The notes under the pieces: generated by a model | Told to the model about the DNA's origin: nothing | Database searches by the model: none | What the model saw: only the letters and a program-made list of their open reading frames with translations | IMG/VR virus record: IMGVR_UViG_3300037087_000760 | Span: 1-64,000 of that record | Reading direction: 5' to 3' (one strand) | Length of the DNA: 64,000 nt | Part shown: piece after piece, positions 1 to 64,000 of the stretch | Layout: each line of letters starts with the position of its first letter | Numbering within the stretch: the first letter of the stretch is position 1 | Translations under genes and position numbers: made by a program

Positions 1-1794
1 GTGAAGAAGAATTGGTTTTTTATAATATTATTAGCTATTGCAGCCCTATCATTAGCTGGAACGGCCGCCTACTTTTCTGTATTTGGAATTTCTAAACTTT
101 TTTACGCAGCCGGATTAGGAATTGTTATCTTAGCATCATCATTAGAATTTGCAAAACTTGTTACAGTATCCTATGTTTATCGTTTCTGGAAAACTATTCA
201 AAAAGGATTGAGAGGTTTCTATATTTTTGCTGTTGTTTTTATCATGTTCTTGACATCAATAGGTATATATGGTTTCTTAACGGGGGCTTATCAAAAGTCA
301 GCCAACAAAATCGAAATAAGGGATTCCCAAATAAGAATTGCTGAAAACAAAAAATCTTTGTTTACAAAACAATTAGAGAGAATAAATACGACAATAGAAA
401 GTGATAACAACCGTATCAATGGATTAAATAACGCTCGTGGAGTACAAGAAAGAAGATTGGATACCTTATATAATAGAAGGCAAAGTAGAAAATTTACGGA
501 AAGTTCAATAACTTCTGATAATGAACAATTAAAATTTCTTAATCAGGATATTACGGAAAAAATGAAACAAGCCAGTTCTGTAAATGATTCTATCTCATAT
601 TATGATCAAAAAATTGTAGAATATAAATCATCTGATGTTTCGAATGAAGTTGGACCTTATAAATTCATATCTGATTTAACAGGACTTTCGATGAATAAAG
701 TGGTTAATATAGTAGCCCTTATACTTATATTAGTATTTGACCCGTTAGCCATTGCCCTATTAATTGGGGTAAATCACCTAACCATGATGGGGAAGAAACC
801 AGAAGAAGATAAAGAAGAACATCCAATAAATATTTTTAAGAAACTTTTTAAGAAGAAGAAAAAGATTATCGAACCTGATGTTGACCATGATACTATTAAT
901 TGGAATGAATCTGAACCAGAACCAAAGAAACCTGAAACAATGTACGATTTATTCGTAGAAAAGAAAGAAAAAGAGAAAGAGAAAAAAGTCATAGATAAAC
1001 CAGAAACAATTCAACAGGAAATACCCTTGGAATGGAACAAACAAACTGAAACAAATGATACCGTAAATGATGTTGTAATTGAAAAAAAAACTCTGGTTGG
1101 AAACGATTTATCAGAAGATTCCGAAAATGAAGATGATTATGAAGAAGTTTTTCAAGAATTAACATTTATCGAACCAGGAACACCAGTTTATCATGAGGTT
1201 TTTGGTAAAGGAAAAATTATAGATGTATATCCAAATCAAAGAGTCAAAATAGAATTTGAATCTGGAGAAATTAAGGAATTAAACACTGATTTTGCTAATC
1301 TTAAAGAAGTAAAACGAGTTAAAAAAGATTGGTTTGATAAATACGCAGAGGAATTAAAAAAAAAGAATGATGTAAATCAAAATTTCTATGTTCAGGAAAA
1401 AGTAATAGATGGTAAATCAATATTAGAATTTACCAATGAAGAAGTTGAACACGAAGAAGAAATTCCTTATATTACTATAAAAATAGAACCACCATCTGTT
1501 GAATCCGAGCCAGTTTCACCCGTTGAATCCGTTATTGAAAAAGTCGAATCCGAAACTGTGGTCGAATCCGAACCTGTGGTTGAACAACCTGAGATAGTTA
1601 AATCTGTCCCACCAGTTGAACCAGTAAAACCACCAGTTGTTGAACCTGATTATTATAGTAAAAGTGTGGAACAAAAAGATGATATTCAGAGTGTTACATT
1701 CGGAAATATAATTAGAGTAAACGAACCCGAATCCGATGGATTATCATCACCGAGAATTGGATTTACAAAAGATAGGAAAGGTAGATTACTTTAA
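1..1794 (+). CDS. Membrane-anchored coiled-coil protein with PcrA/UvrD C-terminal Tudor-like domain and acidic Pro/Val/Glu tail
   Basis: N-terminal TM helices, coiled coil, one more TM, then motif GTPVYHEVFGKGKIIDV...VKIEFESGEIKEL; GTG start sits at the window edge. Confidence 0.6.
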   Translation: MKKNWFFIILLAIAALSLAGTAAYFSVFGISKLFYAAGLGIVILASSLEFAKLVTVSYVYRFWKTIQKGLRGFYIFAVVFIMFLTSIGIYGFLTGAYQKSANKIEIRDSQIRIAENKKSLFTKQLERINTTIESDNNRINGLNNARGVQERRLDTLYNRRQSRKFTESSITSDNEQLKFLNQDITEKMKQASSVNDSISYYDQKIVEYKSSDVSNEVGPYKFISDLTGLSMNKVVNIVALILILVFDPLAIALLIGVNHLTMMGKKPEEDKEEHPINIFKKLFKKKKKIIEPDVDHDTINWNESEPEPKKPETMYDLFVEKKEKEKEKKVIDKPETIQQEIPLEWNKQTETNDTVNDVVIEKKTLVGNDLSEDSENEDDYEEVFQELTFIEPGTPVYHEVFGKGKIIDVYPNQRVKIEFESGEIKELNTDFANLKEVKRVKKDWFDKYAEELKKKNDVNQNFYVQEKVIDGKSILEFTNEEVEHEEEIPYITIKIEPPSVESEPVSPVESVIEKVESETVVESEPVVEQPEIVKSVPPVEPVKPPVVEPDYYSKSVEQKDDIQSVTFGNIIRVNEPESDGLSSPRIGFTKDRKGRLL

Positions 1795-2087
1795 ACTAAA
1801 TCAAGATATTCAGAAGCCCAACTTCTACTACCCCATTGACCACAAACATTACAAGTGTAAATAATATGTCCATGACCAGCATCACTTTTCCCCGTTATAG
1901 CTGGCTTTCCATCCTTAAATGTATGATCACAATCATTTTTGAGTTCATCTATTTTTCTTGTTAAATTTTTCGCAATAATTAAATGATCTTTAATTTCAGC
2001 TTGTAAATTCTTGATTTTTTTTTCGTTTTGAAAATATTTATTCATCATCTGAATTGTATTTTTCTTATATATCATTTTTTTGAACAT
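1791..2087 (-). CDS. Hypothetical protein with C-terminal Zn-ribbon
   Basis: CDH...CNVC motif; true start possibly 2048. Confidence 0.55.
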   Translation of the reverse strand: MFKKMIYKKNTIQMMNKYFQNEKKIKNLQAEIKDHLIIAKNLTRKIDELKNDCDHTFKDGKPAITGKSDAGHGHIIYTCNVCGQWGSRSWASEYLDLV

Positions 2088-2134
2088 AAGATTTAAAAAA
2101 TGTTAATAACTTGTAAAAATCATTTTTCAAAAAG

Positions 2135-2142
2135 AATATATA
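2135..2142 (+). promoter_or_regulatory. Putative late promoter AATATATA
   Basis: Same motif precedes structural genes elsewhere in the window. Confidence 0.55.
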
Positions 2143-2163
2143 AAAGAAAATAAGAAGGTAAAT

Positions 2164-2946
2164 ATGCTGTTATTATCGTCTATCTTTGAAGTATGGGATA
2201 AATTACCAACTCATGCAAAAATTATCATAGCTGTTTCTACTGTTATTTCCACATTAGTTAAACCTACAATTCTTCTTGTTAAGTGGTTTAAAGAAAAGAA
2301 TAATCCACCTCAGATTCCACCTCAGGTTGGTGATGAATTATTAGTACCTTTTTCTATTAAGATATCACCCAAAAGAAGGAAGATAAGATGGTATAAAGAT
2401 AAATTAAATAATCATAATATTTTCTTTCAATTTAATGAATTAATTAAATATGAAATAGACAGTAATAGATTTGTATTTGGAACTTCTGAAAAAACAAGAA
2501 TATTTAGACAAATATTAAGGATCTACTTAGGTGTTTTATCTGATAAAGTTCGTAAATTTTATGATAGTAAGGTCGAATTGGATAGATTAAGTGATAAAGA
2601 ATTCGCCGAACATTTTGATAATTTTATAGAAGATACACATAATCAGATATTCAAAAAATTTAAAGATAATCTATCTCCAGCTATCTATAATTTATTAATA
2701 ATGAATGAAACAAGAGGTTTTGTACATTTTGTTGAGAAACACAAAAAGCATTTTATAACATCTATAAAGGAGATGATCAGACATGATAAAAGACTTTATG
2801 ATAAAACAAATTATCGTAAAGTATGGGAAATGCTATCCTTGTTGAGATTGGTATTAAGTGTGGCTCTTGATGACTACATGGAATTTTATAATGGATTCGA
2901 TGGAGATTTAGACGAAGTTCTCAGAAAATCGAAAGGTAAAGAGTGA
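2164..2946 (+). CDS. Hypothetical protein with N-terminal TM segment
   Basis: 260 aa ORF, hydrophobic N-terminus, late motif upstream. Confidence 0.7.
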   Translation: MLLLSSIFEVWDKLPTHAKIIIAVSTVISTLVKPTILLVKWFKEKNNPPQIPPQVGDELLVPFSIKISPKRRKIRWYKDKLNNHNIFFQFNELIKYEIDSNRFVFGTSEKTRIFRQILRIYLGVLSDKVRKFYDSKVELDRLSDKEFAEHFDNFIEDTHNQIFKKFKDNLSPAIYNLLIMNETRGFVHFVEKHKKHFITSIKEMIRHDKRLYDKTNYRKVWEMLSLLRLVLSVALDDYMEFYNGFDGDLDEVLRKSKGKE

Positions 2947-3116
2947 AACTGTATGAAAAGTTGAAATCTGAAAATTTGGTAGATGATTATAAAGAATTTT
3001 CCCATTTAATATGGATTAGAGCCATCAGGGTGAACGATTATCCTGTGGATGACCCAACACACGAGCTGAAAGAGAACGATCAAATAAAGGTCGGAATTAA
3101 GTCCATAGGTGATTAA
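2943..3116 (+). CDS. Small S4-like RNA-binding domain protein (not in ORF track)
   Basis: GTG start overlapping previous stop; MKLYEKLKSENLVDDYKEFSHLIWIRAIRVNDYPVDDPTHELKENDQIKVGIKSIGD fits the S4 pattern. Confidence 0.6.
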   Translation: MKLYEKLKSENLVDDYKEFSHLIWIRAIRVNDYPVDDPTHELKENDQIKVGIKSIGD

Positions 3117-3559
3117 CCAATTTCACTGGCTGGTTTATTAGTCGTTGGAACAGGTGTATTATTCTGTGGAAGATTCGGATTATTGAATTCGTCTGGCTTC
3201 TGAGTTGGTATAACTCCCCAACTGGAAGATGAAGATGATGTAGACCCCCATTGATTGGATTGATTATTGTTATTATTTAAGATTGGTGCCAATCCACCGG
3301 CCCCTCCGTGTGGTTGACTAAAATATTGGTCTGGGATTTTTGTAGGTGCAAAACTTTCACCCAATACATAAGCATATAAAGGTACATTAGCCATTGCTAA
3401 AAAAACACCCAATGCCGTTAAATCAGCCCCTAATATCATACCAATAATACCTAATATAAAATTGGCAATAATCACAGCGATACAAAATTTTAATCTTGTT
3501 CTTGGTGCCAATGTTTTAAACAATGGTTCGCCGTTATTCTTTTGAACTTTTACTTTCAT
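3113..3559 (-). CDS. Two-TM membrane protein with N/S/P-rich tail
   Basis: Two hydrophobic helices then low-complexity tail. Confidence 0.65.
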   Translation of the reverse strand: MKVKVQKNNGEPLFKTLAPRTRLKFCIAVIIANFILGIIGMILGADLTALGVFLAMANVPLYAYVLGESFAPTKIPDQYFSQPHGGAGGLAPILNNNNNQSNQWGSTSSSSSSWGVIPTQKPDEFNNPNLPQNNTPVPTTNKPASEIG

Positions 3560-3571
3560 GTTTCATTTTTG

Positions 3572-4450
3572 TTATTTTTCATAATTCGGATTATCATCTG
3601 AAAAATTAGGTGGAATATCTAAATCCTCAGGTGGTGTAGATTTATCATGTTCAGGAACACCTTTACTTCCTTGAAAAGTTGGATCATTAATGTTTGGTAT
3701 TGTTAAATCTCTTAATCTTTTCATATCGTGAATATAAGCTTTGAAATATACCTTTTTCATATTTTCAAATTCAATGTTCTCACCACAATCTAATCTATCT
3801 GTATCCACTTTCCAAGATGGATAATAACTTCTTACTGTTAAAGGGACTTTCATAACTTTTTCTCTAGCTGGACCATTATCAACTGGAAGTGATCTTGGTT
3901 GTTCAATGGTTTTATCATCTGGTAAAAATAAAGCTGAATCTATTTTTAAACCGTAATAATCAATACTGAAAAAGAAATAGTTATACATCATATCCAATAT
4001 CTTCGAACTACACTTATAAACATCTCCCTCAGAAGTTAGATGAATTTCGAAATTGAAATTAAATTGAATCGGAATAGCTTTAACTTTGGTAACAATTCTT
4101 TTTAATTCCTTATCAATTTTTACCGTTTTGGGAATATAAATATTCGGATTGGCAAATTCATCTGAAACAGGTCCCCAACTTTCTATGTTTATAACCCCCC
4201 TCGGCCTTACATCCGTACCCAATTCTACTCTCCTATCAGTTATATCATCTATATAAGTATCTAATAAAAATCTTTCTTCCCCTGTCATCGTTGTGTAAAC
4301 AGGTAGAGTTACACAAACTTTACCTGTTTCAAAACGATATACCCATCTCATATTCCTATTCAATGTTTTGGCCAGAGCCACAATAATCATTCTGAAAAAA
4401 TCATTGTCATAATTATACTCATGCCCTATTTTACTTAAATCCGAACTCAT
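3572..4450 (-). CDS. T4 gp15-like tail terminator / sheath stabiliser
   Basis: YDNDFFRMIIVALAKTL...LPVYTT...ERFL and PIQFNFNFEIHL resemble T4-like gp15; late motif upstream. Confidence 0.65.
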   Translation of the reverse strand: MSSDLSKIGHEYNYDNDFFRMIIVALAKTLNRNMRWVYRFETGKVCVTLPVYTTMTGEERFLLDTYIDDITDRRVELGTDVRPRGVINIESWGPVSDEFANPNIYIPKTVKIDKELKRIVTKVKAIPIQFNFNFEIHLTSEGDVYKCSSKILDMMYNYFFFSIDYYGLKIDSALFLPDDKTIEQPRSLPVDNGPAREKVMKVPLTVRSYYPSWKVDTDRLDCGENIEFENMKKVYFKAYIHDMKRLRDLTIPNINDPTFQGSKGVPEHDKSTPPEDLDIPPNFSDDNPNYEK

Positions 4451-4470
4451 TATTAAGACTCTTTTTATTT

Positions 4471-4507
4471 TATATATTAAAATCCCAATCTCAAATTAAA
4501 ATATATA
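4471..4507. promoter_or_regulatory. Divergent pair of late promoters (TTAATATATA at 4471-4480 on minus; AATATATA at 4500-4507 on plus)
   Basis: Motif upstream of both divergent genes. Confidence 0.6.
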
Positions 4508-4527
4508 AGAATAAAAGTATCCCAAAA

Positions 4528-4716
4528 ATGAAACACATAAAAGATTTTCAATTAAATGAAGATAATGACAATTCAACTCTGCAACTTGAAGAAGAGTTAA
4601 AAGAATTATGGTATAAATACATGAGAAAAATTGGTATTGAAGAAACTTGTACTATTTTTCGAAAATTTAGCATAGAAGGAGATAATTTACGATTAAAAAC
4701 GAAAAAAAGAGACTGA
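4528..4716 (+). CDS. Small putative internal head protein (CTS-like N-terminus)
   Basis: MKHIKDFQLNE. Confidence 0.6.
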   Translation: MKHIKDFQLNEDNDNSTLQLEEELKELWYKYMRKIGIEETCTIFRKFSIEGDNLRLKTKKRD

Positions 4717-4722
4717 TTCTTA

Positions 4723-5538
4723 ATGATAACCAAATTCAAATTATTTGAAACATATAAGGAAGATGACAGTGATCTCAAAGGTAGTGAAGAATGGATAGAT
4801 CTTCAAAAAGATGCCAGAAAACAAACCTTATTGGGTAAACATATCAGATATTGTTATGAATTTGAAGATAGAAGATATGGATTTGAATTGGAGGACGAAT
4901 CTAAACTTATGTTTGATGAAAATATGAACTGGATAGAATACGATTTACCAGACAGGGATCATTATATTACTCAAAAAGCAAAAGATGACTATGATTTAAC
5001 TCGATCTTTCAAAGATTGGAAGAATGGAGGGGATGAACCGATATTTCCTACTAAATCGGAAGCTAAAAAATTTATTGATTTTTGTCAAAAATATCTCAGA
5101 GAAAAGCCAAAAATAAAACTCAAATATCTTTTAACAAAAGATTATAAAGAAAAGAAAGTTCCAATGGTTTCCAAAGAAGATATTGAAAAGGTATTATTGG
5201 GGGAAGTTGTCACTATACGAGAAATTGATGACATTGATACAAATAGACGAGTTACATATAAAGATGTGGAATGGACTTGTACCAATATTAATTATGAACC
5301 AGAGGAAAATCGTTTATGGAATTATATACATTTAAGATTTGAAAACAAAGATAAAGATGATTTTTTCTTAGGATTCAATTCCGCATATAAAATATCCTAT
5401 ATTATAAATTTTAACGAACTTGGTGAAAAAGGAAAAGAAGAAATAGAGTTGACTTTCGGTAATGATGATGAAAATTTAATTAATAAAAGATCAGAATTCA
5501 AACCGATAATTAAAGAATTACAAAAATTATTCAAATAA
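4723..5538 (+). CDS. Putative internal head protein (CTS-like N-terminus)
   Basis: MITKFKLFETYKE; 271 aa. Confidence 0.65.
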   Translation: MITKFKLFETYKEDDSDLKGSEEWIDLQKDARKQTLLGKHIRYCYEFEDRRYGFELEDESKLMFDENMNWIEYDLPDRDHYITQKAKDDYDLTRSFKDWKNGGDEPIFPTKSEAKKFIDFCQKYLREKPKIKLKYLLTKDYKEKKVPMVSKEDIEKVLLGEVVTIREIDDIDTNRRVTYKDVEWTCTNINYEPEENRLWNYIHLRFENKDKDDFFLGFNSAYKISYIINFNELGEKGKEEIELTFGNDDENLINKRSEFKPIIKELQKLFK

Positions 5539-5559
5539 AAAAATGATAACAAACTATAT

Positions 5560-5904
5560 ATGGGAAAAAGAATTAAAAAATTTGAAGAATTCGTGAATGA
5601 AGATATGTGGAATCAGGATATGTTTTTTCCCATGACCACCAAAAGTTCACTGGCTATGTATTACAAATGTCTAAATTGTGGTATTCCTTATATTTCAATT
5701 AACAAAGAATTACATTTTTGTGAGGAATGTAAATCATCAAAATTACAAGAAATTGGTGAAGATGAATTCTATAAAATTCTTAAAACAAAATTATCACCGT
5801 CTGGTTGGCAAACTATTCTACAAAAAAAGAGAGAAATAGAAACTGATTTAGTGGATCTTACTTTATTGAATCCGTCCACTTCATCAAGAGCTATGATAAA
5901 TTAA
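5560..5904 (+). CDS. Zn-ribbon protein with CTS-like N-terminus
   Basis: MGKRIKKFEEFVNE; CxxC...CxxC. Confidence 0.65.
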   Translation: MGKRIKKFEEFVNEDMWNQDMFFPMTTKSSLAMYYKCLNCGIPYISINKELHFCEECKSSKLQEIGEDEFYKILKTKLSPSGWQTILQKKREIETDLVDLTLLNPSTSSRAMIN

Positions 5905-5908
5905 AAAT

Positions 5909-6319
5909 ATGAAACATATAATTAATTTTTCGAATTTTGTAATGATTAAAGAGAATCAATCATCTTTAAAGCAAAAACAATTAGAAATAATATTAAAAAC
6001 TAATCCAATGATTGATGATTATCATACTGGAATTAGAGATTTGAAAGATATAAAAACTGCAGAAGAAGCATTTTCAGAATCTATTAAAAATAATGAGAGT
6101 TCTTTTGATGATTTTAGTGTTGAAGATATGAAAGAATCATTAAAGACTAAATTGATTACGGTATATTCATCACATCCAATAAAAAATGGAGTATTCGTTA
6201 CTCCAAGTAAAATGGATGCAAAATCATATGCTGGTAATGGTGAGATTTATCAAAAAAGAGTAAACATATTAGATATCGCTTGGATAGATCAATTTGAAGG
6301 ACAATATGCTAAATTTTAA
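5909..6319 (+). CDS. CTS-like protein with possible ADP-ribosyltransferase-like fold
   Basis: MKHIINFSNF..IKE; ITVYS...FVTPSKMDAKSY...EGQY pattern. Confidence 0.45.
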   Translation: MKHIINFSNFVMIKENQSSLKQKQLEIILKTNPMIDDYHTGIRDLKDIKTAEEAFSESIKNNESSFDDFSVEDMKESLKTKLITVYSSHPIKNGVFVTPSKMDAKSYAGNGEIYQKRVNILDIAWIDQFEGQYAKF

Positions 6320-6957
6320 ATATCTTGATCATTCAATTCGTCCAGTAAAACCTTTTCCCCGAATTTATTTTTTAATCTATCTAACCAATCATCAGTCTTA
6401 ATTTTAACCATCCAAATCTGATGTGATTTATCTTGAGCTTTGGCCTTGCATACTACACCTTCCATCAATCCATAATCATTTCTTTTCACACTATTGATGA
6501 ATTCTTGATTAAGATTACCATGATGAATCAATCTGGGAATTTCCATATGTCCAAAATCTTCTATAAATCTTTTTGGATCTACAAATCCTTTGGTAACAGG
6601 ATTCACATCGAACAACACCAGATTCATCTGATCTTTCGGGTCAATATGTCTACCAGCAAACGAATTTGGGCCATACCATTCACAAAAAACAATAAAATTT
6701 TGAATATTCCTATAATCTTTATTCTTTTTGAATACTTCGGATAGTCCATCTCCATATTTATTCAAAAATAAAGGAATAGCCATTCCAAAATCTGGATTCT
6801 TTGCATCTATCATACATTTACGAGTACCAAATTTATACCATCCTCTTTTCTTTGACCATTCAAAACGTAAATTAGAACCATCCAATTTATCGAAGGCATA
6901 AACCACTTCACCCACTAAACGCTTTCCGTAATAATCTATGTGATCGTATTGTTTCAT
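6316..6957 (-). CDS. RNA ligase (Rnl2-like adenylyltransferase domain)
   Basis: Motif I KLDGSN, CEWYG, FDV, EGVVCK, KIK. Confidence 0.75.
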   Translation of the reverse strand: MKQYDHIDYYGKRLVGEVVYAFDKLDGSNLRFEWSKKRGWYKFGTRKCMIDAKNPDFGMAIPLFLNKYGDGLSEVFKKNKDYRNIQNFIVFCEWYGPNSFAGRHIDPKDQMNLVLFDVNPVTKGFVDPKRFIEDFGHMEIPRLIHHGNLNQEFINSVKRNDYGLMEGVVCKAKAQDKSHQIWMVKIKTDDWLDRLKNKFGEKVLLDELNDQDI

Positions 6958-7232
6958 TTTTCTTTTAATTGTTTTGTTAATTCCTTTCTTCTTTCAATTG
7001 CTTTCTCTTTATCTTCCCATTTTTCAATGAAAGTTTTTTTGAAATAGAATTTGTAATAAATAACATAAAATTTCCCTTCTTTTTCAATAACATATCTCCT
7101 TGTGGTAAATAAAGTCAACTCACTCATTAAGTAATTCCATTTTCCCTCGAAAGCAAAATGATATGTCTTTGTCCCGTATGATATATAGACAGAGAATTTA
7201 CTACCGTTTATATAAAATTTTTTAAAGTTCAT
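6954..7232 (-). CDS. Hypothetical protein
   Basis: Overlaps neighbours in operon-like packing. Confidence 0.55.
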
Positions 7233-9252
7233 TTTCTATTTTTTCATAATGAGAAAAAGTCAAATTGTTTATAGCTCTCCCCTGTGATAATGTTCTAAGT
7301 GTTGTTATAAAACCAAACTTCTCAGCCAAAGGTGATTGAACTTTGAGGATTATAGTCGAATCTGGTAATGTATTAATAGATACTATCGTAGAACGATGTT
7401 TATTAAGTTCACTAATTATATCACTCAAATATTCTTCTGGTGTCGTAATTTCTTCATCCATGATAGGTTCAAGTAAACACGGTTTACCTTTCATATAAGC
7501 CTTCGGAAACGAAATCTTCACACAAGTTTCAAAGGCGTATGGGCTTGAATCCACAACATGAGTAGAACCATCTATGATTGTTACTTTCAAACTTTCGATT
7601 TCGTTACCACCCAATGGACCACTAATCATACATTCTTTAAAAGCCTTTTCGATAGAAGTCATATATTCTCTTGGAATGTTTCCACCTTTAACCTCATTCA
7701 CAAAAATTAAACCCTTTGTATCATCGGATACAGGTTCTATTCTATACTCAATCTCAGCAAACATACCCTTTCCACCAGTTTGTCTTGATAATCTTTCTTT
7801 GTGTGTTACTGGTTGAGTTATTGTTTCTCTATAAGAAACTTTTGGTTGTCCTGTATTACATCCGACATTAAAATCAGTAATCAATCTACTTAAAATCACA
7901 TCCAAATATAATTCGCCCATACCACTAATAATGGTTTGTCCATTTTCATCTATCTTAACAGTAAATGTAGGATCTTCCTCAGTAAGTTTTTGAAGAGCAA
8001 ATCCTAATTTATCACTATCCTTATTTGTTAAGGGTTCAATGGTTATTGAAATAACTGGTTTTGGAACAATCATATTCTCAAAATGGAATGTATCTTTTGT
8101 TTCACAAAGAGTATCACCAGTTCGTAAATCTTTTATTCCAACAATACCACAAATATCACCAGCACCAACAGATTTTACTTCTATTTTCTTATTGGCTTGA
8201 ATGGTAAATAATCTTGAAATTCTTTCTGATTGTCCTGTTCTGGAATTATAAACAACTTGACCAAGTTTAAGCACACCAGAATAAACTCGAATCATAGATA
8301 ATTTTCCAGTATTTTTATCTGTCGAAATTTTAAAAACCAAAGCTGATAATTTTTCATCTTCACTTGGTCTAATTTCAACTTGTTCCGAATCTCTATTGGC
8401 ATAAATAATACCCCTATCAACTGGAGATGGTAAAAAATTCACCACAGCATCAAGTAATGTTTGTACTCCCTTATTTTTCTTAGCAGATCCACACAAAATA
8501 GGAACAATAGAAAAATCTAATGTTAAACTACGAAGATTTTTAATTATTTCTTCATTCGTTATCAATTCAGGTGTTTCCAAATACTTCTCAAAAAAGTCAT
8601 CGTTATGTTCCGAAATAGATTCAATCATTTTAATTCGGAATTTCAATGCCTGATCTAAGTATTCTTCAGGTATTACAGAAACACTATATTCCTGACCTAA
8701 TGTTTCGGAAGCCCATGTAATCAGTTTCATATCTATAAGGTCAATAACACCTTTGAAATTACTTTCACTTCCTACGGGAAGTTGAATCACAACTGGTTTC
8801 GATTTAAGTCTATCTTGAATTTGATGTACTACATTAAAGAAATCAGCTCCAATCCTATCCATCTTGTTTACAAAGGCTATTCTTGGTACTTTATATCTGT
8901 TGGCCTGTCTCCAAACTGTTTCGGATTGAGGTTGTACACCGCCGACTGCACAGAAAACAACAACGGCCCCATCTAATATTCGGAGTGAGCGTTCAACCTC
9001 AATCGTAAAATCAATGTGGCCGGGAGTATCTATAATATTTATCTTATGATCTTTCCAATACGATGTAACAGCAGCTGCCATAATCGTTATACCTCGTTCT
9101 TGTTCCTGAGGCATAAAATCGGTTACTGTATTACCATCGTGAACCTCTCCCATTTTATGATTCTCACCAGTATAATACAATATACGCTCAGTCAATGTGG
9201 TTTTTCCGGCATCGATATGGGCTACTATTCCTATATTTCTGTTAAGATTCAT
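7222..9252 (-). CDS. fusA: Elongation factor G
   Basis: [42 protein letters not shown]; 676 aa. Confidence 0.95.
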
Positions 9253-9399
9253 ATTTAATTTTTATTATATTTTCGAAATTTAATGTCGTTTAAAATGATG
9301 TTTATAAACGACATAATGACCGAAATCAGTCTGTAATGTAGGATATAAACAACAAAAAGTATATGTATAACATATCTTAAATTTTATTTATTTTATTTG

Positions 9400-9474
9400 A
9401 GTCAGAGGAGGGATTCGAACCCACGATTGTACGGTTTTGCAGACCGGTGCTTTTGACCACTCAGCCACCCTGAC
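9400..9474 (-). tRNA. tRNA-Cys(GCA)
   Basis: Full cloverleaf, anticodon loop CT-GCA-AA, T loop TTCGAAT, U73. Confidence 0.9.
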
Positions 9475-9593
9475 GAATTATTCTTCTTTGGATTCCTCTA
9501 ATCTTTTCCTGTCGAATTCTAACCATTCATCCAGTTTTTCATCAGTAAAAGAATTGAGTAATTCTACAAAATCCTCATATAAAGTATCCAAAT

Positions 9594-10214
9594 CTATTCC
9601 TTTTTCCATTTTACATTTAATGACTTATCGAATACTAACAAATATCTATGTTTACGACTTCGAGGTCTCCATTCACCCTCGACATCTTTCACTTTCCCCC
9701 TTGATTGCTTTATATATGTTCCATCTGGTTTTTTAATCCAGAAATCATTTTTGGGTTCTGTTAAACCATAATATTGAAAATTACATGCTTTATATATCGT
9801 ACCTAAATGAAAATCAGCATCAGCATAACTCAATATAACTCTAACTTTCGTATCTTTTCTCAATTGACGAATCGCCCTCGATACAAACCAACTGGTAATA
9901 TTATGTTCTACTTTTTGAATATCTGGATGAACACATAATCTACTCAACTCAAATAAACCCTCTTGATCATTTCTTTCCAATCCTAACATCCCCTTAGAAA
10001 GTTCTGGAACTGGAAAACCAGTGAAAATAATCACACCAACTAATTGTTCATTTTCAAACAGACCGTAATTAAAACCACTTTTAAATCCTCTGGAGATGTC
10101 TTTGAGATAATGAAATTTCAATAATAATTCACCAGCTTGTTCTTTGGTAATTCTACTCACATTGAAATTTTCTTTCATACCCTCATTTATAAACTCCAAA
10201 AATGTTTTTATCAT
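9594..10214 (-). CDS. mom: Mu Mom-like DNA adenine modification protein with CTS-like N-terminus
   Basis: FHYL, GLFENEQLVGVIIF, ELSRL, SWFVSRAIRQL, ILSYAD, HLGTIYKACNF; start MIKTFLEFINE just after late motif at 10220-10229. Confidence 0.8.
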   Translation of the reverse strand: MIKTFLEFINEGMKENFNVSRITKEQAGELLLKFHYLKDISRGFKSGFNYGLFENEQLVGVIIFTGFPVPELSKGMLGLERNDQEGLFELSRLCVHPDIQKVEHNITSWFVSRAIRQLRKDTKVRVILSYADADFHLGTIYKACNFQYYGLTEPKNDFWIKKPDGTYIKQSRGKVKDVEGEWRPRSRKHRYLLVFDKSLNVKWKKE

Positions 10215-10249
10215 GATTGTATATATTAATATACTCAATCATGAATTAG

Positions 10250-10342
10250 AAGCGGGGGTAGGAGTCGAACCCACTATCTAAAGGTTATGAGCCTTTAATG
10301 ATTTATGTTGACGAATCAACAATTCCGTTTCACTCTCCCGCA
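10250..10342 (-). tRNA. tRNA-Met(CAT), initiator-like, with hairpin inserted in D loop
   Basis: AAAGG-CTCATAA-CCTTT arm, T arm intact, 1:72 mismatch; D loop contains TGTTGA-TTCG-TCAACA. Confidence 0.7.
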
Positions 10343-10356
10343 ATGTATTAAAATAG

Positions 10357-10445
10357 TAGCGGATGTAAGATTCGAACTTACGACTTCCTTATGGGAAGTT
10401 TCAGCTTATGAGACTGAGGAGATAGGCCAACTTCTCTAATCCGCG
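10357..10445 (-). tRNA. tRNA-Met(CAT) with long variable arm
   Basis: C1:U72 mismatch, TCAGT-CTCATAA-GCTGA, variable hairpin ACTTCC-CATAA-GGAAGT. Confidence 0.75.
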
Positions 10446-10451
10446 ATGTGT

Positions 10452-10552
10452 GTCCTACTGTTGGTGCGACCAACCTTTCTGGAACTCATTATACCGTAGG
10501 TTAGAGCGACCAACTTTATTAGTTCAATGATATTTCCCTCTGAATTAGTAGG
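10452..10552 (-). ncRNA. Unknown tRNA-sized structured RNA
   Basis: Closed by GTCCTACT/AGTAGGAC; two similar GTTGG-TCGCn-CYAAC hairpins; sits between two tRNAs. Confidence 0.5.
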
Positions 10553-10558
10553 ACTTAG

Positions 10559-10630
<72 letters not shown>

Positions 10631-10635
10631 ATATA

Positions 10636-10884
10636 TTATTTCAATTCATGTCTGCACAATGGACATTCTTTAATTTTTATCAACCAATGAATAGTTCTCA
10701 CTACCGTTTTTTCTGGGTCATCAAAACACACCTTTTCACCATCCCAAATTCCTACGATTGATGTTTTCACAGTTTTACCATTAACTCTTTTTATGTTATG
10801 GTATTGAACTAAATCACCTTTCTTAATATCATCTAATTGTTTACCAATCAGATTTCCGTAATTGTCGTATTTACTTTCTTCCAT
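10636..10884 (-). CDS. Hypothetical protein inside tRNA cluster
   Basis: 82 aa ORF with own TAnnTTTG promoter. Confidence 0.65.
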   Translation of the reverse strand: MEESKYDNYGNLIGKQLDDIKKGDLVQYHNIKRVNGKTVKTSIVGIWDGEKVCFDDPEKTVVRTIHWLIKIKECPLCRHELK

Positions 10885-10888
10885 TTTA

Positions 10889-10920
10889 CAAAGATATAAA
10901 TAAATATTCTAATTAAAAAA
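10889..10920 (-). promoter_or_regulatory. Bacteroidota-type promoter (TATCTTTG with upstream T-run)
   Basis: Matches -7 consensus TAnnTTTG. Confidence 0.7.
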
Positions 10921-10926
10921 TCATTG

Positions 10927-10999
10927 AGATCGGAGAGGGAATCAAACCCCCGTCTCTGAGGTTGCAGCTCAGCACCTATTTACACTCGGCCATCCGACC
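10927..10999 (-). tRNA. tRNA-Cys(GCA)
   Basis: CTGAG-CTGCAAC-CTCAG arm, U73. Confidence 0.8.
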
Positions 11000-11004
11000 A
11001 TTTG

Positions 11005-11077
11005 AGCGATAAGTGGGGGTCAAACCCACGACCTTCAGCTTGGGAAGCTGACACTCTATCAACTGAGCTATTATCGC
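11005..11077 (-). tRNA. tRNA-Gly(CCC)
   Basis: TCAGC-TTCCCAA-GCTGA, U73. Confidence 0.9.
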
Positions 11078-11130
11078 ATCCGTTTGACACATCCTTTGAC
11101 ATCACCCTCTCTCCGTTATATCAAACAGCG

Positions 11131-11202
11131 AGCGAGTAATCAGAATCGAACTGACATCATCGGTATGGTAAGCCGATACACTACACATTGTGCTATACTC
11201 GC
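11131..11202 (-). tRNA. tRNA-Gly(ACC), 31:39 mismatch
   Basis: TCGGC-TTACCAT-ACCGA, Gly-type acceptor, U73. Confidence 0.75.
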
Positions 11203-11277
11203 GAATCAGTACCCGCACTTTCCGCCTTAATTATTCCCTGTTACACTGCGGTTAGGGAGTTGGTTATGATAGACCTG

Positions 11278-11360
11278 AGCGGGAGAAGGGATTCGAACCC
11301 TCACCTGAAGTTTGGAAGACTCCTATGCTAGCTTACGCGACCGTTAAACACCACTCCCGC
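11278..11360 (-). tRNA. tRNA-Gly(TCC) with D-loop insertion
   Basis: GGAGT-CTTCCAA-ACTTC; 19-nt D loop containing GC-GTAA-GC. Confidence 0.8.
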
Positions 11361-11371
11361 GAGTGATTTTG

Positions 11372-11442
11372 AGCAGATAATGAGAATCGAACTCACATCA
11401 AAAGATTGGAAATCTCTTACACTACCATTGTGCTATATCTGC
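11372..11442 (-). tRNA. tRNA-Gly(TCC)
   Basis: AGAGA-TTTCCAA-TCTTT, U73. Confidence 0.9.
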
Positions 11443-11448
11443 GTAAAA

Positions 11449-11553
11449 GGTCAGTATGTCGAATGTATTCGGACTGATTTTCGTTTTGCACATTCCTAAT
11501 CATCTGTCTTAACATCTCAGTTCACCGCCATTGTGCTACCGCGTTTACTGACC
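11449..11553 (-). ncRNA. Unknown tRNA-sized structured RNA
   Basis: Closed by GGTCAGTA/TACTGACC; carries D-arm-like TAGCACAATGG; fills the gap between two tRNAs. Confidence 0.45.
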
Positions 11554-11554
11554 T

Positions 11555-11629
11555 TGGAGCGGGATGCGGGATTTAAACCCGCGACCTGAAGTTTGGTAAA
11601 CTTCCGCTCTATCACTGAGCTAATCCCGC
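11555..11629 (-). tRNA. tRNA-Gly(ACC) with encoded CCA
   Basis: Perfect GAAGT-TTACCAA-ACTTC arm, U73-CCA. Confidence 0.9.
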
Positions 11630-11717
11630 GTGGGAGGCTATCTAAACTCTTTGACCCAATCAGATTTCTCCTGTCATGAGTTAACTTCGCCTTATTAGTT
11701 TTTCGAATGTTTTTTAG

Positions 11718-11789
11718 TAGCCCCGGCGGGAATCGAACCTGCATCCAGAAATTAGAAGTTTCTTGTTCTATCCATTGAACTACGGAGCC
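11718..11789 (-). tRNA. tRNA-Arg(TCT)
   Basis: AGAAA-CTTCTAA-TTTCT, canonical cloverleaf. Confidence 0.9.
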
Positions 11790-11838
11790 ATACTTTATAT
11801 AAACTATTTACCACCATTAAGTTTAATATTAATTATTG

Positions 11839-11916
11839 TAACCCTGAAGGGATTCGAACCCTCATTTTCATCCGTTATGCACAATCGAGTTTAGAAAACT
11901 CAGCCATTACAGGGCT
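11839..11916 (-). tRNA. D-armless tRNA-Arg(TCT)-like RNA with 22-nt variable region
   Basis: Acceptor AGCCCTG/CAGGGTT, TGAGT-TTTCTAA-ACTCG arm and T arm intact; only TAATGGC between acceptor and anticodon arm. Confidence 0.6.
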
Positions 11917-11921
11917 ATTTG

Positions 11922-12003
11922 TACCGATGGAGAGATTCGAACTCTCACTTCCGATGGAAACAAGTTCCTAAAACTTGCGTGTCTACCATTCCACCACACC
12001 GGC
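11922..12003 (-). tRNA. tRNA-Leu(TAG)
   Basis: CAAGT-TTTAGGA-ACTTG, class II variable arm, A73. Confidence 0.9.
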
Positions 12004-12029
12004 TTAAAAAGTTAAATAAGTTGTGATAT

Positions 12030-12124
12030 TGTACACCATACCCAACCCAGAGTCGAACTGGATTAGTTGGGGTCTCGAACCCCGCTTCACACAACCACCT
12101 ACTACCGTTCAGTATTATTCAACC
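12030..12124 (-). ncRNA. tRNA-derived element with two T-arm-like hairpins
   Basis: GGGG-TTCGAGA-CCCC and CCAG-TTCGACT-CTGG plus D-like TACT-GAACGGT-AGTA. Confidence 0.5.
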
Positions 12125-12128
12125 TTAG

Positions 12129-12198
12129 CAGTACAAGCAGGAATCGAACCTACATCCACCCTCTACTGAGGGTACTCTTTCCATTAAGCTACTGTACT
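12129..12198 (-). ncRNA. tRNA-like RNA lacking an anticodon loop (AGTA tetraloop)
   Basis: Acceptor, D and T arms canonical; CCCTC-AGTA-GAGGG in place of anticodon arm; G73. Confidence 0.75.
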
Positions 12199-12262
12199 TA
12201 CACATCAATTTTATTCTAGCTTATTATGATGTGATTTACACTTTTGATGTAAATATCTTTTA

Positions 12263-12330
12263 GTACTCTAAAAGGATTCGAACCTATACTCCTCGCTTAC
12301 GCGAGTGTGCTACCATTACACCATAAAGTC
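12263..12330 (-). ncRNA. tRNA-like RNA lacking an anticodon loop (GTAA GNRA tetraloop)
   Basis: GTGT-AATGGTA-GCAC D arm, CTCGC-GTAA-GCGAG, TTCGAAT T loop. Confidence 0.7.
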
Positions 12331-12430
12331 AACTTTCGTCATTGACACTGACATATCATTTCGGAAAGAACACATATTTTACTCCTTTCTGATTGTCAGA
12401 TCTTACTCGTTTCAAATTCCAGTGTTTTTG

Positions 12431-12503
12431 CAGGCAGTACGGGAGTTGAACCCGCTCCGAACGCCGTGACAGGGCGACATCTTAACCGTTTGACCTACTG
12501 CCT
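12431..12503 (-). tRNA. tRNA-Asp(GTC)
   Basis: CT-GTC-AC loop, G73. Confidence 0.85.
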
Positions 12504-12521
12504 ATGTAGGGGAACATTCTG

Positions 12522-12598
12522 CGGGCCCAGTGGGATTCAAACCCACCTGTTATTCCTGATCGACAGTCAGGTAGACACATCCAGCATCTCCTGAGCCC
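12522..12598 (-). tRNA. tRNA-Asp(GTC), divergent
   Basis: CCTGA-CTGTCGA-TCAGG, 8-nt variable loop, T loop TTTGAAT, G73. Confidence 0.75.
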
Positions 12599-12609
12599 AT
12601 TCATTATTG

Positions 12610-12709
12610 CGGTAGGAGTTGGGATCGAACCAACATATAAAGCATTCATCCTATCAGACTACTTCTGATGTCCATCGGTGGCACCCTATGAACTTTATGC
12701 TATCCTACC
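12610..12709 (-). ncRNA. tRNA-like RNA with intact acceptor/T arm and expanded centre lacking a canonical anticodon arm
   Basis: GGTAGGA/TCCTACC-G, GTTGG-TTCGATC-CCAAC, internal ATCAGA-AGTAG-TCTGAT hairpin. Confidence 0.65.
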
Positions 12710-12729
12710 ATTTATTTTTAGTATCCAAT

Positions 12730-12762
12730 ATGTCAAAGAACATATTATAATGTCAAAGAAAC
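12730..12762 (-). promoter_or_regulatory. Tandem boxA-like antitermination elements
   Basis: Two copies of TTCTTTGACAT on the tRNA-coding strand, 20 nt apart. Confidence 0.5.
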
Positions 12763-12770
12763 ATTATAAT

Positions 12771-12848
12771 TGGCGGTACATTACGGTTTCGAACCGTTGA
12801 TTTTACATGGGTGACAACCATGTTCCTCACCAAGAGGCCTAATGAACC
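12771..12848 (-). tRNA. tRNA-Asp(GTC) with encoded CCA
   Basis: CATGG-TTGTCAC-CCATG, G73-CCA. Confidence 0.8.
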
Positions 12849-12854
12849 ATTTTG

Positions 12855-12985
12855 AGTCGGGAGCAGGAATCGAACCTACAGCTCTGGTTTAGGAGACCGA
12901 AGTAACTGTAACCATCGCCACTCTTTCACAAGAGGGAATATTTAGAACAGTGTTTTTAAGCGTGTTGCCATTACACTATCCCGAC
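12855..12985 (-). ncRNA. 131-nt tRNA body carrying an inserted anticodon-display module (Arg CCT loop)
   Basis: GTCGGGA/TCCCGAC acceptor, D and T arms canonical; insert has CTCTT-GTGA-AAGAG, GTTACTTC then GGT-CTCCTAA-ACC. Confidence 0.7.
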
Positions 12986-12990
12986 ATAAA

Positions 12991-13080
12991 AAGATTTTAG
13001 AGATATTCACCACTGAGTATTGTTTGAAAACAAATTTGCAGTTTGTCGAAGTAACCCAGATAAGTTCACTACTAAATCTT
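12991..13080 (-). ncRNA. Stand-alone anticodon-display module (Cys GCA loop)
   Basis: Closing stem, GTTACTTC, ACAAA-CTGCAAA-TTTGT, AATATC. Confidence 0.65.
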
Positions 13081-13093
13081 CTTTTAAAAATAT

Positions 13094-13167
13094 ACAGAGA
13101 ATGTTTTCAAAAAGTATATTTGGTAAACATTATGAGTGTTTGATGTAACTCTTCGAACCGCTTCTGT
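13094..13167 (-). ncRNA. Stand-alone anticodon-display module (Met CAT loop)
   Basis: ACAGA/TCTGT stem, GTTACATC, AAACA-CTCATAA-TGTTT, AACATTC. Confidence 0.65.
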
Positions 13168-13205
13168 AAATTTCATTCAATATTTTAAAGAACTATACTT
13201 ATTAA

Positions 13206-13243
13206 AAACAAAAAAACCCAACCGTTATTATCCGATTGGGTTC
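13206..13243 (-). terminator. Attenuator terminator upstream of RNA operon
   Basis: AACCCAATCG-GATAATAA-CGGTTGGGTT followed by T-run. Confidence 0.85.
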
Positions 13244-13265
13244 ATTTGTTTATCTTTATATTTTC

Positions 13266-13340
13266 TTAATGCAAAACAAACCCAATCAGAAATCTATCAT
13301 CTCTGCCACAATCCATTCCGATTCTTACTATATTTTCCAT
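13266..13340 (-). CDS. Putative 24-aa attenuator leader peptide MENIVRIGMDCGRDDRFLIGFVLH
   Basis: ORF 3' part TCTGATTGGGTTT is complementary to the 5' arm of the terminator; not in ORF track. Confidence 0.7.
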   Translation of the reverse strand: MENIVRIGMDCGRDDRFLIGFVLH

Positions 13341-13373
13341 TTGTTTCTGCGTTAATTGGGATTTAATTTTGTT

Positions 13374-13434
13374 TATATATTATACTTTAAAAGTCGTATT
13401 TTTCTATTTTTAGTAATTTTTTTCGAAAAAGTTT
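13374..13434 (-). promoter_or_regulatory. Promoters of the RNA operon: AAACTTTT-N14-TAAAAA (13407-13434) and late AATATATA (13374-13381)
   Basis: Both recurrent motifs present upstream of the leader. Confidence 0.55.
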
Positions 13435-13443
13435 AATTTTTCT

Positions 13444-13647
13444 TTAAATAGTTTTCTTCTTTTTAGCCGGTTTGAAATCTTCTTTCATTAATTCATCTAT
13501 GGCTTCTTGTTTCTTCATGGGTTCACTTACAAGATATTTGCCAGCTATAATACCATACTTTCCTGTGGGTTTACCACTATTAAGTAACGGTACTACTTTA
13601 AACCCTAAATGTTGAAACTCAACACGACCAATTTTACCTCTTGCCAT
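13444..13647 (-). CDS. Small basic hypothetical protein
   Basis: Likely start MARGKIGRVEF. Confidence 0.65.
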   Translation of the reverse strand: MARGKIGRVEFQHLGFKVVPLLNSGKPTGKYGIIAGKYLVSEPMKKQEAIDELMKEDFKPAKKKKTI

Positions 13648-13740
13648 TTTACTCCTTTTTTTAAAAAGTTTTTGAGAGTGGGGATACATTCATACCCCCA
13701 TCCTCAAATCCGACCTTTTCACTTTAACACAATCTGAAAA

Positions 13741-13778
13741 CTTTGACAAAGATATGTCAAATATTTGGAAGAAAAAAA
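13741..13778 (-). promoter_or_regulatory. Bacteroidota-type promoter straddled by inverted repeat TTTGACA-N6-TGTCAAA
   Basis: TATCTTTG at 13747-13754 inside the palindrome. Confidence 0.6.
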
Positions 13779-14123
13779 TTATTTCAATATTTTCTTTAAT
13801 TTTCTTTTTCTATATATGTTAATCAATTCTTCTTCTGAACACCAACCAACCTTTTCAAATAATCTATAATACCTATTACCATTGATGATTGTATTTAGAA
13901 GTGTTCCCGGCTTTGTTAAAATTCCAATTATGAGTTTATCTGGATTTTTGATATGTTCAACCATTATTGCATCGTAAGCTCTTCTCAGAATGACATTTTG
14001 TTCTGCCATAACATCCACAATAGCTTTTTTCTTACCGACAGGTGGTATTATTGTAATTTCTTCAGTTGTTTCAAATTTAATGAACTTAGCTGTAAATATC
14101 TCTATTTTAAGATTCTCATTCAT
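13779..14123 (-). CDS. Hypothetical protein
   Basis: Operon-like overlap. Confidence 0.6.
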   Translation of the reverse strand: MNENLKIEIFTAKFIKFETTEEITIIPPVGKKKAIVDVMAEQNVILRRAYDAIMVEHIKNPDKLIIGILTKPGTLLNTIINGNRYYRLFEKVGWCSEEELINIYRKRKLKKILK

Positions 14124-14481
14124 CTTCTTCGAAAACTACTTTTTTAAATATGATTTTTTTATCTAACTCGATTTTATTTTCTTTTATTAAAATTTTTATT
14201 TTCGTATGTACAAAACAATTCAAATGTGAAATTAAAACTGGATCAATTCCTTTTTCTTTTAAAGAAGTCAATGTGGATGTTTGTTCTGTTTTTATTAAAT
14301 GTAATATATATTCTTTAATATAAGAGGGTTGTCCCTTATTCAAATATGAACACATTTCATTAAATCTTCCAATGAACTTTGAAAAATATTTTTTTTGATT
14401 CTTTGGAAGAAGATTAATTCTTTCTGCTATTATGTTTATAATAGGAAATTTATTTGGATCTCCGAAAGTGTCTACATTCAT
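14116..14481 (-). CDS. Hypothetical protein
   Basis: Operon-like overlap. Confidence 0.6.
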   Translation of the reverse strand: MNVDTFGDPNKFPIINIIAERINLLPKNQKKYFSKFIGRFNEMCSYLNKGQPSYIKEYILHLIKTEQTSTLTSLKEKGIDPVLISHLNCFVHTKIKILIKENKIELDKKIIFKKVVFEEDE

Positions 14482-15236
14482 TTGAAATATTCTTTAGCTG
14501 TTGGATAAATGGGAAGTGTTCCAAGATCGTTACGAATGTAATCAATTGGTGGTTGACTTTCCAGAATATCAAGACAAACAAAATCGTCAATCAATTCATC
14601 TTTTGTTGGAAAATTTTTGTATGTTTTCGACAAAGTAAATCTTTGGGCACCTTCTTCAAGTTCAAGTTCCCAACCATTTCCTTCATTAGAAACATTATAA
14701 GGACCAACAATTCCTCTCACAATAACTCTATATTGATGGGCGTATGCTTCTTTTTTAATTAAAATTCCGATACGATTTTCTCCACCATAATCTCTTTCAC
14801 AAATACAAATTAATTGTGTAGCTAATTCTTTCTCATTAAAATATTCATTATCCCAATATTCTTCAATGATTGTGGTGGATTCTTCCATTTTATCAAATAA
14901 TAATTCTTCCGTTTTATTTTTTGGTTTTCTGTCAGTGAAGAATTTTCTTGCCGGTCTGTTCTGAATCCAGTTATTTAATTCCAGATTCTTTCGATCTAAT
15001 ATTTTTGTATGAATGTGTTCAAGATAATCGGTGATATTTTCAAAAGAGAAAATTGATTTATCGTAGATAATTCCACCTTTCATTAGGATATCTACTAACA
15101 TTCCAGATGATTCACTAACTAATAAGGATAATTGATCGTCATTTAAGTTAGAATCAAATTTTTTAGCAGATTCATTCCCAATGGTGAGTTTCTGTTTGGT
15201 ACAGAACTGTAAATATTTAAAAGCCGAATCTTTCAT
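14478..15236 (-). CDS. Hypothetical protein
   Basis: 252 aa ORF. Confidence 0.7.
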   Translation of the reverse strand: MKDSAFKYLQFCTKQKLTIGNESAKKFDSNLNDDQLSLLVSESSGMLVDILMKGGIIYDKSIFSFENITDYLEHIHTKILDRKNLELNNWIQNRPARKFFTDRKPKNKTEELLFDKMEESTTIIEEYWDNEYFNEKELATQLICICERDYGGENRIGILIKKEAYAHQYRVIVRGIVGPYNVSNEGNGWELELEEGAQRFTLSKTYKNFPTKDELIDDFVCLDILESQPPIDYIRNDLGTLPIYPTAKEYFK

Positions 15237-15468
15237 TTTCTAAAGCTATTTTAACATCAGGATATCTTCGATGATTTGTGAAATTACCATTGATTAAGTC
15301 CGCACACATCCAACCATCTTTCACTTTCCAAATGTGTTTCTTGAATTTCTTAAACATGATTGGAAAGAAAGGGTTATCGAACCTTTTATTTAATTTATCC
15401 TGATGATGATATTCTATTTCATATCCCAATGAAATAGCTAATTCTTTTGCTTCCAAATCATCTCTCAT
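15217..15468 (-). CDS. Hypothetical protein
   Basis: Operon-like packing. Confidence 0.6.
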   Translation of the reverse strand: MRDDLEAKELAISLGYEIEYHHQDKLNKRFDNPFFPIMFKKFKKHIWKVKDGWMCADLINGNFTNHRRYPDVKIALENERFGF

Positions 15469-15471
15469 GGT

Positions 15472-15780
15472 TTAATTTTTTACAATTGTATCATTAATTC
15501 GGTGCTCTGATCCAATATGATTAGCAAGTGAGGAACGATTTCCAAAAACGACAACTCGTTTTTCTGAATCGACTAATGTGACACCCCAATATCCCATGGC
15601 TTCATCTTTTCCGATTAAGATAATTGGTGGTTTTAATTCATTCATCACTTTCACTGTATAATTAGTGTAGCTTGAATATGCTCTTCCATTTTCATCCACA
15701 TAAACGGGATCGGTTCTCTCGTAATCACATCCTGTTAAAAGAATGAATCCAAAAATCATTAAAATTAAAAAATTTTTCAT
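15472..15780 (-). CDS. Putative lipoprotein
   Basis: Signal peptide with lipobox LLTGC. Confidence 0.65.
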   Translation of the reverse strand: MKNFLILMIFGFILLTGCDYERTDPVYVDENGRAYSSYTNYTVKVMNELKPPIILIGKDEAMGYWGVTLVDSEKRVVVFGNRSSLANHIGSEHRINDTIVKN

Positions 15781-16019
15781 AATGTTTTTATTAATTGTTC
15801 AGCCTCTGCAATATGAATAAACTCTGTGTGATATAAAGAAATAGGAATAGTATCCACTTTCTGAGTTCCGATTATTTGACACAAATGTATAAATTTAGGA
15901 TCAGAATAACTTTGTTCTATTATAGTAATCTCAGGAAATTTTTCACGAAGTTTTTTGATAATCGCCTCAATTTCTTCTGATGTATATACCCTCGGTTTTA
16001 TCATGATACTATTTATCAA
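15777..16019 (-). CDS. Hypothetical protein
   Basis: Operon-like overlap. Confidence 0.55.
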   Translation of the reverse strand: MINSIMIKPRVYTSEEIEAIIKKLREKFPEITIIEQSYSDPKFIHLCQIIGTQKVDTIPISLYHTEFIHIAEAEQLIKTL

Positions 16020-16743
16020 TTATTAAAATTTGTGACTCAATCATTGTTCCACTCTCTTTGAAAGTACCAGAGGGTACTTTTTGAATTTTAGCACGAACTT
16101 TTTTCAACCAATTTCTGAATTCGGTTTCCTTTTTGTTGTTTGAGGTTTCCCAATGTCTTGAAGCGATAGTAACCAATCTACCACCATCTTTCAAACAATC
16201 ATACATCTTGTAAATGTGGTCTATATCCTGATTTTTCGAGAACGGTGGATTGGCGATAATTTTATCGAAGTGTGTATCACACTCTGTTAAGAAGTCATTT
16301 CCAAGTAATCGGAAACCAACGATTTTATTCAAAAAAGTTTGGTTCACATCCATTAATTCGTATCCCCAAACAGTTCTCGCTCCCCAAGTTTCACGATGGA
16401 TAGCCTTAACAATGGCACCCTGTCCAGCACTTGGTTCTAATACTTCATCATCAATTTGAATTTCAGCCAATTCAACCAGAATATCACTTAATCCCTCTGG
16501 TGTTTCAAAAAATTGAAATTCCTTTTTAAGATTACGACTTTCTCCGTTTGCTATCTGATAAAGTAATTCGGTGGGATCAGTAGGAAAAACAAACCCAAAA
16601 ACCTTTCCACCTTTCCATTTTCCACCAATCAGTTCAAGTGCCTTTGCAACTTCCTGATAAAGCTTTCTTTCCAGTTGTCCATAGGGTAGTTTTACAACAA
16701 AACCCTCAACGGTACATCCTTTTAATACATCTTCCTTAGTCAT
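16009..16743 (-). CDS. SAM-dependent amino (N6A/N4C-type) methyltransferase
   Basis: FFETP, LEPSAGQG, IIANPPF; start moved to MTKEDVLK downstream of promoter. Confidence 0.85.
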   Translation of the reverse strand: MTKEDVLKGCTVEGFVVKLPYGQLERKLYQEVAKALELIGGKWKGGKVFGFVFPTDPTELLYQIANGESRNLKKEFQFFETPEGLSDILVELAEIQIDDEVLEPSAGQGAIVKAIHRETWGARTVWGYELMDVNQTFLNKIVGFRLLGNDFLTECDTHFDKIIANPPFSKNQDIDHIYKMYDCLKDGGRLVTIASRHWETSNNKKETEFRNWLKKVRAKIQKVPSGTFKESGTMIESQILIIDK

Positions 16744-16760
16744 TGTTTCAGTTTGAACTA

Positions 16761-16802
16761 CAAATTTACAACAATAAGCTGAAATAAAAAAATTAATATA
16801 TA
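16761..16802. promoter_or_regulatory. Back-to-back host-type promoter (TAAATTTG, minus) and late promoter (TTAATATATA, plus)
   Basis: Both motifs match their recurrent consensus. Confidence 0.65.
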
Positions 16803-16807
16803 AATTC

Positions 16808-17581
16808 ATGGTCATTCAGAGATTTAACGATATTGTTTTTGAGAAAAAGTTGGATTTTTTCTTATATTCACTTGATGAAGGGTTATCTTTTGAAGATTTT
16901 AAAGATAAGGTGAAAAGATATTTACCGAATATAAAGACAAAAGAACAAGCCAAAAATTTCTTATTGGGTGTAATTAAAAAACTGAAGCCTAAAAAAGTTT
17001 TTATATTTTTTTTAATAAAAGCCGTATTACTTCTTAACTTATTGACAATCAGTGAAACATTTGATTTATTTAAAGGGACACAATATTATAAAGTTGTTAC
17101 TGAATATAGGGAATTCGTAAAGCCAAAAAATGAAAAAATCAAAGAATTTATAGCTAAATTATTCCAAAGAGAAGCTGGTGGAATAGTAAATGCAACAAAA
17201 ACAGATTCCACAGGAACAAATACTTATATCGGGGCTTTTCAATTTAGTAAATCAGCTCTGAAAGAACTTGGGTTGGGACATATCACGATTGATAAATTTA
17301 AAAATAATCCAAATATTTTTCCTTACGAGGAACAAGAAAAAGCATTAATGAAATATATGGATCTGAATGAATATTATTTAAGAAGATATATGAGTTACAT
17401 TGGAAAAGAGATAAATGGAGTTGAAATAACAAAATCGGGTATATTGGCAGCGGCTCACTTGGTTGGTCAGGGAAAAGTAAAAAAATTTTTGAGTAGTAAC
17501 GGTAAAAAAGATCCCAGAGATGGTAACGGTGTAAGATGTTCTACTTATATGAAAGAATTCGGTGGATATGATATTGAATAA
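16808..17581 (+). CDS. Lysozyme-like / lytic transglycosylase domain protein
   Basis: QREAGG, GAFQF, QEKAL, SGILAAAHLVGQG, YMKEFGGY; CTS-like start. Confidence 0.7.
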   Translation: MVIQRFNDIVFEKKLDFFLYSLDEGLSFEDFKDKVKRYLPNIKTKEQAKNFLLGVIKKLKPKKVFIFFLIKAVLLLNLLTISETFDLFKGTQYYKVVTEYREFVKPKNEKIKEFIAKLFQREAGGIVNATKTDSTGTNTYIGAFQFSKSALKELGLGHITIDKFKNNPNIFPYEEQEKALMKYMDLNEYYLRRYMSYIGKEINGVEITKSGILAAAHLVGQGKVKKFLSSNGKKDPRDGNGVRCSTYMKEFGGYDIE

Positions 17582-17582
17582 A

Positions 17583-18293
17583 ATGATAACAAAATTTGAC
17601 GATTTCATAAAGGAATCAATTAAAAATCCGACACTCACAAAGGTTGCCGTCAAGGAATTATTACATGATATACAAAAAATAACTCCATCAATCAAGAGAG
17701 ATAATATCACTTTCAATACTGATTCTTGGATGTGGTGGGAATTGAATATCAGATGGTTAGATATAAAAGTTAAAGAAAAAGTTGAAAAATTGTTAAAGGC
17801 AAGACAAGAAAAGTTATTAAAAAATGGGTTGATAATGGCTTATAGAATAAGTAAAACTCCAGTAACAGAATTAGTAGGAGATGATCTTGACATTGAATTG
17901 ACGGGGGAAATGAATTTTGAAATTCATGCTTTTTTCAAAGACTTATATACAAAAAGGTTCATCCCACCAAAGTATGTATATCATGTAACCAAAGCAAAGA
18001 ATCGTAAATCTATTAAAGAAAATGGTTTAATACCTATGGAATTTTCAAAAGGGAATTGGACATTTGAATCTCTAAGACTTTATTATCCACCAACCGTTTT
18101 TGCAGCACTTGAACCAACTGGTCATTATAATGGATTGTTGGGTGATGATGTCTGGAGAATAGACACAACCAATTTAAAAAATAAATGGTGGGAAGATTTG
18201 AATTTTTACAAACATAAAAAGAAAGATAAAATTGATTATGTGATGACATTTGAACCTATTCCACCAGATCACTTAGAACTTTACAGCGAATAG
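17583..18293 (+). CDS. CTS-like protein with ADP-ribosyltransferase/KptA-like C-terminal domain
   Basis: MITKFDDFIKE; YVYHVT..KNRKSIKENGLIP, VFAA. Confidence 0.55.
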   Translation: MITKFDDFIKESIKNPTLTKVAVKELLHDIQKITPSIKRDNITFNTDSWMWWELNIRWLDIKVKEKVEKLLKARQEKLLKNGLIMAYRISKTPVTELVGDDLDIELTGEMNFEIHAFFKDLYTKRFIPPKYVYHVTKAKNRKSIKENGLIPMEFSKGNWTFESLRLYYPPTVFAALEPTGHYNGLLGDDVWRIDTTNLKNKWWEDLNFYKHKKKDKIDYVMTFEPIPPDHLELYSE

Positions 18294-18295
18294 AT

Positions 18296-18547
18296 TTATA
18301 CTTCCTCTGGATGGGTAGACATCCATTCTATTATTTCATCCCTATTCTTAATAATCTCTGTGGGAATATTATCAAAATCAAAATCGTCTAATGTTATTAC
18401 CCAAAACTTGTCTCTATAAACAACCCATAAAACTAATTGACCATCATCTAACCCGATAGTTGGTTTCGTCTCTGGATTAGTTTTCTGATTGAGTTCAGAA
18501 TATGAAAATTCTAATAATTGAGTTAATTTTTCAAATGAAACATTCAT
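18296..18547 (-). CDS. Hypothetical protein
   Basis: 83 aa ORF. Confidence 0.6.
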   Translation of the reverse strand: MNVSFEKLTQLLEFSYSELNQKTNPETKPTIGLDDGQLVLWVVYRDKFWVITLDDFDFDNIPTEIIKNRDEIIEWMSTHPEEV

Positions 18548-18555
18548 AAAATTAA

Positions 18556-18840
18556 TTATTTTTTATAAATAATACACAAGGGGTCATAATTAGTCATTCG
18601 AATAAGCTTCCTAAATGCCCCTCTGTAATCTTCATTATAAACTAATGGAGATTCATCCGAATCAGATGAAAAAATTTTCTTCAAAAGTTTGTAATTAATC
18701 TCGTATGGATCACCCTTGAAGATAATTCTATCTGTTTTGTTAGTTTCAATAAAATTAAGGATAGCTACATTCAAGTGTTTTTGGGATTTGAATGATTCGT
18801 AAACTATTTTCTCTCTTATGTGAATTTCCACCAAGGCCAT
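18556..18840 (-). CDS. Hypothetical protein
   Basis: AAACTTTG-N14-TAAAAC at 18854-18881 upstream. Confidence 0.6.
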   Translation of the reverse strand: MALVEIHIREKIVYESFKSQKHLNVAILNFIETNKTDRIIFKGDPYEINYKLLKKIFSSDSDESPLVYNEDYRGAFRKLIRMTNYDPLCIIYKK

Positions 18841-18898
18841 ATTTAATTTTCTTGTTTTATCTTAATTTTGTTACAAAGTTTTAATTTAGTTCACAGAT

Positions 18899-19084
18899 TT
18901 ATATAATCGGTTCAAAATAATCCCAACTTTCCCAAACTCTTTCTATGAAATCATTTTTCATATTTTCTAAGTAGGTAAAATCTATTTCTCCGAATAAATT
19001 TTCCAAAATAAATTTTCTTCTTTCATTTATGTATTTTTCTTCATTCAATTGATATTTTGGTAGGTGAGTGAAACGTGCTAACAT
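18899..19084 (-). CDS. Hypothetical protein
   Basis: 61 aa ORF. Confidence 0.45.
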   Translation of the reverse strand: MLARFTHLPKYQLNEEKYINERRKFILENLFGEIDFTYLENMKNDFIERVWESWDYFEPII

Positions 19085-19095
19085 AAACAGTGTTA

Positions 19096-19449
19096 TTATT
19101 TTTTGATTTCCGTTATCTCCATTTTTTCAAATGTGATGGATATTGGTTCATCACCAATTATTTTCATGTAATTCATATTAGAACTTAGCTTTATATTTCT
19201 TTGTCCCTGACCCTCTTTATCACATACTCTTATTGTTAATTCCTGAGGTTTAACACAAGATAGAATATTCTCAAATTTATCATCAGTTTGAAATGTTACA
19301 AGGATATTACACCTGTATAAATCCATTTTTTCTATCTTGACGAAATTACTTTCGAATTTATCCCATGAAATAGTATATGGTGTGAATGATTGAGTATCTT
19401 CAACTCCACTCATGGATGCTCGAACATTTGTAAAATGAGGTAACGGCAT
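19096..19449 (-). CDS. Short tail-tube (gp19)-like paralog
   Basis: N-terminus MPLPHFTNVRAS recalled from huge-phage tail tube proteins; late motif at 19469-19478. Confidence 0.4.
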   Translation of the reverse strand: MPLPHFTNVRASMSGVEDTQSFTPYTISWDKFESNFVKIEKMDLYRCNILVTFQTDDKFENILSCVKPQELTIRVCDKEGQGQRNIKLSSNMNYMKIIGDEPISITFEKMEITEIKK

Positions 19450-19532
19450 AATTGATAGGTTTTATTTTTATATATTAAGCTTAGTTCATTTCCTGTCTAA
19501 AAAAATTAATATATACTAAAAACTATTCAGTC

Positions 19533-20924
19533 TTGATGGATAAATTCAGTAATAAATACATAAATCAGTTCGACATTCTTAAAAACAGTATAGTTGGATT
19601 TGAGTTTGAATTCTATACTAAGCGTTCATTTTATAAATTACTTGAATTGTTGAACAGGGAACTCTCCCCAATTAAAGTTCATGGAAGAAGAAGATACCAT
19701 TCGGATTTCAAACCAGACGAATATAACTTTAAAATTGAACCTGATCTTTCAGGTGGTCCAGACATGGTTGAATTAATTACGGGCCCTATGCCTTATGTAA
19801 ATGCTAAGATAATTTTACTGAAAATATTAAAATTATTACAGGAACACGCAAAAACTGGAGATCGTTGTTCAGTTCACATAAATATATCTTTTGATACAGA
19901 TAAATGTGAGAAAGATGTCAGTGAAGTTAATAAACTAAAAATGATACTTGAAATTGATGAAAGTCTTATCTATAAATTCTTTCCAGATAGAAAAGATAAC
20001 TTTTATTCAAAGTCTATCAAAAAATTAATTCCATTTAAAGGATATAATTATTCTATTGATGCTGTGAATTTAACCTTAAATAATTTTCAATTGACTGATG
20101 ATACAAAATATTATGGAGTGAACCTGAAGGAAGCATTTAATGGACGATTAGAATTCCGTTATATTGGTGGAGATAAATATCAATTCAAGACTCGTGAAAT
20201 TATGGAGTTGATGGATTATTTCATTTCATTATCTTGGAATTGTATAAATGAAGAATTATCGAAAGAAAATATAGAAGATCTGAGAGAATATTTGGAAGAA
20301 AATATTAACATATTCAAAAATTTTACAAAAGTAGAAAATTTTGTCGCTGAATTTCCAACTATCCAATTAGAAATAGATAAGAATGACAGTTTCCTTATTA
20401 TCAAATCTCAATATGATCATATACAGGAAAAGCTTTATGACATCATCAGAAACATATATGATTTAAATAACTGTATAATCAATCAGGATTCAGTTGATAA
20501 CAGATTGGAAATAGTTGATGCCAGCTTTGAAACAATATTTACCCTTAAAGGTATTAATATTATTGATTCAAATGTTACAGGTGGCGAATATATTAGAGTT
20601 GAATTCCATAATGTTGATGTTAAGAATGCCCATATAAGTAACTGTACTTTAATAAACACCGATGTATTTAATTGTAAATTGGAAAACTGTGAGGTTGATG
20701 AAACCTGTACTCTCCGTGAATGTTATTTTGCTGGTGGTAAGATGGATGGTAATTTCGAAAGTGGTATAATGAGAGGGGGTGTAGTAGGTCAAAGGGGTGA
20801 ACTTGGAGCTGGTGTTGAGATTGTTACGGACACTGATTCTTATTTTGGTTCATTTAATGATGAAGAAGAAACAAAAGGTGGGAAAAAAGTAGTTAAGAAA
20901 TTAACTACAAAAGGAAAAATATAA
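19533..20924 (+). CDS. Putative amidoligase (COOH-NH2 ligase) with C-terminal beta-helix/pentapeptide-like region
   Basis: VGFEFEF, IEPDLS, ELITGP, CSVHINISF, KYYGVN, LEFRY; late motif at 19506-19515. Confidence 0.75.
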   Translation: MMDKFSNKYINQFDILKNSIVGFEFEFYTKRSFYKLLELLNRELSPIKVHGRRRYHSDFKPDEYNFKIEPDLSGGPDMVELITGPMPYVNAKIILLKILKLLQEHAKTGDRCSVHINISFDTDKCEKDVSEVNKLKMILEIDESLIYKFFPDRKDNFYSKSIKKLIPFKGYNYSIDAVNLTLNNFQLTDDTKYYGVNLKEAFNGRLEFRYIGGDKYQFKTREIMELMDYFISLSWNCINEELSKENIEDLREYLEENINIFKNFTKVENFVAEFPTIQLEIDKNDSFLIIKSQYDHIQEKLYDIIRNIYDLNNCIINQDSVDNRLEIVDASFETIFTLKGINIIDSNVTGGEYIRVEFHNVDVKNAHISNCTLINTDVFNCKLENCEVDETCTLRECYFAGGKMDGNFESGIMRGGVVGQRGELGAGVEIVTDTDSYFGSFNDEEETKGGKKVVKKLTTKGKI

Positions 20925-20929
20925 ATCCT

Positions 20930-21850
20930 GTGATGATAACATTTTTTAAACTGTTTGAATCAGACCTTATTTATATAAAGGGAGAAAATGGGAAAAACGG
21001 AAAGTCGGTTGTTTATTATGACAAAAAAGAAGGCCCTATTCCTTTCTTATATTATAAAGGAACTGTATATACGGGTGAGATAGGTGGTTCTCATGATGGT
21101 ATAATTGGGTATTATTTTAGTAGTGGGGATATGACTGAAGATTCGAAACAAGGTTCAAAGTATATGAAAGCTTACATGGGTCATACTTCACAGGGTAGGA
21201 TTTACACCAAGAGAAAATATGTAAGTTTTTGGAGAGTACCAGATAAAAAGGAAATGCGTTATGTATTAGGTGAAGTAGAACGACTTACTGGTGAGAAGAT
21301 TTTACATAATGGGTATAAGATACAATTCAGGGATGCTGGTGATGTAAAGGCACAGGAAGTATACGCTAAATTGGATATACCTGAATATCGTGAAACAAAG
21401 ACGATGTTACTGGATGATTACTTATATGAACCCGTTAAAAAAACAACCCCTTTAGCATACAGACAAGCGATATATGGGGAAAATAAATCTTATAAGATAT
21501 TCAAAAATAAAAAATATAAACCACAACTCACAAGTTCTGAACTTGTTGATTTCATATGTGATAATAATTTAAGAGACGCTAACGGTGAATTGGAATATCA
21601 GGATGCTAAAGAAATAGCTTACTGGAGTGAAAGTGGAATTTGGTATCTCAAAGAATTAATAGATCTGAATAAAGAGGGACTGAGTTTTATCTATAATAGA
21701 AAACCAAAATCTTTTGGTATTCCAATCATTGTGAAACATGATGTTGGAAATGATACATATGAAGTATTAGACGGGAAACACAGAATTGGTTATACCCGAT
21801 ATAAAGGAATTCCAACTATAATGGCTTATGTTTGTGAGAATGAATATTAA
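20930..21850 (+). CDS. CTS-like protein with C-terminal ParB/Srx-like domain
   Basis: MITFFKLFES; PIIVKH...YEVLDGKHRI. Confidence 0.6.
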   Translation: MMITFFKLFESDLIYIKGENGKNGKSVVYYDKKEGPIPFLYYKGTVYTGEIGGSHDGIIGYYFSSGDMTEDSKQGSKYMKAYMGHTSQGRIYTKRKYVSFWRVPDKKEMRYVLGEVERLTGEKILHNGYKIQFRDAGDVKAQEVYAKLDIPEYRETKTMLLDDYLYEPVKKTTPLAYRQAIYGENKSYKIFKNKKYKPQLTSSELVDFICDNNLRDANGELEYQDAKEIAYWSESGIWYLKELIDLNKEGLSFIYNRKPKSFGIPIIVKHDVGNDTYEVLDGKHRIGYTRYKGIPTIMAYVCENEY

Positions 21851-22203
21851 TAAGGATTCAAAAGTTTTTTGTTGAAATTCATGAAGATCACCTTCGTTGT
21901 TGAAACATTAATTGGTTGGGACAACAATTTAACTTTATAGAAATCGGAGTTTAATTCTGTACAATCAATTATTTTTTCATTACCCACGAATTCAGTATAC
22001 AACTCGATCATCAATTCATCCTGATAATTACATAATCTTTTACCAGTACTATCAATGGATTTAAATCCAGTATAATTACGAATCATATAGCACACACCAT
22101 TGATAACAAAATCAGTAATCTCGTAATTTTCCAATTCGAAAAAACGATTGAGGGTTCCGAATCCGATATGACGGTGAATTTGATTTATAATATTATGTTC
22201 CAT
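21847..22203 (-). CDS. Hypothetical protein
   Basis: Operon-like overlap. Confidence 0.55.
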   Translation of the reverse strand: MEHNIINQIHRHIGFGTLNRFFELENYEITDFVINGVCYMIRNYTGFKSIDSTGKRLCNYQDELMIELYTEFVGNEKIIDCTELNSDFYKVKLLSQPINVSTTKVIFMNFNKKLLNPY

Positions 22204-22781
22204 TCGAGGCTAAAATATTTACAACAAGGTTCATCCATTTCACTTCTTCTGTAAAATTGAATCAAGATTCTATTTTCACATTCACGTTCATAACTGACAT
22301 CTTCCAAATTGTACTCTTTTCCACAATCACCACATTTAATTTTTATAACTTCATTTTTTGGTAAAATGTCTTTCCAGACAGAACTTGGACAACTGTTCCA
22401 AGTTTCTCCGAAAAATTTATATCCAAGATTAACTCCATCCTTAAAATATAACATTTTTCGAAATAACTGACATTCGTAATATGTTACTATTGTTTGCTTT
22501 TTGAATAACTTTTTTAAGGTAGAATGAATTTCATCGATAGAATCAAATCTGTTGGTTTTATCACCAATTTTCCACAGTGAGAATTTCCAACAGTTATCCT
22601 TTTTATTTAAAGAATCGGCCTCTTTTTGAGTTTTTATGGTCTTTTTAATTTCATTATTATGACCACCATTATAATATTTACGAGGTATAGATTCCTGAAT
22701 CTTTTCATAGGAGCAGTAATAGTGGACGGCTGTAACATCCTGACCTCTAAATGTCGATATGTTGGCTACTATCATTATCAA
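22185..22781 (-). CDS. Hypothetical protein with CxxC motif
   Basis: 198 aa; CGDC...CC. Confidence 0.65.
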   Translation of the reverse strand: MIMIVANISTFRGQDVTAVHYYCSYEKIQESIPRKYYNGGHNNEIKKTIKTQKEADSLNKKDNCWKFSLWKIGDKTNRFDSIDEIHSTLKKLFKKQTIVTYYECQLFRKMLYFKDGVNLGYKFFGETWNSCPSSVWKDILPKNEVIKIKCGDCGKEYNLEDVSYERECENRILIQFYRRSEMDEPCCKYFSLEWNIIL

Positions 22782-23161
22782 AAAGTTTCTAAAAGATCTT
22801 TCAATTCAGATAATAGAATGAAACTGATTTCATAATCAGTTGTATTACCGTAATAATCCTGTCTGTCAGATTCATCCACTATTTTAATCAATTCCTCAAC
22901 TCTTTTGTACTGTAAATAGGTTAAGTTTGGTTTCAATTCATTCAAAACCAAATCCAACACTTTGAATGGTGGTTTACCATTTTCGTTCTTATATGGACGC
23001 AAATAGCTATTTTCGTGATAGCTTCCACCTGTCATACCACCAGTTTCCCATCTCTGATAAATCACTGGTTCTTTTATATTACAAGGAATTCCCCACGGCT
23101 CAGTAAACACACCCTGATCCTCAGGACATATACTGTTTATTTTACTAATATCAAGATCCAT
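22778..23161 (-). CDS. Hypothetical protein
   Basis: 127 aa. Confidence 0.65.
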   Translation of the reverse strand: MDLDISKINSICPEDQGVFTEPWGIPCNIKEPVIYQRWETGGMTGGSYHENSYLRPYKNENGKPPFKVLDLVLNELKPNLTYLQYKRVEELIKIVDESDRQDYYGNTTDYEISFILLSELKDLLETF

Positions 23162-23162
23162 T

Positions 23163-23492
23163 TTATTTTAAAGTAATTAAATAACAATTCGAGGCAAAAA
23201 CATTATCACAATATTCAGCCTTACATTTATATTCACCACTTGGTAAGAGCATTAATATGTCCTGTTGGTCAATCGGAAGATCCAATTGACCCATATTACC
23301 ATCAATAAAAACAGGAATATCATACCCAGCCAATTCCTCAGCATCTCCGTGAATATATGCCTTATTTGTTACAACACTATCCATTACAAAATCACCGTAA
23401 CTTTTAGGTTTAACCAAAGCTGGTTCTTGGTCTTTATCAAATATACCCAATAATGACATGGGTTTTGTGGTTGTAAATCTTAACTGTTTCAT
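23163..23492 (-). CDS. Hypothetical protein
   Basis: 109 aa. Confidence 0.6.
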   Translation of the reverse strand: MKQLRFTTTKPMSLLGIFDKDQEPALVKPKSYGDFVMDSVVTNKAYIHGDAEELAGYDIPVFIDGNMGQLDLPIDQQDILMLLPSGEYKCKAEYCDNVFASNCYLITLK

Positions 23493-23887
23493 ACAATCTT
23501 ATTTTTTAATAAATCCTTGTTTGCTTTTTTAATAGTTGGTCTTATTTTGGAATTGGTCTTTGCTTTTCCAACAGTATATAAATCAGTCGAAACTAATTTG
23601 TTATCATCATTGGATAAAACAATGAATTCATCCCCAGCATACCTTATAAATATATCCTTTTCGAACAATAAAGTTTTAATTTTTCTGACAATCAACCTTA
23701 TATGTTCGTCCCCATTAAAATGCCCACCTTCATTAACTTTCTTTAATCCATTAATGTCAATGAAGTACATAAAGGTATAATCTGTTAATTTGACTTCCCT
23801 GAATAAGAAATGACGATTATAGAGCTTGGTCATATCATCATGAAAAGCCATGTACTCTAATTCTCTTATTCTTTTTTCAGTAATCAT
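23489..23887 (-). CDS. Stand-alone, C-terminally short GGDEF-like domain (AGDEF)
   Basis: HDDMTKLYNR, IDINGLKKVN, GHFNGDE, RYAGDEF. Confidence 0.8.
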   Translation of the reverse strand: MITEKRIRELEYMAFHDDMTKLYNRHFLFREVKLTDYTFMYFIDINGLKKVNEGGHFNGDEHIRLIVRKIKTLLFEKDIFIRYAGDEFIVLSNDDNKLVSTDLYTVGKAKTNSKIRPTIKKANKDLLKNKIV

Positions 23888-24171
23888 TTATTTTTATATT
23901 GAAAATATTTTTCCCGAAATTGTTTTTCACCCTCGATGAATAACACATCCTCGATTTCTTGGGAAATTTGATCATCAGTATCTATTAATTCAAAAATCGA
24001 AAAAAATTCATTTTTATAATACCACTTATAATACCCGATATGACAAAAAATTGTTGATTCCAAGAAAACAACAGACATTCTCTCTGGTGTTTGGTGAATT
24101 ATTCTAATCTTAAAATATTCTTCGTCTTTAAGAGAATGACATATGTAATCGGTATGTGATTTTGTTTCCAT
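23884..24171 (-). CDS. Hypothetical protein
   Basis: Operon-like overlap. Confidence 0.55.
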   Translation of the reverse strand: METKSHTDYICHSLKDEEYFKIRIIHQTPERMSVVFLESTIFCHIGYYKWYYKNEFFSIFELIDTDDQISQEIEDVLFIEGEKQFREKYFQYKNK

Positions 24172-24176
24172 GATGA

Positions 24177-24494
24177 TTATCTACAAAAGTGAAACCAAAC
24201 TTTTTCAAAAGTTTCCGTACTTTCAAACATGATACCTATATATTGGATATCATCGTCAATTGAACGGGGGAATAATGGAGGATTGAGGGTATAACCAACA
24301 ATACTATATTTATCTTCATAATATTTAATTGGTATCAATTCTTCATCATCAGATAGTCGATAAATTTCAGGACAACCCATTCTTCTTGCACTATTTTCGG
24401 AAGTGAAGAGAGAACTGTTAAGTTCTTCATATTTCTCCCACCATTTATTTTCTTCGATAACAGGCTCGATTAATTTGGTTGGTTTCATAAACAA
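24177..24494 (-). CDS. Hypothetical protein
   Basis: 105 aa. Confidence 0.6.
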   Translation of the reverse strand: MFMKPTKLIEPVIEENKWWEKYEELNSSLFTSENSARRMGCPEIYRLSDDEELIPIKYYEDKYSIVGYTLNPPLFPRSIDDDIQYIGIMFESTETFEKVWFHFCR

Positions 24495-24913
24495 TTTTTT
24501 TCAGAATCTTGTTTCCACTTTTTTATTTGTTTAGGTATCTCAATTTCATACAAAGTAGATTTACTTTTTTGTAAGTCAAATATTTTGTTGTGGTAGTAAG
24601 TTACTGCTTGTGGATTATGCCATATAACGATATCCCACTCTTTAAAGTCTTTTTCAGGAAACAACCAATTCATAAACTTTATATGAGATATCATTTGTTC
24701 GTGACTAAAACTAAATTCAGGATGAAATTTACCCCAAGCATCAAATTGTTCGTGATAATAATATTCTTTGGTTTGAAGTAAGATCAACTTCACAAGATTC
24801 GAATTGGTCTGATTATAATAATTTCTGGTTGTTATTTTCTTATACCTATATTGAATTATCCTGATGTGAATAATCGCGAAAGGTATCAGAAGTTTATTTA
24901 AAATGTTGTTCAT
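24485..24913 (-). CDS. Hypothetical protein
   Basis: 142 aa. Confidence 0.6.
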   Translation of the reverse strand: MNNILNKLLIPFAIIHIRIIQYRYKKITTRNYYNQTNSNLVKLILLQTKEYYYHEQFDAWGKFHPEFSFSHEQMISHIKFMNWLFPEKDFKEWDIVIWHNPQAVTYYHNKIFDLQKSKSTLYEIEIPKQIKKWKQDSEKNCL

Positions 24914-25197
24914 ATTTCATCTTTTAATTCAGGAAAACAAGCCACAAATTCTTTGATTTCAAAATGTGTCCACCATTCTATTTCATTTGTGAGAAACATT
25001 ACAGCGATAGTATCTTCTTTTGATCTACAAACGATATTCTCTCCATGACACCAACCAATGGCGTATTCACGGATCAAACCCTTATTGGATATTATGACAT
25101 CTTCTCTGGTTTCGAGTTTCAACATTTCTGTTAAATTGCCAGCTCTCCATGTCAACCAATTGAATGATTGCCCTTGAAGATGTTCTATCGGTCCCAT
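24910..25197 (-). CDS. Hypothetical protein
   Basis: 95 aa. Confidence 0.6.
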   Translation of the reverse strand: MGPIEHLQGQSFNWLTWRAGNLTEMLKLETREDVIISNKGLIREYAIGWCHGENIVCRSKEDTIAVMFLTNEIEWWTHFEIKEFVACFPELKDEI

Positions 25198-25403
25198 CTG
25201 TGAGGATCGTAATCAAAATAATCAGTGATAATGATGGAGGCGAGAATACACTTTTCTTTTTTCCCCTTAACCTTCACCTCGGACTCAACTATACCAGAAA
25301 TACCCCTGTTAAATTTAACATTGGTTTTAGGTTTCCACAAACCCTCTTTAACATACTGTTCGTAGGTTGATTTGTCCGTTCTGATGACTTTAATTTCGCT
25401 CAT
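25185..25403 (-). CDS. Hypothetical protein
   Basis: TATTTTTG promoter at 25429-25436 upstream. Confidence 0.6.
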   Translation of the reverse strand: MSEIKVIRTDKSTYEQYVKEGLWKPKTNVKFNRGISGIVESEVKVKGKKEKCILASIIITDYFDYDPHRWDR

Positions 25404-25489
25404 GGTAGATGATTTTTAGTTTGAACTACAAAAATACGAAGTTTTCTCCGAATAAAAAAATAATATATAGAAAGAAAAACTATATTACC

Positions 25490-25738
25490 ATGAAATATAT
25501 TAAATTGTTCGAAGATTATAGTAGTGAAAAAATAGATACTCGTTTAGTTTCTGGTGTTAAGGCCAATGATGTGGTTAGTTATTTTGATAGAAATGTTGAT
25601 GATATCGGGGCACAGTTCATAGATTTCGATACAGTTGAATTGATGGTCTATAATACCGATGATATGACCCAAGATGAAATTGATGAAAAATTAGACGGAG
25701 CTGAGGATACTATTTTTAGTGCACACTTAAAAAAATGA
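25490..25738 (+). CDS. Small putative internal head protein (CTS-like)
   Basis: MKYIKLFEDY; late motif at 25461-25469. Confidence 0.65.
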   Translation: MKYIKLFEDYSSEKIDTRLVSGVKANDVVSYFDRNVDDIGAQFIDFDTVELMVYNTDDMTQDEIDEKLDGAEDTIFSAHLKK

Positions 25739-26294
25739 AATATATTTCTTTCATATAACTCAACTCTTCCTCAGTAAAGGTAGGTTCTTCTCCATTCCTT
25801 GTATTTATAGTGTTCTTATAGATTGAGAATGATTTTTCTCTGTGATATTCTATATTTTCAAAGAATTCCGTAACACCAGAATCATCTACCTTTAAGAAAT
25901 CAAGTAAAACATGAATCCAATATTCACTCAAATCCTCATAATAAAGAAGAAGTTTTTCACCTTCAAAATTATCGAAGAACTTAACAAGATTCCACCACTT
26001 TACAAATTCTGGTTCAAATTTTTCCCATTTACAATCCATCGAGTTCCAGATACATTCTTTATAATCCCTCAACAAGAAAACCACTTTATCTGAATCTTTA
26101 ATTTCATTTGGAATGATTTCATGCCTTTTTATGATAATAGGTTCAGTTGAAAGAAGTGAAATATTCGATTTTTGACCCATGCGCTCACTTATAGAGAACT
26201 TTTCGTGACCCCAAGTGGGTTGGTGTGTCAAATACTCTAAAATGTATCTCACCCAAGTATTTCCACTTCTATTATAACTAACGAGATAATTCAT
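25716..26294 (-). CDS. Sulfotransferase family protein
   Basis: LVSYNRSGNTWVRYIL (5'-PSB), LLRDYKECIWNS (3'-PB), LLLYYEDL. Confidence 0.75.
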   Translation of the reverse strand: MNYLVSYNRSGNTWVRYILEYLTHQPTWGHEKFSISERMGQKSNISLLSTEPIIIKRHEIIPNEIKDSDKVVFLLRDYKECIWNSMDCKWEKFEPEFVKWWNLVKFFDNFEGEKLLLYYEDLSEYWIHVLLDFLKVDDSGVTEFFENIEYHREKSFSIYKNTINTRNGEEPTFTEEELSYMKEIYFIFLSVH

Positions 26295-26487
26295 TTGTTT
26301 TTTGGTGATTCAAATAAGAATTCACAATATAACTACCAAGAAAAACCCATGATATACTGGATAATATATCCCAAATGGCGATATAAGGACCATATTTCTG
26401 AATGTCTAATACAAGGGCTAAGATTATACTAATAATCGCAATCCCCGATATTCCAAATATGATAACTTTCAATTTCAAATTGTTCAT
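26278..26487 (-). CDS. Small two-TM membrane protein
   Basis: Two hydrophobic helices. Confidence 0.6.
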   Translation of the reverse strand: MNNLKLKVIIFGISGIAIISIILALVLDIQKYGPYIAIWDILSSISWVFLGSYIVNSYLNHQKTNELSR

Positions 26488-26607
26488 CTCTTTTTATTTA
26501 ATATTATGAAAAATAGATAAGAGTTGTTGTTACTATAAAGAATATCAATGCCACCCAATATCCCGTAGGACTTCCCAAATATTCCGATTTGATTTTTATT
26601 TTCATTC

Positions 26608-27240
26608 TCATTGAATTGTGGTACATTGACCAGTTTTATAATCTATTTGGTATACAACATTTTTTCCATCAACATGACCCTCAACAAAAATGTAAGAATC
26701 TGAATGGATTGAGGATGAATTAATATAAGAATTTGATGAATATTTACCATCCAGAATAACTTCACCAGTTTTCAGATTGTAGTATGTACCACCCATTGTG
26801 GCAATAACACCCTTATTGAGATATAAAGAATCCAACATATTTTCGGCCTTTAAACAGACTTTACCTGTTTCATCCACAATAACATGAGTACCGAAATCAT
26901 AACCCTCTGCACTTTTTTTATCTGGTTTGTAAAGTATCAGGCTACAATATCCATCTCTGTATCCCGAACACATTCCACCTTCTCTGAAAATTTCTTTACT
27001 GATAGGTATTCCATCTTTACACAATATACCATAATTACCAACTTTACCACGAGGGGTTGGAGTTTCGAGATATTTAAGACTGAAACCATTTTTGAGGTCT
27101 CTTGAAATTGTCGATTCTTTATCTTCCGAAAGATTCGATCCGAAGAAATTTCCCAAAAAATTGAAATCTCCGAAATTTGCTCTCATGAAACTATGGAAAA
27201 TTTCATTCACATCAACAATGTTATCGTTTTTCTTTTTCAT
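26608..27240 (-). CDS. Hypothetical protein
   Basis: 210 aa. Confidence 0.65.
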   Translation of the reverse strand: MKKKNDNIVDVNEIFHSFMRANFGDFNFLGNFFGSNLSEDKESTISRDLKNGFSLKYLETPTPRGKVGNYGILCKDGIPISKEIFREGGMCSGYRDGYCSLILYKPDKKSAEGYDFGTHVIVDETGKVCLKAENMLDSLYLNKGVIATMGGTYYNLKTGEVILDGKYSSNSYINSSSIHSDSYIFVEGHVDGKNVVYQIDYKTGQCTTIQ

Positions 27241-27246
27241 AATATG

Positions 27247-27531
27247 TTAATTAAAGATTTCAGCATCGAACCAAGAATCGAATCCCTCGATTTTGATTTG
27301 ATAAAAACAAAATATATTTACATCGCCAACTTCCGAAATTTTTAAAGGAGTTTCAGTTGGTAAACATTTTTCTTCCTTGAAATGAGTTGGTTTATAATCC
27401 TTTGGAAGAATTACGGCATCACCAACCTTAAAGGTCTTGAATTCATCCCTTTCTTTTTTCAAGGAATTGAAATAATCAGACGGATTATCAAATCCATGTG
27501 ATTTTGCTATTTCTCCAATTGTTGTTGTCAT
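27247..27531 (-). CDS. Hypothetical protein (SH3-like tail)
   Basis: FKVGDAV... Confidence 0.55.
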   Translation of the reverse strand: MTTTIGEIAKSHGFDNPSDYFNSLKKERDEFKTFKVGDAVILPKDYKPTHFKEEKCLPTETPLKISEVGDVNIFCFYQIKIEGFDSWFDAEIFN

Positions 27532-27537
27532 ATAATA

Positions 27538-28524
27538 TTATTTATGTAAGTCCCTGTATTTGTTGTTATAAGAAATACAAACGTCAAGGCAGTTTCCTCT
27601 ACAAATTGGATCTTCAAAACAGTTATGTTCATCGAACCATTTCTTTCTATCTGATCTCATATTTTCAGAAACCTCTCCAATTGGTTGACCATATTCTCTC
27701 ATATAAATAACACAAGGAAAATGGAAATTTCCGGCTATAACAGAATCATCCAAAACCAATGCACATTTCGATGAATCAGTTTCAGACATGCCTCTTACAT
27801 TGATTCCGTTCCTGAAATGATTTACCCTGTATTTAAGGATCGGGTACTTATTCAATAATTCTTCAGGTACTTGACCAAGAGCTTCAATCGGTTCATTCCA
27901 TTGGGCTGCCGAAATAATACGAATATCGGATACCCCCCTTGAATCAGCAAACTTGATTGTATCAATAGTTTTCTGAACATTATCGGGTGTTAAAACAACA
28001 CCAACTGTAACATAAGTGAGTTTGGAAATATGTTTGATATTTTCAACGACTTTTTCAAATGAACCAATAACCCCACCAGACATTTTTTCTCCATCATCAG
28101 CACAACAGGCATCCAATGAAATTGAGAAGTCATTAACTCCAGCCTCAATCAATTCATCGTATAGTGTAGTTCTGTTAGAACCATTGGTAGAAATGGCAAT
28201 TCTTTTAATACCCTTTGACTTAGCGTACTTTACGATTTCAATAATATCGGGATGTAATGTAGGTTCACCACCAGAAAAACGAATGTTCTCCAGAGGTAAG
28301 GGTTCACACCACAAATCGATGTTTCTTTTAATTTCTTCCAGAGAAAGCATTTTGAATTTACGATCACCGTAGATCCAAGCTTTCAAACCACGACAGTAAG
28401 GACATTTGAAATTACAATATTCAGTGATAATCATCTCACATCTTTTCATTTGAGATGAATCAGACGAATTTTTGGCTCTTTCGTCAGAAAGGGAATAGAA
28501 ACCTATATTCTTTAAATCAGTCAT
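27538..28524 (-). CDS. Radical SAM protein
   Basis: CNFKCPYC, FSGGEPTL, ISTNGS, C-terminal Cys cluster. Confidence 0.9.
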   Translation of the reverse strand: MTDLKNIGFYSLSDERAKNSSDSSQMKRCEMIITEYCNFKCPYCRGLKAWIYGDRKFKMLSLEEIKRNIDLWCEPLPLENIRFSGGEPTLHPDIIEIVKYAKSKGIKRIAISTNGSNRTTLYDELIEAGVNDFSISLDACCADDGEKMSGGVIGSFEKVVENIKHISKLTYVTVGVVLTPDNVQKTIDTIKFADSRGVSDIRIISAAQWNEPIEALGQVPEELLNKYPILKYRVNHFRNGINVRGMSETDSSKCALVLDDSVIAGNFHFPCVIYMREYGQPIGEVSENMRSDRKKWFDEHNCFEDPICRGNCLDVCISYNNKYRDLHK

Positions 28525-28577
28525 AGGATTTTAATAATTAGAGTGTAAAATTACTAAAATTCTATGACATAAAAAAA

Positions 28578-30581
28578 TTAAAGATTAACTTTCTTATTTT
28601 GAATGCTATTTTTTGATACAACCCTGACGATATAAGTACCATTAACTACATTGGTAGGAATGGTATTATTTTCATCATATATCTTCAAATGTTGAATTTC
28701 TTTACCCAATACATCATAAATATAAACATCAGATTCACCTTTATTATTAGTGATATAAACATTCTTATCATAAGAATAGATGTTTAATGATGTACTTACG
28801 ATATTATCGTTCACACCCGAAAGAGTACTTCCGAAATGTACCAGAAAACGATTGGGAATATCTGAAGTATCAGCCGTGAAAGTATATATTGGTTGTGTTT
28901 TTAAATTGATAATTTTATTCAATTTTGTATCTTCTAAAGTTACTTCATTTGAAAATGATAATTGAGTAGCTGTTAAAATATAACTTCCAGAAACCCCGAC
29001 AACCAAACCAACCTTTACGGTGGTGGCGTCCGATTCTGGAAATGTGTTTATACATTCCATTTCATTATCTTTTAATGAATAAATCTGAGGAATATTGGAA
29101 CTACCCATCCATTTTTCGACCATCCAATAATTAGGATTTCCTATCACATCATTATTGAATTTTATAACTGTTTCATCTGATGCATTGTTTCCTTCAACTT
29201 TTAATCGAAGAGAATTCGGAGTTGCCACCGTAATTTCCTTATAAAAAGGTCTGGAATTGTGCCTTCTACAATTATTATTGAATTGAATATATCCATTCGT
29301 ATATGGTTGATCAACCTTAACAAAGAATCCTTGCATCGGGGCTATGAACCTTGAACCACCATTTGTACTATCAGAATTATATCCATTTAACTTACCGATA
29401 TAAACCTTATAATAATAATTACCATTAACATCATAATCTAAAACCCAGCAATGAGGTAACATATTGGAAACATATATTTCTTGAGATTCCCAATTAATAG
29501 CACTCGGATATGGATTACCAATTAAATTATAACCACCACCAGTATTTGGGGTTCTTGTTAAATTTACTTGAATTTGTCCATTATTCAATCCCTGAGTGGT
29601 ATAGAAGGTATCAACTTTTGTAATACTATTACCGTTTCCATCAGATGACCAAACTTCATATCCCCTTCCAAGTGGTAATGGAATGTTAGTTGGAACAATA
29701 TATTGACTCCAAACACCAGCTACTTCGTCATAGTATCGTAAATAATCATGAAGAAAGGTATTGGAGACGGCATTTGGAATAGGTGATGTAATATAATGCC
29801 ATTGACCACCTTTAATATATTGTTCTACTTTAGTTGTTCCATTTAAAGTTATCTTATTGTCATTTACTGTTGTGTCAGATAAGATTGATGCGGTATTCGT
29901 TGAATTAGATTCCAAGGTCAAATTATATCCATCGAAAGTACCCATAATGGTTGTTCTTGTAATCGGAGCCAATTTAAAATTAACCTTTTGACTATTGGTA
30001 TTGGTAAGTAGATTTATTTTATTATCCACAGTTAAACCAATGGTTGTAATATATAGTGTTGTGGAAGATGATACTGATTGTAGAATTACACTTTTATCAT
30101 TACCATTACCTGTTTTTTGAATGTATAACGAACCAATGATCTGATTCGGTACATTGGTAATAGTAATATTACTATTCGTACTGATTACCAACTGATCATT
30201 ATTCTGTGGTGTATTACGAGTTGGATTCCAATTTGAACCCGTTTGCCAATTACCATTATTAGAACCGATCCATGTATATGTGGTTTGACTAAATCCAACA
30301 TTACACATCATCATAAAAAGAATCAAATAAAATGTTTTTTTCATAAAATTTGGATTTTTTCTGTTTTTTATTTCTTCATAGATTTTATATGCACCATAGG
30401 TTACACCCAATACAATGAGTATTACAACTCCATCATCTATTGGTGCACCAACTGGTGTTCCACCACCCGGAATCGGATTTCCACCGGGATCTGGGGGATT
30501 GGGTTGATCAGCTAATGAGGTAATACAAATACCGATAGTAAACAAAATCAGCAATACAAAGTTTTTCAGTTTATTTTTCAT
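28578..30581 (-). CDS. PID-CTERM-type peptide fused in frame to a T9SS type A sorting-domain secreted protein
   Basis: GAPIDDGVVILIVLGVTYG; second signal peptide from 30344; C-terminal VYIYDVLGKEI...GTYIVRV; TACCTTTG promoter at 30610-30617. Confidence 0.8.
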   Translation of the reverse strand: MKNKLKNFVLLILFTIGICITSLADQPNPPDPGGNPIPGGGTPVGAPIDDGVVILIVLGVTYGAYKIYEEIKNRKNPNFMKKTFYLILFMMMCNVGFSQTTYTWIGSNNGNWQTGSNWNPTRNTPQNNDQLVISTNSNITITNVPNQIIGSLYIQKTGNGNDKSVILQSVSSSTTLYITTIGLTVDNKINLLTNTNSQKVNFKLAPITRTTIMGTFDGYNLTLESNSTNTASILSDTTVNDNKITLNGTTKVEQYIKGGQWHYITSPIPNAVSNTFLHDYLRYYDEVAGVWSQYIVPTNIPLPLGRGYEVWSSDGNGNSITKVDTFYTTQGLNNGQIQVNLTRTPNTGGGYNLIGNPYPSAINWESQEIYVSNMLPHCWVLDYDVNGNYYYKVYIGKLNGYNSDSTNGGSRFIAPMQGFFVKVDQPYTNGYIQFNNNCRRHNSRPFYKEITVATPNSLRLKVEGNNASDETVIKFNNDVIGNPNYWMVEKWMGSSNIPQIYSLKDNEMECINTFPESDATTVKVGLVVGVSGSYILTATQLSFSNEVTLEDTKLNKIINLKTQPIYTFTADTSDIPNRFLVHFGSTLSGVNDNIVSTSLNIYSYDKNVYITNNKGESDVYIYDVLGKEIQHLKIYDENNTIPTNVVNGTYIVRVVSKNSIQNKKVNL

Positions 30582-30717
30582 ATAATTTTTTAGTTATTTA
30601 GAATTTCAACAAAGGTATGTAATATTATTGAGATAAAAAAATTTCAATAACAATCAGTATAATAATAAATTAGGTGGAAAAATTATTTAGATGGGTAAAA
30701 AAATTATTTAGAAATGA

Positions 30718-31038
30718 TTATAAACAATTACATTTTTTACGAGTATTTTCGTAAACCCAAGTTCCACACTTACGGCAACGATACCCAGCATATCCAGAAC
30801 TTCTTTCAAAGATCCAATCACCCGTTGATTGTTTTTCATTCGTGGCGATCCAAGACATATAGTTAGTGGTTAATACTTCACCAGAGTTCTTATCAAAAAG
30901 AACAATCTCTTTTCCTATATTCCAGAATATACATAAACAAAGAGAACCATCCTCAAAGAGAATTTGAGTCATCGTTGGTGTCGTTTCGTATCTACCTCTG
31001 TTATCATAGAAGTAAACAGGCTTTTTCGTGTCAATCAT
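30718..31038 (-). CDS. Hypothetical protein with C-terminal Zn-ribbon
   Basis: CRKC...CNC. Confidence 0.6.
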   Translation of the reverse strand: MIDTKKPVYFYDNRGRYETTPTMTQILFEDGSLCLCIFWNIGKEIVLFDKNSGEVLTTNYMSWIATNEKQSTGDWIFERSSGYAGYRCRKCGTWVYENTRKKCNCL

Positions 31039-31214
31039 ATTTTTTTTATTTAGATTTTTTCCATCTACCTTGTCCTACTCTTTTGTGATAATCGTCCAAT
31101 GCTTTTGATTCAGCGATTAACCTTTCAGATAATGAAAGAGTAATTGGATATTTGGTTATTCCTTTATGTGGTCTTTTACCACCCATTAAATTTCTGTTGT
31201 AGTCCATAATGATT

Positions 31215-31403
31215 TTATTTTATTGATTGAAACTCAGTTGCTACTTCGAAAATGATTTCTTCTTCGGGGGAATCACCTTTATCGGTCATAACACCGAAAT
31301 GATCAGCACAGGATTCACCAAGTAAAGTCATATTCACTTCACCATTACCATCAATACAATCCTGAACATTTTCAGACATCCATTTTCTATACTGATTTTT
31401 CAT
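31215..31403 (-). CDS. Hypothetical protein
   Basis: TAATTTTG promoter at 31426-31433. Confidence 0.6.
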   Translation of the reverse strand: MKNQYRKWMSENVQDCIDGNGEVNMTLLGESCADHFGVMTDKGDSPEEEIIFEVATEFQSIK

Positions 31404-31462
31404 AGCTTATTTTGAATATAGACCACAAAATTACAATAAATTAGCTTGATAAAAAAATAAAA

Positions 31463-31509
31463 TGTCATACTCTGTCAATATTTTTTTCAAAAAATGTCAT
31501 TTTTTGTCA
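31463..31509. promoter_or_regulatory. Four direct TGTCA repeats, putative operator
   Basis: At 31463, 31473, 31495 and 31505, between divergent promoters and upstream of an RHH-domain gene. Confidence 0.5.
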
Positions 31510-31552
31510 TTTTGACCCGAAGTGTTTGAATATATAAGAATAAAAATGATTT

Positions 31553-32815
31553 ATGAAAACAACAAAAACATATTCAATTGATGAAGATATATACAAATCT
31601 TTTGAAAAACTAACAGAGAGATTAAACAAGAATAAAAGTTCTATCATCGAAAATTCAATTATTGAATTTCTTAAAGAAAATGGAGTTTCAAATTATAGTA
31701 CATATTCTTTAATAACTAATCCTAATTATGAAGTTACGATTGAAAACCAAGATGAAACTTTTACATTTTTGAGTGATGGTAGTAAGATATTGAATTCAGT
31801 ATTCGAACAATCTTTTAAGAAAGTAGAAAAAATGAATTTATCAGATCCCCCATCTATACTCATACTTCCACCATTGGTTATTAAATTATATATCAAAGAT
31901 TATGATAAAAAAATATCGTTTATAAATACTATCAATAAATATAAAGATGGTGAAAAATATTCCTTGATTGGTAAAAAATTCAGATCTATTATAAATAATA
32001 AAATTTTCAAGGTAATGGAAGATGGAAAGAAGCATGTTTCCGTTGTTGAAATTATAGAGGGTATAGATTCCGAAAAACTCAAAGTAAATGATCCATATTT
32101 GAATATAAAGAAAGATTTGTTTTTTACTTCTTTTAAAATGATGGAAGAACAAGTTCATATGGGTGTTGGTGATTATGCCTTTGAATATTTGGGTACATCC
32201 AGAATAGACGGGGCTCCGATTTTCAAAGTAGGAGGTGGTCTTTTTCATGAATTCTTTTCCGATGATTTTGATAAATTCAAAAAATACATAAGGGAAAGAG
32301 AATATGTTACCATTTATTCTATAAACAATACAGGGAGTGATAAGGTATTTTTAATTGTTGATGAAATTGAAAAACTACCAATGTTAGAAGATTTAATACC
32401 GAGATTTGATTCAGAGAAATATAATGAAGTAGAGAAAAGTAAAGAAGAAAGAAAAATATTACAAAAGGCCATTGAAGAATCCTTGGGATCTGGTATCGAG
32501 GCAACTATGGCCAAAGATGATGCGGGAAATGATACGATGAATAATATGAAATCATCATATGAAGTCATATTGGATAATATATTATTTACTAATCAATCTG
32601 AAGATAAAACAAATAAATTTATACAGTTAATGAAAGAATGTTTATATGATATTCGTAAAGGTGATTTTATAAATGAATTTGAAACATCCAATCAAATTGT
32701 AAAATTTATTAAAAGTTTGGGAGTAATAGAAACATTAGATCCAAATAGTGAAATTTCTAAAGTTAAATATCAACTATTAAGAGAAATCATAAAAATACAT
32801 AATCAAAAATACTAA
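31553..32815 (+). CDS. Protein with N-terminal ribbon-helix-helix domain
   Basis: KTYSIDEDIYKSFEKLTERLNKNKSSIIENSIIEFL. Confidence 0.65.
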   Translation: MKTTKTYSIDEDIYKSFEKLTERLNKNKSSIIENSIIEFLKENGVSNYSTYSLITNPNYEVTIENQDETFTFLSDGSKILNSVFEQSFKKVEKMNLSDPPSILILPPLVIKLYIKDYDKKISFINTINKYKDGEKYSLIGKKFRSIINNKIFKVMEDGKKHVSVVEIIEGIDSEKLKVNDPYLNIKKDLFFTSFKMMEEQVHMGVGDYAFEYLGTSRIDGAPIFKVGGGLFHEFFSDDFDKFKKYIREREYVTIYSINNTGSDKVFLIVDEIEKLPMLEDLIPRFDSEKYNEVEKSKEERKILQKAIEESLGSGIEATMAKDDAGNDTMNNMKSSYEVILDNILFTNQSEDKTNKFIQLMKECLYDIRKGDFINEFETSNQIVKFIKSLGVIETLDPNSEISKVKYQLLREIIKIHNQKY

Positions 32816-32816
32816 C

Positions 32817-33782
32817 ATGAAAAATATAAACATAACAGACTTCGAGAATGTACTATTTGATATTTTTCCAGCAAGCAGAGAAAAATATGAAATTATGTAT
32901 AATGATTTTAGATATGATGAATATGGTATGGAAGTAAAAACTGATGACATACCTGAAAATGTCATAATTAAAATAAGTAATCCAAATGATAAAACATATC
33001 CGAATGTATATGGACCTGCCGGTTGGACTAAGGTAGGTGATATGAAACCTTTGATTATCGATAAAAAAACATTGAATATCAATAATGGTAGATTCGATGA
33101 CCAAATAATAAGAACCCTGTTGTTGGAAGCCATTGAAATGTATTTTTTCAAAAAGGCAGAAGAATTGGGTGAATTAAATAGGATATGTAAACATGCACCA
33201 TCAACAGAAAAATTCGATTTGAACATACCAGAATTTAAAAAGAAAGATTTGGTTATCAAAGAAATGGACGAAAATCGTGTAGTACTGAAAAGATGGAATG
33301 AAAGTGAATCTATATCCAGAAGAATATTACCTCAGATGATAAGGTGTGGAAGTTGGATAGCGACAAACGGTAGAATTGGACCGGGGAATTATCTGATTAT
33401 GAATAAGAGTACACATAATTATTTAGAACCATATTTCGAAAAATTAAATGGTGGATATTATAAGAAAGAACAGTTTGAAGAATATTACAAATCCTGTAAA
33501 TACACTCAAGATGTATTACCTGAATCGAAAAATCTTGTCGCTAAATTATCCAGTTTTAATATAATTGTGGATGATAGAGTTCCAGATGATAAAATAATAG
33601 AGGGTAGGAAAAATGGTCAGTATAAAATAGGAATAAATGCCGTTATATGGTGTAATGATGATGGTGATGTTTTTTATGAAGATAGAGAGAATGAGATTGA
33701 ATTGAGATATAATGTAGTTGATGTTGGATTTTTTCCTTGGAATCAGTTTTACACGATTCATTTAACCAGAGAGGAAAATTAA
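32817..33782 (+). CDS. Truncated major-capsid (gp23/gp24)-like paralog
   Basis: IATNGRIGPGNYLIMN, FNIIVDD, ELRYNVVDVGFFP resemble the gp23 C-terminal half. Confidence 0.55.
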   Translation: MKNINITDFENVLFDIFPASREKYEIMYNDFRYDEYGMEVKTDDIPENVIIKISNPNDKTYPNVYGPAGWTKVGDMKPLIIDKKTLNINNGRFDDQIIRTLLLEAIEMYFFKKAEELGELNRICKHAPSTEKFDLNIPEFKKKDLVIKEMDENRVVLKRWNESESISRRILPQMIRCGSWIATNGRIGPGNYLIMNKSTHNYLEPYFEKLNGGYYKKEQFEEYYKSCKYTQDVLPESKNLVAKLSSFNIIVDDRVPDDKIIEGRKNGQYKIGINAVIWCNDDGDVFYEDRENEIELRYNVVDVGFFPWNQFYTIHLTREEN

Positions 33783-33793
33783 TATATAGAGTC

Positions 33794-34324
33794 ATGATTA
33801 AGACATTTGAAAAATTCAATTTATTGAAAGATGTAATGAATAAGTTCAATAAACTTGCTCATGTTACTCGACTATCATTAAATAGAGAGATGGAAAGAGA
33901 TTATCATCAATTGGTTCGTAAATTCAATATCCCTGATGTCGCTGTTATAAATAAAATGGCACCGACAACAGTATCAGAATTGGAAAAGGAATTAGATACA
34001 ATAATTGTAAAATATCCACAATTAACTGAAAGTGTGGAAATTAAGGATGATAAAATAGGAAAGGAATTTTGGTTCGAATATCATTGTAACGAGGGTGAAG
34101 ATAGTCCAGATTATCCAATGTATCTTCATTCACATCAGAAATGTACCATACTTTCGATATCTGAACCGGGAATTGGAGAAACTGATATCGAAAGATATGA
34201 AAACGCTGCCCAAAGATTATATAAGGTAAGATTCAGTGATGGTTTCGAATGGGATGCATTTGAGGATGAAATACTGGATTCAGAAGAAGAATATCAAAGA
34301 CCAGATCCACCAAAAAAGAAATGA
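33794..34324 (+). CDS. Putative internal head protein (CTS-like)
   Basis: MIKTFEKF; late motif at 33779-33788. Confidence 0.65.
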   Translation: MIKTFEKFNLLKDVMNKFNKLAHVTRLSLNREMERDYHQLVRKFNIPDVAVINKMAPTTVSELEKELDTIIVKYPQLTESVEIKDDKIGKEFWFEYHCNEGEDSPDYPMYLHSHQKCTILSISEPGIGETDIERYENAAQRLYKVRFSDGFEWDAFEDEILDSEEEYQRPDPPKKK

Positions 34325-34328
34325 CACA

Positions 34329-34700
34329 ATGAAACATCTAAAATTATTTGAAGAATATAAAACAAAAATAGGTTTCATATGTACAACATTTGTATCATCA
34401 GAAATTGATGTGGTAATACCAAAGAAAAAAGCCGATGGATATTTAAAATCAGCCTTTGGAGGGATAAACAATACTAATGATCGATGTAGAGAATTTCTAA
34501 ACTTATCCCCCGATTATATAGCTGATGTTTTTGATACTGAAGGATACTTATCAATATCAATTAAATCAAGATATTGGTCTGAAAGGAAAGAAAAAATTAC
34601 AGAGGAAATAAAGAATATACTACTCAAGATTTTTCCTTATGTTACAGACTTCAAAGAAATTGGAAGAGATGAATTTTATGAAATAATAATGAATAGATGA
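34329..34700 (+). CDS. Putative internal head protein (CTS-like)
   Basis: MKHLKLFEEY. Confidence 0.65.
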   Translation: MKHLKLFEEYKTKIGFICTTFVSSEIDVVIPKKKADGYLKSAFGGINNTNDRCREFLNLSPDYIADVFDTEGYLSISIKSRYWSERKEKITEEIKNILLKIFPYVTDFKEIGRDEFYEIIMNR

Positions 34701-35251
34701 AAACAGTAAAAGAATGTTTAAGAACATTATCAGAAAAAAATATTGACACGAATATCAACAGAACTATTAAAATCTTGTGTGAACAACTTGATGATGATCA
34801 ACTGGAATATAAATTAACGAATGGAGTGAAACTGGACAATCAAATGATTAATCTATATTTTCTAAAAAATGTGGGATTCAAATGTGATAATATTTGGGTA
34901 GAAAAATATGGACACCTACCGATCTGTAATTTTATTGAAAAGACATTAAATCAAACATACAAATCAGAGAATAAACCAAAAAGAACTGAATTTCCTTTCA
35001 TTTTCAATGGTACTTTATATCGTATACCGACAAATAAAGAACTACAAGAATTTGAACGATATCCAGATCTCACTCCTCAACAAGTTTTGGATGAATTCAA
35101 ATATATATGTATTGGAAAGGGAATTCTGAACCTTGAAATTAAAAATCAAATTTGTGATTGTATTCAGAAATTAATTGGTTTATATCCAGATGATTTGAGA
35201 TACAAAGAGTCTTTTTTATTGGCCAAAGGATTGACAGGTGGAAGATTATAA
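34697..35251 (+). CDS. Hypothetical protein
   Basis: ATGA overlap, 184 aa. Confidence 0.65.
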   Translation: MKTVKECLRTLSEKNIDTNINRTIKILCEQLDDDQLEYKLTNGVKLDNQMINLYFLKNVGFKCDNIWVEKYGHLPICNFIEKTLNQTYKSENKPKRTEFPFIFNGTLYRIPTNKELQEFERYPDLTPQQVLDEFKYICIGKGILNLEIKNQICDCIQKLIGLYPDDLRYKESFLLAKGLTGGRL

Positions 35252-35494
35252 TGATTTTAAAATCTCTACAATGATTTCTTTTTCAGAATCAGTCAAATCA
35301 CCATGAATTTGATTATATTGAACAGTTAAAAATCCCAGATCGTCTATATTTGCATACAGAGTGGAAATTTTTAATTTTTCATTGAGTTTATCTTCAAATT
35401 TTAACAACTGACTATCATTCAGTCGTTTTATCTTTTCACAAGAAAAACCTTTAAGTGAATCATCTATATCTGTTATTTTAATATTCTTTGGCAT
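35246..35494 (-). CDS. Hypothetical protein
   Basis: Operon-like overlap. Confidence 0.55.
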   Translation of the reverse strand: MPKNIKITDIDDSLKGFSCEKIKRLNDSQLLKFEDKLNEKLKISTLYANIDDLGFLTVQYNQIHGDLTDSEKEIIVEILKSL

Positions 35495-35660
35495 GATCTA
35501 CTTTTTTATCTCGTTTTCTGTCGTATTTCTTTTTGTTTTTATGAACCTTACTTTTCGGTCTGATACCACTTTCAATTTCCATCAAACGACTAGCTCTACG
35601 ATTAGCTTTTAACCTATCGTTCTTAGTGAATTTGATTTTTATGGTTTCACCCTTTTTCAT
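35478..35660 (-). CDS. Small basic protein, ArfA-like ribosome rescue candidate
   Basis: SKVHKNKKKYDRK resembles ArfA VEKNKKGKGSYxRK. Confidence 0.4.
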   Translation of the reverse strand: MKKGETIKIKFTKNDRLKANRRASRLMEIESGIRPKSKVHKNKKKYDRKRDKKVDHAKEY

Positions 35661-35953
35661 TATCTTATTGAGTATAAAATCATTTTCAAGAATTCCTCTG
35701 TTTCACAAACACCATGATAAACTTGTCTTGTTCCACCATCCTGAGAGATACCAACAAATGGAATTTTTCCATATGTGAAATTGACATAAATAATCACTCT
35801 TCCTTTTGGTTCAGGAAAGTTCTTATTGTAATCGGTATTATAATGTTTCGTGGCATCATTTGAATACTCCAAATAACCATCTTTATCCGAAACACAATCG
35901 AACCCTAATTTTTTCATATTTTCGGGTTCTAAAAAACTTTTTCTATTTTCCAT
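35660..35953 (-). CDS. Hypothetical protein
   Basis: 97 aa. Confidence 0.6.
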   Translation of the reverse strand: MENRKSFLEPENMKKLGFDCVSDKDGYLEYSNDATKHYNTDYNKNFPEPKGRVIIYVNFTYGKIPFVGISQDGGTRQVYHGVCETEEFLKMILYSIR

Positions 35954-36191
35954 TTTTATCTTCGACTTTTACGACTACATCACACCATTCAGCTACCCAA
36001 TCGATTACTTCATCACTACCCTCTCTTTTCACATAAACACGATTGTTATCCAAAAAACCGTATTCCACAACTTCTGCGAGTGGTTCTTCACCATGCTTAT
36101 AACCCGGCATGAATGATAATCGTACTGTATCACCAACTCTTACTCCGTAATATCTGCGGCGTTCTTCATTATCCCAAGTTCTGGTTTTCAT
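35943..36191 (-). CDS. Hypothetical SH3-like protein
   Basis: Start MKTRTW downstream of TACCTTTG at 36218-36225. Confidence 0.6.
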   Translation of the reverse strand: MKTRTWDNEERRRYYGVRVGDTVRLSFMPGYKHGEEPLAEVVEYGFLDNNRVYVKREGSDEVIDWVAEWCDVVVKVEDKNGK

Positions 36192-36249
36192 ATTAATAGT
36201 TTTTGAATTTAATACTACAAAGGTAAGACAAATAGCTGAAATAAAAAAA

Positions 36250-36597
36250 TTATGATGGTGTAATTGATGGTGTAAATGATGGTGTATATTTGAAGTTTGT
36301 TCCATTTGACATCAATCCCCAATATGGAATAGATTCATCTGTTTGTTTAAATCCTAATCGTTCTATACTTAAAAAAATATAAGATACGACACAGCATATA
36401 TAAATTACCTTGTTATAAAAAGTTTTTACCAGTTCGTTCAATAGAACATTGAAATATCCATTTCCTCTATAATGATTATTGACAAATGTTCCCATCAAAA
36501 TAATTTCATCATCAATTGTTATATATTTCAGTTCACCCATCTCTTGTTCATTATCATCGAGTAAAACAATTTGATCGGTGTCATGTTTAATCTTCAT
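36250..36597 (-). CDS. GNAT-family acetyltransferase
   Basis: FVNNHYRGNGYFNVLL, ERLGFK. Confidence 0.7.
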   Translation of the reverse strand: MKIKHDTDQIVLLDDNEQEMGELKYITIDDEIILMGTFVNNHYRGNGYFNVLLNELVKTFYNKVIYICCVVSYIFLSIERLGFKQTDESIPYWGLMSNGTNFKYTPSFTPSITPS

Positions 36598-37096
36598 TCC
36601 ATGATGTAACTATTTTAAATCCTTCAATTGGTAGGTTTCCCAATGTATCCATATAATCTTGATATTGGGAATCAGTAACTTCTTCGGGAATTACTGCTCT
36701 ATCAATTTTATTTTCAATATCCTTTTTAATTCTTCTTTTAGCTTCTTCACGAGAAACATAAAAAACAAGTGCAATCTTTTTAAAATCAACTTCTTTTTCT
36801 ATATCATTTATGAATGAAATTCTCTTTTCAGTTTGTATATTGGTAGCATCTAAGATAACATTCTTACCTTTTTTCAAATTGTGAATAATCATTGCTTTCG
36901 CAAATTGAAAAACATCCGAGTTTATTATTTGATTACTTATATCACCAGATAAATCTTTTCTTATCTGGTCAGTACTGACAACAATAGTATTCTTCCATTT
37001 TGGTTTGTTTTCTTTGATCCATGTAGATTTCCCACTACCTGAGATTCCTACCATAATAACCAATGTGGGATTCAAAAATTCTTTATAATTGTCCAT
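36587..37096 (-). CDS. P-loop kinase (AAA_33 / Pnk kinase-like)
   Basis: GISGSGKST, VSTDQIR, ILDATN. Confidence 0.8.
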   Translation of the reverse strand: MDNYKEFLNPTLVIMVGISGSGKSTWIKENKPKWKNTIVVSTDQIRKDLSGDISNQIINSDVFQFAKAMIIHNLKKGKNVILDATNIQTEKRISFINDIEKEVDFKKIALVFYVSREEAKRRIKKDIENKIDRAVIPEEVTDSQYQDYMDTLGNLPIEGFKIVTSWNED

Positions 37097-37153
37097 ATTG
37101 TTTTATCTTTTTTACGAATTTAAAATATTTCTCATTCATAAAAAAATATTATT

Positions 37154-40100
37154 TTAAAATTTTATGATATAGAATCTTCCTTGGTCAATGATATAATAAC
37201 CAAAATCAGTCGTGAAGTATCTATAATCCAAACTATTAAAATTAGTATTGACCAACATGAAAGACCTACCTTCATTATAATTGAATAACTTATTATTTGT
37301 CATTCCGAGTCCATATCCATTATAAGATTCCGTTTCAATATACATATAAGGATCTACACTTGCATCAATATTGAAACTATAAGAAAGTAAATCTTTTTTG
37401 TAAAGTTCATGATATTGTACTGGTTCGAGTTCATTTGTTGACTGATTCAACCTGAATGTTTTTATTTTAGCAGTATAGTAATCCGGCATCGTACAACCAG
37501 TAATCATATAGAAATTAACCGTCATTAAATAATCAGTTCCCGTATTCAAGGTTTGAATGTAATCGAAATTAACAGCATTAACCTGTTGAGTCACTGATAT
37601 TTTTCTGACACGATTCGATGGATCGTAATCCATGTACATAGTCGCCACAGTTTGTTCGAGACCAGTAATATCAAGAATATTAGCTGATAGTGGAATTATA
37701 TTTCTCCTTAACCATTTAACCAATCCAGTAAGTTTTGTCTGTACCTCGGCTAATGAATATAAGTTAATATAATTTCCATCAAAATCTGTAATATGATAAG
37801 TTAAATTGAATAAGTTAGTTTTTTTATAGTTCATAGAATCTGGTTCATGAGATGTCCATCCCGGAACACTTCTATCGAATATATTTTCAATCAAAATCTT
37901 ATGAAGTTTACCATACAACAAAGAACCCTGTTTGATATTTCGATAATATTCATATAAATCCAAATCATTATATCCAAAGTAATTAATAGCATTAATAAGA
38001 GCACGATATGAACCAATATAATTATATATCTCTGGATGAACGGCTAATAATTCTTTTCTTTTTCTGTTTAGAATTGTAAAATCAATACCAGCATCTTCGA
38101 TATCACTTTCTTTATAAATTGGATAGGCATCTAATCCCAAATTAGATCCCAACATTTTCAAATTTTGATCGAATCTGTAATCTTCTATTTCAGTTTGTCC
38201 ATATAATTGAATTGTCGCTATAAGAGATGGTTCTACTTTAATTATAAAATCATATGTCTTACCTGATGCTGATGTATCAAAGAATGGTAGATTTGTATTG
38301 TCTACTGTTATTTTATTTTTTGTTAAATCGACAATCTGACTAATAGCGTAACTTTCATATAAAGTTTCTCCCGTTACAGTTATTTCAAAAAAATTCAATG
38401 ATATATTCAGCCCTACATCTAAACCAGTGTTATTAAAACTGAAAAATATATCATCAGTAATATAAGATATCGTATTTCCACTGATTAGAAAATTAACTTT
38501 TTTACCTATTTTGTTTGATGTTGTTCCAGTAAATGTTGTATGTTCGATTTGTTCAATTCTCATTGTATCTGTAATCACACCTTCATTCGGTGTATTGAAT
38601 CCCAAGAAAATTTCAAGTGGAATTGGATGATAATCATAAAAATTAGCAGCATTATATTCTTCTAATGGATATAACAATTCGTTAAAAATAGTTTGTTGAT
38701 ATTCTGGATTTGCTATCTCCAATGGATTAGTGTTTACATTTCTATTCAAAAAAACCAAATTCGTATAACCTGAATTAAACAATGGTTTTGGGCCTATATA
38801 AGTCAGATTTCCGTTTGGTTGAATTTGGTCACCTGAATAATCATAATAGAATATACTTTCGTCATACGGATCTTCCCAACTCATTTTATAATAAACCTGT
38901 TTATTGTAGTTTCCTCTTGGTTTTCTTAAAAATTCATGAATTGATATAGTAAGATTTTCAGTATAATTATTATCACTCGACCATCCGAAAAATGGACCCT
39001 GATATGATAATTGAATTGTATCTTCAGTTAATCTTAATATATTATATTGCTTATTATTTAATGTATGAGTAGAACCACTGACGGATATAATCATACCCGT
39101 AGTCAATTCAAAATCAAATAAATTCTGAGATACAGAAAATAATTCATTACTCGATATAACCATTGAATGATTTATCGTATTTTCTATTATGGTATAAGTA
39201 GAATAAGAATTAACCTTAATCTCCAAATTTATAATTTCTACATTCGGATATTGACCCTCTAATGTTAATGTATATCCACTCGTTGTTGTCCCACTACTCA
39301 GTGTAATTCCATTTTGATCAAACATTGTAAAATATTTGTCTATAAAACTATTTATGGTATCTATTGTACAACTGGTGACAGTTCCAGAAAGAGGAACATA
39401 AAAATTATTTTCATTTATTGTTAATTGAATTCCATAATTTACAGAATCAATTCCCAAATCAAATAGAATTGTTGTTTTGAAATTGTGGGCCAATAAAGTT
39501 GTATCATAAAGATGTATTGTTTCGTTTTGTAATTGTTCATTTACATTGAAATAATAAGCATCGGTTACTCCCGTCATCGTTGTTCCACTATCATAATAAT
39601 CAAAGTTTTTACCAATTGTAAGAGGAATATTATTTATCGAAGATTTGGCTGAAAAATATGGATGCCAATTATAATCCAATCCACCCAAAACCATGAAATT
39701 ATTAGTCCCATTATTCCAATGAAAACAATCAAATCCATAACGATTAAACATATTTGCATATTTATTTCTTATGGCTGTTATTGTGTTCTCATAGAAATAG
39801 GTTGTATTACCAGAATTTAAGATGTCTTGATTTACAAAGAGTTTATTTGTTGTGGAAAAACAAGTTGTGAAACCTGACCAAATGACTGTTGGTGGACAAG
39901 CGACAGCGTTTTGTTGAGCATATAATTTTTTAATCCTTTTTTTATTAATGGTTTTATCAATTTTATATGTATATCCACTCTCAGGAATTATATATTCAGC
40001 CACTTCAATTCTTCCATTTTGAATATCCAGAACTTGGAAACTTCTATTATCATGAAATGTTAATCCCGAAAGATTTGGAATGGCTGTTAAATGTATAATA

Positions 40101-41149
40101 TCATTATAGGTAAATCCAGTAATTGTACTTGTAGTTTCTATATAATTCAATCCATTCAGAACATAAAATTTACAAGTATCAGTTGTTAAATATTGAGTAT
40201 CAGCAAAACCTGTTATTGTAAATGTTGGATTATTTGGATGTATATATCCACCATTTATATCTTCGAATATCACGGTTTGACCAGTAGACACAAAATCAAT
40301 AGTTGTGTTTATCCCATTCATAAACTCGATTGTAGTTCCACTATATCCAGTATCATTATAAGTTATTTTAACATTTCCCTCATACAATTCGGGTCTTTGT
40401 GTAAACAATTCAATTTCCATTGAGATCGTACCACCTGTTACTCCACTTAAAAATAAAAAATCATAAAATTTATTATTTAAAATATTATAATCATTATATG
40501 TAAATACTCCATTATTTGAAGAACTATTAACTACGGATATTTTTTTATTTTTATAAAAATTCAAATTTGTTATATCAACTAATTTTTGTTGACCATAATC
40601 TAATACCTTAATAATATTAGCAGAAGATACTGTTCCACCACTGTTCAAAGTAAAATCAAAAGTATAGTTATCTGTTTTAGTTTCGACTAAAATGGCATTT
40701 TTTCTATGACCGAGAACATCAAAAAATGTTATTCCACTTGATATGAAATCATTATTTCCAATTCCAGTTCCAGTTACATTATTAAAATAAACAACACTTC
40801 CAATTGTAAACTTTTTATCGAAATCAGTTCCGTAAATCCATTTAGAATAAAAATTTGGATTACTATTTACTTTTTGAATATTTATAATATCTTGATTTTC
40901 AAATGTTTTACCAACAAAAGTTGTTCCACTCCAATTGAATAACTGTGATTCTCTTAAATCAAATTCAGAATTAAAATTATATGGTTTAACATCTTCAAAT
41001 ACATAAATGCAAAGGGTTCTAAATGTATCACTACTATTTTCATCAAAGAATATTTTTCCACTCCAAGTTTGTCCTGTCGGATCATATATGAAGTTATATG
41101 GAAATCCTTCTTTATTAAAAAACATTAGATTGTCAAATTGTGAGTTCAA
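37154..41149 (-). CDS. Large virion structural protein, probable baseplate wedge
   Basis: 1331 aa, T/S/G/N-rich beta character, GSYRALINAINYFG; late motif at 41169-41178. Confidence 0.6.
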   Translation of the reverse strand: MNSQFDNLMFFNKEGFPYNFIYDPTGQTWSGKIFFDENSSDTFRTLCIYVFEDVKPYNFNSEFDLRESQLFNWSGTTFVGKTFENQDIINIQKVNSNPNFYSKWIYGTDFDKKFTIGSVVYFNNVTGTGIGNNDFISSGITFFDVLGHRKNAILVETKTDNYTFDFTLNSGGTVSSANIIKVLDYGQQKLVDITNLNFYKNKKISVVNSSSNNGVFTYNDYNILNNKFYDFLFLSGVTGGTISMEIELFTQRPELYEGNVKITYNDTGYSGTTIEFMNGINTTIDFVSTGQTVIFEDINGGYIHPNNPTFTITGFADTQYLTTDTCKFYVLNGLNYIETTSTITGFTYNDIIHLTAIPNLSGLTFHDNRSFQVLDIQNGRIEVAEYIIPESGYTYKIDKTINKKRIKKLYAQQNAVACPPTVIWSGFTTCFSTTNKLFVNQDILNSGNTTYFYENTITAIRNKYANMFNRYGFDCFHWNNGTNNFMVLGGLDYNWHPYFSAKSSINNIPLTIGKNFDYYDSGTTMTGVTDAYYFNVNEQLQNETIHLYDTTLLAHNFKTTILFDLGIDSVNYGIQLTINENNFYVPLSGTVTSCTIDTINSFIDKYFTMFDQNGITLSSGTTTSGYTLTLEGQYPNVEIINLEIKVNSYSTYTIIENTINHSMVISSNELFSVSQNLFDFELTTGMIISVSGSTHTLNNKQYNILRLTEDTIQLSYQGPFFGWSSDNNYTENLTISIHEFLRKPRGNYNKQVYYKMSWEDPYDESIFYYDYSGDQIQPNGNLTYIGPKPLFNSGYTNLVFLNRNVNTNPLEIANPEYQQTIFNELLYPLEEYNAANFYDYHPIPLEIFLGFNTPNEGVITDTMRIEQIEHTTFTGTTSNKIGKKVNFLISGNTISYITDDIFFSFNNTGLDVGLNISLNFFEITVTGETLYESYAISQIVDLTKNKITVDNTNLPFFDTSASGKTYDFIIKVEPSLIATIQLYGQTEIEDYRFDQNLKMLGSNLGLDAYPIYKESDIEDAGIDFTILNRKRKELLAVHPEIYNYIGSYRALINAINYFGYNDLDLYEYYRNIKQGSLLYGKLHKILIENIFDRSVPGWTSHEPDSMNYKKTNLFNLTYHITDFDGNYINLYSLAEVQTKLTGLVKWLRRNIIPLSANILDITGLEQTVATMYMDYDPSNRVRKISVTQQVNAVNFDYIQTLNTGTDYLMTVNFYMITGCTMPDYYTAKIKTFRLNQSTNELEPVQYHELYKKDLLSYSFNIDASVDPYMYIETESYNGYGLGMTNNKLFNYNEGRSFMLVNTNFNSLDYRYFTTDFGYYIIDQGRFYIIKF

Positions 41150-41201
41150 AATAGAATTGTTTTTTCTTTATATATTAAAAGAGGTGAGTAGTAAAAACAT
41201 T

Positions 41202-41969
41202 TTAATACATTCTATTTGGTGGAATAAAATCTCTTTTCCATCTATAATGTCCATTTGTTATTCTGAATTCACAATAATAAGCTGATAAACTGGATATTAC
41301 TGATGATATTCCACCAATCAAATATGGAAAATTAAGAAGGGGCATTGAATAAGTTGGTGTTATTTTTTTAGTCGCCACTATTTTCCCATTAAAAAATAAT
41401 CTTATCGTATCAAAATATCTGGATACAGCCACATGATACCAATTTACAGCGTCGGGCCAAATACTTGTAATTCCTGACATGGTTAAAAAGAAGTCCCATG
41501 AACCAGCATTTTTTACCCCAAAAGTTAATCCTGTACTGTGGGTTAATAACGGGGAAATCCCACCATCAATAAAAAAACCGTAGAAATTATTTGAATTGAA
41601 AACACAACCATTACTTCCAAAATTTTGTCCGACTGCTGATATAGGACCACCACCAGTTACTTTTATCCAAAAATCTATGCAGAAATTATTTGTTCCAAAA
41701 TTCCAATCGCTTGTGTTAGTATCACAAGATAGTACACGAAATCCACCACCGAATGATGTTGCATTCCAACATGGACTATTATTGAAAACTCCACCAGTTG
41801 AAGATTGTGTTACTCCAGTTAATGTACATTGATGGGGGGAAGAAGATCCTCTCGACACATCCCAAAAATAAGGTTTTGGTGGTGGAATGGGCGTTATGAC
41901 AGTTTCATTTCCATGTGATAAAAATGTACAGAATTTATCATTACCAAATCCATTTTTATGTGTTATCAT
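41202..41969 (-). CDS. LamG/concanavalin-A-like virion protein
   Basis: FCIDFWIK, WYHVAVSR, LFFNGK, EFRITNG. Confidence 0.8.
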   Translation of the reverse strand: MITHKNGFGNDKFCTFLSHGNETVITPIPPPKPYFWDVSRGSSSPHQCTLTGVTQSSTGGVFNNSPCWNATSFGGGFRVLSCDTNTSDWNFGTNNFCIDFWIKVTGGGPISAVGQNFGSNGCVFNSNNFYGFFIDGGISPLLTHSTGLTFGVKNAGSWDFFLTMSGITSIWPDAVNWYHVAVSRYFDTIRLFFNGKIVATKKITPTYSMPLLNFPYLIGGISSVISSLSAYYCEFRITNGHYRWKRDFIPPNRMY

Positions 41970-43141
41970 ACATAAGGTATTATTTCAGGAACATCATTTA
42001 TAAATGTTAAAGCAACAGTTAAATCAGAAGCATCTGCCCCAACAGGAAAAATACCACCTTTTTGTGTGGTAGTTAATTCTAAAACATCACCCATTTTTAT
42101 GTTGTATTTATTAATATCAATTCCAATATCAGTAGAAGTATATGAAATGGAATTCATCTCAATTCCATCACCAGAATTATCCGTGCTAACCTTCTTCGAA
42201 TTAATTGTAGCATTTATTTTTGGTTGTATAGTTGCATTGGCATCGGATTTATGAACCCCCATTATTCTAACTAAAAGAGCAGAGTATTTTTGCCACTCAT
42301 ATCTAAATAAATTTAAATCGGATAATAAAGTTAATCCAGATACCATAGCATAAGATCCAGATATATTAAAATATTCATCTAAAACCATTTCCGGATTTCC
42401 ATAATATAAATTTTGTATATCGGGAAGATCACCAGTAAGAGGTGCACCAGCGATATAAATTGTATCCACTGTCATTCCAGTAATAATTCCATATTTCGAA
42501 ATCGAGGCTGTATTTCCACTATCAAAAAAGTATTTAAGAGGTGTTCCTATTTTTAAAGGACCGGGAGTTGTATTCGTATCCAGCCATGTCGTATCTGTAA
42601 ATGTGATACTATTTAAAGTTGTTGGAGTGATTGTAAATCCAGAGGGATTAATTAATGTCCAACGATCAGATGCTGTTGGTGTACTTCCATTCATACCAGA
42701 AGTACCAGCTGTTCCATTAACACCAACACCACTCGTTCCACTCGATCCACGGCCACTTGTTCCTGAACTACCTAAAAAAGTACCATCTTTCCCAGAACTA
42801 CCACTTGTCCCATGAGTACCAAGAAAACTACCATCTGCACCAGAAGTACCAGCTGTTCCACCTGTTCCCTGAGGTCCGACAACAGATAATCCACTTGTTC
42901 CAGCCGTTGCACTTGTTCCAGCACTTCCACTTTTACCTGATGTACCTGAAATACCACTCGTTCCATTTATACCAGCTGTTACCCCACTTTGAATATAAGT
43001 AATATTACCGTATTCATCCATTTGGGCTAATTTTCCACCCAATTGTGTTCCACCTGAGGTATCATATCCAAGAAGAAGCCACCCATCTCTGGGAAATTCT
43101 ACTTGTGTAAAATCTTGTACTTTAAGTTTTAATATACTCAT
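41966..43141 (-). CDS. Tail-fibre-like protein with GTSG repeats
   Basis: G-T-S-G-x repeat tract; late motif at 43162-43171. Confidence 0.65.
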   Translation of the reverse strand: MSILKLKVQDFTQVEFPRDGWLLLGYDTSGGTQLGGKLAQMDEYGNITYIQSGVTAGINGTSGISGTSGKSGSAGTSATAGTSGLSVVGPQGTGGTAGTSGADGSFLGTHGTSGSSGKDGTFLGSSGTSGRGSSGTSGVGVNGTAGTSGMNGSTPTASDRWTLINPSGFTITPTTLNSITFTDTTWLDTNTTPGPLKIGTPLKYFFDSGNTASISKYGIITGMTVDTIYIAGAPLTGDLPDIQNLYYGNPEMVLDEYFNISGSYAMVSGLTLLSDLNLFRYEWQKYSALLVRIMGVHKSDANATIQPKINATINSKKVSTDNSGDGIEMNSISYTSTDIGIDINKYNIKMGDVLELTTTQKGGIFPVGADASDLTVALTFINDVPEIIPYV

Positions 43142-43178
43142 TTGACTGTTTTCTTTTTGATTATATATTAAAATTTGA

Positions 43179-43206
43179 AAACTTCTTTTGAATTAAAGAA
43201 TATAAT
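43179..43206 (+). promoter_or_regulatory. AAACTTCT-N14-TATAAT promoter
   Basis: Member of recurrent 14-nt-spaced class. Confidence 0.6.
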
Positions 43207-43211
43207 AATCA

Positions 43212-43392
43212 CAAGGAGCCTGAATCTCTCTTGTCGTTTGTGGTGTCTCAACGAATGATGACACGGCTTCGATGGCTCGGCATAAAACCATTCGGTTTTC
43301 TCTTTCACTGATGTGCGAAGGTTACAAATATGTTTGAAAGAGTTTCACGATAGAAATGACCCCGATTTTTTCAGGTAAAATCGGGGTTTTTT
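43212..43392 (+). ncRNA. Unknown ~180-nt structured RNA
   Basis: GAGCC/GGCTC, GTGTC/GACAC, AAAACC/GGTTTT, CTCTTTCA/TGAAAGAG stems; own promoter and terminator; no ORF. Confidence 0.6.
43359..43392 (+). terminator. Intrinsic terminator
   Basis: ACCCCGATTTT/AAAATCGGGGT plus T-run. Confidence 0.85.
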
Positions 43393-43423
43393 ATTTTCAT
43401 AAATCGGCTAAAATAAATTCCTT

Positions 43424-43451
43424 AAACTTTCAATTTTTTTCTGAATAAAAT
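43424..43451 (+). promoter_or_regulatory. AAACTTTT-N14-TAAAAT promoter
   Basis: Recurrent class. Confidence 0.6.
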
Positions 43452-43457
43452 AAATAT

Positions 43458-43881
43458 CAGATAATTCAAAGGGAGTTGCTACCCAATGGATATTTGGTCG
43501 TGTACCCCAGACGTAACTGAAGTCGTTTGTAGCAGATCGTTAATTGTTACCCATTGAAAGGTGGAAAATCCTACTACACCTGAAAACATAGTGGGTAGTC
43601 TGTTTCACTCAACGAAGCCGCCCTAGCCTTTGAGGCGTAATCAAAGGACAATTTTTTCTTTTTATTGTCTAAAAAGATCGGTATATGTCCTCTTCCGTGA
43701 ATTAGGATTGTGTTGACTCTGAACACATAAAAGATTGAGCGGATTTTAGAACATCTATCCTTCAGGATGTCCGGCAGTTCATACGACAATGAAACTTTTT
43801 TATTCCTCTTTATCAAAACAAGTAGGAAGTTTTTAGCTAAAAATTACCCCCCGTCATATTTCAGGTATGTCGGGGGTTTTT
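43458..43881 (+). ncRNA. Unknown ~420-nt highly structured RNA
   Basis: Many hairpins and long-range complements, GC higher than flanks, own promoter and terminator, no credible ORF. Confidence 0.6.
43846..43881 (+). terminator. Intrinsic terminator
   Basis: CCCCC-rich stem with GGGGG partner plus T-run. Confidence 0.8.
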
Positions 43882-43887
43882 AATTTT

Positions 43888-43915
43888 AAACTTTTTATTT
43901 TTCCTACCTTATATT
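43888..43915 (+). promoter_or_regulatory. AAACTTTT-N14-TATATT promoter
   Basis: Recurrent class. Confidence 0.6.
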
Positions 43916-43939
43916 AAGAAAAAATCTCCTAAAATAATT

Positions 43940-44479
43940 ATGAGTACAATTGATCAATTCAGAGAAGTAATACAGAACTGCCAGCGTGTTTTTGTAGGGA
44001 AGATGGAAGATTATGGTCTTTCATGGAGAATACTCAGACCATCATCATTAACAGACCAAATTTTTATTAAAGCCAGTCGAATAAGAAGTTTGGAAGAAAA
44101 GAAAACATCAAAGATAAATGAGGGAGTAGAGCCAGAATATATTGGAATGATAAACTATTCGGTAATGGCTATAACTCAAATGAAATTTCCTTATAATGAA
44201 AATCCTAATTTATCAAAAGAAAATGTATTAGACATCTACATAACCGAGACAAATGAAGCTTTAGAATTGATGTTGAATAAAAATCATGATTATGATGAAG
44301 CTTGGAGAAAAATGAGAATTAGTAGTTTAACTGATATAATATTACAAAAACTTTTAAGAATAAAACAAATAGAAGATAACGATGGAACAACAAAAGTGTC
44401 AGAAGGATTAGAAGCCAATTATTATGACATCATTAATTATTCCATTTTTGCCCTGATAAAATTATCAGAGATTAAATAA
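43940..44479 (+). CDS. DUF1599 (nucleotide-modification-associated domain 1) tandem protein
   Basis: KMEDYGLSWR...RIRSLE...INYS and KNHDYDEAWR...RIKQIE...INYS. Confidence 0.8.
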   Translation: MSTIDQFREVIQNCQRVFVGKMEDYGLSWRILRPSSLTDQIFIKASRIRSLEEKKTSKINEGVEPEYIGMINYSVMAITQMKFPYNENPNLSKENVLDIYITETNEALELMLNKNHDYDEAWRKMRISSLTDIILQKLLRIKQIEDNDGTTKVSEGLEANYYDIINYSIFALIKLSEIK

Positions 44480-44535
44480 TACAACAAACAACAAACAAAA
44501 CAACAAACAACAAACAAAAAATAATCAACAAAACA
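44480..44535 (+). repeat. CAA/CAAA low-complexity tract in 5' leader
   Basis: ACAACAAACAACAAACAAA duplicated. Confidence 0.7.
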
Positions 44536-45423
44536 ATGAAAGAAAGAGAAACAAAGATTGGAACTTTCAGAATCGTCCAGAACGATACTGGATTAACATT
44601 TTATCATGATGATACTGGAATATGGTATTCACTCACACCAAATTCAGTAGAAGAACTTAAAAAATTTCTTACATTATCTGAAAAAAAGGAAATTTCTTAT
44701 TTAGATAGAACATATTTAGATAAAAGAAGAATATTAAGACAATTATCCATAAAAGATGAAATAAGAAATTATGTCAATATAATGTCCGATAAAGTATGGG
44801 AAAAATTATTATCTTCCATAGAACATACACAGAAATTTAATTTTCTTGAGGAACTTCAATTATATTTTCACATTAAATGTTTATTAATTGATGGGTATTT
44901 AGCTTTCGAAGTGGTATACAATGAAAAACAAACGGACATTATCGACTTATCTCCAATAGATCCTTGTAGTTTAACACCTATATTTCATTCATCCGCTGGT
45001 GAAAGAAAAAATGATTTTGATTGGATACAACATAATGATAATGAAAAACTTAAAAGAGTTTTATCTCAAAATCAAGTGATTTATATATCATACTCACCCG
45101 ATCATGAATATGGTCCGACTTCTTATGTTGAAGAATTAAAAGAGTCGTATGAAAAAGTTAAGACATTGGAAAATGAATTGATGGCATCAAGAATGAATCT
45201 TCCCGGTAATGTTGGAGAAAAATTGGGTGGAGAAATAGCTTTCAAACAATTAAAAAGAGCTGATAAGAAATTACAATTTATGTCTAAAATTCCTAAATCT
45301 ATTTTGAAAGAAGAAAAAACTTTTAGTGATGATGTAAGATATAAAACATTCTTGAATAGAATATGTAATATATTTGAAACTGATCTAATAGGAAAATTAA
45401 TCGAACTAAAAAATAATCTTTAA
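44536..45423 (+). CDS. Truncated portal (gp20)-like paralog
   Basis: IDGYLAFEVVY, IIDLSPIDP, QVIYISYS, SYVEELKESYEKVKTLE resemble the gp20 N-terminal half. Confidence 0.6.
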   Translation: MKERETKIGTFRIVQNDTGLTFYHDDTGIWYSLTPNSVEELKKFLTLSEKKEISYLDRTYLDKRRILRQLSIKDEIRNYVNIMSDKVWEKLLSSIEHTQKFNFLEELQLYFHIKCLLIDGYLAFEVVYNEKQTDIIDLSPIDPCSLTPIFHSSAGERKNDFDWIQHNDNEKLKRVLSQNQVIYISYSPDHEYGPTSYVEELKESYEKVKTLENELMASRMNLPGNVGEKLGGEIAFKQLKRADKKLQFMSKIPKSILKEEKTFSDDVRYKTFLNRICNIFETDLIGKLIELKNNL

Positions 45424-45426
45424 AAC

Positions 45427-45765
45427 ATGCCAAAATCAAGGACAAATAAAAAGAGACAAAAAAAAGTGGTGGCTTATAAATCGAAAATTCAAGCTAATAA
45501 GAGAAGAATAAGAGAAGTATTCTTAAAAGGATTACAAGAAGCACATGCTAAAAAAATGGATGATCAAATAAAATCTGGTCAATCAACTGGAACTACCGTA
45601 GAAGGATTAGATGAATTCAATTTGGAAAATAATTCTGAAACACCACAGGAACAATCACAGCAACCTGTAATTGAAGGATTATCTGAACTTGGTGATTTGG
45701 GTGAAATTCAACAAGTGGAATTGAAGGGTGCACCACCTGATTCATTTTCTGGTATTGTTAAATAA
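45427..45765 (+). CDS. Hypothetical protein with basic N-terminus and acidic tail
   Basis: MPKSRTNKKRQKK. Confidence 0.65.
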   Translation: MPKSRTNKKRQKKVVAYKSKIQANKRRIREVFLKGLQEAHAKKMDDQIKSGQSTGTTVEGLDEFNLENNSETPQEQSQQPVIEGLSELGDLGEIQQVELKGAPPDSFSGIVK

Positions 45766-45800
45766 AGAAACCCTGTGAAAATTTCACAGGGTTTTCTTTT
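45764..45800. terminator. Bidirectional terminator
   Basis: AAACCCTGTGAAA/TTTCACAGGGTTT between convergent genes. Confidence 0.85.
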
Positions 45801-45832
45801 TATTAATCTTTTTTGAATATTTCACAATGTTT

Positions 45833-46900
45833 TTAATCTAACCTTGTTCCACACATAGGACACCATCCATAATTTTTATTTCTAACTCTATATCCACATC
45901 TCTTATTAGGACAGTATTCTCTTCCTTGTGTTTTCACATAAGATGTATTATTAAAATTAGCGTTCGGAATTATATATGGATTATCCTGAAGTTTGAATGG
46001 ACCCGATTGATAAGGTGCTGATTGAAATGGAACATTATCATTTTTCTTTTCTGAGAATGGTAACAATTTAAAACAATAAGTTTTAATAATTGAACCACAA
46101 GTAAATTCAGTTTCCGAAAAATGTTGATTGGATTTCTTACCTTTTTCAATACGACCAGTTTCACTTAAACTCTCTGATAATAAACCATTGAATTTTAGAT
46201 TACCTCTTACATTCAAATCTCCATTGATATCAACATTACCTTTTAAATTAATATTGTTATTTAGATTTGTTGTGTATTTTCCATTAACATTGGTGGAATC
46301 TGAACTCAAACCGGCCGAACCGATATTCGGACTATTCGGACTATTTACTGACCCCCAATTTTTACCTTGATCACATACATTAATTTGTTGATCATATAAT
46401 GGATCACCACAGTAATATATTGGCCATGAAGGTGGAGTATATGGTGTTGTCCCCGGCCATGGTGTCGGCCATGGTGAAACTGGTGGAACATATGGTGGAT
46501 TGTTAATAATAATCGGACCATTTGTCCATGTATTCATACCATTCAATTTAGATTCATTCCAAAAAATGACTTCTAATTTCCCATTACCTTTAATGGCTTG
46601 TTTTGTTAATGGATTATTCTTGTCTACAAGATATGTATTGAATTTTAATTTCCTATTCGTACCGATGAATCGTTCAACAATAACGGATTGACCGGGATTA
46701 AGGACTAATATTGAATTGTCCGTTTCCGACCCATTCATTTTTAATTGAAAACCAACTCTCTCTGATAAAGGATTGTAGACTTTTAGCTGAAATTCATCTC
46801 CGTCATTAAGATAAATTTTGTTTTTGTTTTTTCCGTATAATTTGCGTTTTTGACCATTGACGAGAATTTCGCAAGACGGTGTTAAATAATTGTAATTCAT
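45833..46900 (-). CDS. Hypothetical protein with Ig-like N-terminus, Pro-rich linker and C-terminal Zn-ribbon
   Basis: FQLKVYNP...; CPNKRC...CPMCG; AAACTTTT-N14-TATAAA at 47028-47055. Confidence 0.65.
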   Translation of the reverse strand: MNYNYLTPSCEILVNGQKRKLYGKNKNKIYLNDGDEFQLKVYNPLSERVGFQLKMNGSETDNSILVLNPGQSVIVERFIGTNRKLKFNTYLVDKNNPLTKQAIKGNGKLEVIFWNESKLNGMNTWTNGPIIINNPPYVPPVSPWPTPWPGTTPYTPPSWPIYYCGDPLYDQQINVCDQGKNWGSVNSPNSPNIGSAGLSSDSTNVNGKYTTNLNNNINLKGNVDINGDLNVRGNLKFNGLLSESLSETGRIEKGKKSNQHFSETEFTCGSIIKTYCFKLLPFSEKKNDNVPFQSAPYQSGPFKLQDNPYIIPNANFNNTSYVKTQGREYCPNKRCGYRVRNKNYGWCPMCGTRLD

Positions 46901-47061
46901 AATTACCTCTCTTTCTTTTATTTTTATTTGTGAAAAACCAATTTCTTTGACGCTTTTGAAGGCAGTCTCTAAAGCAACTATAATGTTACTCGAAATCTGT
47001 TAATTCCAAAAAAGATTAATACATTCTTTTATATGTCTAAGAACTCAAAAAGTTTTACTTT

Positions 47062-47304
47062 TTATCCCCAATTTGTTATTGAAGCCCTATCATCCCAAGC
47101 GAAAATAAAATAGTCCGTTACCGTATTTGCTCCTCTTGGTGGTAAAGCATATTCAAGTTTATAACTATTGGCTGAAGTGGATACCTTTCGTGATATTTTC
47201 CATTTTTTATCACTTGTCGCTGTTGACGGCCAAGCATACCCACTATATGTCAATCCACTACTTACATAATCCTGAATTTTTACTTCATCTAAAAAACCTG
47301 CCAT
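47062..47304 (-). CDS. Small putative virion protein
   Basis: KWKISR...FAWDDRAS pattern. Confidence 0.5.
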   Translation of the reverse strand: MAGFLDEVKIQDYVSSGLTYSGYAWPSTATSDKKWKISRKVSTSANSYKLEYALPPRGANTVTDYFIFAWDDRASITNWG

Positions 47305-47332
47305 TTTGATTTGATTGTTTTGTTATTATATA

Positions 47333-48664
47333 TTATTTTTTCTCTACTCCCTTTTTAATAACTCCCTTTTTAACATCTTTCTTTCCCTCACCTTCTTCTT
47401 CTTTAGGTTGTTTTTCTTTATCATAAACATCAGGATAAAGTTTTCCATCAGTATCAACATTAAATTTCAATTTAAAATAATCATTGAAGTTCATTAAATC
47501 ATTTTTTTGAAGATTATATTCCCTATTTATATTCAACAATTTATCTATGTAGTTTGAAATTTTATCTACAAATTCATTAAATAAAATAACTGTCTGTTCA
47601 TTAAAAACACCAAATGATCTTTTCTTTTTATGATTGAATGAACTGAGAATAACTTTCAACATATATTCAATCTTTTTACTTGATTTGGCATGTTCGATAG
47701 TTTTTTTATTCAACAACATATCAGTATTCAATTTGAACTTTTCATCTTTGAAAAAATCAGGAATAACAATAGTCCATTTATCAATACTATCCTTGATATT
47801 CTCAATATATTCATTAAAGATCTGACTAATCAATTCTATATAGATTTCATCTTTTGTATTGGCTTTAACTTTAAATTTTTTGATGTCAATCAATTGACAA
47901 AATTCTAAAAAGTTAAGAAGAATTTGACTGTATATTTCAACATAATTTGTATCATTAGTAAAGGACATTCTTTTATATAATGGATTTAATAGTTCAAATG
48001 AATATTCATCATTCCCGTCTATCTTCATAATAATTTTTTCGAGATTATTATTGAATTCATCATCTATCATCAGGAATGAATTTTTAAAATTCGGATTTAA
48101 TAACTCATAGAAGAATTTAGCAAAATTATTTTCTCCAAAAACATATTTGAGATCTTCATCCGAGGAATTTAAAAATAACGCAATAATCTCTAATTGTTTC
48201 TTACTCAATTTACCTTTAAATATAACTGGTAAACTATCTACATCCATTAGGGCTGCAAATTCTTTCAATTCATCATAATTATATTTATATTTTTGTCCTT
48301 TTACGATACAAACGAGAATCAATCCGTTTTTTGGAGTTTTACTATATTCGATATTGGCCGGATGCAAATCTGGGAAATATTCAAAACAAAACCACCAGTT
48401 AGGATTTAATAAATCGGTTATATATTGTGGTAATGAGTTGAAATAATAATAAGCCGGATTATAAAATTTTTGAATAGCTAAATCAATAAAATTCAAAGGG
48501 TCATTCCTTAAATTTTTTGGCTTAATGATGAATCTTTGTCCATCATATCTGACGAATATTCTACTACCTTGAATATCTTCGTATACAAGAAGTTCTTTAT
48601 CACTAATAATGTTGATGAAATCGTCACCTTTTTCGATGGTGTTTAACTTGAAAACTTTTGTCAT
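47333..48664 (-). CDS. Ligase-like nucleotidyltransferase-fold protein with degenerate motif I
   Basis: VYEDIQGSRI in place of EKxDGS; FCFEYF; late motif at 48705-48714. Confidence 0.5.
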   Translation of the reverse strand: MTKVFKLNTIEKGDDFINIISDKELLVYEDIQGSRIFVRYDGQRFIIKPKNLRNDPLNFIDLAIQKFYNPAYYYFNSLPQYITDLLNPNWWFCFEYFPDLHPANIEYSKTPKNGLILVCIVKGQKYKYNYDELKEFAALMDVDSLPVIFKGKLSKKQLEIIALFLNSSDEDLKYVFGENNFAKFFYELLNPNFKNSFLMIDDEFNNNLEKIIMKIDGNDEYSFELLNPLYKRMSFTNDTNYVEIYSQILLNFLEFCQLIDIKKFKVKANTKDEIYIELISQIFNEYIENIKDSIDKWTIVIPDFFKDEKFKLNTDMLLNKKTIEHAKSSKKIEYMLKVILSSFNHKKKRSFGVFNEQTVILFNEFVDKISNYIDKLLNINREYNLQKNDLMNFNDYFKLKFNVDTDGKLYPDVYDKEKQPKEEEGEGKKDVKKGVIKKGVEKK

Positions 48665-48758
48665 GATTAATTTTTTTGTTTTTAAATTAATGTAATTCTG
48701 GATTTATATATTAAAAATCGAAGTTCAAAATTAATATATATCAGAAAAAGTTTACTCC

Positions 48759-49166
48759 ATGATGAGATTTGAAGATTTTGTGATTATCAATGAGAAAATT
48801 GATTTGGATGATGTATCCATTAGCGTTGATAATGCCGATCAAAATTTCATGTCTAATCTAATAGATAATTTTTCTTTCATTGTATCAAAAAGAATCATTA
48901 AGAATATTAGGCCAAAAAAAATAACAGGATATTTAAAAAGGCAAGATGGGAAAGGGGATAGATCCACTTTAAGTATTATTATGAATAACAAGGATTTTAT
49001 AGTGGGTACTTTTTCTAATGGAAATCTTGCGATTAGTATTAATAGTGAAATTATTTATGATGTTGATAGAAAAGATTTTGATGAAAATAAATTGGTAAAT
49101 AAACTATCAGAAGAATATGTTAAATACTTGAAATCAAATAATTATCAAGTAAAAAGAAATAATTAA
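48759..49166 (+). CDS. Putative internal head protein (CTS-like)
   Basis: MMRFEDFVIINE; late motif at 48731-48740. Confidence 0.65.
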   Translation: MMRFEDFVIINEKIDLDDVSISVDNADQNFMSNLIDNFSFIVSKRIIKNIRPKKITGYLKRQDGKGDRSTLSIIMNNKDFIVGTFSNGNLAISINSEIIYDVDRKDFDENKLVNKLSEEYVKYLKSNNYQVKRNN

Positions 49167-49169
49167 AAT

Positions 49170-50390
49170 ATGAAAAATTTACAAAATTTTGAAGAATTCA
49201 GAAATGAAGTTTTAGCTGATGAATTAATGAATGAGGGTATATTCAGTGATGCTTTGAAAAGTATTTGGAGTTTCTTCAAAGGATCATCTAAAAAATTTCA
49301 AGATAGTATTACCAATTTCACAAAGAAAATAGAAACTCAAAAAGGGTGGGATGCTGTTTATAAAACAACAGAAGCTGAAATAACGAATCTAAATCAAATT
49401 TTAACTGATGAAATCAATAACGCTCAGGATGTTTCTCAGGTTCGTAAATCATTATTTAATTTTCATAGAAATGTATTTTCCGAATTATTAATAGTGGCAA
49501 AAAAAATGGGGCCTAATGATCCTCAAGGTTATCTAACTCCAATAAAGTTATTTAATGGAACACCATTTTGGAAAATGTATAATTTTGATAAAACACAGAA
49601 ATTTGTAAATAATCTCCCGAAAGCCATAGACGCCTTAGTATTAGATATGGCTGGTAAATCTGGATTCTCAAAGGATGAAGTTCAAAAATCCATAAAACAA
49701 TATCCGAATCCAGCTGATATTCCAGAGAGTACAACTACCCCTCCAGTGAATACAAATCAACAACCGACTACTAATACTACAAAACAACCAACAACCCCGG
49801 CTCCAGCAAATACGAACTCTCCGACTCCGGCCCCAGCTCCAGCACCCACAACACCAGCTCCGACTAACGCTGGTTACATTTTGAATTTTTCTGAATTCAA
49901 TAAATTATATGAAGCTGGAGAACAACAACCCCCAGCAAATGCGGCCCCAGCTTCACCAGAGGCTGGAACTGGTACGAATACTACTAACCAGACGAATACT
50001 AATACTAACCAACAAAATAAAACCAATACTACGACTGATCAAAATAAGACGAATACTAACCAACAAACGAATACGACTGATCAAAATAAGACCAATCAAA
50101 ATACGGATATGACGAAATTAAAAGAACAGATCATCACTAATTCGAAATCTAATTTTCTTGGACAAATTGTTCAGAAAAAACTAAAAGATTTCAAATCAAA
50201 AGTGGTCAATCAACAAACAACAGGAGCTAACACTGATCAGGGTACGGAATCCATAGCCAAATCCATGAAGGCCTCCAACAATTTACAAACTAAGAAAAAT
50301 ATTTTGGATGCCGTTAAAAATTCCAATAAGGATACTTTAAAAAAGATAAGAGATATTGTTGGTGGAAAAGATAAGTTAGGTGCTTTATAA
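49170..50390 (+). CDS. Putative internal head protein with two CTS-like motifs and P/T/N/Q-rich linkers
   Basis: MKNLQNFEEFRNE...MNE and internal ILNFSEFNKLYE. Confidence 0.7.
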   Translation: MKNLQNFEEFRNEVLADELMNEGIFSDALKSIWSFFKGSSKKFQDSITNFTKKIETQKGWDAVYKTTEAEITNLNQILTDEINNAQDVSQVRKSLFNFHRNVFSELLIVAKKMGPNDPQGYLTPIKLFNGTPFWKMYNFDKTQKFVNNLPKAIDALVLDMAGKSGFSKDEVQKSIKQYPNPADIPESTTTPPVNTNQQPTTNTTKQPTTPAPANTNSPTPAPAPAPTTPAPTNAGYILNFSEFNKLYEAGEQQPPANAAPASPEAGTGTNTTNQTNTNTNQQNKTNTTTDQNKTNTNQQTNTTDQNKTNQNTDMTKLKEQIITNSKSNFLGQIVQKKLKDFKSKVVNQQTTGANTDQGTESIAKSMKASNNLQTKKNILDAVKNSNKDTLKKIRDIVGGKDKLGAL

Positions 50391-50392
50391 AC

Positions 50393-50423
50393 AAAAAAGT
50401 CGGGAATGACCCCGACTTTTTTT
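50393..50423. terminator. Bidirectional terminator
   Basis: AAAAAAGTCGGG/CCCGACTTTTTT. Confidence 0.85.
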
Positions 50424-50856
50424 ATTTGATTTCGATTTGTTTTGGATCTGATTTCGGAAGTAGTTTTTTCTTTATTGAAACCTTTAATACTCCATTTTCA
50501 AATTTAGCATCGAATCCATCTCCATCAATATCATCAGGTATGCTGAAAGAGCGTTCGAATGATTGTTTGGAGAATTCTTTTCTGGTATAATTCTCATCGG
50601 AGTCATTTTTTTCTTCCTTGTGTTCACCCGTAACAGTGAGAATTTTTTCTTCAATGTTAATTTTTAATTCTTCTTTGGTGAACCCCGGAGCACTGACTTC
50701 AATCATGTATCCATCTTTTTCTTCCGAAATATTTACCAATCCATTTGATTTACGATACCATTCGTAATCATTATCGAAAAACCTATCCAAGTAAAAACCA
50801 AAAGGTTTTTCGAAAGCATTTCTAATTAAACTTTTCATATAAATATCTCCTTTCAT
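50422..50856 (-). CDS. Small heat shock protein (Hsp20/alpha-crystallin)
   Basis: VNISEEKDGYMIEVSAPGF, FERSFSIP, AKFENGVL. Confidence 0.92.
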   Translation of the reverse strand: MKGDIYMKSLIRNAFEKPFGFYLDRFFDNDYEWYRKSNGLVNISEEKDGYMIEVSAPGFTKEELKINIEEKILTVTGEHKEEKNDSDENYTRKEFSKQSFERSFSIPDDIDGDGFDAKFENGVLKVSIKKKLLPKSDPKQIEIK

Positions 50857-50927
50857 TGATTAATTTTGATTTATAATTATCAAAATTTATACCCATTCTT
50901 TTTCGATGTCAATATGTCAGTTTTATT

Positions 50928-52187
50928 TTATTTCTTTTTGTCATTTTGTCCTATTCTAAATCCCATAGAATTCTTAGAATCTCTTACTCCATGACTCATT
51001 ATTTCACTATTCTTCTTCATAGAATATACTTCAGCTAAAGACAGTTCTGTTTTTATGACAGCTGGATCTAAACCAATTTTTTCTGCTATCAACTTACAAT
51101 CAGCTTTACTTAGTTTATGAAATTCTTTTCGGGCTATTAATCTCTCAGGTCTTAATAAAGCATCATCCAATTCATTTAAATCAGTGTTGAATGTCGCTAT
51201 AATCTGAATTGAAAGAATATCATTTAAAATACCATCAGTTAGATTAAGTAAATTGGTTATACCTAAGTTTCTGGTCGAATTACGAGAGGCAAGGAGAGGT
51301 TCAGCATCTTCAATGAGTAATATAGTCCTTTTGCCATTTTCGAGGGTCCAATCGGTTATAAAGTTGAAAAAAGAGGGTTCTGTGATGGACTCTATCATAG
51401 TCGGTGGGAAATACAGAACCTTTTTGTTAATTTTTGTTAATCTCTGGAGCAAATATCGAATGTAATATGTTTTTCCAGTGCCGGGATGACCATGTAATAA
51501 AACCAATCCCTTATCATCTTTTGTTAATCTTCTTATTAATTTTTTATTAAATTCTTCAAAATTAGCACCATAGTAAAGATCAAGATCTGGAATTTTCACT
51601 TTCTTATCAATAGTAAACTCTCTGACATATAAATTTCCATTATCAACACTTATAAGTCCAATGGAATTTTTAGATATCTCATTAACAACAGATTTCTTGA
51701 AAATTTCGAATACTATTTTTTCTAAATTCATATTATGATTCTTTGAATCAGGTGGTGGACTTACCAAGTAATTTGAACTTATTAACTCTGTGTCTTTATC
51801 CAATTTTACATCTAACTCTGGGTTTGTATAAAAAACCGATGATGAATTTGCGTAAATGTTAATCAAGTAACCTGTATCAATCATCCAAACTTCTCTACTG
51901 GTTTGAGAAATATTATTTTTTACATCAAAATATGAATCTCTGTAAATGAGTTTACATTTTTTAAATTCTTTGAATATTTCTTTTTTAATTAAATCTAATC
52001 TGAAAAATTGACCATCATCATGCACTATCTGTATTGTATGAGGTTGTTCTTTAAAACGATTATAGTATTCTTCCAAAACATTGAAATCATCAAGAGATTT
52101 ACTTTTCCCATTGAATTTAAGTGTGGTTAGAATTGAATTAGAGTTATCCCCGTAATATTTGTTGTTGTCTTTAGTTTCTTTTAACAT
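50928..52187 (-). CDS. AAA+ ATPase
   Basis: GHPGTGKT, LLIEDAE, NLTDG, ATFN, DALLRPERL. Confidence 0.9.
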   Translation of the reverse strand: MLKETKDNNKYYGDNSNSILTTLKFNGKSKSLDDFNVLEEYYNRFKEQPHTIQIVHDDGQFFRLDLIKKEIFKEFKKCKLIYRDSYFDVKNNISQTSREVWMIDTGYLINIYANSSSVFYTNPELDVKLDKDTELISSNYLVSPPPDSKNHNMNLEKIVFEIFKKSVVNEISKNSIGLISVDNGNLYVREFTIDKKVKIPDLDLYYGANFEEFNKKLIRRLTKDDKGLVLLHGHPGTGKTYYIRYLLQRLTKINKKVLYFPPTMIESITEPSFFNFITDWTLENGKRTILLIEDAEPLLASRNSTRNLGITNLLNLTDGILNDILSIQIIATFNTDLNELDDALLRPERLIARKEFHKLSKADCKLIAEKIGLDPAVIKTELSLAEVYSMKKNSEIMSHGVRDSKNSMGFRIGQNDKKK

Positions 52188-52297
52188 CGATTTTCTATTT
52201 ATTTTTAGGAATTTTTAGTTATATATTCCAAAAGGTTTTATTGTTTTAAAAAATCACTATTGTAAAATTATATATAGTTATAAGATAATGAAAAATT

Positions 52298-52684
52298 ATG
52301 AGAGTAGAGATTAAAAATACAAAATGGCATGACCGTCTTAAAGGTGGTAAAGCTGATGGAAAAAAACCATCTGATTATAACCCTGATGAATTAAATGTTG
52401 GTGCAAAGGTTCAACGAGAACATACTAATGATCCCAAAATAGCCACAGAAATTTCAATGGACCATGAGGAAGAAAATCCAACTTACTATGATGAACTAAT
52501 TATGTCAGGAATAGCTGATGAACAAGATGCTATTGATACCTATGGTAAAATAAAAAGTGATGATGATAAAAAGAAAGCCATTGATAAAATTCAGAAACAT
52601 TTGGATAAAGAGAGAGATAAATTGGATGTTAAAGAAAGACACATTTTGAGATTTCAAGAATATCTAAGTGAGAGGAAAAAATAA
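52298..52684 (+). CDS. DUF5661-like protein
   Basis: GAKVQREHTNDPKIATEISMDHEEENPTYY; C-terminal ILRFQEYLSE. Confidence 0.65.
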   Translation: MRVEIKNTKWHDRLKGGKADGKKPSDYNPDELNVGAKVQREHTNDPKIATEISMDHEEENPTYYDELIMSGIADEQDAIDTYGKIKSDDDKKKAIDKIQKHLDKERDKLDVKERHILRFQEYLSERKK

Positions 52685-52685
52685 A

Positions 52686-53129
52686 TTATTTCTTTTTCTG
52701 AATTTTCAATAACCATTTCACTCCATCAACAAATCCTTCTCTTTTTTGACGAAGATAACTGTTTACTTTACATATGTCTTTTACAGCTTCTACGGATGGG
52801 TGTTTACTTAACATTTTTTTCGGGTCAAGTTCTCCCCAATTTTCTTCGGCCTCTTTTTCAGCCTTTATCAAAATATCTTTAACCGTTTTTATCTTTTGTT
52901 CAAGTAGCCATTTCACTCCAAAAATGAAACCATCCCTACTTCCCTGTGCGTAGTAATTGATATTTTGGAAAAATTCCCCAAAAAAATCCACCCCTCTTAG
53001 TTTTCTCATTTCACGATCACTTAATTTCGGATATTTTCTCTCTGAGGCTTTCTTTGCCTTAATTAAAAGTGTATCTTTCATGATTATTGAACTTTGATTT
53101 CTTCTGATTTTTTTTGGTTTCGGTATCAT
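52686..53129 (-). CDS. Hypothetical protein with duplicated domain
   Basis: KAxxxAxxxW/Y...GFxxGVKWLL twice; start may be shorter. Confidence 0.6.
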   Translation of the reverse strand: MIPKPKKIRRNQSSIIMKDTLLIKAKKASERKYPKLSDREMRKLRGVDFFGEFFQNINYYAQGSRDGFIFGVKWLLEQKIKTVKDILIKAEKEAEENWGELDPKKMLSKHPSVEAVKDICKVNSYLRQKREGFVDGVKWLLKIQKKK

Positions 53130-53262
53130 GTGTTCTTTTCAATGTTAACTTATCGTGCCCGAAGTCGTTAATTTTATGTTTTTTTTCCCAGTGAGTAAGA
53201 AGCCCAGCGGAAACGACAAGAACAACAATACCTATAATAGTAGTAATAACCATTCCCGACAT
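53059..53262 (-). CDS. Small membrane protein
   Basis: N-terminal TM. Confidence 0.45.
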   Translation of the reverse strand: MSGMVITTIIGIVVLVVSAGLLTHWEKKHKINDFGHDKLTLKRTHDTETKKNQKKSKFNNHERYTFN

Positions 53263-53270
53263 ATCTTTTT

Positions 53271-53471
53271 TTATAAATGTTGATTATATTTAAATTTCGA
53301 ATTGTTTCCTGTAAGTTCAATTTGTGTAACTTCGAATAACCCACCATCCCTTTCATAATGTTCCGTCCATGCATGTCCACCTTTTTCCTTGAGAAGTTTC
53401 TTTGCTGTGCTTATTTTACAAAGAATTGGTTCAGTTTCTTTATTCTCTTGATAATATGTGAATCGTGCCAT
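53271..53471 (-). CDS. Hypothetical protein
   Basis: TACTTTTG promoter at 53498-53505. Confidence 0.65.
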   Translation of the reverse strand: MARFTYYQENKETEPILCKISTAKKLLKEKGGHAWTEHYERDGGLFEVTQIELTGNNSKFKYNQHL

Positions 53472-53572
53472 TTTAGTTTGATTGATTATTTATTCAACAA
53501 AAGTACAACAATTAGCTGAATTAAAAAAATTTCTTTAAAACAAAAATACTAAAAACTCATATAAATAAAGGT

Positions 53573-53740
53573 ATGACAACAAAAGAGATAAGAAATATAC
53601 CATGTTTGGGATACAAGGATGAATATAATGGAGATTTCGATTGTTTATATGAGAAACCCCCAGATTGTGAAAACTGTATCGTTAACTATCCTCGTACAAA
53701 AGGTAATATCGATCCAAGAACAGGGAAAAAACATAAAATA
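53573..53740 (+). CDS. Small Cys-rich protein (not in ORF track)
   Basis: 55 aa, C..DC..DCENC; TATAAATA upstream. Confidence 0.55.
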
Positions 53741-53748
53741 ATAGAAAG

Positions 53749-54186
53749 ATGAAAAAGTATTTATTAATTTTTTTGATGTTATTCCCAATCTTAGGAATAT
53801 CACAAACCAAAGAACAAGTTAAAGATTTAATCAAGAATAATAATCTGATTGGAATGTCTAAAGATTCTCTGGTTACTAAATTCCCAGATGGTTTCAATTC
53901 AGATACTTTAAATGGAATTAAGTATGATGTAGTCAAGGGTAGAATAAATAAGATCTTGGTGACTTGCTTCTTAACCCAAAATAAAAAGAATGAACAGCAA
54001 ACTTGTTTTCATTGTAGATTCTTTATCGTTATTACTGTATTACAATCCAGTGATATAAGTAACATATTGAATACCAATTTTAAAAGAATTAAAAATCAAT
54101 GGGAACAATATCGAGAAAAAGATACCTTAAATTGGTCAAGTAAAGAAACATTGTATACAGTTACATTAGAATCTGTAAAAAAATAA
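53749..54186 (+). CDS. Secreted hypothetical protein
   Basis: Signal peptide MKKYLLIFLMLFPILGISQ. Confidence 0.65.
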   Translation: MKKYLLIFLMLFPILGISQTKEQVKDLIKNNNLIGMSKDSLVTKFPDGFNSDTLNGIKYDVVKGRINKILVTCFLTQNKKNEQQTCFHCRFFIVITVLQSSDISNILNTNFKRIKNQWEQYREKDTLNWSSKETLYTVTLESVKK

Positions 54187-54212
54187 ACTTTTGATAAAAG
54201 ACATTGTATAAT
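54185..54212 (+). promoter_or_regulatory. AAACTTTT-N14-TATAAT promoter
   Basis: Recurrent class. Confidence 0.65.
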
Positions 54213-54218
54213 AAATAC

Positions 54219-54415
54219 AGGTCCCTGACTATACCTGTCGTTTTCTGTAAGTGTACGACAACAATTACCGTCTTAGAGTTTTCACGACACTAAACTCCGT
54301 CTTAGAGTTTTCACGACACTAAACTCCGTTTTTACTCTCATATAGTAGAGCTTTTTCCGTAAAAAATCAAACCCCAATGAAAGGTCAGGGAGAATTTCAT
54401 TGGGGTTTAACTTTT
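54219..54415 (+). ncRNA. Unknown ~190-nt RNA with tandem repeats and terminator-loop pairing
   Basis: Own promoter; 5' TCCCTGAC complementary to terminator loop GTCAGGGA; terminator AAACCCCAATGAAA/TTTCATTGGGGTTT. Confidence 0.6.
54268..54329 (+). repeat. Exact 29-bp tandem repeat, 2 copies plus 4 nt
   Basis: CCGTCTTAGAGTTTTCACGACACTAAACT x2 + CCGT. Confidence 0.95.
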
Positions 54416-54427
54416 ATAGAAAATTTT

Positions 54428-55159
54428 TTATTCCTTATGTGGAATCCTCCATGAAAATCCACAGTTAATGAAAACTGTTGACATACCACTACCATAAGAC
54501 AAATCAAATTGAAAGTCATCAGTAATAAAATAGTTAAAACCTAAATCACCATATATAAAAGGGGATGTTTTAGATGAAAAGAAACTATATGATTCAATGA
54601 ATGATCCAAATTTCGAAGTAATACTATAACCCAAATTAATACAGTAAAAACCCTGAGAGTATGGATTAATACCATCATAAAGTATTCCCACATTACCAAG
54701 AACAGTAAATTTACCAAATCCTTTCTGAAGAATAAGTGAACCCTGTGGTGAATGATCGGGAATAGAGAATTCTGGTTTACCAATATTAGGTAAATTTAAC
54801 ATTCCAAGAATAGCAATATCAGGGAGGTACTTTATATCTTGAATTATGGGAATTTTTACACCGAAATATAAAGCTTTTATACCAGCTATCTGAGAATTGG
54901 TAAGTAAATCGCCAAAGTCTGTACCGAAACGAAATTCCAGATGTTTGTACATACCAAATCTAAAAAGATTTGTATTACAAAGTTGATTGATTGGATAACA
55001 ACCAAATCCATTGTATCCCCAGCCAGATTCATAATCTGTTCTATGTAATCCGACTGAATATGCTCCGTTTGAAAATCCCGGGCGATCAGGAGAAAAAGAT
55101 TGAGAGAAAAGTAATATTGGGAAAAGCAAGATGATTATGAGGAAAGAAAATATCTTCAT
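54428..55159 (-). CDS. Outer-membrane beta-barrel (MetA-pathway/transporter-like family)
   Basis: Signal peptide, DRPGFS..AYSVG...ESG, alternating beta-strands, aromatic C-terminal strand. Confidence 0.7.
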   Translation of the reverse strand: MKIFSFLIIILLFPILLFSQSFSPDRPGFSNGAYSVGLHRTDYESGWGYNGFGCYPINQLCNTNLFRFGMYKHLEFRFGTDFGDLLTNSQIAGIKALYFGVKIPIIQDIKYLPDIAILGMLNLPNIGKPEFSIPDHSPQGSLILQKGFGKFTVLGNVGILYDGINPYSQGFYCINLGYSITSKFGSFIESYSFFSSKTSPFIYGDLGFNYFITDDFQFDLSYGSGMSTVFINCGFSWRIPHKE

Positions 55160-55165
55160 AAAGAA

Positions 55166-55495
55166 TTACTTTTTAAATGATTCCGAATGTCTCACACCAA
55201 CTGGTTCATAAAGATATTTGGTGATTAATACAACTGGCACGACCACAGTTTCAGAGAAAATGACGGATAAAACAATATTACCTGTACTCAGTTCGTAAAT
55301 AACATCAGGATTTTTTTGAGAATCTTCATTTCCCAGACCATATGGTTCAACAACGACTGTTTTACCATCGATGACAAGTTCTTTACTGGAAGCAAAACCA
55401 CCAGATGAAATTACCCAAACGGCCATGATGATAACAAGGATTAATCCAAGAAACCATACACCGCAATAACCACCTACTAAAGTTCCTGTTTTCAT
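55166..55495 (-). CDS. Membrane protein
   Basis: N-terminal TM. Confidence 0.65.
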   Translation of the reverse strand: MKTGTLVGGYCGVWFLGLILVIIMAVWVISSGGFASSKELVIDGKTVVVEPYGLGNEDSQKNPDVIYELSTGNIVLSVIFSETVVVPVVLITKYLYEPVGVRHSESFKK

Positions 55496-55643
55496 AAAAT
55501 TTTTTAGATTAATAAAAGACGAATAAAAAATATTGAAAGACCAATTACAATTAATAAAGGGAATGAGAATAAAAGATATCCCGTAAATAGTAATCCAATA
55601 CTCAAAGCAATAAAATAAGATGTCGGATTAATAATTTTCTTTA

Positions 55644-55856
55644 TCATATTGTCCTAATTAAACTTCCGTTTTTATTGATAATCTTGACTTTACCACTGAA
55701 AAGTTGAACCTGAACACTTTCATTGGTAACATCATACCAATCGGCTCTTTGAGCGTCGCCACCCGAATAAGCTGTTCTTATTTTGTTCATTGTCTGGGAG
55801 TTGTAAACTTCGACATTCCCTTTGACTATTTTTAAGATCTTATTCATAATGAGCAT
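55644..55856 (-). CDS. Hypothetical protein
   Basis: TACCTTTG promoter at 55873-55880. Confidence 0.65.
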   Translation of the reverse strand: MLIMNKILKIVKGNVEVYNSQTMNKIRTAYSGGDAQRADWYDVTNESVQVQLFSGKVKIINKNGSLIRTI

Positions 55857-55907
55857 TCTTAAATTGTATCTACAAAGGTAGGGATATTTTTCGAAATAAA
55901 AAAATTA

Positions 55908-56660
55908 TTAGTCAATGGATTCCAAAATAAATCTTTGGGAATTACCAATTAAACGCTCTTTAGCGTTATAATATTCTCTGATACAGTTCCCACAAAAAGA
56001 GCAAGTTGAATGTCTTTCACAACAGGTATAAACAAATGGATTCTTTCGGAAATTTTTCATTATCTTATCCATTTCAGTTTTCTTTATACACCAATAACTA
56101 TTGATCGTTCTTTTTTTCCAAATATAATTTTTCTTGTGTTCATCTGGTACATCAGATGAATAATAGGCCATAAAAGTCAATACGACAGCCACTCCTTTTG
56201 AAGTGTAATATTCGATAGCTGGTTTCACTACATTATCAAGATTCCATGTATTAACACGAATACGGACAAACATCAAATTGTCTGGAATAGTCTTTAATTT
56301 ATGAAATGATTTATCGGTTTTAAGACTTGGATTAATGGTCAATACAACTGGTGCCGAAAAATTACCCAGATCCTTTGGAATGCTTGTATTGTAAAATCTG
56401 TCTTTAAATTGTTGAGTACTGGATTCAACGATATCTCTATCAACATTTGAATCATTACCATCATTAACTCTCACAATTCTATCGTTTGATAAATCAATTG
56501 GTGGGATATGAGGTAATGTTTCTTCTAATGGTTCTAAATAGGATCTTCCACTTTGAAAGAAACAATCTGAACATCCTACTGGACATCTACCAGATTGTGG
56601 AATACATTCAATTATTCCTGAACCTTTTACTTTGGGATTCCATAACCAATCTTGTTTCAT
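55908..56660 (-). CDS. Atypical radical-SAM-like protein
   Basis: CPVGCSDC motif; C-terminal CC...CxxCxxC. Confidence 0.65.
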   Translation of the reverse strand: MKQDWLWNPKVKGSGIIECIPQSGRCPVGCSDCFFQSGRSYLEPLEETLPHIPPIDLSNDRIVRVNDGNDSNVDRDIVESSTQQFKDRFYNTSIPKDLGNFSAPVVLTINPSLKTDKSFHKLKTIPDNLMFVRIRVNTWNLDNVVKPAIEYYTSKGVAVVLTFMAYYSSDVPDEHKKNYIWKKRTINSYWCIKKTEMDKIMKNFRKNPFVYTCCERHSTCSFCGNCIREYYNAKERLIGNSQRFILESID

Positions 56661-57238
56661 TTGATAAAATCGTTGATTTTTTCTTCACTTCTGAGTACTA
56701 ATTTAACTTTCTCTTTCAATTTTTTAGTTTCAATATCCTGATAGTATTTTCTTTGTTTTAATAAATCTTTTAATGCCGTTTGAATATCCACTTGCCATGT
56801 TTTAGGTGATAATGTGTAAAACCCATCATATCCTGTGCTGGATGTATCTAAATTTAGATAATACGATTTATCAGCTGCTTCATCAGAAATAGATGCCGAT
56901 ATACCGAATGGTACGGTTTTATGGTGGAATCCTATTCTGTTGAATTTACCATCTTTGCCTTTGGGTGTATATTCTACATCGCAATAATCGATAAAATCTA
57001 CTGCCCATTTAGCATTAAGTACTTTTAAATACTTGTATTCCTTTCCTTTGTTTTTATCCCCATCCCAAGCAAAACGAATACCAAGTATTCTATCTTTATT
57101 TGTCAATTGGGATAATTTGATTTTATTAGAACTGTTTGCACGATCAGCCCTATCTTTTTCAATTTGTTTCAGACGATTATTAATCGTTGTTTGTAATGAA
57201 ACAAGTTCTTCCTTTGTAAGATTATCAATATTTTCCAT
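56657..57238 (-). CDS. Hypothetical protein
   Basis: 193 aa. Confidence 0.65.
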   Translation of the reverse strand: MENIDNLTKEELVSLQTTINNRLKQIEKDRADRANSSNKIKLSQLTNKDRILGIRFAWDGDKNKGKEYKYLKVLNAKWAVDFIDYCDVEYTPKGKDGKFNRIGFHHKTVPFGISASISDEAADKSYYLNLDTSSTGYDGFYTLSPKTWQVDIQTALKDLLKQRKYYQDIETKKLKEKVKLVLRSEEKINDFIK

Positions 57239-57241
57239 AAT

Positions 57242-57916
57242 TTATAACATCATTCTTTTTGTGATTTCAATAAGAACCTTAACATCAAGTTCACAATATT
57301 GCATAATTGCATCGTAATCTTTTTTTAACCAATAATATTCATGTACTTTACTACCATTTAAAATGTTCTTAGAGGATTCTATACCCAAATCATAAGCGAC
57401 TTCATCCATTGATGGATTTACCCTCTGAATCTTACCACTACTTTTCCAGACATCAAATATATCCAGATTCCATGTTTCCCATGGCTTTTTATCTACTGTG
57501 TTAATGTTCGAAGGAATTTCCAATCCATACTTATAAAACTTTTTAGTTATCCAAGGAATATCAAAATTCTTTATATTGTATCCACAAATTCTTTTTTTAC
57601 TACCAACACTATCAAATAATTTCTTGATATTGTTCATCAAGGCTTCTTCATCCCCATCTCTATTTAAAAAAGAACCGATTTGAGAAACACCATTTTTGAA
57701 TATACCATACGATACACATACAATCATCCCATGTTCAGCCATCAATGGAGCTTTCATTGGGTAAAGTTGTTCATATGGTTCTTTCCATTCATCTTTGAAA
57801 ACCTCACATTTTCTCAGGAATAAATCATAACCACGATGATCTTTTCTTTTTAAAGTTTCTAAATCTGGATACTTTGAGGTCGTTTCTATGTCAAAATAAA
57901 AAAAGTCGGTGTACAT
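57242..57916 (-). CDS. 3'-5' exonuclease (PolB proofreading-like, DEDD)
   Basis: FDIET, GYNIKNFD, YCELD; AAACTTTT-N14-TATAAC at 57937-57964. Confidence 0.85.
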   Translation of the reverse strand: MYTDFFYFDIETTSKYPDLETLKRKDHRGYDLFLRKCEVFKDEWKEPYEQLYPMKAPLMAEHGMIVCVSYGIFKNGVSQIGSFLNRDGDEEALMNNIKKLFDSVGSKKRICGYNIKNFDIPWITKKFYKYGLEIPSNINTVDKKPWETWNLDIFDVWKSSGKIQRVNPSMDEVAYDLGIESSKNILNGSKVHEYYWLKKDYDAIMQYCELDVKVLIEITKRMML

Positions 57917-57972
57917 AATAAAATATAATTTTTCTTGTTATATACACCGACATCAGAAAAGTTTGTGAATAT

Positions 57973-58422
57973 TTACCACCATTCAAATATTGGTAAATCC
58001 CAAGGATTTTCTACTCCCTCTGGTTCTTCAGCATCGTAATGTTTACCATCATAATATATCCACATATGAGCTGGTGGTTCTTCATCCATTAGTTTTTCAT
58101 CTGGATAACCATACCTATCTAACATATTTTTACTCCATTCAATATCATCATGTTTAATCATTACATCATTGTATGTTGATATTAAATGTTGTTTTTGTCT
58201 ATCATCTGTCGGTGTAAACATAGAAGATGTTAATGTTTCAAGTTTATCAGGAAATCTATCTTGAATTTCATCAATAAAGTCAACACAATGACCACTATTA
58301 ATATCCGAATATGATTTTATTTTACCTTTAATAAATTCATCTCTGACGGTTTTAATTATTTTAGTCAGATTCGAGAGTGTTTCTTCTTTCTCGTTCATAA
58401 ACTGTTTAAAGTTATCAATCAT
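57973..58422 (-). CDS. Putative internal head protein (CTS-like)
   Basis: MIDNFKQFMNE. Confidence 0.6.
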   Translation of the reverse strand: MIDNFKQFMNEKEETLSNLTKIIKTVRDEFIKGKIKSYSDINSGHCVDFIDEIQDRFPDKLETLTSSMFTPTDDRQKQHLISTYNDVMIKHDDIEWSKNMLDRYGYPDEKLMDEEPPAHMWIYYDGKHYDAEEPEGVENPWDLPIFEWW

Positions 58423-58781
58423 AAAGATTCTATGGATTTTAAAAGATCTGCTTTATGATATGGTTTACAAATTATATCATCAAATTTAAATTTTTTAACA
58501 TAATCAACATCCTGAATAACTTCATCTATCCCCGAAATCAATATAATTGGTACTTCCATTATGTTCTTTATTTCATTTGTTATCATTAAACCATTCTTAT
58601 ATGGTAATCTGTAATCAATGATAACTAAGTCAATAGATTTCTTTTTGAATATATCTAATGCCTTTTCCCCTGTTACACATTTGAAAACTTTAGCTTTTAA
58701 AGATTTCAAATGGCTTTCTGCTATTTTCATATCGTTTTCGTTATCTTCAACGATAAGAACATTTTTTCCTTTTAATAACAT
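58419..58781 (-). CDS. Single-domain response regulator receiver (CheY-like)
   Basis: LIVEDN, DLVIIDYRLP, IILISG, CKP. Confidence 0.9.
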   Translation of the reverse strand: MLLKGKNVLIVEDNENDMKIAESHLKSLKAKVFKCVTGEKALDIFKKKSIDLVIIDYRLPYKNGLMITNEIKNIMEVPIILISGIDEVIQDVDYVKKFKFDDIICKPYHKADLLKSIESL

Positions 58782-58809
58782 AATAGTAAAGATTTTTCTT
58801 TCTATATAT

Positions 58810-58849
58810 AAAAAAAAGGTCTAAAATTTCCATCTTAGACCTTTTTTTA
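58810..58849. terminator. Intrinsic terminator
   Basis: AAAAAAAGGTCTAA/TTAGACCTTTTTTT. Confidence 0.8.
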
Positions 58850-58866
58850 TTCAAAAAATAGTTTTA

Positions 58867-59250
58867 TTATTTTTTCATAAATTCCTCTGTCGTTCTATAA
58901 CATTGATCAATAAAATCACTTTTGATAAAAGTTTTTCGGATTTTCTTTCCATTTAAATCTCTTTTATAAGGAAAAGGCCAAACATCATCTTCATGATAAC
59001 ATTCAAGATAACTCAACATTATAAATGACAGTAAAGATATTCCAATAATAATAAGTGGAATTAACCAAAGATCTGATGAAAATAAAAAGACATTTGATGT
59101 TTCTCTGACTTCTTTGGTTGTGGCACCCAAGGCATATTGAATTGGTTGAGAAAAACTATCAGCCATTGCAATACAAAGAGATAAAATAAGAGATACTATT
59201 CCAGTTGTGGAAAAACAAGTCTTAATTAATGAATAGTCCTTTTCGTACAT
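58867..59250 (-). CDS. Two-TM membrane protein
   Basis: Hydrophobic helices. Confidence 0.55.
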   Translation of the reverse strand: MYEKDYSLIKTCFSTTGIVSLILSLCIAMADSFSQPIQYALGATTKEVRETSNVFLFSSDLWLIPLIIIGISLLSFIMLSYLECYHEDDVWPFPYKRDLNGKKIRKTFIKSDFIDQCYRTTEEFMKK

Positions 59251-59410
59251 CGGTTATGACTTTGCAGTTGACATTACTTTGTAATGAATACTCAATGGTT
59301 TCACAGTTTCCATTATTTTGTAATGAACACTCGAATTGGTCACTGGAATATGGCCATCTTCCTTTTTCTGATCTTTTTTTGAATTTTTCATTTTATGATT
59401 GTATTATGGT

Positions 59411-59821
59411 TTATAAATCCCAAACTTTATCCATGAAACGATTCCATGTGGAAGTTGAACCAAATTCCTTGATCAGTTCTTCCATCGCGGTATCATAATC
59501 TTTATCACCCTCACGGCCGGGAATTGAATTGGCGAAATAACCATCCCCGTAACAAATATTACTACCTGTATTATCTGGAGGGAGTCCGTTGAGAGTTTTC
59601 AACATATCTTTGATATGTTCTTTTCTTCTGAAATTGAGAGGTTTATTTTTATTCTCTCTGCGTTTGTGAGCCAACCATTGTTCATGGTCTTGTTTCTTTT
59701 TCTCTTCGGCTTTCCGAATGGCTACCATTTCATCATTCCTTTTCTTAACATATAATGTCAAGGGAAGTTGAAGTTCGTGTGCTTTTCTTGTGAAAATATT
59801 CATCGGTTTATAATTTGACAC
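59411..59821 (-). CDS. Hypothetical protein
   Basis: TATCTTTG promoter at 59824-59831; real start probably 59803. Confidence 0.65.
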   Translation of the reverse strand: MSNYKPMNIFTRKAHELQLPLTLYVKKRNDEMVAIRKAEEKKKQDHEQWLAHKRRENKNKPLNFRRKEHIKDMLKTLNGLPPDNTGSNICYGDGYFANSIPGREGDKDYDTAMEELIKEFGSTSTWNRFMDKVWDL

Positions 59822-59858
59822 TACAAAGATACAACAAACCTCTGAAATAAAAAAATAA

Positions 59859-61814
59859 TTAGCTTTTCTTCTTTTTCAATTGATTATATAATTTCATCTT
59901 CTCGGTATCACTCAATGTATCAAAAGCAGCCTTCATGTCCTTAACATCAGATCTGTTTTTTTGATCGAGAACACGAGTATCTGATTGATTTTGAACACTT
60001 TCTTGATTTTTTGATAATTCAATATGATTTGTGATATTACTGAAGTATACAGTTGGAAGAGCGGATTCATTTGAATTAATATACTTAACATCAACCGAAT
60101 CCCCCTCTTTCGTCATATAGATTTCGACCACATTAGAAGTACTAAGTACGATAGCTTTCTTCATCTTTTTAAACTGAATGTAGTGAGTATTATTTTCACC
60201 AATTCCTATACGCCAAACGACATCACGAATTTCAACCATATCTTTTGTAGCTTCAGTAGATAGTTGTGTACTGGAATTCATAATTGTTTTTACAAACATC
60301 TGTAAAGCCTCACGAGGGGTTTTACCGATAGCGAATGCCTTATTTTTAGTCGAAACAATACCAAGATTCTGAAAATTAGCGTGTCCATTATTATCCTTGG
60401 CCAATATCGGTACAAGTGCACACATTTCACCATAAATATTTTCATAGACAATCTGTTCAGAGGCGTACCAATTTGGAAAGTTCTTAATGGCTGTTTCAAT
60501 TGTACCAATAACAGAAGATTCAGTTTGACCACCCTCAGTAGTGTAAAAAATACTTTGCCCAGTTCTTGCGTCCGTATAAATCAACCCCACCATTGTTTGA
60601 TCACTTTTAATTGATGTTACAGGTGTAACATATACACAACGGCCATCAATTGAATAATTCATAACTGGTGTTTCTGGTTTTAATAAGTTATTTCTACCAC
60701 CCCACCATACAGCGTTACCCCAACCATCTTTTAAATCACCCCAAAGAGTAATATAATACTGAACAAGATCTTTTGGAATTACACGGTCAATCCAAGAGTA
60801 TTTGGGATTTCCATTATCAATTTCACTTTTCGGAATAAATGTATCTTCACCAGTTTCAGGATCAAAAAGAATAACACCCTGAACAACGGCACCACACCAA
60901 AAAATAGATGGTTTGGAAGCAGTTACAGTCCACCATACTCTACCATTATCATCTTCTTCGAATGTGAAATCTTCAAGATGATAATTGAAATATTTCTTAT
61001 AAAGTTTTCTTTCGATATTATCACCGAAAAATGCACCGAATGTATATTTCATTTTTTGATTTGACTTCACCAAAACAGGTTTTGCATTCGGATCAGTGGC
61101 TGACACTTTTACATAATCCGTAACATAATTTGTATTGAACCATCTGAAAATATTAGAAAAATCAATTGGAATGAGGTAGTAATAATCATTTTTTATTTTC
61201 TGTAATGTACTATGATTCTCATCCAGTTCAAATTGAGAACCAAGTGTATGTCCACTACTATCACTCAATGATGTTGATGCTAATGAAAAGGCGAGATCAT
61301 ATGTAACTAATCTGATATGTGTTGGGTCAATAGATTGTTGGTCTTGTGACCAATGTTGTCTTGTTTTATTATCCATTTTACCGATAAGATCGGCGTATTT
61401 ATGATCTTGATTTCCCCAGAATGCCCAACTAAATATCCATGTGGAAATTAACAAACTAATAGAAATTAAAGAAACCCACATAGGAATTTTATAGGAATTT
61501 TTTGATGGTTGTTTATTATCTCCACCTCTTTGATTACGCCAATTAGAACTATTATCTTTTTCATTGAAATAAATACCAATAGCGACAATTGCTGTTATGA
61601 ACCACCAAACCATGAGGATAATAAAATATGTACCCAATAATGGATAGGCTATAGATGGCATTCCAAGATAGACGATGAAAAATGAAATTAAAAAATACGC
61701 ACTACCCGAAATAAACATAGCCGTAAATCTTTCACCACTCTTTTTCAATGAATAAAGAGGGGCTATTCCAAGAATAGCCATGACTAACGAAATTAAAATT
61801 GATAATCCAAACAT
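59859..61814 (-). CDS. Multi-TM membrane protein with large extracytoplasmic domain
   Basis: Four N-terminal TM helices, 651 aa. Confidence 0.75.
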   Translation of the reverse strand: MFGLSILISLVMAILGIAPLYSLKKSGERFTAMFISGSAYFLISFFIVYLGMPSIAYPLLGTYFIILMVWWFITAIVAIGIYFNEKDNSSNWRNQRGGDNKQPSKNSYKIPMWVSLISISLLISTWIFSWAFWGNQDHKYADLIGKMDNKTRQHWSQDQQSIDPTHIRLVTYDLAFSLASTSLSDSSGHTLGSQFELDENHSTLQKIKNDYYYLIPIDFSNIFRWFNTNYVTDYVKVSATDPNAKPVLVKSNQKMKYTFGAFFGDNIERKLYKKYFNYHLEDFTFEEDDNGRVWWTVTASKPSIFWCGAVVQGVILFDPETGEDTFIPKSEIDNGNPKYSWIDRVIPKDLVQYYITLWGDLKDGWGNAVWWGGRNNLLKPETPVMNYSIDGRCVYVTPVTSIKSDQTMVGLIYTDARTGQSIFYTTEGGQTESSVIGTIETAIKNFPNWYASEQIVYENIYGEMCALVPILAKDNNGHANFQNLGIVSTKNKAFAIGKTPREALQMFVKTIMNSSTQLSTEATKDMVEIRDVVWRIGIGENNTHYIQFKKMKKAIVLSTSNVVEIYMTKEGDSVDVKYINSNESALPTVYFSNITNHIELSKNQESVQNQSDTRVLDQKNRSDVKDMKAAFDTLSDTEKMKLYNQLKKKKS

Positions 61815-61843
61815 AGTTTTTGTTTTTAATAACGGTTAATAAT

Positions 61844-62083
61844 TTATATTTTATTGTAATCTTTTCGTTCAACTCCATTGTAATCTTCGGGATAATCATC
61901 TTTGATTTCTCTCCAATGGGTTACAGTAAACTCTCCATTTTCAATATTTCCTCTGATAATATCCTCTGCTCTGACATTCGTAATTCGATAACTATGATTG
62001 TGAGGATCATATCCATACACATCATAAAAAGGATTCTCTTTTGTTAATCGAACTTTTTCTTCACGAATATTAATCCATTTCAT
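61844..62083 (-). CDS. Hypothetical protein
   Basis: MKWINI...VTHWREI pattern common in phage small proteins. Confidence 0.6.
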   Translation of the reverse strand: MKWINIREEKVRLTKENPFYDVYGYDPHNHSYRITNVRAEDIIRGNIENGEFTVTHWREIKDDYPEDYNGVERKDYNKI

Positions 62084-62094
62084 TATCCATTGTT

Positions 62095-62646
62095 TTAATG
62101 TGCAATCCTTATTACACCTTGTTCTTTACAAAATTTACACCTACATGGTGCTGGACTATGATCTTCTGGGCTTCCATTCGGTTCCGCACCATGCCATCTC
62201 CAACGATCTTCGGCACCCATCAAACAATAAACACCATCATCCTTACCAGTTGTCATTTGATACTCATGATTTAATGTTTCTTTTCGGTAAATAAAATCTT
62301 CAAAACTTCTTAGAACTTCTTCATTTGATTTACCTACATCAAAAGTCCAATGTTCGAACCATGTTAAACACCAAACTTCAAACTCTACAAACTTGATGTC
62401 GATGGTTACATCATTAATATTTTTAATGTCAAGTTTATATTTATCCCACCATTCAACAAAAATTTCTGAAAGTTCCTTTTCGGATTTTTCTTCTTTAAAC
62501 ATTCTTCGAAAACTGGTACTATTCCAAATTCTACCCTCTGGTAAATCTTTATACCAATTAGGATAATTTGGATCTTGAATTCCATCTTCACTCCATCTAA
62601 CAGAGAATGAATAAATGGGAAAAGCTTGTTCTTTATTAATTTCCAT
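62095..62646 (-). CDS. Hypothetical protein
   Basis: 183 aa, C-terminal CRCKFC. Confidence 0.65.
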   Translation of the reverse strand: MEINKEQAFPIYSFSVRWSEDGIQDPNYPNWYKDLPEGRIWNSTSFRRMFKEEKSEKELSEIFVEWWDKYKLDIKNINDVTIDIKFVEFEVWCLTWFEHWTFDVGKSNEEVLRSFEDFIYRKETLNHEYQMTTGKDDGVYCLMGAEDRWRWHGAEPNGSPEDHSPAPCRCKFCKEQGVIRIAH

Positions 62647-62649
62647 AAT

Positions 62650-63453
62650 TTACTTATAATTAGGGATAATCTTGGTTAAATATTCCCATTCCTGAGAAAA
62701 TATTGGTGGATCAACAACAACCCATTTACCATCCACTTTTACGATAGCACGGCCACGCTTTAAACCAGTTGGTATTTTATCCCAATTCTGACCTTTCTGA
62801 AAAATCATTTCTTGTTGTTGTTTGGAATTTTTTCCATTTAATTGAGATCGTGAAGAATGTGGATATAAGGATTGTGCCACCGATGAAATACTATTTCTGG
62901 TGGCATCTCCCTGACGCCAAACCAGATAGTTGATAACATCAGTCGGGGATGGAATGGTGAATACTCTGGAATCAAAACGAGCACCTTTATTTTTTTTAAT
63001 GAGTTTTATGACATCAGATAGTTTAACTAATCCCAATAATTCATCAAATTCCAATGAATTCATTGATGCCGCTAATAACCAAATATAAAATTCTTTATTG
63101 AATGTTTCAGTTACAATGGAAGCGGAATTACTACAAATCTTCTGAACAATTCCATCCCACCAAGGCATTGTTTTAATATCATCAAAATCGGTCATGATGA
63201 TAGAAATTTCATCCGATTGAACAAATCCAATTTTACAACCCTGAGCTTCTTCACAAAGAGCAATAGCGGATTGATTCATCATATTCACAAAATTTTCATC
63301 AAATGGTCTTTTGAACCTCTTAGTGAATGTGTGGAAAGCACGACCATCTACACGGATAAGAGTATATGTTCTCTGAGGGAGTTTACCACGAGTGACTTCC
63401 TCATAATTTTTCATTCTTTCCCCTAAAGAATCTTTCTCTGGTTTCTTACTCAT
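62650..63453 (-). CDS. thg1: tRNA(His) guanylyltransferase Thg1-like protein
   Basis: IRVDGRAFHTFT, QSDEIS, FDSR, WRQGDATRNSI; TATTTTTG promoter at 63479-63486. Confidence 0.92.
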   Translation of the reverse strand: MSKKPEKDSLGERMKNYEEVTRGKLPQRTYTLIRVDGRAFHTFTKRFKRPFDENFVNMMNQSAIALCEEAQGCKIGFVQSDEISIIMTDFDDIKTMPWWDGIVQKICSNSASIVTETFNKEFYIWLLAASMNSLEFDELLGLVKLSDVIKLIKKNKGARFDSRVFTIPSPTDVINYLVWRQGDATRNSISSVAQSLYPHSSRSQLNGKNSKQQQEMIFQKGQNWDKIPTGLKRGRAIVKVDGKWVVVDPPIFSQEWEYLTKIIPNYK

Positions 63454-63512
63454 AAAATATTTGTATTAATCAATCTAACAAAAATAGATTATTTATATGA
63501 ATAAAAAAAATT

Positions 63513-64000
63513 TTAAGCCAATAATTCTATTTTTCCTTTCAAAATATCTTTCCAACGACACGACTTTCCAGTAATGTGATCAGTTACAACATCTTCTCTT
63601 ATTCTATAAGTCCTTCTTTTTTGACCTCCCCTACTTCCATTTCCAATTTGGTCATTACGAAAATTCTTATTCTTCTCGTAGTTTTTCTTATCTTCGATTA
63701 CTTTTAGTTTCTCATATAATCTCTGATAAGCTATTTCTTCATTTTTTGTTTGGTCTCTTGTGTCTTGACATTTAATTTGAATTCCAGTTGGAATATGAGT
63801 TAATTGAACACAAGAGGCCACTTTATTCACATTCTGACCACCAGCTCCAGAACTACGGATATATTTCTTAGTTATCTCATTATAATTCAACTGAAGGTCT
63901 GTATTAACTTCTGGGTTCATAATTGCCACCGTTACGAAGCTGGTTTGAACCCTACCATTCTTTTCGGTAGGTGGTATCCTCACAAAACAGTGTGATCCAC
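63513..64000 (-). CDS. prfA: Class I peptide release factor, RF1-like (5' end outside window)
   Basis: PPT, SSGAGGQNVNK, QIGNG, RTY, VTDH; frame stays open to the window edge (GSHCFVRIPPTE). Confidence 0.85.
   Translation of the reverse strand, partial: GSHCFVRIPPTEKNGRVQTSFVTVAIMNPEVNTDLQLNYNEITKKYIRSSGAGGQNVNKVASCVQLTHIPTGIQIKCQDTRDQTKNEEIAYQRLYEKLKVIEDKKNYEKNKNFRNDQIGNGSRGGQKRRTYRIREDVVTDHITGKSCRWKDILKGKIELLA

What the first reader, a model, noticed from the sequence alone, without database searches (positions are those of the whole stretch)
12855..13167. Three-copy RNA module that displays different anticodon stem-loops, one grafted into a tRNA
Seen: each unit has a closing stem, RGYG, a conserved GTTACWTC, then within 0-1 nt an anticodon-type hairpin with a YT-NNN-AA loop, and AAYAT before the closing strand. 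The loops are Met CAT (13125-13141, perfect 5 bp), Cys GCA (13030-13046, perfect 5 bp) and Arg CCT (12884-12900, 3 bp). The Arg copy is circularly permuted, capped by a GTGA tetraloop and fused to a tRNA acceptor/D/T scaffold. All three amino acids match tRNAs in the operon, and these are the first RNAs transcribed after the attenuator. I do not recognise this motif. Inferred: a programmable anticodon-decoy family that titrates host anticodon nucleases or modification enzymes; mRNA or synthetase regulation is an alternative.
Basis: partly seen in the sequence, partly recalled or inferred. Interest (0 to 1): 0.92.

Follow-up and report, generated by a model that had tools for sequence, protein, structure and literature searches.

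The report
Interrupted phage tRNA plus orphan hairpins
At the head of a giant phage's tRNA operon sits an arginine tRNA gene whose anticodon stem is split by a 60-base structured insert, preceded by two stand-alone hairpins with the same insert motif and tRNA-like anticodon loops. Unexplained inserts in huge-phage tRNA genes have been reported before, but this position and the body-less copies have not.

Summary
The motif is real. On the minus strand, three copies of box 1 (RGYG), an 8-11 nt spacer and box 2 (GUUACWUC) each abut a 7-nt anticodon-type loop: CAU, GCA and CCU.

The "grafted, permuted" copy is better read as a tRNA-Arg(CCU) gene (12985-12855). A 60-nt insert (12958-12899) splits the 5' strand of its anticodon stem. 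With the insert deleted in silico, ARAGORN calls a perfect tRNA-Arg.

The same architecture occurs in related huge phages, in tRNAs with other anticodons (CAC, CAU, UCU). A further box1-box2-hairpin RNA with a GUA loop heads an operon in a third phage.

Units A and B have no acceptor, D or T arms. They are tandem ~86-nt hairpins and look like body-less derivatives of the insert plus anticodon arm.

The insert is neither a BHB nor a group I intron, and nothing matches in Rfam. The closest precedent is the "enigmatic" tRNA introns of Lak megaphages.

I rate this a new variant of a known, unexplained kind, of moderate to high interest.

The parts
13204..13243 (-). Terminator-like hairpin plus U run, ending the upstream protein operon
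   Evidence: 11-bp stem followed by a T run. Homologous hairpins precede the same motif in L126/L273 and L261.
13175..13193 (-). Conserved operon-head motif GTTCTTTAAAATATTGAAT. Probably a promoter; a processing signal is not excluded.
   Evidence: 84% identical copy at 12741-12723. The same motif heads tRNA/ncRNA units in L120-L122, L126/L273 and L261.
13088..13173 (-). Unit A, a stand-alone hairpin RNA. P1 13173-13163 / 13098-13088. Box 1 AGCG 13162-13159. P2 13157-13148 / 13115-13106. Box 2 GTTACATC 13149-13142. Anticodon-type hairpin with CAU loop 13141-13125.
   Evidence: The minimum-energy fold reproduces P1, P2 and the hairpin, z = -2.6. Coordinates. No tRNA arms.
12992..13079 (-). Unit B, a tandem paralogue of A. 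P1 13079-13069 / 13002-12992. Box 1 within GTAGTG 13072-13067. P2 13059-13054 / 13018-13013. Box 2 GTTACTTC 13055-13048. Anticodon-type hairpin with GCA loop 13046-13030.
   Evidence: A versus B local alignment z = 2.3. Compensatory changes in P1 and in the hairpin stem in a manual alignment. Weak fold when taken alone.
12959..12985 (-). tRNA-Arg(CCU) 5' exon: acceptor strand, D arm, G26, C27, U28
   Evidence: Perfect 7-bp acceptor pairing with 12862-12856 and a 4-bp D stem.
12899..12958 (-). 60-nt intervening element inside the anticodon stem (between positions 28 and 29). It comprises an A-rich linker, a long arm at 12951-12905 capped by GUGA, box 1 GTGGCGA at 12921-12915, and box 2 GTTACTTC at 12906-12899.
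   Evidence: Deleting it turns 'no tRNA' into tRNA-Arg(cct) in ARAGORN. The arm is conserved with compensatory changes in L261. C versus the L261 homologue z = 17.6.
12855..12898 (-). tRNA-Arg(CCU) 3' exon: G29-U31, loop CUCCUAA, 3' stem strand, variable loop, T arm, acceptor strand and discriminator U
   Evidence: (Rfam tRNA 23.1 bits for 12921-12855, below the 29-bit threshold).
6316..6957 (-). RNA ligase gene (PF09414). Context only: a candidate sealing enzyme if the element is spliced.
   Evidence: It lies next to EF-G in the relatives L120, L121, L122, L126 and L129 as well. Any role in splicing is inference.

Best explanation
The three copies are one clade-specific intervening element of huge-phage tRNA genes, seen in two states.

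State 1 (unit C) is an otherwise perfect tRNA-Arg(CCU) gene. A 60-nt element interrupts the 5' strand of its anticodon stem between positions 28 and 29. The element consists of an A-rich linker, a long GNRA-capped arm, box 1 (GURGYR), a spacer and box 2 (GUUWCWUC). Box 2 ends exactly where the anticodon arm resumes.

State 2 (units A and B) keeps only the element's 3' half (box 1, spacer, box 2) and an anticodon-type arm. It has lost the acceptor, D and T arms and is held together by new closing helices. The L126/L273 RNA 'D' is intermediate: it has an acceptor-like stem plus ACCA, no D arm and a degenerate T arm.

All three window units are co-transcribed from one promoter-like motif as the first RNAs of the tRNA operon.

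Most likely mechanism (inferred, not shown): a protein endonuclease recognises the boxes together with the anticodon arm and removes the element from pre-tRNA-Arg. An RNA ligase, possibly the conserved phage enzyme, seals the exons to give a normal 71-nt tRNA (ARAGORN's 73-base call includes two flanking bases). A and B still offer the box 2/anticodon-arm junction, so the same factor would bind or cut them. That would make them processing by-products, or competitors and regulators of that factor.
For: Shown:
- Deleting the insert restores a canonical cloverleaf in four genes from three phages. The anticodons differ (CCU, CAC, CAU, UCU), and none of the full-length genes is called as a tRNA.
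- In the two LR756503.1 genes the anticodon stem cannot form at all unless the two parts flanking the insert pair (ACG|GC with GCCGU).
- The insert arm is conserved between the window and L261 with three compensatory pairs. Overall alignment z = 17.6.
- The box1-spacer-box2-hairpin signature occurs five times in 661 kb of clade DNA, always in tRNA operons and with five different triplets.
- D aligns significantly with the window insert, z = 4.0 with 0 of 300 shuffles as good. D sits behind the same terminator and promoter-like motif as unit A.
- In a manual alignment, A and B keep their hairpins through compensatory changes: A-U to G-C, G-C to A-U and similar in P1, and two double changes in the anticodon-type stem.

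From the literature:
- Conserved, unexplained introns in tRNA genes of huge Bacteroidota phages are on record (bioRxiv 10.1101/356790).

From established knowledge:
- The ribosome contacts the anticodon stem closely around pairs 29-41 and 30-40. A retained 60-nt insert there would probably block decoding, which favours removal.
Against: - There are no expression or splicing data.
- The junctions do not form a bulge-helix-bulge, and no splicing endonuclease gene was identified. Pfam and PHROGs found nothing in the neighbouring ORFs.
- The RNA ligase is equally well explained by tRNA repair.
- The split stem in L261 is imperfect (U-G, then an A/A mismatch).
- Plain sequence similarity of A and B to D or to the insert is not significant beyond the boxes (z = 0.0-1.6).
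- Unit B is thermodynamically weak.
- No second genome carries A/B-type body-less copies. L261 has two ordinary tRNA-Met genes in that slot.
- Conservation of the box/anticodon-arm core where the tRNA body has decayed (A, B, D) suggests the core may have a function of its own, independent of splicing.
Confidence: 0.45

Rival explanations
1. Retained expansion, not an intron. The insert stays in the mature RNA. The tRNA body only supplies processing and stability, and the functional part is the box/anticodon-arm module, which displays an anticodon loop. This includes the first reader's idea that the module titrates host anticodon nucleases, tRNA-modifying enzymes or synthetases.
For: - The box1-box2-hairpin core is the only part kept in all five members, while the tRNA body is complete (C), degenerate (D) or absent (A, B).
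- Loops keep U33 and R37, and the A and B loops are identical to loops of real tRNA-Met and tRNA-Cys in the same array.
- The array carries redundant CAU and GCA tRNAs. L273 carries three GUA tRNA-like RNAs in a row.
- From established knowledge: anticodon-loop nucleases acting on initiator tRNA-Met, tRNA-Cys, tRNA-Arg and tRNA-Tyr are known.
Against: - There is no defence or nuclease context, and no tool here can test binding.
- The anticodons seen (CAU, GCA, CCU, GUA, CAC, UCU) do not match the specificity of any single known nuclease.
- The interrupted genes keep every feature of working tRNAs, including a stem that is perfect only once the insert is ignored. That is what selection for a spliced, decoding tRNA predicts.
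Confidence: 0.25
2. A and B are non-functional relics: decaying copies of interrupted tRNA genes, or of a duplicated insert plus anticodon arm. They are transcribed only because they lie between the promoter and the first intact gene.
For: - They occur in this one phage lineage only. All other contigs carrying them are 100% identical.
- Pattern scans of IMG/VR and of part of the metagenome collection found no other copy.
- L261 has normal tRNA-Met genes in the same slot.
- B folds poorly.
- Similarity to D is not significant.
Against: - A and B are only about 47% identical. Yet both keep box 1, box 2, the loop flanks CU...AA and paired stems through compensatory changes, plus an 11-bp P1 and, in A, a 10-bp P2.
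- Neutral decay should have destroyed these before the rest of the sequence.
Confidence: 0.2
3. A and B are leader elements of the operon, such as a processive antitermination signal or an RNase entry site. On this reading their resemblance to anticodon arms is incidental.
For: They are the first transcribed structures after a terminator and a promoter-like motif, in front of a long array of structured RNAs. Unit D holds the same position in L273.
Against: - This does not explain why the same boxes and hairpin sit inside a tRNA gene.
- It does not explain why the loops are exact copies of tRNA anticodon loops.
- Other operon heads with the same motif lack such units.
Confidence: 0.07

Closest known systems
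'Enigmatic' conserved introns in tRNA genes of Lak megaphages and other very large phages (Devoto et al., bioRxiv 10.1101/356790)
   Same: Huge phages of Bacteroidota. Short inserts, not group I, in tRNA genes. Removing the insert restores the tRNA. The inserts are highly conserved and the mechanism is unknown. The authors suggest such introns are common in large phage genomes.
   Different: The one Lak-A1 example I parsed by eye (tRNA-Phe GAA, MK250016.1 29858-30028) has an insert of about 105 nt that appears to sit in the anticodon loop at 37/38. Here the insert is in the stem at 28/29 or 29/30. BLAST finds no similarity. Boxes 1 and 2 and body-less copies are not described there.
Archaeal tRNA introns at non-canonical positions, including 29/30 and 30/31, with near-identical introns spread over different isoacceptors (review PMC4090602)
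   Same: Position inside the anticodon stem. Size of tens of nucleotides. Related inserts in tRNAs with different anticodons. Protein-dependent removal is expected.
   Different: The defining bulge-helix-bulge at the splice sites is absent here (checked by hand). The host is bacterial. No splicing endonuclease was found.
Group I introns in bacterial and phage tRNA anticodon loops
   Same: These are the only established kind of tRNA intron in bacteria and their phages (PMC4090602). One is present in a relative's array (L127 8825-9048).
   Different: Group I introns are self-splicing ribozymes of about 200 nt or more, located in the loop. Here the insert is 45-65 nt, in the stem, with no Rfam hit.
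Split and tri-split tRNAs of Nanoarchaeum and Caldivirga (PMC4090602)
   Same: Anticodon-bearing pieces exist apart from the tRNA body, and split points include 29/30.
   Different: A and B lie upstream of the 5' exon and have no complementary leader or trailer to pair with the exons. Nothing suggests trans-splicing.
Anticodon-arm mimics in regulatory RNAs, such as the E. coli thrS operator (from my own knowledge)
   Same: A hairpin that copies a tRNA anticodon loop outside a tRNA.
   Different: Those mimics sit at the ribosome-binding site of a synthetase mRNA. Here no ORF follows, only tRNAs.
GOLLD RNA and other ornate RNAs in phage tRNA arrays, and the T4 stable RNAs C and D (the latter from my own knowledge)
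   Same: Non-tRNA structured RNAs co-located with phage tRNA genes, with unknown function. GOLLD with an embedded tRNA-Lys is present in relatives (L121, L127).
   Different: There is no GOLLD match in this window. A and B are about 86-88 nt, far smaller than GOLLD.

Membership tests
Canonical tRNA (Rfam RF00005 / ARAGORN) | Cloverleaf with acceptor, D, anticodon and T arms at standard spacing | tested here: not met
   Unit C as encoded scores 23.1 bits in Rfam against a 29-bit threshold and gets no ARAGORN call. A and B have no acceptor, D or T arm.
Interrupted (intron-containing) tRNA gene | Removing one contiguous insert yields a canonical tRNA | tested here: met
   Deleting window 12958-12899 gives tRNA-Arg(cct). 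The same holds for L261 (Val cac) and for LR756503.1 173957 (Met cat) and 207213 (Arg tct).
Interrupted (intron-containing) tRNA gene | The insert is actually excised from the RNA | not testable with these tools
   No transcript data are available.
Archaeal-type BHB intron | Both junctions lie in 3-nt bulges flanking a 4-bp helix | tested here: not met
   Checked by hand on the sequences. In the window gene, CACG upstream of the 5' junction cannot pair with UACU upstream of the 3' junction. LR756503.1 207213 also fails (GCAA against CAAA).
Group I intron (RF00028) | Match to the ribozyme core, and location in the anticodon loop | tested here: not met
   No hit in the window at the gathering threshold or at E <= 10. 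The insert is 60 nt and lies in the stem.
Huge-phage 'enigmatic' tRNA introns (Lak type) | A short, conserved insert, not group I, in a tRNA gene of a very large phage | tested here: met
   (EF-G clade including the 735-kb LR756503.1).
Huge-phage 'enigmatic' tRNA introns (Lak type) | Same position and sequence family as the Lak introns | tested here: not met
   The Lak-A1 tRNA-Phe insert, parsed by eye, is at 37/38 and about 105 nt long. There is no BLAST similarity. Only one Lak intron, in the first 300 kb of Lak-A1, was examined.
GOLLD RNA (RF02032) | Match to the covariance model | tested here: not met
   No hit in the window. Relatives do have it.
Anticodon-nuclease or enzyme decoy | Binds or is cleaved by an anticodon-loop-specific protein and thereby spares the cognate tRNA | not testable with these tools
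   Only the loop signature could be checked (U33 and R37 in 5 of 5 members).
Synthetase-operator type anticodon mimic | Lies in the 5' leader of a synthetase (or other) mRNA at its ribosome-binding site | tested here: not met
   No ORF follows A, B or C; the next genes are tRNAs.

The most novel reading that the evidence does not exclude
The box1-box2-anticodon-arm unit is a self-contained functional RNA module that huge phages can run with or without a tRNA body.

One version: it is the recognition handle of a previously unknown, protein-dependent tRNA splicing system of bacterial viruses. The cut falls at box 2 / position 29 and the phage RNA ligase seals the exons. Orphan units A, B and D would then act as regulators or competitors.

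The other version: it is a programmable display of anticodon loops that sequesters anticodon-loop-directed host factors.

Either version would be a new mechanism in phage-host conflict over tRNA.
Probability: 0.22. Interest if true: 0.85.

Novelty: new variant of a known kind. Interest (0 to 1): 0.62.

Why it matters
- **Textbook gap.** Bacterial and phage tRNA introns are described in the literature as group I ribozymes in the anticodon loop. Short inserts in huge-phage tRNA genes have been noted once as "enigmatic" and never explained.
- **Defined anatomy.** This locus gives them a concrete structure. The insert lies inside the anticodon stem. It has two conserved boxes, one ending exactly at the junction, and a covarying arm. 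The same design occurs in tRNAs of different specificity in at least three phages.
- **Testable question.** That makes "how are these removed, and by what enzyme?" open to experiment. If the inserts are removed, there must be a tRNA splicing pathway in bacterial viruses unlike both the archaeal and the group I routes.
- **Possible separate role.** The body-less copies at the operon head suggest the junction module may have a function of its own.
- **Annotation.** Standard tRNA finders miss all of these genes, so tRNA counts for huge phages are underestimates.

Tried and rejected
- **Rfam.** I scanned the window, the 9000-13500 region at E <= 10 and the L126 unit. Only tRNA matches came up.
- **BLAST against 50,697 phage records.** Searches found nothing informative.
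- **Pattern scans for A/B-type units.** IMG/VR returned only the source contig once hits were filtered for a paired stem.
- **Pattern scans for the Arg gene.** Three patterns returned only the source contig.
- **Other contigs of the same phage.** All are 100% identical over 12600-13300, so they carry no covariation information.
- **Neighbour-protein route.** L264 has different synteny, and P0130 has no DNA on file.
- **Generic descriptor search.** A search for any closed anticodon-like hairpin gave about 65 background hits. Such hairpins are meaningless without the boxes.
- **Automatic alignment of A and B.** MAFFT/RNAalifold put them out of register and predicted no pairs. The structural alignment had to be made by hand, which biases it.
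- **Covariance model.** I did not build one, because the five members could not be aligned in register by the available aligner.
- **Ideas considered and dropped:**
  - Permuted or split tRNA: the anticodon hairpins are contiguous and no exon partners exist.
  - Armless tRNA: there is no CCA or acceptor end in A or B.
  - Anticodon-cassette shufflon: no recombinase was found nearby.
  - Tetraloop receptor, K-turn and box C/D guide motifs: none is present.
  - T-loop relic in unit A (GGTTCGAA): noted, but not interpretable.

Full report
**Context**

The window is AT-rich (about 30% GC). It belongs to a very large phage.
- It encodes EF-G (7222-9252), an RNA ligase (6316-6957) and a Mom-like protein inside a tRNA array.
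- It is identical to IMG/VR contig 3300037087_000760, which is 211 kb. The same proteins occur on contigs of up to 736 kb.
- Its EF-G groups with EF-G from uncultured huge phages, including the 735-kb LR756503.1 (72-83% identity). The next best matches are Bacteroidales EF-G at about 56%, so the host is probably in Bacteroidota.
- The finding lies at the upstream end of a minus-strand array of more than 15 tRNA and tRNA-like genes.

Yes, in its essentials.
- GTTACWTC occurs seven times in the window against 3.45 expected. Three occurrences lie within 250 nt on the minus strand.
- Each of the three is followed within 0-1 nt by a hairpin with a 7-nt loop: CUCAUAA, CUGCAAA or CUCCUAA.
- RGYG lies 9-11 nt upstream in all three.
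- A terminator-like hairpin (13243-13214) and a motif GTTCTTTAAAATATTGAAT (13193-13175) precede unit A. The motif recurs at 12741-12723 and in front of tRNA/ncRNA units in every relative examined. The units are therefore most likely the first RNAs of a minus-strand transcription unit.
- Unit A (13173-13088) folds as P1, P2 and the hairpin in its minimum-energy structure, z = -2.6.
- Unit B (13079-12992) is weak when folded alone, z = +0.7. In the 331-nt context it still forms P2 and a shifted hairpin. In a hand alignment with A it keeps P1 and the hairpin stem through changes on both sides.
- A and B are about 47% identical. Their local alignment gives z = 2.3.

**What unit C really is**

The distal 5' part (12985-12959) is a perfect acceptor strand, D arm, G26, then C and U. 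The proximal part (12898-12855) begins GGU, continues with the loop and ACCAG, then a variable loop, a T arm and a perfectly complementary acceptor strand.
- The two nucleotides CU before the insert pair with AG after the loop. So the 60 nt at 12958-12899 sit inside the 5' strand of the anticodon stem, between positions 28 and 29.
- ARAGORN finds no tRNA in the full sequence. Once the 60 nt are removed it calls tRNA-Arg(cct) with a flawless cloverleaf.
- Rfam's tRNA model reaches only 23.1 bits on the interrupted gene.

**The same design in relatives**

- L261 (JGI 3300042261) carries a homologue at 12272-12399, alignment z = 17.6. It has the same order of parts.
  - Its arm base reads GUUAUAU/AUGUAAC, where the window has UAAAUAU/AUGGUUA. 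That is three compensatory pairs.
  - Box 2 is GUUUCAUC and the loop is AUCACAC.
- LR756503.1 has two genes, at minus-strand positions 173957 and 207213. In these the stem ACG|GC pairs with GCCGU across inserts of 69 and 45 nt (sequence lengths). Without the split only 2 bp could form. Deleting the insert gives tRNA-Met(cat) and tRNA-Arg(tct).
The 'circular permutation' therefore describes motif order rather than a shared fold.

**The wider family**

I scanned 661 kb of clade DNA for box 2 (one mismatch allowed) followed by a hairpin with U33 and R37. Twenty-one distinct places matched, and six of them have RGYG upstream.
- Five of those six are the family: window A, B and C; L261 C; and a new one, 'D', at L126 9406-9521 (= L273 12259-12378).
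- D has box 1 AGCG, an 11-nt spacer, GUUACUUC and a hairpin with loop CUGUAAA (GUA).
- D is closed by GGGGGUG/CACCCCC followed by ACCA. It has no D arm and only a degenerate T arm.
- D is the first RNA after a homologous terminator and promoter-like motif.
- D aligns significantly with the window insert, z = 4.0.
- The series therefore runs from a complete interrupted tRNA (C), through a reduced body (D), to no body (A, B). The box1-box2-anticodon-arm core is the constant part.
- Plain sequence similarity of A and B to D or to C outside the boxes is not significant. Their membership rests on the boxes, their spacing, the abutting hairpin and the operon-head position.

**Comparison with known kinds**

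- Rfam has no match other than tRNA.
- The insert is far too small for a group I intron and lies in the stem, not the loop. A true group I intron and GOLLD RNAs with an embedded tRNA-Lys are present in relatives' arrays.
- According to the review PMC4090602, bacterial tRNA introns are group I introns in the anticodon region. Archaeal introns occur at non-canonical positions, including 29/30, but depend on a bulge-helix-bulge. I checked the junctions of the window gene and of LR756503.1 207213 by hand, and they cannot form that motif.
- The closest precedent is the report of 'enigmatic', highly conserved introns in Lak megaphage tRNAs, with the remark that such introns may be common in large phages (10.1101/356790).
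- In the first 300 kb of Lak-A1 I found one such gene, tRNA-Phe(GAA) at 29858-30028. By my reading of its sequence it carries an insert of about 105 nt at 37/38, in the loop. It has no sequence similarity to the present element.
- The present elements are therefore a different variant of an already noted but unexplained phenomenon.

**How it most likely works**

What is shown is the anatomy and its conservation. What follows is inferred.

I favour excision.
- The interrupted genes keep every feature of working tRNAs.
- The anticodon stem is perfect only across the insert.
- A 60-nt domain at 28/29 should be incompatible with the ribosome's grip on the anticodon stem (established knowledge).

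Box 2 ends exactly at the 3' junction, and an A-rich stretch follows the 5' junction. Both are plausible recognition elements for a protein endonuclease. The RNA ligase gene conserved next to EF-G across the clade could seal the exons, although tRNA repair explains its presence equally well.

A and B retain the box 2/anticodon-arm junction. The same factor would therefore be expected to bind or cut them.

The main rival is that the insert is retained and the box/anticodon-arm core is itself the functional unit. It gains weight from the survival of that core where the tRNA body has decayed. Nothing available here can separate these readings.

A third reading, that A and B are relics in decay, is disfavoured by their compensatory changes. 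It is not excluded, because no second lineage with body-less copies was found.

**Limits**

- Only three phage lineages carry the W-type boxes.
- All other contigs of this phage are identical.
- The A/B structural alignment was made by hand.
- No covariance model could be built, because the aligner did not put the hairpins in register.

**Verdict**

The 'grafted module' is an intervening element in a tRNA gene's anticodon stem. The orphan hairpins A and B are new and unexplained. Function remains open.

Noticed in passing
L121:6927-7390 and L127:7922-8381; L127:8825-9048: GOLLD RNAs (163 and 152 bits), each with an embedded tRNA-Lys, and a group I intron (112 bits) lie in the tRNA arrays of related phages. 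This window has no GOLLD match.
   Followed up: partly
window 10355-10250 (-); L126 about 110-203: A tRNA(CAU)-like gene missed by both tRNA finders. It has an extra hairpin inside the D loop, capped by UUCG here and by AAUA in L126. The hairpin and the anticodon stem covary between the two phages.
   Followed up: partly
window 11370-11203 (-): A tRNA-Gly(UCC)-like gene with a D region of about 30 nt that includes a GUAA-capped mini-hairpin. Rfam scores only 27.4 bits over part of it.
   Followed up: no
window 12709-12611 (-): A 99-nt tRNA-like RNA with perfect acceptor and T arms. A large two-hairpin domain takes the place of the D and anticodon arms, and there is no obvious anticodon.
   Followed up: no
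window 10557-10446 (-) and 11554-11443 (-): Two RNAs of about 112 nt between tRNA genes, each closed by an 8-9 bp stem (GTCCTACT/AGTAGGAC and AGGTCAGTA/TACTGACCT). Their nature is unknown.
   Followed up: no
window 12262-12128 (-); L120:9040-9174; L122 about 2222-2350: A conserved two-hairpin element whose stems covary between phages. It is followed by an odd tRNA whose anticodon ARAGORN cannot read ('tRNA-???').
   Followed up: no
window 10445-10356 (-): A 90-nt tRNA(CAU) with a long variable arm, which is unusual for a Met or Ile2-type tRNA.
   Followed up: no
L120:8650-8730, L121:7620-7700, L122:1580-1660: A conserved hairpin (AGAAUAC UUACAG ... CUGUAA ... GUAUUCU) lies directly upstream of the GTTCTTTGAA motif. 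Its UUACAG-CAAACAAAAAC segment resembles the 3' tail of the LR756503.1-type tRNA inserts.
   Followed up: no
L273:12380-12560 and 12570-15364: Unit D is followed by two more non-canonical tRNA-like genes with CUGUAA-type (GUA) loops, then a tRNA-Leu array interrupted by an ORF, then a 418-aa class I aminoacyl-tRNA synthetase gene.
   Followed up: no
L282 (MK250016.1) 29858-30028 (+): The insert in the Lak-A1 tRNA-Phe(GAA) gene contains a second CUGAAAA sequence preceded by AGCG. This looks like an internal copy of the anticodon loop.
   Followed up: no
L122:16351-16457; L120:440-556; L122:1659-1775: Further over-long tRNA-like genes in relatives. One has a 15-bp hairpin after the D arm and folds with z = -4.9.
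   Followed up: no

Follow-up and report, generated by a model that had tools for sequence, protein, structure and literature searches.

The reason for tRNA genes in phages is a matter of decades-old debate, with codon compensation, the replacement of degraded host tRNAs and the evasion of anticodon nucleases all put forward as answers. The locus described here raises a further question, namely what decides when such genes are transcribed. On the minus strand of the window (the whole 64,000-nt stretch of viral DNA that was analysed), a short open reading frame (ORF) and an intrinsic terminator stand before a tRNA array put at 14–16 genes, and all elements of the putative switch (ORF, terminator and pairing segments) lie on that strand upstream of the array. 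From the comparisons below, we consider it likely that the locus controls transcription into the phage tRNA array as a ribosome-mediated (leader-peptide) attenuator. Its features, and the leaders found at other arrays, are collected in Table 1.

The window has a G+C content of ~30%, and its EF-G is 77% identical to the EF-G of LR756501, a 735-kb genome described by Al-Shayeb et al. (PMC7162821). Genomes of at least 634 kb were placed in a 'Mahaphage' clade with predicted Bacteroidetes hosts (PMC7162821), and the window comes from a huge Mahaphage-like phage. By DNA similarity, positions 12700-14200 had no match among 50,697 phage records, and relatives were found through the EF-G protein instead. 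When IMG/VR was scanned with the 81-aa neighbour protein, only the window's own contig (3300037087_000760, 211 kb) matched.

Table 1. Features of the putative attenuator in the window, and leaders of the same module before other tRNA arrays
Feature	Position	Strand	Basis or remark
Upstream motif AATAGAAAAA-N3-GAC	13393..13408	minus	(near-)invariant in 7 homologous leaders; precedes most other leaders
Promoter-like TAATATATA	13374..13382	minus	~34 nt 5' of leader ATG; invariant in the window's family
Segment 0 (AAAUCCCAAU), 5' UTR	13355..13364	minus	MFE of the full-length RNA has it paired with segment 1
Leader ORF, 24 codons + TAA (MENIVRIGMDCGRDDRFLIGFVLH)	13266..13340	minus	ORF calling
Regulatory codon block, codons 6-16	13293..13325	minus	10/11 codons cognate to the array
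Small hairpin CAGAGAU-GAUAG-AUUUCUG within leader ORF	13287..13305	minus	predicted fold; invariant sequence, hence no covariation
Segment 1, antiterminator 5' strand (UCUGAUUGGGUUUGUUU)	13274..13290	minus	leader codons 17-23; invariant in homologues
Segment 2, common to both structures	13231..13251	minus	partner of segment 1 (antiterminator) or segment 3 (terminator)
Intrinsic terminator hairpin, 11 bp, 8-nt loop	13214..13243	minus	-21.3 kcal/mol; compensatory changes at stem top among homologues
Terminator U-tract UUUUGUUUUU	13204..13213	minus	follows the hairpin
tRNA array downstream of attenuator	9399..12985	minus	14 ARAGORN tRNAs and one more Rfam tRNA-like gene; first in the array, a possible tRNA with an intron
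Leu leader, 22 codons	L001:1951-2019		seven Leu codons, all six Leu codon types; array of five tRNA-Leu
MIQEQMQQ leader	L001:22894-22974		array Glu, Met, Gln
Leaders with runs of Q			Gln arrays
NIQNMIINQI leader	including L029, second site in the window's phage		array Ile, Asn, Ile(tat), Met, Gln
QPQPQHQHQ leader	L071:10994-11077		array Pro, Pro, Gln, His
SKHSKH..SSKWF leader	L052:10854-10943; L251 10492..10397		array Trp, His, Phe, Ser, Lys
Leader with A, E, L, V, W, D, M	L043		array Ala, Glu, Leu, Val, Trp, Asp, Met
Leader with Y, L, D, M and CGA codons	L007		array Tyr, Leu, Met, Asp, Arg(tcg), Arg(gcg)
Leader with N, L, T, M, V, C, I, R	L147:3784-3891		array Arg, Asn, Cys, Val, Ile, Leu, Thr, Met

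The first argument for a sensor is the codon content of the leader. The original prediction, made from the window alone, had named Arg(TCT), Asp, Gly, Met, Cys and Leu as the downstream tRNAs; ARAGORN calls every one of them on the same strand, as Asp(gtc) (three genes), Leu(tag), Arg(tct), Gly (acc, tcc, acc and ccc), Cys(gca) (two) and Met(cat) (two). It had also read the core of a 24-codon ORF as a series of these amino acids (Arg x3, Asp x3, Gly, Met and Cys), and codons 6–16 of the leader match exactly: AGA ATC GGA ATG GAT TGT GGC AGA GAT GAT AGA, which by residue is Arg AGA three times, Asp GAT three times, Gly GGA and GGC, Met and Cys. The Gly codons that it listed (GGA, GGC and GGG) are likewise present, the first two in this block and GGG as codon 20. 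Array amino acids account for 13 of the 23 leader codons, against an expected 27% (P=0.0026), and all of the array anticodons (8/8) have a cognate codon in the leader, a coverage with a probability of 0.00025 for random peptides. Included in this coverage are the rare codons GGC, GGG and CTG; GGC and GGG make up 2% and 9%, respectively, of the phage's Gly codons. When the 258 ATG-initiated ORFs of 18–32 codons in the window are compared, the leader ranks first and is the sole ORF to cover all eight anticodons. The small hairpin within the ORF is predicted and invariant, and may be a pause hairpin.

The second argument is the pairing between the leader and the terminator. The prediction of a 13-nt duplex between the 3' end of the ORF and the 5' arm of the terminator was borne out and enlarged: TCTGATTGGGTTT (13290..13278) pairs with GAACCCAATCGGA of the 5' arm over 13 positions, two of which are G.U, and in the nascent RNA the helix of segments 1 and 2 extends to ~17 bp with an energy of -19.8 kcal/mol, compared with -21.3 kcal/mol for the terminator. 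As modelled, this helix is an antiterminator mutually exclusive with the terminator. The motif ATTGGGTTT/AAACCCAAT has four copies within 150 nt here, complementary to one another, and none elsewhere in the window. Because the terminator exceeds the antiterminator in stability by 1.5 kcal/mol, the full leader always folds into the terminator in the equilibrium MFE, even with the ribosome footprint masked at every codon. Equilibrium folding with a ribosome mask is thus uninformative on a kinetic switch and was set aside as a test; the model depends on co-transcriptional kinetics. Further upstream, segment 0 is a possible anti-antiterminator; its pairing with segment 1 beats 97% of shuffles in the window (P about 0.03) but is only partly conserved in homologues. 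In most families, an upstream anti-antiterminator did no better than shuffles.

Both elements are conserved. The original prediction had named a leader or antiterminator that was not conserved as evidence against it; leader, antiterminator and terminator are all kept in six homologues (L142, L184, L187, L200, L205 and L210), each of which precedes a Met/Asp/Leu/Arg(tct)/Gly array. The alignment of the window leader with these six (alignment A1, seven leaders) has an invariant ORF core, antiterminator and terminator stem, and a variable spacer and loop. The ATG, the TAA and the reading frame are kept in all six homologues, and the three indels are each of 3 nt. TGTGGCAGAGATGAT of the regulatory block is invariant as well, and in the variable N-terminal half of the leader the substitutions swap the array's own amino acids (G, C, D and M). 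The leaders of the Gln family have indels of 3, 3, 6 and 12 nt, while those of the spacer and UTR are of any length.

Such strict conservation could also reflect an element that acts as RNA without being translated, whether riboswitch-like, T-box-like or a binding site for a protein, with triplets that pair with anticodons or are incidental. The stretch coding for CGRDD and the antiterminator are invariant even at third positions across the seven homologues, and no Shine-Dalgarno (SD) site precedes the leader, both as an untranslated element would have it. The missing SD is uninformative on translation, however, because the phage does not use SD sites: an SD core is found for 1 of the 59 long ORFs of the window. 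The preserved start, stop and frame, with frame-preserving indels, argue for a translated leader, as does the frame of the codon match, in which the ORF frame outmatches both other frames in 16 of 16 instances; the cognate triplets are also contiguous, in frame and at a ribosome-footprint distance from the antiterminator. Nor does the element match a known Rfam leader or T-box family. The T-box model (RF00230) had no hit at gathering score or E<=10, none of the Rfam leader families matched at gathering score (the best was Phe_leader with 15.8 bits against a threshold of 55, E=8), and in Rfam as a whole the window matched only tRNAs at gathering score, with nothing beyond noise at E<=10. Taken together, an untranslated element seems to us very unlikely, and we return to the translated leader.

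The same module stands before other tRNA arrays in the window's phage, in LR756501 and in dozens of IMG/VR and metagenome contigs. Our survey covered IMG/VR, metagenomes and further regions of LR756501, together with the output of a generic attenuator finder, and yielded more than 30 distinct instances. An example is the Leu leader of LR756501, where a terminator with the same stem (ACCCAATC/GATTGGGT) stands upstream of five tRNA-Leu genes and the leader ends in CTG/TTG ATT GGG TGA, so that the antiterminator overlaps the stop codon. Several other LR756501 arrays have no leader. Terminators with the window's stem are common in unrelated phages and bacteria; the terminator motif was therefore rejected as a marker of the family, and membership requires the leader, the antiterminator and the tRNAs together. 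None of 120 bacterial genome loci with the same DNA pattern had a downstream tRNA.

The window's phage itself carries a second attenuator outside the window, at about 7140-7355 of L029, for Ile/Asn/Met/Gln. Its leader has a 1-nt insertion near the 3' end that abolishes the TGA stop present in six homologues, and its 5' UTR carries an inserted GC-rich hairpin of about 95 nt. These irregularities could be due to sequencing error, to decay or to a variant regulatory design.

Whether leader codons track the downstream tRNAs in related phages had been proposed as a check, and they do so strongly. When nine non-redundant leader families were scored against every array, the cognate combination reached 31.5, compared with 7.1 +/- 5.1 for permuted ones, and the observed score was attained in 2 of 362,880 permutations, one of which is the cognate pairing itself. 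Family-wide, the leaders cover 14.33 of 15 anticodons, against 8.14 +/- 1.05 after shuffling, and none of 200,000 shuffles reached this value. Under strict wobble rules the codons match in 122 of 146 cases, a modest excess over the 111.7 expected at the amino-acid level; the match from codon to anticodon was accordingly set aside as main evidence, and it is the reverse direction, from anticodon to codon, that is informative.

These numbers also bear on another explanation of the locus, in which the hairpin is the ordinary terminator of the upstream gene (13689..13444), and chance accounts for the small ORF and for its complementarity to that terminator. The wide occurrence of same-stem terminators in unrelated phages and bacteria and the frequency of short ORFs in AT-rich DNA lend this some plausibility. 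A conserved promoter-like region, however, lies between the upstream gene and the leader, and the module travels with tRNA arrays whichever gene lies upstream. The antiterminator provides a further contrast. In our first IMG/VR scan, whose loci were selected by terminator stem only and hence form an unbiased control set, an upstream complement of the 5' arm was found for 10 of 13 tRNA-linked terminators and for 2 of 103 others (Fisher 2e-10), with median duplex energies of -14.0 and -4.5 kcal/mol, respectively. The antiterminator is specific to tRNA-linked terminators. Moreover, four terminator stems occur (ACCCAATC, ACCCCGAT, ACCCTGTTCA and ACCCGACCT), and for each of them the leader ORF has a matching segment at its 3' end; cognate stem/antiterminator duplexes have energies of -14.4 to -18.6 kcal/mol compared with -6 to -10.4 for non-cognate ones. 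Between the homologous leaders of L052 and L251, a compensating swap from A-U to U-A is visible in the 3' arm too. Coincidence is excluded by the permutation, duplex, coverage, covariation, ORF-rank and positional statistics, and the comparative data leave it effectively refuted.

The positional statistics also speak to how an attenuator of this kind would work. In 15 non-redundant leaders aligned at the start of the antiterminator, cognate codons occupy 71% of positions -11 to -3 before the antiterminator and 28% of positions elsewhere (p=4e-15); their frequency is 0.87-0.93 at -5/-4 and drops to 0.2 at -2. When its A site lies 4-5 codons upstream, a ribosome extends about 12 nt downstream, so that the leading edge of a stalled ribosome would abut the antiterminator and leave it uncovered. 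This placement is the layout expected if stalling frees the antiterminator. The stop codon lies 11 nt past segment 1 in the window, and in most families it falls inside the antiterminator or within about 11 nt of it, where a terminating ribosome would cover the antiterminator. Some families have the stop 16-22 nt beyond, and there a terminating ribosome would mask the antiterminator only marginally. The original prediction had likened this geometry to that of the his and trp attenuators. The likeness to attenuation holds, but the full four-segment design of trp is not found, and a three-segment version stands in its place.

In the mechanism that we propose, transcription would start near 13370-13410 and the 24-codon leader would be translated as it is made. 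With fast decoding of the Arg(AGA), Gly, Met, Asp and Cys codons, the ribosome would reach the UAA and cover GGGUUUG of segment 1; segment 2 would then pair with segment 3, the terminator would form and RNA polymerase would stop at 13204-13213. With slow decoding of any cognate codon, the ribosome would stall at codons 6–16 and segment 1 would be free to pair with the newly transcribed segment 2, in which case no terminator would form and the tRNA genes would be transcribed. The outcome would be a demand-driven negative feedback on the supply of the tRNAs that the array encodes, and the same module, its leader rewritten for each array, would serve throughout a clade of huge phages whose predicted hosts are Bacteroidetes. 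We infer from sequence that the leader is translated, that stalling decides the fold, that the two structures compete kinetically and that regulation runs in this direction. Given the three-segment design, read-through is predicted without any ribosome; an upstream partner such as segment 0 would prevent it, but most families lack such a pairing.

What signal would such a switch read? The original prediction had the phage sense the depletion or cleavage of several host tRNAs at once and then express replacements and decoys; the trigger may instead be poor charging or the codon demand of the phage. One could speculate that these are 'codon-barcode' attenuators, in which a mini-gene samples decoding capacity for each array and turns the array on when that capacity drops. 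In its strongest form the device would be a counter-defence sensor, where tRNA-cleaving immunity or host shutoff causes stalling and thereby induces replacement tRNAs and possible decoy tRNA-like genes. We offer this as a tentative possibility. Alternatively, the same mechanism might respond to aminoacylation or amino-acid supply and so tie tRNA synthesis to host nutrition. Ribosome stalling cannot distinguish a missing tRNA from an uncharged one, and all of the structural evidence fits a charging signal equally well. More tRNA would not relieve amino-acid starvation, however, which would make the feedback futile, and the match at the level of anticodons, including rare GGC and GGG and all six Leu codons, points to the tRNA species. 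A charging signal appears unlikely to us.

Upstream of the leader, the sequence suggests how its transcript may start. Within the window, TAATATATA occurs 15 times against 3.4 expected (4.5-fold), mostly 5-35 nt 5' of gene starts, and is probably a phage-specific promoter element. Its sites include 16794, 19507, 25461, 33780, 41177, 43170 and 47335, and an A-run often precedes the element. AATAGAAAAA-N3-GAC is a probable part of the promoter region of the leader transcript. A pairing of this motif (GAAAAA..GAC) with segment 1, suggested by RNAalifold, was rejected as probably fortuitous, because the motif is kept where the flank of segment 1 is not U-rich and may precede the transcription start. 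Bacteroidetes-type TAnnTTTG motifs are found further upstream in many relatives.

The array and its surroundings have several unusual features of their own. Between the terminator and the first predicted gene, at 12990-13200 on the minus strand, about 215 nt are without a tRNA; relatives have a tRNA-Met 23-42 nt past the terminator, and the region contains spacer elements conserved in relatives (TAGTAGTGAAC..GGGTTACTTCGAC). The first gene after the attenuator (12854-12985, minus) is, in ARAGORN's intron mode, a predicted tRNA-Val(aac) whose anticodon loop is interrupted by a 58-nt insert. Its 5' half is kept in L200, L142 and L210, its anticodon stem is weak, and so short an intron is unusual for bacteria and phages. 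Two tRNA-like genes of the array (12129-12198 and 12263-12330, minus; Rfam tRNA scores of 43.8 and 39.7 bits) have a 4-nt loop in place of the 7-nt anticodon loop and hence no anticodon, and ARAGORN '???' calls with 'anticodons' of 2 or 4 nt recur in the relatives L161, L202, L121 and L251. Perhaps such anticodon-less genes could act as decoys or have another non-decoding role, and the two in the window may have given rise to the decoys of the original prediction. In L251, a part of LR756501, ARAGORN also calls a tRNA with a 4-base anticodon (ttac) at 7244-7334, which could be a frameshift-suppressor-like tRNA or a mis-call.

The motif GTTCTTTGAMAT, with a TTGACA-like core, lies at 13182-13193, 12730-12741 and 12750-12761 (minus), and is found between tRNA genes as well as after many attenuator terminators (L001, L007, L052, L069 and L184). 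Its role could be that of a processing signal or of an internal promoter, and in the latter case some of the array would escape the attenuator. Directly after the array, on the same minus strand, are genes for EF-G (7222-9252, with all five Pfam EF-G domains) and a Mom-like protein (9594-10238), and in LR756501 an ORF that resembles ribosomal protein L7/L12 in its translated sequence (L001, about 9009-9149) precedes another tRNA array. The tRNA arrays and the EF-G, Mom-like and L7/L12-like genes together make up a translation module.

How does the proposed attenuator compare with known systems? With trpL, hisL, leuL, thrL, ilvL and pheL (the Trp_/His_/Leu_/Thr_/Phe_leader families), it shares a short codon-rich ORF, an intrinsic terminator, an antiterminator that uses the terminator's 5' arm and the position of the ribosome as the switch. 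Multivalent leaders are known among the enterobacteria, as thrL has Thr and Ile codons and ilvL has those for Ile, Leu and Val. The phage targets, in contrast, are tRNA genes rather than biosynthetic enzymes, the molecule sensed and the product being of the same class, and a phage leader encodes codons for up to 8 tRNA species. The phage design also differs from enterobacterial attenuators in having three segments, with the antiterminator 5' strand in the 3' end of the ORF and the stop codon in or near it, and in being phage-borne in a Bacteroidetes-type context without SD sites; there is no similarity of sequence or covariance model. A parallel in function is E. coli pheST, where attenuation through the pheM leader controls phenylalanyl-tRNA synthetase by the supply of charged tRNA. 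There, too, leader-peptide attenuation governs a component of the decoding machinery, but that component is a protein, the synthetase of a single amino acid, and is encoded in a cellular genome, with neither tRNA genes nor a multi-amino-acid leader. T-boxes are similar in that antitermination depends on the status of a tRNA and a leader triplet defines the tRNA sensed; they differ in binding uncharged tRNA directly via one specifier codon and a conserved T-box sequence, with no ORF or ribosome, whereas the phage leader is an ORF with many cognate codons. The best explanation, in our reading, would be that classical ribosome-mediated attenuation has been redeployed to control tRNA genes.

Among phages, the array resembles known tRNA clusters in that other translation genes accompany it. 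Many tRNAs have been described in huge phages (PMC7162821), and the roles proposed for phage tRNAs include codon compensation, the replacement of degraded host tRNAs and the evasion of tRNA-targeting defences (PMC11025619, PMC10264068). A sensor or attenuator that controls the transcription of phage tRNAs is not described in these three papers; the terms 'attenuat', 'leader' and 'terminator' are absent from PMC11025619 and PMC10264068, and 'attenuat' and 'leader' from PMC7162821. The original prediction knew of no described case for a phage tRNA operon, and we likewise found none in full-text searches for leader peptides or attenuation together with phage tRNAs, tRNA arrays or operons, or huge and jumbo phages. 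As far as could be found, no earlier case of leader-peptide attenuation involves tRNA genes or a phage translation module, and this would be the first of both kinds.

If the proposal is true, the sensor would be unusually multivalent, with up to eight tRNA species read by one peptide of 20-35 codons, and its combination of a rewritable leader with a fixed RNA switch would offer a part that synthetic sensors of decoding capacity could use as it stands. For the phages themselves, it would mean that tRNAs are deployed on demand, each array being turned on when its own codons are decoded slowly. The leader would then state which codons the phage treats as limiting, and the long-debated question of why phages carry tRNAs would become directly testable.

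What the first reader, a model, noticed from the sequence alone, without database searches (positions are those of the whole stretch)
13407..57964. Third promoter class: AAACTTTT-N14-TAWAW, eight sites with identical spacing
Seen: sites at 13407-13434(-), 18854-18881(-), 43179-43206(+), 43424-43451(+), 43888-43915(+), 47028-47055(-), 54185-54212(+) and 57937-57964(-), all with exactly 14 nt between boxes. They precede all three ncRNA units and the tRNA operon. Known: T4 middle promoters combine a MotA box with a -10. Inferred: a phage sigma- or activator-dependent middle class.
Basis: partly seen in the sequence, partly recalled or inferred. Interest (0 to 1): 0.6.

Follow-up and report, generated by a model that had tools for sequence, protein, structure and literature searches.

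The report
Conserved phage-specific promoter class, probably middle
A two-box motif (AAACTTTT, 14 bases, TATAA) is a real promoter class shared by a clade of huge phages that infect Bacteroidota; it differs from the host's own promoters and drives tRNA arrays, small RNAs and, in relatives, the gene for the phage's late sigma factor.

Summary
The motif is real. All eight sites exist with exactly 14 nt between the boxes. Only five carry the exact 8-mer; three have one mismatch, and a ninth site lies at 23650-23676(-). With the core AAACTT-N16-TAWAW the window holds 9 sites against 1.6 expected, and the 211-kb record holds 24 at this spacer against about 7 at other spacers. Seventeen of the 24 lie in the 11% of the record that is intergenic.

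An unbiased scan ranks AAACTT at N16 as the top partner of TATAA. The sites precede four of five tRNA arrays, terminator-ended ncRNAs and nucleotide-metabolism genes.

The phage is a relative of the Bacteroidota-infecting 'Mahaphage' huge phages. It also carries host-type promoters (TTTTTTTAT-N14/15-TAnnTTTG) and a T4-late-like class (AATATATA).

The spacing preference recurs in six relatives. Orthologous genes keep the boxes while the spacers diverge. In four relatives the motif sits in front of a gp55-like minimal sigma gene, so the class should act before the late phase.

No MotA or AsiA homologue was found. An ECF-like sigma occurs in several relatives but not in this 71%-complete record or in relative G002. 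The recognition factor and the timing remain inferred, and no RNA data exist.

The parts
13408..13434 (-). Class-3 site, exact AAACTTTT-N14-TAAAA. It is the upstream member (P1) of a tandem promoter pair ahead of the tRNA array at 12848-9399.
   Evidence: The same P1 + P2 arrangement stands before arrays at 155.6 kb and 170.5 kb; the array at 73.8 kb has a class-3 site about 137 nt upstream of its P2.
13374..13381 (-). AATATATA box (class L) of the second promoter (P2) of the tRNA-array leader. It is preceded by GACT at a fixed 10-nt distance.
   Evidence: GACT-N10-AATATATA is present in all five array leaders.
18855..18881 (-). Class-3 site (AAACTTTG-N14-TAAAA), 14 nt upstream of the 94-aa ORF at 18556-18840.
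   Evidence: Orthologues in four relatives keep AACTTT-N15-TA.A with unrelated spacers.
23650..23676 (-). It lies inside ORF 23489-23887 and is a possible internal promoter for 23163-23492.
43179..43205 (+). Class-3 site (AAACTTCT-N14-TATAA) driving ncRNA unit 1.
43211..43395 (+). ncRNA unit 1, about 185 nt. A conserved 5' stem-loop starts 5-6 nt after the -10 box. The unit ends in an intrinsic terminator at 43358-43388 followed by a T run.
   Evidence: No Rfam family matches.
43424..43450 (+). Class-3 site (AAACTTTC-N14-TAAAA) driving ncRNA unit 2.
43456..43885 (+). ncRNA unit 2, about 430 nt. It ends in a G+C-rich hairpin at about 43847-43877 followed by a T run.
   Evidence: No Rfam match.
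43888..43914 (+). Class-3 site, exact, 25 nt upstream of the DUF1599 (nucleotide-modification-associated) gene at 43940-44479.
   Evidence: The orthologous site in relative L009/L010 is AAACTTTT-N14-TATAC.
47029..47055 (-). Class-3 site, exact, 128 nt upstream of the 355-aa gene at 45833-46900.
   Evidence: The box and most of the spacer are conserved in relative L009, where the -10 box reads TATCA.
54185..54211 (+). Class-3 site, exact (-10 TATAAT), driving ncRNA unit 3.
54217..54412 (+). ncRNA unit 3, about 195 nt. Its 5' stem-loop and TGTCGTTT resemble those of unit 1. It holds a tandem 29-nt repeat and a terminal hairpin at about 54371-54410.
57938..57964 (-). Class-3 site, exact, 21 nt upstream of the 3'-5' exonuclease gene at 57242-57916.

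Best explanation
The sites are working bipartite promoters of a class special to this phage clade. The upstream box AAACTT(TT) lies at about -34 to -27. The -10-like box TATAA(T/A) follows 16 bp after the hexamer, which is 14 bp after the 8-mer. There is often an A-rich tract further upstream.

The promoters are read by the host's multisubunit RNA polymerase carrying a specificity factor other than the host primary sigma. The most likely factor is the ECF-like sigma-70-family protein conserved in the clade.

The class acts before the late phase. It transcribes tRNA arrays, terminator-ended small RNAs and nucleotide-metabolism genes, and in relatives it transcribes the gene of the gp55-like minimal sigma. 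That sigma would then switch on the AATATATA late class. The inferred order is: host-type TAnnTTTG promoters, then phage sigma, then this class, then gp55-like sigma, then late genes.

Shown: the motif, its spacing, its placement and its conservation. Inferred: which factor reads it, and when. My separate odds are about 0.9 that it is a real promoter class, about 0.65 that it acts before the late phase, and about 0.4 that the ECF-like sigma reads it.
For: 1. Statistics.

2. Placement. Of 25 sites found by a position-weight scan, most are intergenic and point toward a downstream unit. These units include tRNA arrays at 13.4, 73.8, 155.6 and 170.5 kb, tRNA-Gln at 158.4 kb, and ncRNAs that end in intrinsic terminators, one of them beside a Ro60/TROVE gene. 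Where a site precedes a coding gene, the distance from the -10 box to the ATG is mostly 14-38 nt.

3. Conservation of the spacing preference in relatives, each counted among 25 spacers (the N14 and N13 spacers together for LR756502): G001 5 of 33, G002 11 of 59, G003 5 of 33, G004 4 of 14, LR756501 9 of 39, LR756502 13 of 30.

4. Phylogenetic footprints. Five orthologous upstream regions of the 94-aa gene keep AACTTT-N15-TA.A while the spacers are unrelated. Two window sites are kept in the closest relative. All nine LR756501 sites lie just upstream of ORF starts.

5. Not host-type. The same genome has 25 sites of TTTTTTAT-N14/15-TAnnTTTG, the Bacteroidota sigma-A -7 element. A transcription-start map of a flavobacterium lists no motif like this one (PMC9723704).

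6. Before late. A 124-aa family matches T4 gp55 best: Foldseek hit 7d7c_F with TM 0.71 and rmsd 1.8 A, hhalign E = 1.8e-4, PDB profile search E = 0.018. Its gene follows a terminator plus AAACTTTT-N14-TATA(A/T) in G002, LR756501, L062 and L063.

7. Sigma candidate. Relatives G001 and G003 have TIGR02937 hits of 73.8 and 66.7 bits and a phrog_1740 hit at 1e-23. Homologues occur in LR756501-4, LR745206 and Lak phages. In G003 the sigma gene sits behind a host-type promoter. 'AAC' in the -35 box is the ECF hallmark (established knowledge).
Against: No transcription start sites or expression timing are available, because no RNA runs hold this phage.

The ECF-like sigma was not found in this record, which is only 71% complete, nor in G002, which CheckV rates complete and which shows the strongest motif enrichment.

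ECF -10 elements usually contain CGT or GTC, whereas this -10 box is TATAA-like.

The co-occurrence of sigma and motif cannot be separated from phylogeny. The genomes with neither (PTm1, pT24, MA9V-2) are simply more distant relatives.

The motif upstream of the sigma genes themselves is only a relaxed version, AAACAA-N16 or an N13 spacing, and it is not seen in every genome.
Confidence: 0.45

Rival explanations
1. The promoters depend on an activator. A phage DNA-binding protein, functionally like T4 MotA but unrelated in sequence, binds AAACTTTT at about -30 and recruits polymerase that holds the host sigma-A or another sigma.
For: The box spans about -34 to -27 and is centred near -30, as a MotA box is. 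It is 8-9 bp long and sharply conserved. G002 has the motif but no ECF-like sigma.
Against: No MotA or AsiA homologue was found in this record or in five relatives. The downstream box is TATAA, not the host's TAnnTTTG, so host sigma-A would lack its -7 element. No candidate binding protein was identified.
Confidence: 0.2
2. A host-encoded alternative sigma, for instance one of the many Bacteroidota ECF sigmas, reads these promoters and the phage exploits it.
For: The AAC-type -35 box with a 16-bp spacer fits ECF geometry. G002 lacks a phage ECF-like sigma.
Against: ECF sigmas are normally held inactive by anti-sigma factors. The only ECF-type motif seen in a flavobacterial start-site map has a CGT -10 box. 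The motif is kept across phages that probably infect different hosts.
Confidence: 0.12
3. This is not a separate class. The same gp55-like sigma that reads AATATATA also reads these weaker TATAA boxes, helped by the upstream box, which would make the sites late promoters.
For: The -10 regions resemble each other (TATAAT/TATAAA against TATATA), and both classes are followed by A-rich leaders at similar distances from the ATG.
Against: The motif drives the gp55-like gene itself in four relatives, so that sigma could never get started. The class-3 sites lack the AATA extension of the late box and instead have a fixed upstream box. The genes driven are not structural.
Confidence: 0.08
4. The motif is a chance product of an AT-rich genome or of repeated DNA.
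For: The genome is 30.6% G+C, and TAWAW is a loose pattern.
Against: See the shuffle tests, the spacer profile, the intergenic bias, and the footprints with diverged spacers. The sites are not copies of a repeat, because their spacers and flanks differ.
Confidence: 0.03

Closest known systems
T4 middle promoters (MotA box plus sigma-70 -10, with MotA and AsiA)
   Same: A phage-specific upstream box centred near -30, at a fixed distance from a -10 element. It is used before the late phase for tRNAs, small RNAs and nucleic-acid metabolism genes, and it sits upstream of the late-sigma gene.
   Different: The box sequence is AAACTTTT, not (a/t)(a/t)(a/t)TGCTT(t/c)A. No MotA or AsiA was found in the clade. 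The -10 box is not the host sigma-A element (TAnnTTTG in Bacteroidota), so sigma appropriation of the host primary sigma is unlikely.
ECF (group 4) sigma promoters, for example E. coli sigma-E GGAACTT-N16-TCAAA (from memory)
   Same: An AAC(TT) core in the -35 box and a 16-bp spacer. An ECF-like sigma is encoded by several phages of the clade.
   Different: The -10 box is TATAA(T/A), without the usual CGT, GTC or TC core. The sigma was not found in this record or in G002.
Phage sigma cascades such as Bacillus phage SPO1 (host sigma, then gp28, then gp33/34) and T4 late transcription by gp55
   Same: Three promoter classes with distinct consensus sequences in one genome. A gp55-like minimal sigma is present in the clade, and there is an 8-mer late-type box without a -35 element (AATATATA against T4 TATAAATA).
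   Different: Different consensus sequences, a different host phylum, and no experimental timing.
Bacteroidota sigma-A promoters (-33 TTTG / -7 TAnnTTTG)
   Same: They occur in the same genome, as class H, and probably serve the earliest genes.
   Different: Class-3 sites have neither element.

Membership tests
T4 MotA-dependent middle promoters | MotA box (a/t)(a/t)(a/t)TGCTT(t/c)A centred at -30 | tested here: not met
   The box is AAACTTTT(t), with no TGCTT in any of the 25 sites. Only the position near -30 is similar.
T4 MotA-dependent middle promoters | The phage encodes MotA and AsiA | tested here: not met
   phrog_1345 is absent from G000. phrog_1345 and PF09010 are absent from G001, G002, G003, LR756501 and LR756502. 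The AsiA control search rang nowhere, so that result is the weaker of the two.
T4 MotA-dependent middle promoters | The -10 element is that of the host primary sigma | tested here: not met
   The host-type element in this genome is TAnnTTTG (PMC9723704). Class-3 sites have TATAA(T/A) and no TTTG.
ECF sigma promoters | AAC core in the -35 box with a 16-17 bp spacer | tested here: met
   AAAC is invariant in the sites (though they were selected on it). The sharp peak at N16 between the hexamers comes from an unbiased scan.
ECF sigma promoters | A -10 box with a CGT, GTC or TC core | tested here: not met
   The -10 consensus is T25 A22 T20 A25 A20 out of 25 sites, with no G or C.
ECF sigma promoters | A cognate ECF sigma encoded by the same genome | tested here: inconclusive
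   Present in G001 and G003 and in LR756501-4, LR745206 and Lak phages. Absent from the 71%-complete G000 and from G002.
ECF sigma promoters | The sigma gene is preceded by its own promoter type (autoregulation) | tested here: inconclusive
   AAACAA-N16-TA(C/T)A(A/T) lies about 20 nt upstream of the sigma ATG in G001 and G003. LR756502 and LR745206 have (A/C)AACTTTT-N13-TATAA. Nothing was seen in LR756501 or LR756504.
Canonical sigma-70 promoters (TTGACA-N17-TATAAT) | A TTGACA-like -35 hexamer | tested here: not met
   TTGACA-N16-18-TAnnnT is barely enriched: 1 in the oriented intergenic DNA against 0.5 expected. The consensus scan does not flag the class-3 sites.
T4-type late promoters (gp55) | A single extended -10 box with no upstream element, dependent on gp55 | tested here: not met
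   Class 3 has a fixed upstream box, and it precedes the gp55-like gene itself in four relatives.
Promoter in general | A transcription start 5-9 nt downstream of the -10 box | not testable with these tools
   No RNA runs hold this sequence. The only indirect support is that the conserved 5' stem-loops of ncRNA units 1 and 3 begin 5-6 nt after the box.

The most novel reading that the evidence does not exclude
Mahaphage-clade huge phages of Bacteroidota run a three-step sigma cascade. Host sigma-A promoters (TAnnTTTG) express a phage ECF-like sigma. That sigma reads AAACTTTT-N14-TATAA promoters, whose -10 box is TATAAT-like and foreign to the host. These promoters fire the phage's own tRNA arrays, its small RNAs and the gene for a 124-aa gp55-like minimal sigma. 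That minimal sigma then reads AATATATA late promoters.
Probability: 0.33. Interest if true: 0.68.

Novelty: new variant of a known kind. Interest (0 to 1): 0.55.

Why it matters
Nothing has been published on how the largest known phages, the Mahaphage clade and its relatives, time their transcription. The Al-Shayeb 2020 text mentions promoters only once, in another context.

This finding gives a concrete and testable promoter grammar for that clade, with three classes that have sharp spacing. It links the phages' large tRNA arrays and unknown small RNAs to one dedicated class, and it places the putative late-sigma gene under that class.

It also shows a TATAAT-type promoter operating in a host phylum whose primary sigma does not use such elements. 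That points to a phage-supplied specificity factor and offers orthogonal promoter and sigma parts for Bacteroidota genetics.

The kind of thing, phage-specific promoter classes in a cascade, is well known. The members and the consensus sequence are new.

Tried and rejected
- **Near-identity search.** Megablast of 20 kb against the phage collection found nothing.
- **Known RNA families.** Rfam found only tRNAs, and no family for the ncRNA units.
- **Polymerases and regulators in G000.** No sigma-70 domains, TIGR02937, RNAP beta, T7-type RNAP, gp55 families or MotA were found. The record is only 71% complete, so this absence is weak evidence.
- **Related-locus searches.** One with the 355-aa protein found nothing. 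One with the 391-aa protein found a single relative.
- **Host clue.** The TonB-receptor search in bacterial genomes gave only 25% matches, to Ignavibacteria and Bacteroidota, which is too weak to name a host.
- **Sequencing runs.** Only peat DNA runs hold the stretch and there are no RNA runs. Read laying was therefore not used, since DNA contigs cannot show starts.
- **False lead in G002.** A strong AAACT-N22-TATAAT signal proved to be a 66-bp tandem repeat, not a promoter.
- **Synteny around the sigma gene.** It gave no answer on whether G000 once had the sigma; the shared neighbour is a ClpP gene.
- **Literature.** Searches for the 8-mer and for promoters of jumbo or crAss-like phages found nothing that describes this motif.
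- **Canonical promoters.** A TTGACA-type -35 box and a Bacteroidota-type reading of the class-3 sites were both considered and rejected.


Full report
**What the window is.**
The window is the first 64 kb of a 210,983-bp IMG/VR virus record with 30.6% G+C, which CheckV rates 71% complete. The record encodes EF-G, ribosomal protein bL12, a Ro60/TROVE protein, a MetRS-like enzyme, NAD synthase and a TonB-dependent receptor. It has 67 tRNA genes in five arrays.

A conserved 1331-aa protein is 55% identical to one in LR756501, the 735-kb genome. It is more distantly related to proteins of the 460-642-kb genomes and of Tenacibaculum, Chryseobacterium and Prevotella Lak phages. Al-Shayeb et al. 2020 place those largest genomes in the 'Mahaphage' clade and predict Bacteroidetes hosts (PMC7162821).

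Only 8% of ORFs have a Shine-Dalgarno-like 4-mer, and the leaders are A-rich, as in Bacteroidota. The DNA occurs in peat metagenomes, and no RNA run holds it.

**Checking the observation.**
All eight sites exist with exactly 14 nt between the boxes. Five have the exact 8-mer and three have one mismatch. The conserved core is AAACTT-N16-TAWAW. With that core the window has nine sites, the extra one at 23650-23676(-), against 1.59 expected; 0 of 100 shuffles reach nine.

Across the whole record the count peaks sharply at this spacer: 24 against a mean of 6.8 at the other spacers (P = 2e-7). Seventeen of the 24 lie in the 10.8% of the record that is intergenic (P = 6e-12).

I scanned every 5- and 6-mer at every spacer upstream of TATAA and TATAAT. 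AAACTT at N16 ranked first, and TTGACA did not appear. A position-weight scan gives 25 sites with the consensus: A-rich tract, AAACTTTTt, 13 nt, TATAA(T/A).

**What the sites precede.**
- tRNA arrays: the sites lie ahead of the arrays at 13.4, 73.8, 155.6 and 170.5 kb, and directly before tRNA-Gln at 158.4 kb.
- ncRNAs: three units in the window each end in a hairpin followed by a T run.
- A non-coding stretch just upstream of the Ro60/TROVE gene.
- Coding genes: a DUF1599 nucleotide-modification protein, a 3'-5' exonuclease, a VWA protein, a transposase-like protein and several unknowns.

The conserved 5' stem-loops of ncRNA units 1 and 3 begin 5-6 nt after the -10 box. This is where a transcript would be expected to start.

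**Two other promoter classes in the same genome.**
The commonest intergenic 8-mer is AATATATA, which I call class L. It has 96 sites, 49 of them intergenic, usually 5-6 or 16-24 nt before an ATG and with no fixed -35 partner. This resembles the single-box T4 late promoter TATAAATA (established knowledge).

A second class, class H, is TTTTTTAT-N14/15-TAnnTTTG. It has 25 sites at those two spacers and almost none at any other. TAnnTTTG is the -7 element of the Bacteroidota primary sigma (PMC9723704).

It carries neither the host element nor the late box. The flavobacterial start-site map lists only TAnnTTTG variants, a sigma-54 motif, TAnnTTGY and an ECF motif with a CGT -10 box.

**Conservation in relatives.**
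An alignment of the 1331-aa protein found eleven related loci in IMG/VR. Among all spacers from 6 to 30, the N16 spacer of AAACTT...TATAA takes:
- 5 of 33 in G001
- 11 of 59 in G002
- 5 of 33 in G003
- 4 of 14 in G004
- 1 of 11 in G005

About 4% would be expected by chance.

For the 8-mer, the results are:
- LR756501: 9 of 39 at N14
- LR756502: 5 at N14 and 8 at N13, of 30
- Lak-B5: 5 of 28
- PTm1, pT24 and MA9V-2: no preference

.

All nine LR756501 sites lie just upstream of an ORF, eight of them 5-35 nt from the ATG.

The footprints are the strongest evidence:
- The 94-aa gene at 18556-18840 has orthologues in G001, L018, G003 and G004. All five upstream regions keep AACTTT-N15-TA.A, while the spacers and flanks are unrelated.
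- In the closest relative (72% protein identity), the sites equivalent to 47055 and 43888 are kept, even though ncRNA units 1 and 2 are missing there.

**Timing.**
A 124-aa protein family is very conserved: 73 members at 50-90% identity, with no Pfam match. Its best match everywhere is T4 gp55:
- PHROG phrog_234, weakly
- hhalign of a 30-sequence profile, E = 1.8e-4 over columns 3-85
- PDB profile search, top hit 7d7c_F at E = 0.018
- an AlphaFold model with pLDDT 81.9, whose top Foldseek hit is 7d7c_F with TM 0.71 and rmsd 1.8 A; region 2 of other sigmas follows

In G002, LR756501, L062 and L063 the gene of this protein lies behind a terminator hairpin, then AAACTTTT-N14-TATA(A/T), then a 127-168-nt leader. 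The spacers have diverged. A fifth homologue has the box at N12.

A late sigma must be made before late transcription starts. The class therefore cannot depend on that sigma, and it should act earlier. This step is inference, and this record does not contain the gene.

**Which factor reads it.**
MotA and AsiA homologues were not found here or in five relatives. Iyer et al. 2021 state that jumbo phages of this group, including Lak and PTm1, lack their own polymerase but encode sigma factors and gp33 (PMC7824862).

G001 and G003 encode an ECF-like sigma (TIGR02937 at 73.8 and 66.7 bits, phrog_1740 at 1e-23). Homologues occur in the five largest genomes and, more weakly, in Lak phages. In G003 the gene lies about 130 nt downstream of a class-H promoter, and relaxed versions of the motif lie just upstream of the gene in G001 and G003.

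The AAC core and the 16-bp spacer fit ECF promoters. The TATAA -10 box does not.

The sigma is absent from this incomplete record and from G002, which has the motif. I therefore rank the ECF-like sigma as the most likely reader but not as established. An unrelated activator or a host alternative sigma remain open.

**Verdict.**
The reading 'phage-specific, before late' is supported by comparative evidence. The MotA analogy is functional at most. This is a new variant of a known kind of system. It is of moderate interest because it gives the first testable transcription grammar for the clade that holds the largest known phages.

Noticed in passing
window 55873-55903(-), 59824-59854(-), 63479-63510(-), 30610-30640(-), 31426-31456(-); 25 exact sites record-wide: A sharply spaced host-type promoter class, TTTTTTAT-N14/15-TAnnTTTG (the Bacteroidota sigma-A -7 element with a T-rich upstream box). 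It often lies back to back with an AATATATA box on the other strand.
   Followed up: partly
window 2135, 4471, 4500, 19469, 19508, 41169, 43162, 48705, 48733 and others; 96 sites record-wide: AATATATA boxes 5-6 nt or 16-24 nt upstream of ATG codons. The 5-6 nt group suggests leaderless mRNAs. The box resembles a T4-type late promoter.
   Followed up: partly
window 13150-13195(-); G000 73455-73467(-), 88908-88920(+), 155954-155966(+), 156414-156426(+): Each tRNA-array leader has a terminator-like hairpin with a U run, directly followed by GTTCTTTAAAATA. This resembles the boxA antitermination element of rRNA operons (from memory: B. subtilis TGTTCTTTGAAAA). It may be a nut-like site that lets polymerase read through the arrays.
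   Followed up: partly
G000 9.4-12.8, 68.6-73.3, 89.0-92.7, 154.4-158.5 and 169.2-170.0 kb: There are 67 tRNA genes in five arrays. Several Rfam tRNA hits span about 128 nt (L002 4936-5064, 5296-5423, 5549-5678; L005 11311-11439), which suggests inserts or introns of about 55 nt.
   Followed up: no
G000 98555-98950 and 99198-100817: A class-3 promoter drives a non-coding stretch of about 370 nt with two similar modules (GAAGCGGT...AGAGTTACTTC), directly upstream of a Ro60/TROVE gene. These are candidate Y-RNA-like partners. The AGTTACTTC motif recurs in the tRNA-array leaders.
   Followed up: no
window 43211-43240 and 54217-54245; 54258-54330: ncRNA units 1 and 3 share a 5' stem-loop with a CCUGA loop followed by UGUCGUUU, so they look like one RNA family. 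Unit 3 also holds a tandem 29-nt repeat.
   Followed up: partly
window 7222-9252(-); G000 156046-156420(+): The phage encodes EF-G (all five domains) and ribosomal protein bL12. The bL12 gene is embedded in a tRNA-array leader behind a class-3 promoter.
   Followed up: no
G002 (L028-L040), for example 107-640, 51848-52050, 146651-149700: Many 66-bp tandem repeats give a spurious AAACT-N22-TATAAT signal. G002 also has a single tRNA with anticodon CUA, a possible TAG suppressor.
   Followed up: partly
window 31553-32815(+): A 420-aa protein behind an AATATATA box has weak hits to a ribbon-helix-helix domain and to the poxvirus late transcription factor VLTF3 family (E = 0.002 and 0.007). It is a possible transcription regulator.
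   Followed up: no
G000 as a whole: IMG/VR labels the record 'provirus'. Its content and its relatives look like a fragment of a lytic huge phage. No capsid, terminase, sigma or gp55-like gene was seen among the parts examined.
   Followed up: no

What the first reader, a model, noticed from the sequence alone, without database searches (positions are those of the whole stretch)
19096..45423. Scattered truncated paralogs of tail tube, major capsid and portal
Seen: a 117-aa gp19-like start (19096), a 321-aa gp23 C-half-like protein (32817) and a 295-aa gp20 N-half-like protein (44536), none in a morphogenesis cluster. Known: several defence systems are triggered by capsid, portal or tail proteins (e.g. 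Avs, CapRel). Inferred: retained partial copies could be decoys for such sensors or assembly modulators.
Basis: inference. Interest (0 to 1): 0.65.

Follow-up and report, generated by a model that had tools for sequence, protein, structure and literature searches.

The report
Domain-trimmed capsid and portal paralogs, megaphage
A peat-soil megaphage keeps small, selectively maintained copies of its portal and major capsid proteins (and a tail-tube-fold protein) that have lost their outer domains and lie far from any head-gene cluster; what they do is unknown, but they are not decaying remnants.

Summary
The three ORFs exist as described. P0003 (44536-45423, 295 aa) is a true homologue of the T4-type portal. 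It matches the 608-aa portal of megaphage LR756501 at BLASTP 2e-42 (hhalign probability 100%). It keeps the N-terminal segment, first wing segment, stem helix alpha5 and helix alpha8, and lacks most of the clip, the second wing segment and the crown. Thirty such short forms (279-346 aa) form one clade nested among 508-619-aa portals. Relatives carry both a short and a full-length copy. P0002 (32817-33782, 321 aa) aligns to the C-terminal 260 residues of the LR756501 gp23-type capsid protein (4e-13; hhalign 98.6%). Its model superposes on T4 gp24/gp23 across the HK97 core (Z 12.4), so it lacks only the N-terminal region and the insertion domain. P0001 (19096-19449, 117 aa) has no sequence match to gp19 but resembles Hcp/tail-tube proteins in four structure libraries, weakly. 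dN/dS is 0.16-0.32, lengths are conserved and synteny is conserved, which excludes neutral decay for P0002 and P0003. The same genome holds further capsid-derived mini-ORFs. The decoy idea is untested. I favour accessory subunits or modulators of head assembly, at modest confidence.

The parts
44536..45423 (+). P0003, 295-aa short portal paralog. It keeps the N-terminal segment, wing segment 1, stem helix alpha5, part of alpha7 and helix alpha8. Most of the clip, wing segment 2 and the crown are absent.
32817..33782 (+). P0002, 321-aa compact HK97-fold paralog of the gp23-type major capsid protein. It lacks the N-terminal region of about 300 residues and the insertion domain.
19096..19449 (-). 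P0001, 117-aa beta-barrel protein with Hcp/tail-tube-like fold. The similarity is at fold level only. The N-terminal 21 residues are conserved but modelled as disordered.
31553..32815 (+). P0051, 420-aa ORF ending 1 nt before P0002. It has an RHH-like N terminus and a short conserved motif shared with capsid residues about 229-245. Its link to P0002 is uncertain, because the ORF is absent upstream of one P0002 orthologue.
43940..44479 (+). DUF1599 (nucleotide-modification-associated) gene, the conserved upstream neighbour of the short portal.
45427..45765 (+). 112-aa ORF, the conserved downstream neighbour of the short portal. It shows no portal similarity.
33794..35251 (+). Three small ORFs (176, 123 and 184 aa) co-directional with P0002, with no informative family match. 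Only one or two ORFs of similar size (182-186 aa) follow the P0002 orthologues in relatives.

Best explanation
What it is (shown): the window is part of a roughly 0.74-Mb megaphage whose nearest tblastn matches are the LR7565xx huge phage genomes and the Lak phages (Mahaphage-type). It comes from peat metagenomes. P0003 belongs to a conserved, monophyletic family of about 280-345-aa proteins. The family arose once by duplication of the T4-type (gp20-like) portal gene within these phages. It then lost most of the clip (the terminase/neck docking site), the second wing segment and the crown. It kept the N-terminal segment, wing segment 1, stem helix alpha5 and helix alpha8. P0002 is a compact HK97-fold derivative of the phage's gp23-type capsid protein. 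It lacks the long N-terminal region and the insertion domain. P0001 is a small protein with the Hcp/tail-tube fold. All three are kept by purifying selection or by conservation across genomes. The same genome carries further capsid-derived mini-ORFs.

How it works (inferred): the retained parts are the ones that make subunit-subunit and portal-capsid/scaffold contacts in T4. The lost parts dock the packaging motor, the neck and the outer bracing. I therefore propose that these proteins engage the genuine head (and tail) assembly intermediates through ancestral interfaces. They would act as accessory or modulatory subunits, for example timing or limiting nucleation, or serving as minor internal components of the very large head. 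I consider this more likely than an immune-decoy role. Confidence in the identity is about 0.9. Confidence in this mechanism is about 0.35-0.4.
For: Homology:
- P0003 versus the LR756501 portal: 2e-42, hhalign probability 100%.
- Six of 31 family members hit PF07230, N half only.
- P0002 versus the LR756501 capsid protein: 4e-13, hhalign 98.6%.
- P0002 model versus T4 gp24/gp23: Z 12.4/12.0 over 229-251 residues; all top Foldseek hits are HK97 capsid proteins.

Domain map: T4 gp20 domain limits are from PMC4493910. They were transferred through the alignment and counted. Wing segment 1 is about 160/186 retained, alpha5 24/24, clip 8-27/80, wing segment 2 0/22, and the crown is essentially absent in every short form.

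Ancestral constraint: 38 of 52 columns that are at least 85% conserved in the short family carry the same residue as full-length portals.

Selection: NG86 dN/dS is 0.16 (P0002 vs L017) and 0.32 (P0003 vs L018), like neighbouring genes. ORF lengths are bimodal, 303-345 versus 508-619 aa. There is one origin on the tree, SH-aLRT 100.

Coexistence with full-length genes: LR756501 and IMGVR 3300042261_001186.

Further trimmed capsid derivatives conserved between genomes.
Against: - No direct evidence of any interaction. The one complex prediction gave no answer and counts neither way.
- The genes lie among nucleotide-metabolism and unknown genes (DUF1599 here, thymidine kinase in LR756501), not late structural genes. 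That would fit an early, non-virion role.
- The short portals evolve much faster than true portals (long branches). This is also expected under an arms race.
- The P0002 family is narrow (8 clusters; 3 distant IMG/VR loci).
- The P0002 model is confident in only one of five runs.
- P0001 rests on borderline fold scores only.
- The full-length portal and capsid genes of this very genome were not seen.
Confidence: 0.4

Rival explanations
1. Immune decoys or sponges. The trimmed copies are made apart from the late genes. They occupy host sensors of capsid, portal or tail-tube proteins without activating them, or they mask the real proteins.
For: Capsid protein, portal and tail tube protein are all documented triggers of Avs-type sensors, Lit and CapRel (bioRxiv 10.64898/2026.01.04.697583). 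The short portals have long branches relative to true portals. The genomic context is nucleotide metabolism rather than morphogenesis. Very small capsid-derived ORFs of 70-161 aa exist that could hardly be lattice subunits.
Against: Known Avs sensors are activated by binding the conserved fold, so extra copies of the fold would more likely trigger than block. Most conserved residues of the short portal are the ancestral ones, not a new surface. No known anti-defence family matches. Paper searches found no precedent.
Confidence: 0.2
2. Ordinary structural genes that are simply displaced. P0002 would be the vertex (gp24-equivalent) penton protein. P0001 would be a genuine small tail component of the tube-fold family, such as a tube terminator or initiator.
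For: The best structural match of P0002 is T4 gp24, tied with gp23. The ORF after the LR756501 capsid gene is a glycosyltransferase, not gp24-like. Named BFVD hits for P0001 include gp3-like tail completion proteins, gp19 and baseplate tube proteins. No PF06841 tube gene was found in G000 or LR756501.
Against: LR756501 has no detectable P0002 orthologue: tblastn hits only its true capsid gene. It carries a different 479-aa gp23-like ORF instead. The P0002 family is rare. This explanation does not cover the clip-less portal copy, because a portal without clip and crown cannot dock terminase or neck (PMC4493910).
Confidence: 0.15
3. Dominant-negative 'poison subunits' used against co-infecting related phages (superinfection interference). 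The trimmed copies would enter a competitor's portal ring or capsomers and block packaging.
For: Oligomerisation parts are retained while motor-docking parts are lost. Evolution is fast. The short clade is sister to a different portal group (L049 group) than the group holding LR756501's own full-length portal.
Against: The phage's own portal shares the same conserved interface residues, so self-poisoning would have to be avoided somehow. There is no data on co-infection.
Confidence: 0.1
4. Neutral remnants of old duplications, or fragments carried along by homing endonucleases, that have not yet been deleted from a very large genome.
For: Several capsid fragments are tiny and out of order. In LR756501 two lie 350 nt from a LAGLIDADG endonuclease gene and are separated by an in-frame stop. 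A GIY-YIG endonuclease gene lies near the P0002 orthologue in L016.
Against: For P0002 and P0003, dN/dS is 0.16-0.32. Intact ORFs of conserved length occur in 8 and 38 clusters down to about 30% identity. Invariant residues and conserved synteny are present. The 161-aa mini-capsid ORF is conserved at full length in LR756501. This rival may still hold for the smallest ORFs.
Confidence: 0.05

Closest known systems
T4 portal protein gp20 (Pfam PF07230; PDB 3JA7) and the full-length portals of Mahaphage-type megaphages
   Same: There is clear sequence homology over the N-terminal segment, wing segment 1, stem helix alpha5 and helix alpha8. Signature motifs are shared, and 38 of 52 conserved columns are identical.
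   Different: P0003 is about half the length. Most of the clip, the second wing segment and the crown are missing. The fully conserved Asn of the portal stem motif is replaced. The gene sits outside any head module and coexists with a full-length portal in relatives.
T4 gp23/gp24 pair (a major capsid protein and its vertex paralog; PF07068; PDB 1YUE, 5VF3)
   Same: P0002 is an HK97-fold paralog of the major capsid protein encoded in the same genome lineage. Its model superposes best on gp24/gp23.
   Different: gp24 keeps the insertion domain and sits next to gene 23. P0002 lacks the insertion domain and the N-terminal region, gives no PF07068 hit, lies in an unrelated neighbourhood and has a narrow distribution.
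Hcp / gp19 / gp3 / gp48-54 tube-fold family of contractile systems
   Same: The P0001 model is a beta-barrel with one helix. It matches Hcp proteins (Z 8.9-7.9), PVC and phage tube proteins, and gp3/gp19-like viral models.
   Different: There is no sequence-profile match. P0001 is only 117 aa against about 140-175 aa. Scores lie in the range where unrelated split-barrel folds also appear. No sheath or tail genes are nearby.
Encapsulins (compact HK97-fold shell proteins)
   Same: They are similar in size to P0002 and have a bare HK97 core. They appear among the Foldseek hits.
   Different: P0002 is demonstrably derived from the phage's own gp23-type capsid protein. No cargo-like neighbour was recognised.

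Membership tests
T4-type portal (PF07230 Portal_T4 / gp20) | Significant sequence similarity to the family. | tested here: met
   P0003 itself is below Pfam thresholds. However, it matches a PF07230-positive 608-aa portal (E 8e-71) at 2e-42 and hhalign probability 100%. Six of 31 family members pass PF07230.
T4-type portal (PF07230 Portal_T4 / gp20) | Complete wing-stem-clip-stem-wing-crown architecture. | tested here: not met
   Clip 8-27/80 aligned, wing segment 2 0/22 and the crown essentially absent in all short forms. Domain limits are from PMC4493910.
T4-type portal (PF07230 Portal_T4 / gp20) | Forms the dodecameric DNA channel at the unique vertex and docks terminase. | not testable with these tools
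   The terminase-docking clip is missing, so this function is unlikely. The complex prediction gave no answer.
HK97-fold major capsid protein, gp23/gp24 type (PF07068) | Profile match to PF07068. | tested here: not met
   No hit for P0002 at E up to 1. The six-frame search of the genome hits only 125667-126069.
HK97-fold major capsid protein, gp23/gp24 type (PF07068) | Homology to a bona fide gp23-type capsid protein, and the HK97 fold. | tested here: met
   BLASTP 4e-13 and hhalign 98.6% to the LR756501 capsid protein, which itself hits PF07068 at 6e-24. The model matches T4 gp24/gp23 at Z 12.4/12.0.
HK97-fold major capsid protein, gp23/gp24 type (PF07068) | N-terminal propeptide region and insertion domain of T4-type capsid proteins. 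| tested here: not met
   P0002 residues 57-317 align to capsid residues 343-601 of 608. The first roughly 300 residues have no counterpart beyond a weak 32-residue match.
Tail tube gp19 (PF06841) / Hcp fold | Profile match to PF06841 or another tube family. | tested here: not met
   No Pfam or PHROG hit. No PF06841 hit in G000 or LR756501. A profile search of 1.84 billion proteins found only 7 small unnamed relatives.
Tail tube gp19 (PF06841) / Hcp fold | Tube/Hcp beta-barrel fold. | tested here: inconclusive
   The model has pLDDT 74.5. Best matches are Hcp3 at Z 8.9, Hcp1 at 8.3 and PVC tube at 7.8. Foldseek PDB best is 1e-3 to Hcp. Named BFVD hits are tube-family proteins apart from two labelled 'baseplate wedge protein', with E 2e-3 or weaker. 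Atlas leads agree. Split-barrel flavin reductases and PilZN score nearly as well.
Anti-defence decoy / sponge | Binds a host sensor or its signal and lowers its activation. | not testable with these tools
   No computation available here addresses it. No precedent was found in paper searches.

The most novel reading that the evidence does not exclude
Megaphages encode a conserved 'shadow set' of domain-trimmed head and tail proteins: a clip-less portal, an insertion-less capsid protein, capsid-derived micro-proteins and a mini tube-fold protein. This set is expressed apart from the morphogenesis genes. It acts as structural mimics that blunt fold-sensing host immunity (Avs-type receptors), or that sabotage competing phages. 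Either would be a class of counter-defence built from the phage's own structural genes.
Probability: 0.15. Interest if true: 0.85.

Novelty: new variant of a known kind. Interest (0 to 1): 0.55.

Why it matters
Paralogs of head proteins are known (T4 gp23/gp24). A widespread, monophyletic family of portal copies that has shed the clip and crown, together with compact and miniature capsid derivatives, did not turn up in my searches of the held literature. These proteins give a concrete handle on two open questions. One is how half-megabase phages build and regulate very large heads. The other is whether phages turn their own structural folds against the fold-sensing immune receptors that have recently been shown to recognise capsid, portal and tube proteins. 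The family is easy to test by co-expression with cognate portals or with known sensors in laboratory strains.

Tried and rejected
1. Intragenomic paralog search by BLASTP and by HMMs of A1, A2 and A4 against all ORFs of the 211-kb record found no second copy of any of the three.
2. Alternative genetic codes are not needed. Coverage by long open frames barely changes if TAG or TGA is read through.
3. Strain-level SNP analysis was impossible. Contigs from other samples are 99.5-100% identical over 14-21 kb.
4. DNA of the closest homologues P0004 and P0049 is not held, so dN/dS for P0003 used a 62%-identical orthologue and none was computed for P0001.
5. Looking up the same-sample full-length portal (L031) to tie it to the 736-kb contig failed: no exact record.
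6. Complex prediction of P0003 with the L031 portal gave no answer (score 0.17, mark 0.34). This is not evidence either way.
7. RNA evidence: no listed run holds the stretch.
8. Sheath (PF04984) and gp19 (PF06841) searches were blank in G000 and LR756501. The true tail tube was not located, so paralogy of P0001 could not be tested.
9. Read-through from P0003 into the next ORF was rejected. The two are in the same frame in the window, but in different frames in the L018 and P0004 contigs (coordinates).
10. P0051+P0002 as one split capsid gene is left open. Only a short motif supports it, and P0051 is absent upstream of one P0002 orthologue.
11. The ORF after the LR756501 capsid gene was tested as a gp24 equivalent and rejected. 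It is a glycosyltransferase.


Full report
**Setting**

The window is the first 64 kb of an IMG/VR record of 210,983 bp (GC 0.31). IMG/VR labels it a provirus that is 71% complete. The exact P0002 and P0003 proteins also lie on a contig of 736,551 bp. The nearest tblastn matches are the 634-735-kb 'uncultured phage' genomes LR745206 and LR756500-4, and the Prevotella Lak phages. Runs of the same study are labelled peat metagenome. Table 11 reads the genome well, and reassigning TAG or TGA adds almost nothing. The window also holds a cluster of 14 tRNA genes.

**The observation**

The three ORFs exist with the stated lengths. None has a second copy in the held 211 kb by BLASTP or family HMMs. 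None gives a usable Pfam or PHROG hit on its own; P0003 gives only PF04860 at E 0.016.

**P0003 (44536-45423, 295 aa) is a portal derivative**

- The word search found 38 homologues of 163-371 aa, four with precomputed PF07230.
- Scanned individually, 6 of 31 aligned members hit PF07230 (best 1.6e-12) and 7 hit PF04860. The matches always fall on profile positions about 8-200 of 433.
- LR756501 carries a full-length T4-type portal: a 608-aa ORF matching PF07230 positions 8-428 at E 8e-71.
- P0003 matches that portal at 2e-42 (37% identity). P0003 residues 14-221 align to portal 43-273, and residues 265-288 align to portal 397-420. hhalign gives probability 100%.
- That portal aligns to T4 gp20 with residues 248-506 on gp20 252-504.
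- T4 gp20 domain limits are wing 70-254 and 378-450, stem 255-278 and 359-377, clip 279-358, helix alpha8 399-428 and crown 451-524 (PMC4493910).
- On that map, every short form keeps wing segment 1 (about 160/186 positions) and stem helix alpha5 (24/24).
- Every short form also keeps part of alpha7 and about two thirds of alpha8.
- Every short form lacks most of the clip (8-27/80 aligned), all of wing segment 2 (0/22) and the crown.
- In T4 the clip docks the packaging ATPase and the neck. The wing contacts the capsid, and the N-terminal region is needed for head assembly.

**Origin and maintenance of the short portal**

- A pattern scan of IMG/VR with the family alignment returned 80 loci. 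The ORFs under the matches are bimodal: 303-345 aa or 508-619 aa.
- One contig (IMGVR 3300042261_001186) carries both a 338-aa and a 605-aa form. LR756501 carries both P0036 (342 aa) and the 608-aa portal.
- In a tree of 90 sequences, the 30 short forms are one clade (SH-aLRT 100). The clade is nested within megaphage portals and is sister to the L049 group. Its terminal branches are much longer than those of full-length portals. This was a quick search, and long branches make the exact sister group unsure.
- Of 52 columns at least 85% conserved in the short family, 38 carry the residue that is also conserved in full-length portals. The family-specific changes cluster at the start of stem helix alpha5, next to the lost clip.
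- NG86 dN/dS against a 62%-identical orthologue is 0.32, similar to neighbouring genes.
- The order DUF1599 gene, short portal, roughly 110-aa ORF is kept in three lineages.
- In LR756501 the orthologue lies between a thymidine kinase and an M16 peptidase.
- LR756504, LR745206 and LR756502 show only one portal-like place each. In LR756504 it lies beside the true capsid gene, so the short copy may be absent from some Mahaphages.

**P0002 (32817-33782, 321 aa) is a capsid-protein derivative**

- Its only phage-database hits fall on LR756501 77366-78142. That is the C half of the genome's gp23-type capsid gene (608-aa ORF; PF07068 6e-24).
- BLASTP gives 4e-13, with P0002 residues 57-317 aligned to capsid 343-601. 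hhalign gives 98.6%.
- The AlphaFold model from 8 sequences has pLDDT 70.6 and pTM 0.72. Only one of five runs was confident.
- Every one of the top 50 Foldseek PDB hits is an HK97-fold shell protein, with T4 first.
- VIA-align gives T4 gp24 Z 12.4 (240-251 residues, model 1-320 on gp24 22-422) and gp23 Z 12.0 (model 10-319 on gp23 108-521).
- P0002 is therefore a compact but essentially whole HK97 core. It lacks the long N-terminal region and the insertion domain, rather than being a bare C half.
- The family is small: 8 clusters, 42-78% identical, 259-321 aa, with 50 invariant columns. Only 3 distant IMG/VR loci were found.
- dN/dS is 0.16 against an 80%-identical orthologue.
- The surrounding gene order is conserved in relatives: radical-SAM gene, P0002, small ORFs, an AAA_33 (zeta-toxin-like) kinase, a roughly 1,330-aa ORF.

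**P0001 (19096-19449, 117 aa)**

- It has three near-identical relatives by the word search. A full profile search of 1.84 billion representatives found seven small unnamed relatives.
- It has a 116-aa orthologue in LR756501.
- No tube family matches by sequence.
- The model (pLDDT 74.5, residues 1-21 disordered) is a beta-barrel with one helix.
- Foldseek PDB puts T6SS Hcp first (1e-3), along with eCIS tube proteins.
- VIA-align across 48,161 chains puts Hcp3, Hcp1 and Hcp5 first (Z 8.9-8.1), followed by PVC and phage tube proteins. Flavin-reductase split barrels and PilZN come close behind.
- In BFVD the named top hits are gp3-like, gp19-like or baseplate tube proteins, plus two labelled 'baseplate wedge protein' (E 2e-3 to 5e-2).
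- The ESM Atlas feature and structure searches point the same way.
- This is coherent but borderline. I call it a probable tube-fold protein. Paralogy with the phage's own tail tube is untested, because no tube or sheath gene was found.

**More of the same outside the window**

tblastn with the LR756501 capsid protein against the 211-kb record finds further pieces.
- A 161-aa ORF (196838-197323, minus strand) joins capsid residues 38-121, 364-410 and 560-584 in order. It has a 38.7%-identical full-length orthologue in LR756501.
- Two adjacent micro-ORFs of 70 and 98 aa (125652-126150) match PF07068 positions 220-272 and 159-197 (32.8 and 22.3 bits).
- LR756501 has two tandem capsid-derived micro-ORFs 3 kb downstream of its short portal and 350 nt from a LAGLIDADG endonuclease gene. 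It also has a 479-aa gp23-like ORF elsewhere.
- The ORF just upstream of P0002 (P0051, RHH-like N terminus) shares a 16-residue motif with the capsid insertion region. The motif is conserved in its 470-aa orthologue. The ORF is missing upstream of one P0002 orthologue.

**Interpretation**

Neutral decay is excluded for P0002 and P0003. What they keep is the core fold and the ancestral contact residues. What they lose is the machinery-docking and bracing parts. That pattern is most simply read as proteins that still bind the real head components without doing their jobs, that is, accessory or modulatory subunits of head assembly.

The decoy idea is not excluded. All three protein classes are known immune triggers, the short portals evolve fast, and the neighbours are nucleotide-metabolism genes. 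Against it, known sensors are activated by these folds, and no test was possible.

P0002 as a displaced vertex protein, poison subunits against competitors, and endonuclease-borne relics (for the micro-ORFs only) remain as minor rivals.

The complex prediction and the RNA-run search gave nothing usable.

Noticed in passing
window 9399-12848 (-): A cluster of 14 tRNA genes (Cys x2, Met x2, Gly x4, Arg, Leu, Asp x3, and one with an odd anticodon loop). It coincides with the GC rise at 10-12 kb.
   Followed up: no
window 31553-32815 (+): P0051 has an RHH-like N terminus (PF01402, E 0.0018). It also has a conserved motif of the form E-[YF]-[LI]-G-x-S-R-I-D-G-x-P-[IM]-F, shared with the insertion region of the LR756501 capsid protein. 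It ends 1 nt before P0002. It may be a second capsid-derived piece fused to a DNA-binding domain.
   Followed up: partly
G000 125652-126150 (+) and 196838-197323 (-), outside the window: Three capsid-derived mini-ORFs (70, 98 and 161 aa). The 161-aa one is a collinear triple-deletion derivative, conserved at full length in LR756501 at 276348-276836.
   Followed up: partly
L004 9482-10028 (LR756501 145582-146128): Two tandem capsid-derived micro-ORFs (capsid residues 461-590, E 6e-13) are separated by an in-frame TAA. Both end in a similar acidic motif (DPYGEE-[ND]-W). They lie 350 nt downstream of a LAGLIDADG homing-endonuclease gene and 3 kb from the short portal.
   Followed up: partly
whole record G000: IMG/VR classes the record as a provirus, 71% complete. 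Its proteins occur on a 736,551-bp contig, and its relatives are free megaphages. The 211-kb record is therefore probably a mis-trimmed piece of a megaphage genome.
   Followed up: partly
window 36587-43141 (-): A conserved block: an AAA_33 (zeta-toxin-like) kinase (36587-37096), a 1,331-aa ORF without any family match (37154-41149), a Laminin_G_3 protein (41202-41969) and a collagen-repeat protein (41966-43141). These may be fibre-like or surface proteins lying between P0002 and P0003.
   Followed up: no
window 23489-23887 (-), 27538-28524 (-), 50422-52187 (-): Auxiliary genes: a small GGDEF-domain protein, a radical SAM enzyme, an HSP20 chaperone and an AAA ATPase.
   Followed up: no
window 47333-48664 (-): This 443-aa ORF is split into 186 and 238 aa in an otherwise 99.5-100% identical contig from another sample (L013). 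This is a strain-level disruption.
   Followed up: no
L016 1267-1977 (-): A GIY-YIG/NUMOD3 homing-endonuclease gene lies 2.7 kb from the P0002 orthologue in a related contig. Endonucleases near capsid-derived ORFs may bear on how the fragments spread.
   Followed up: no
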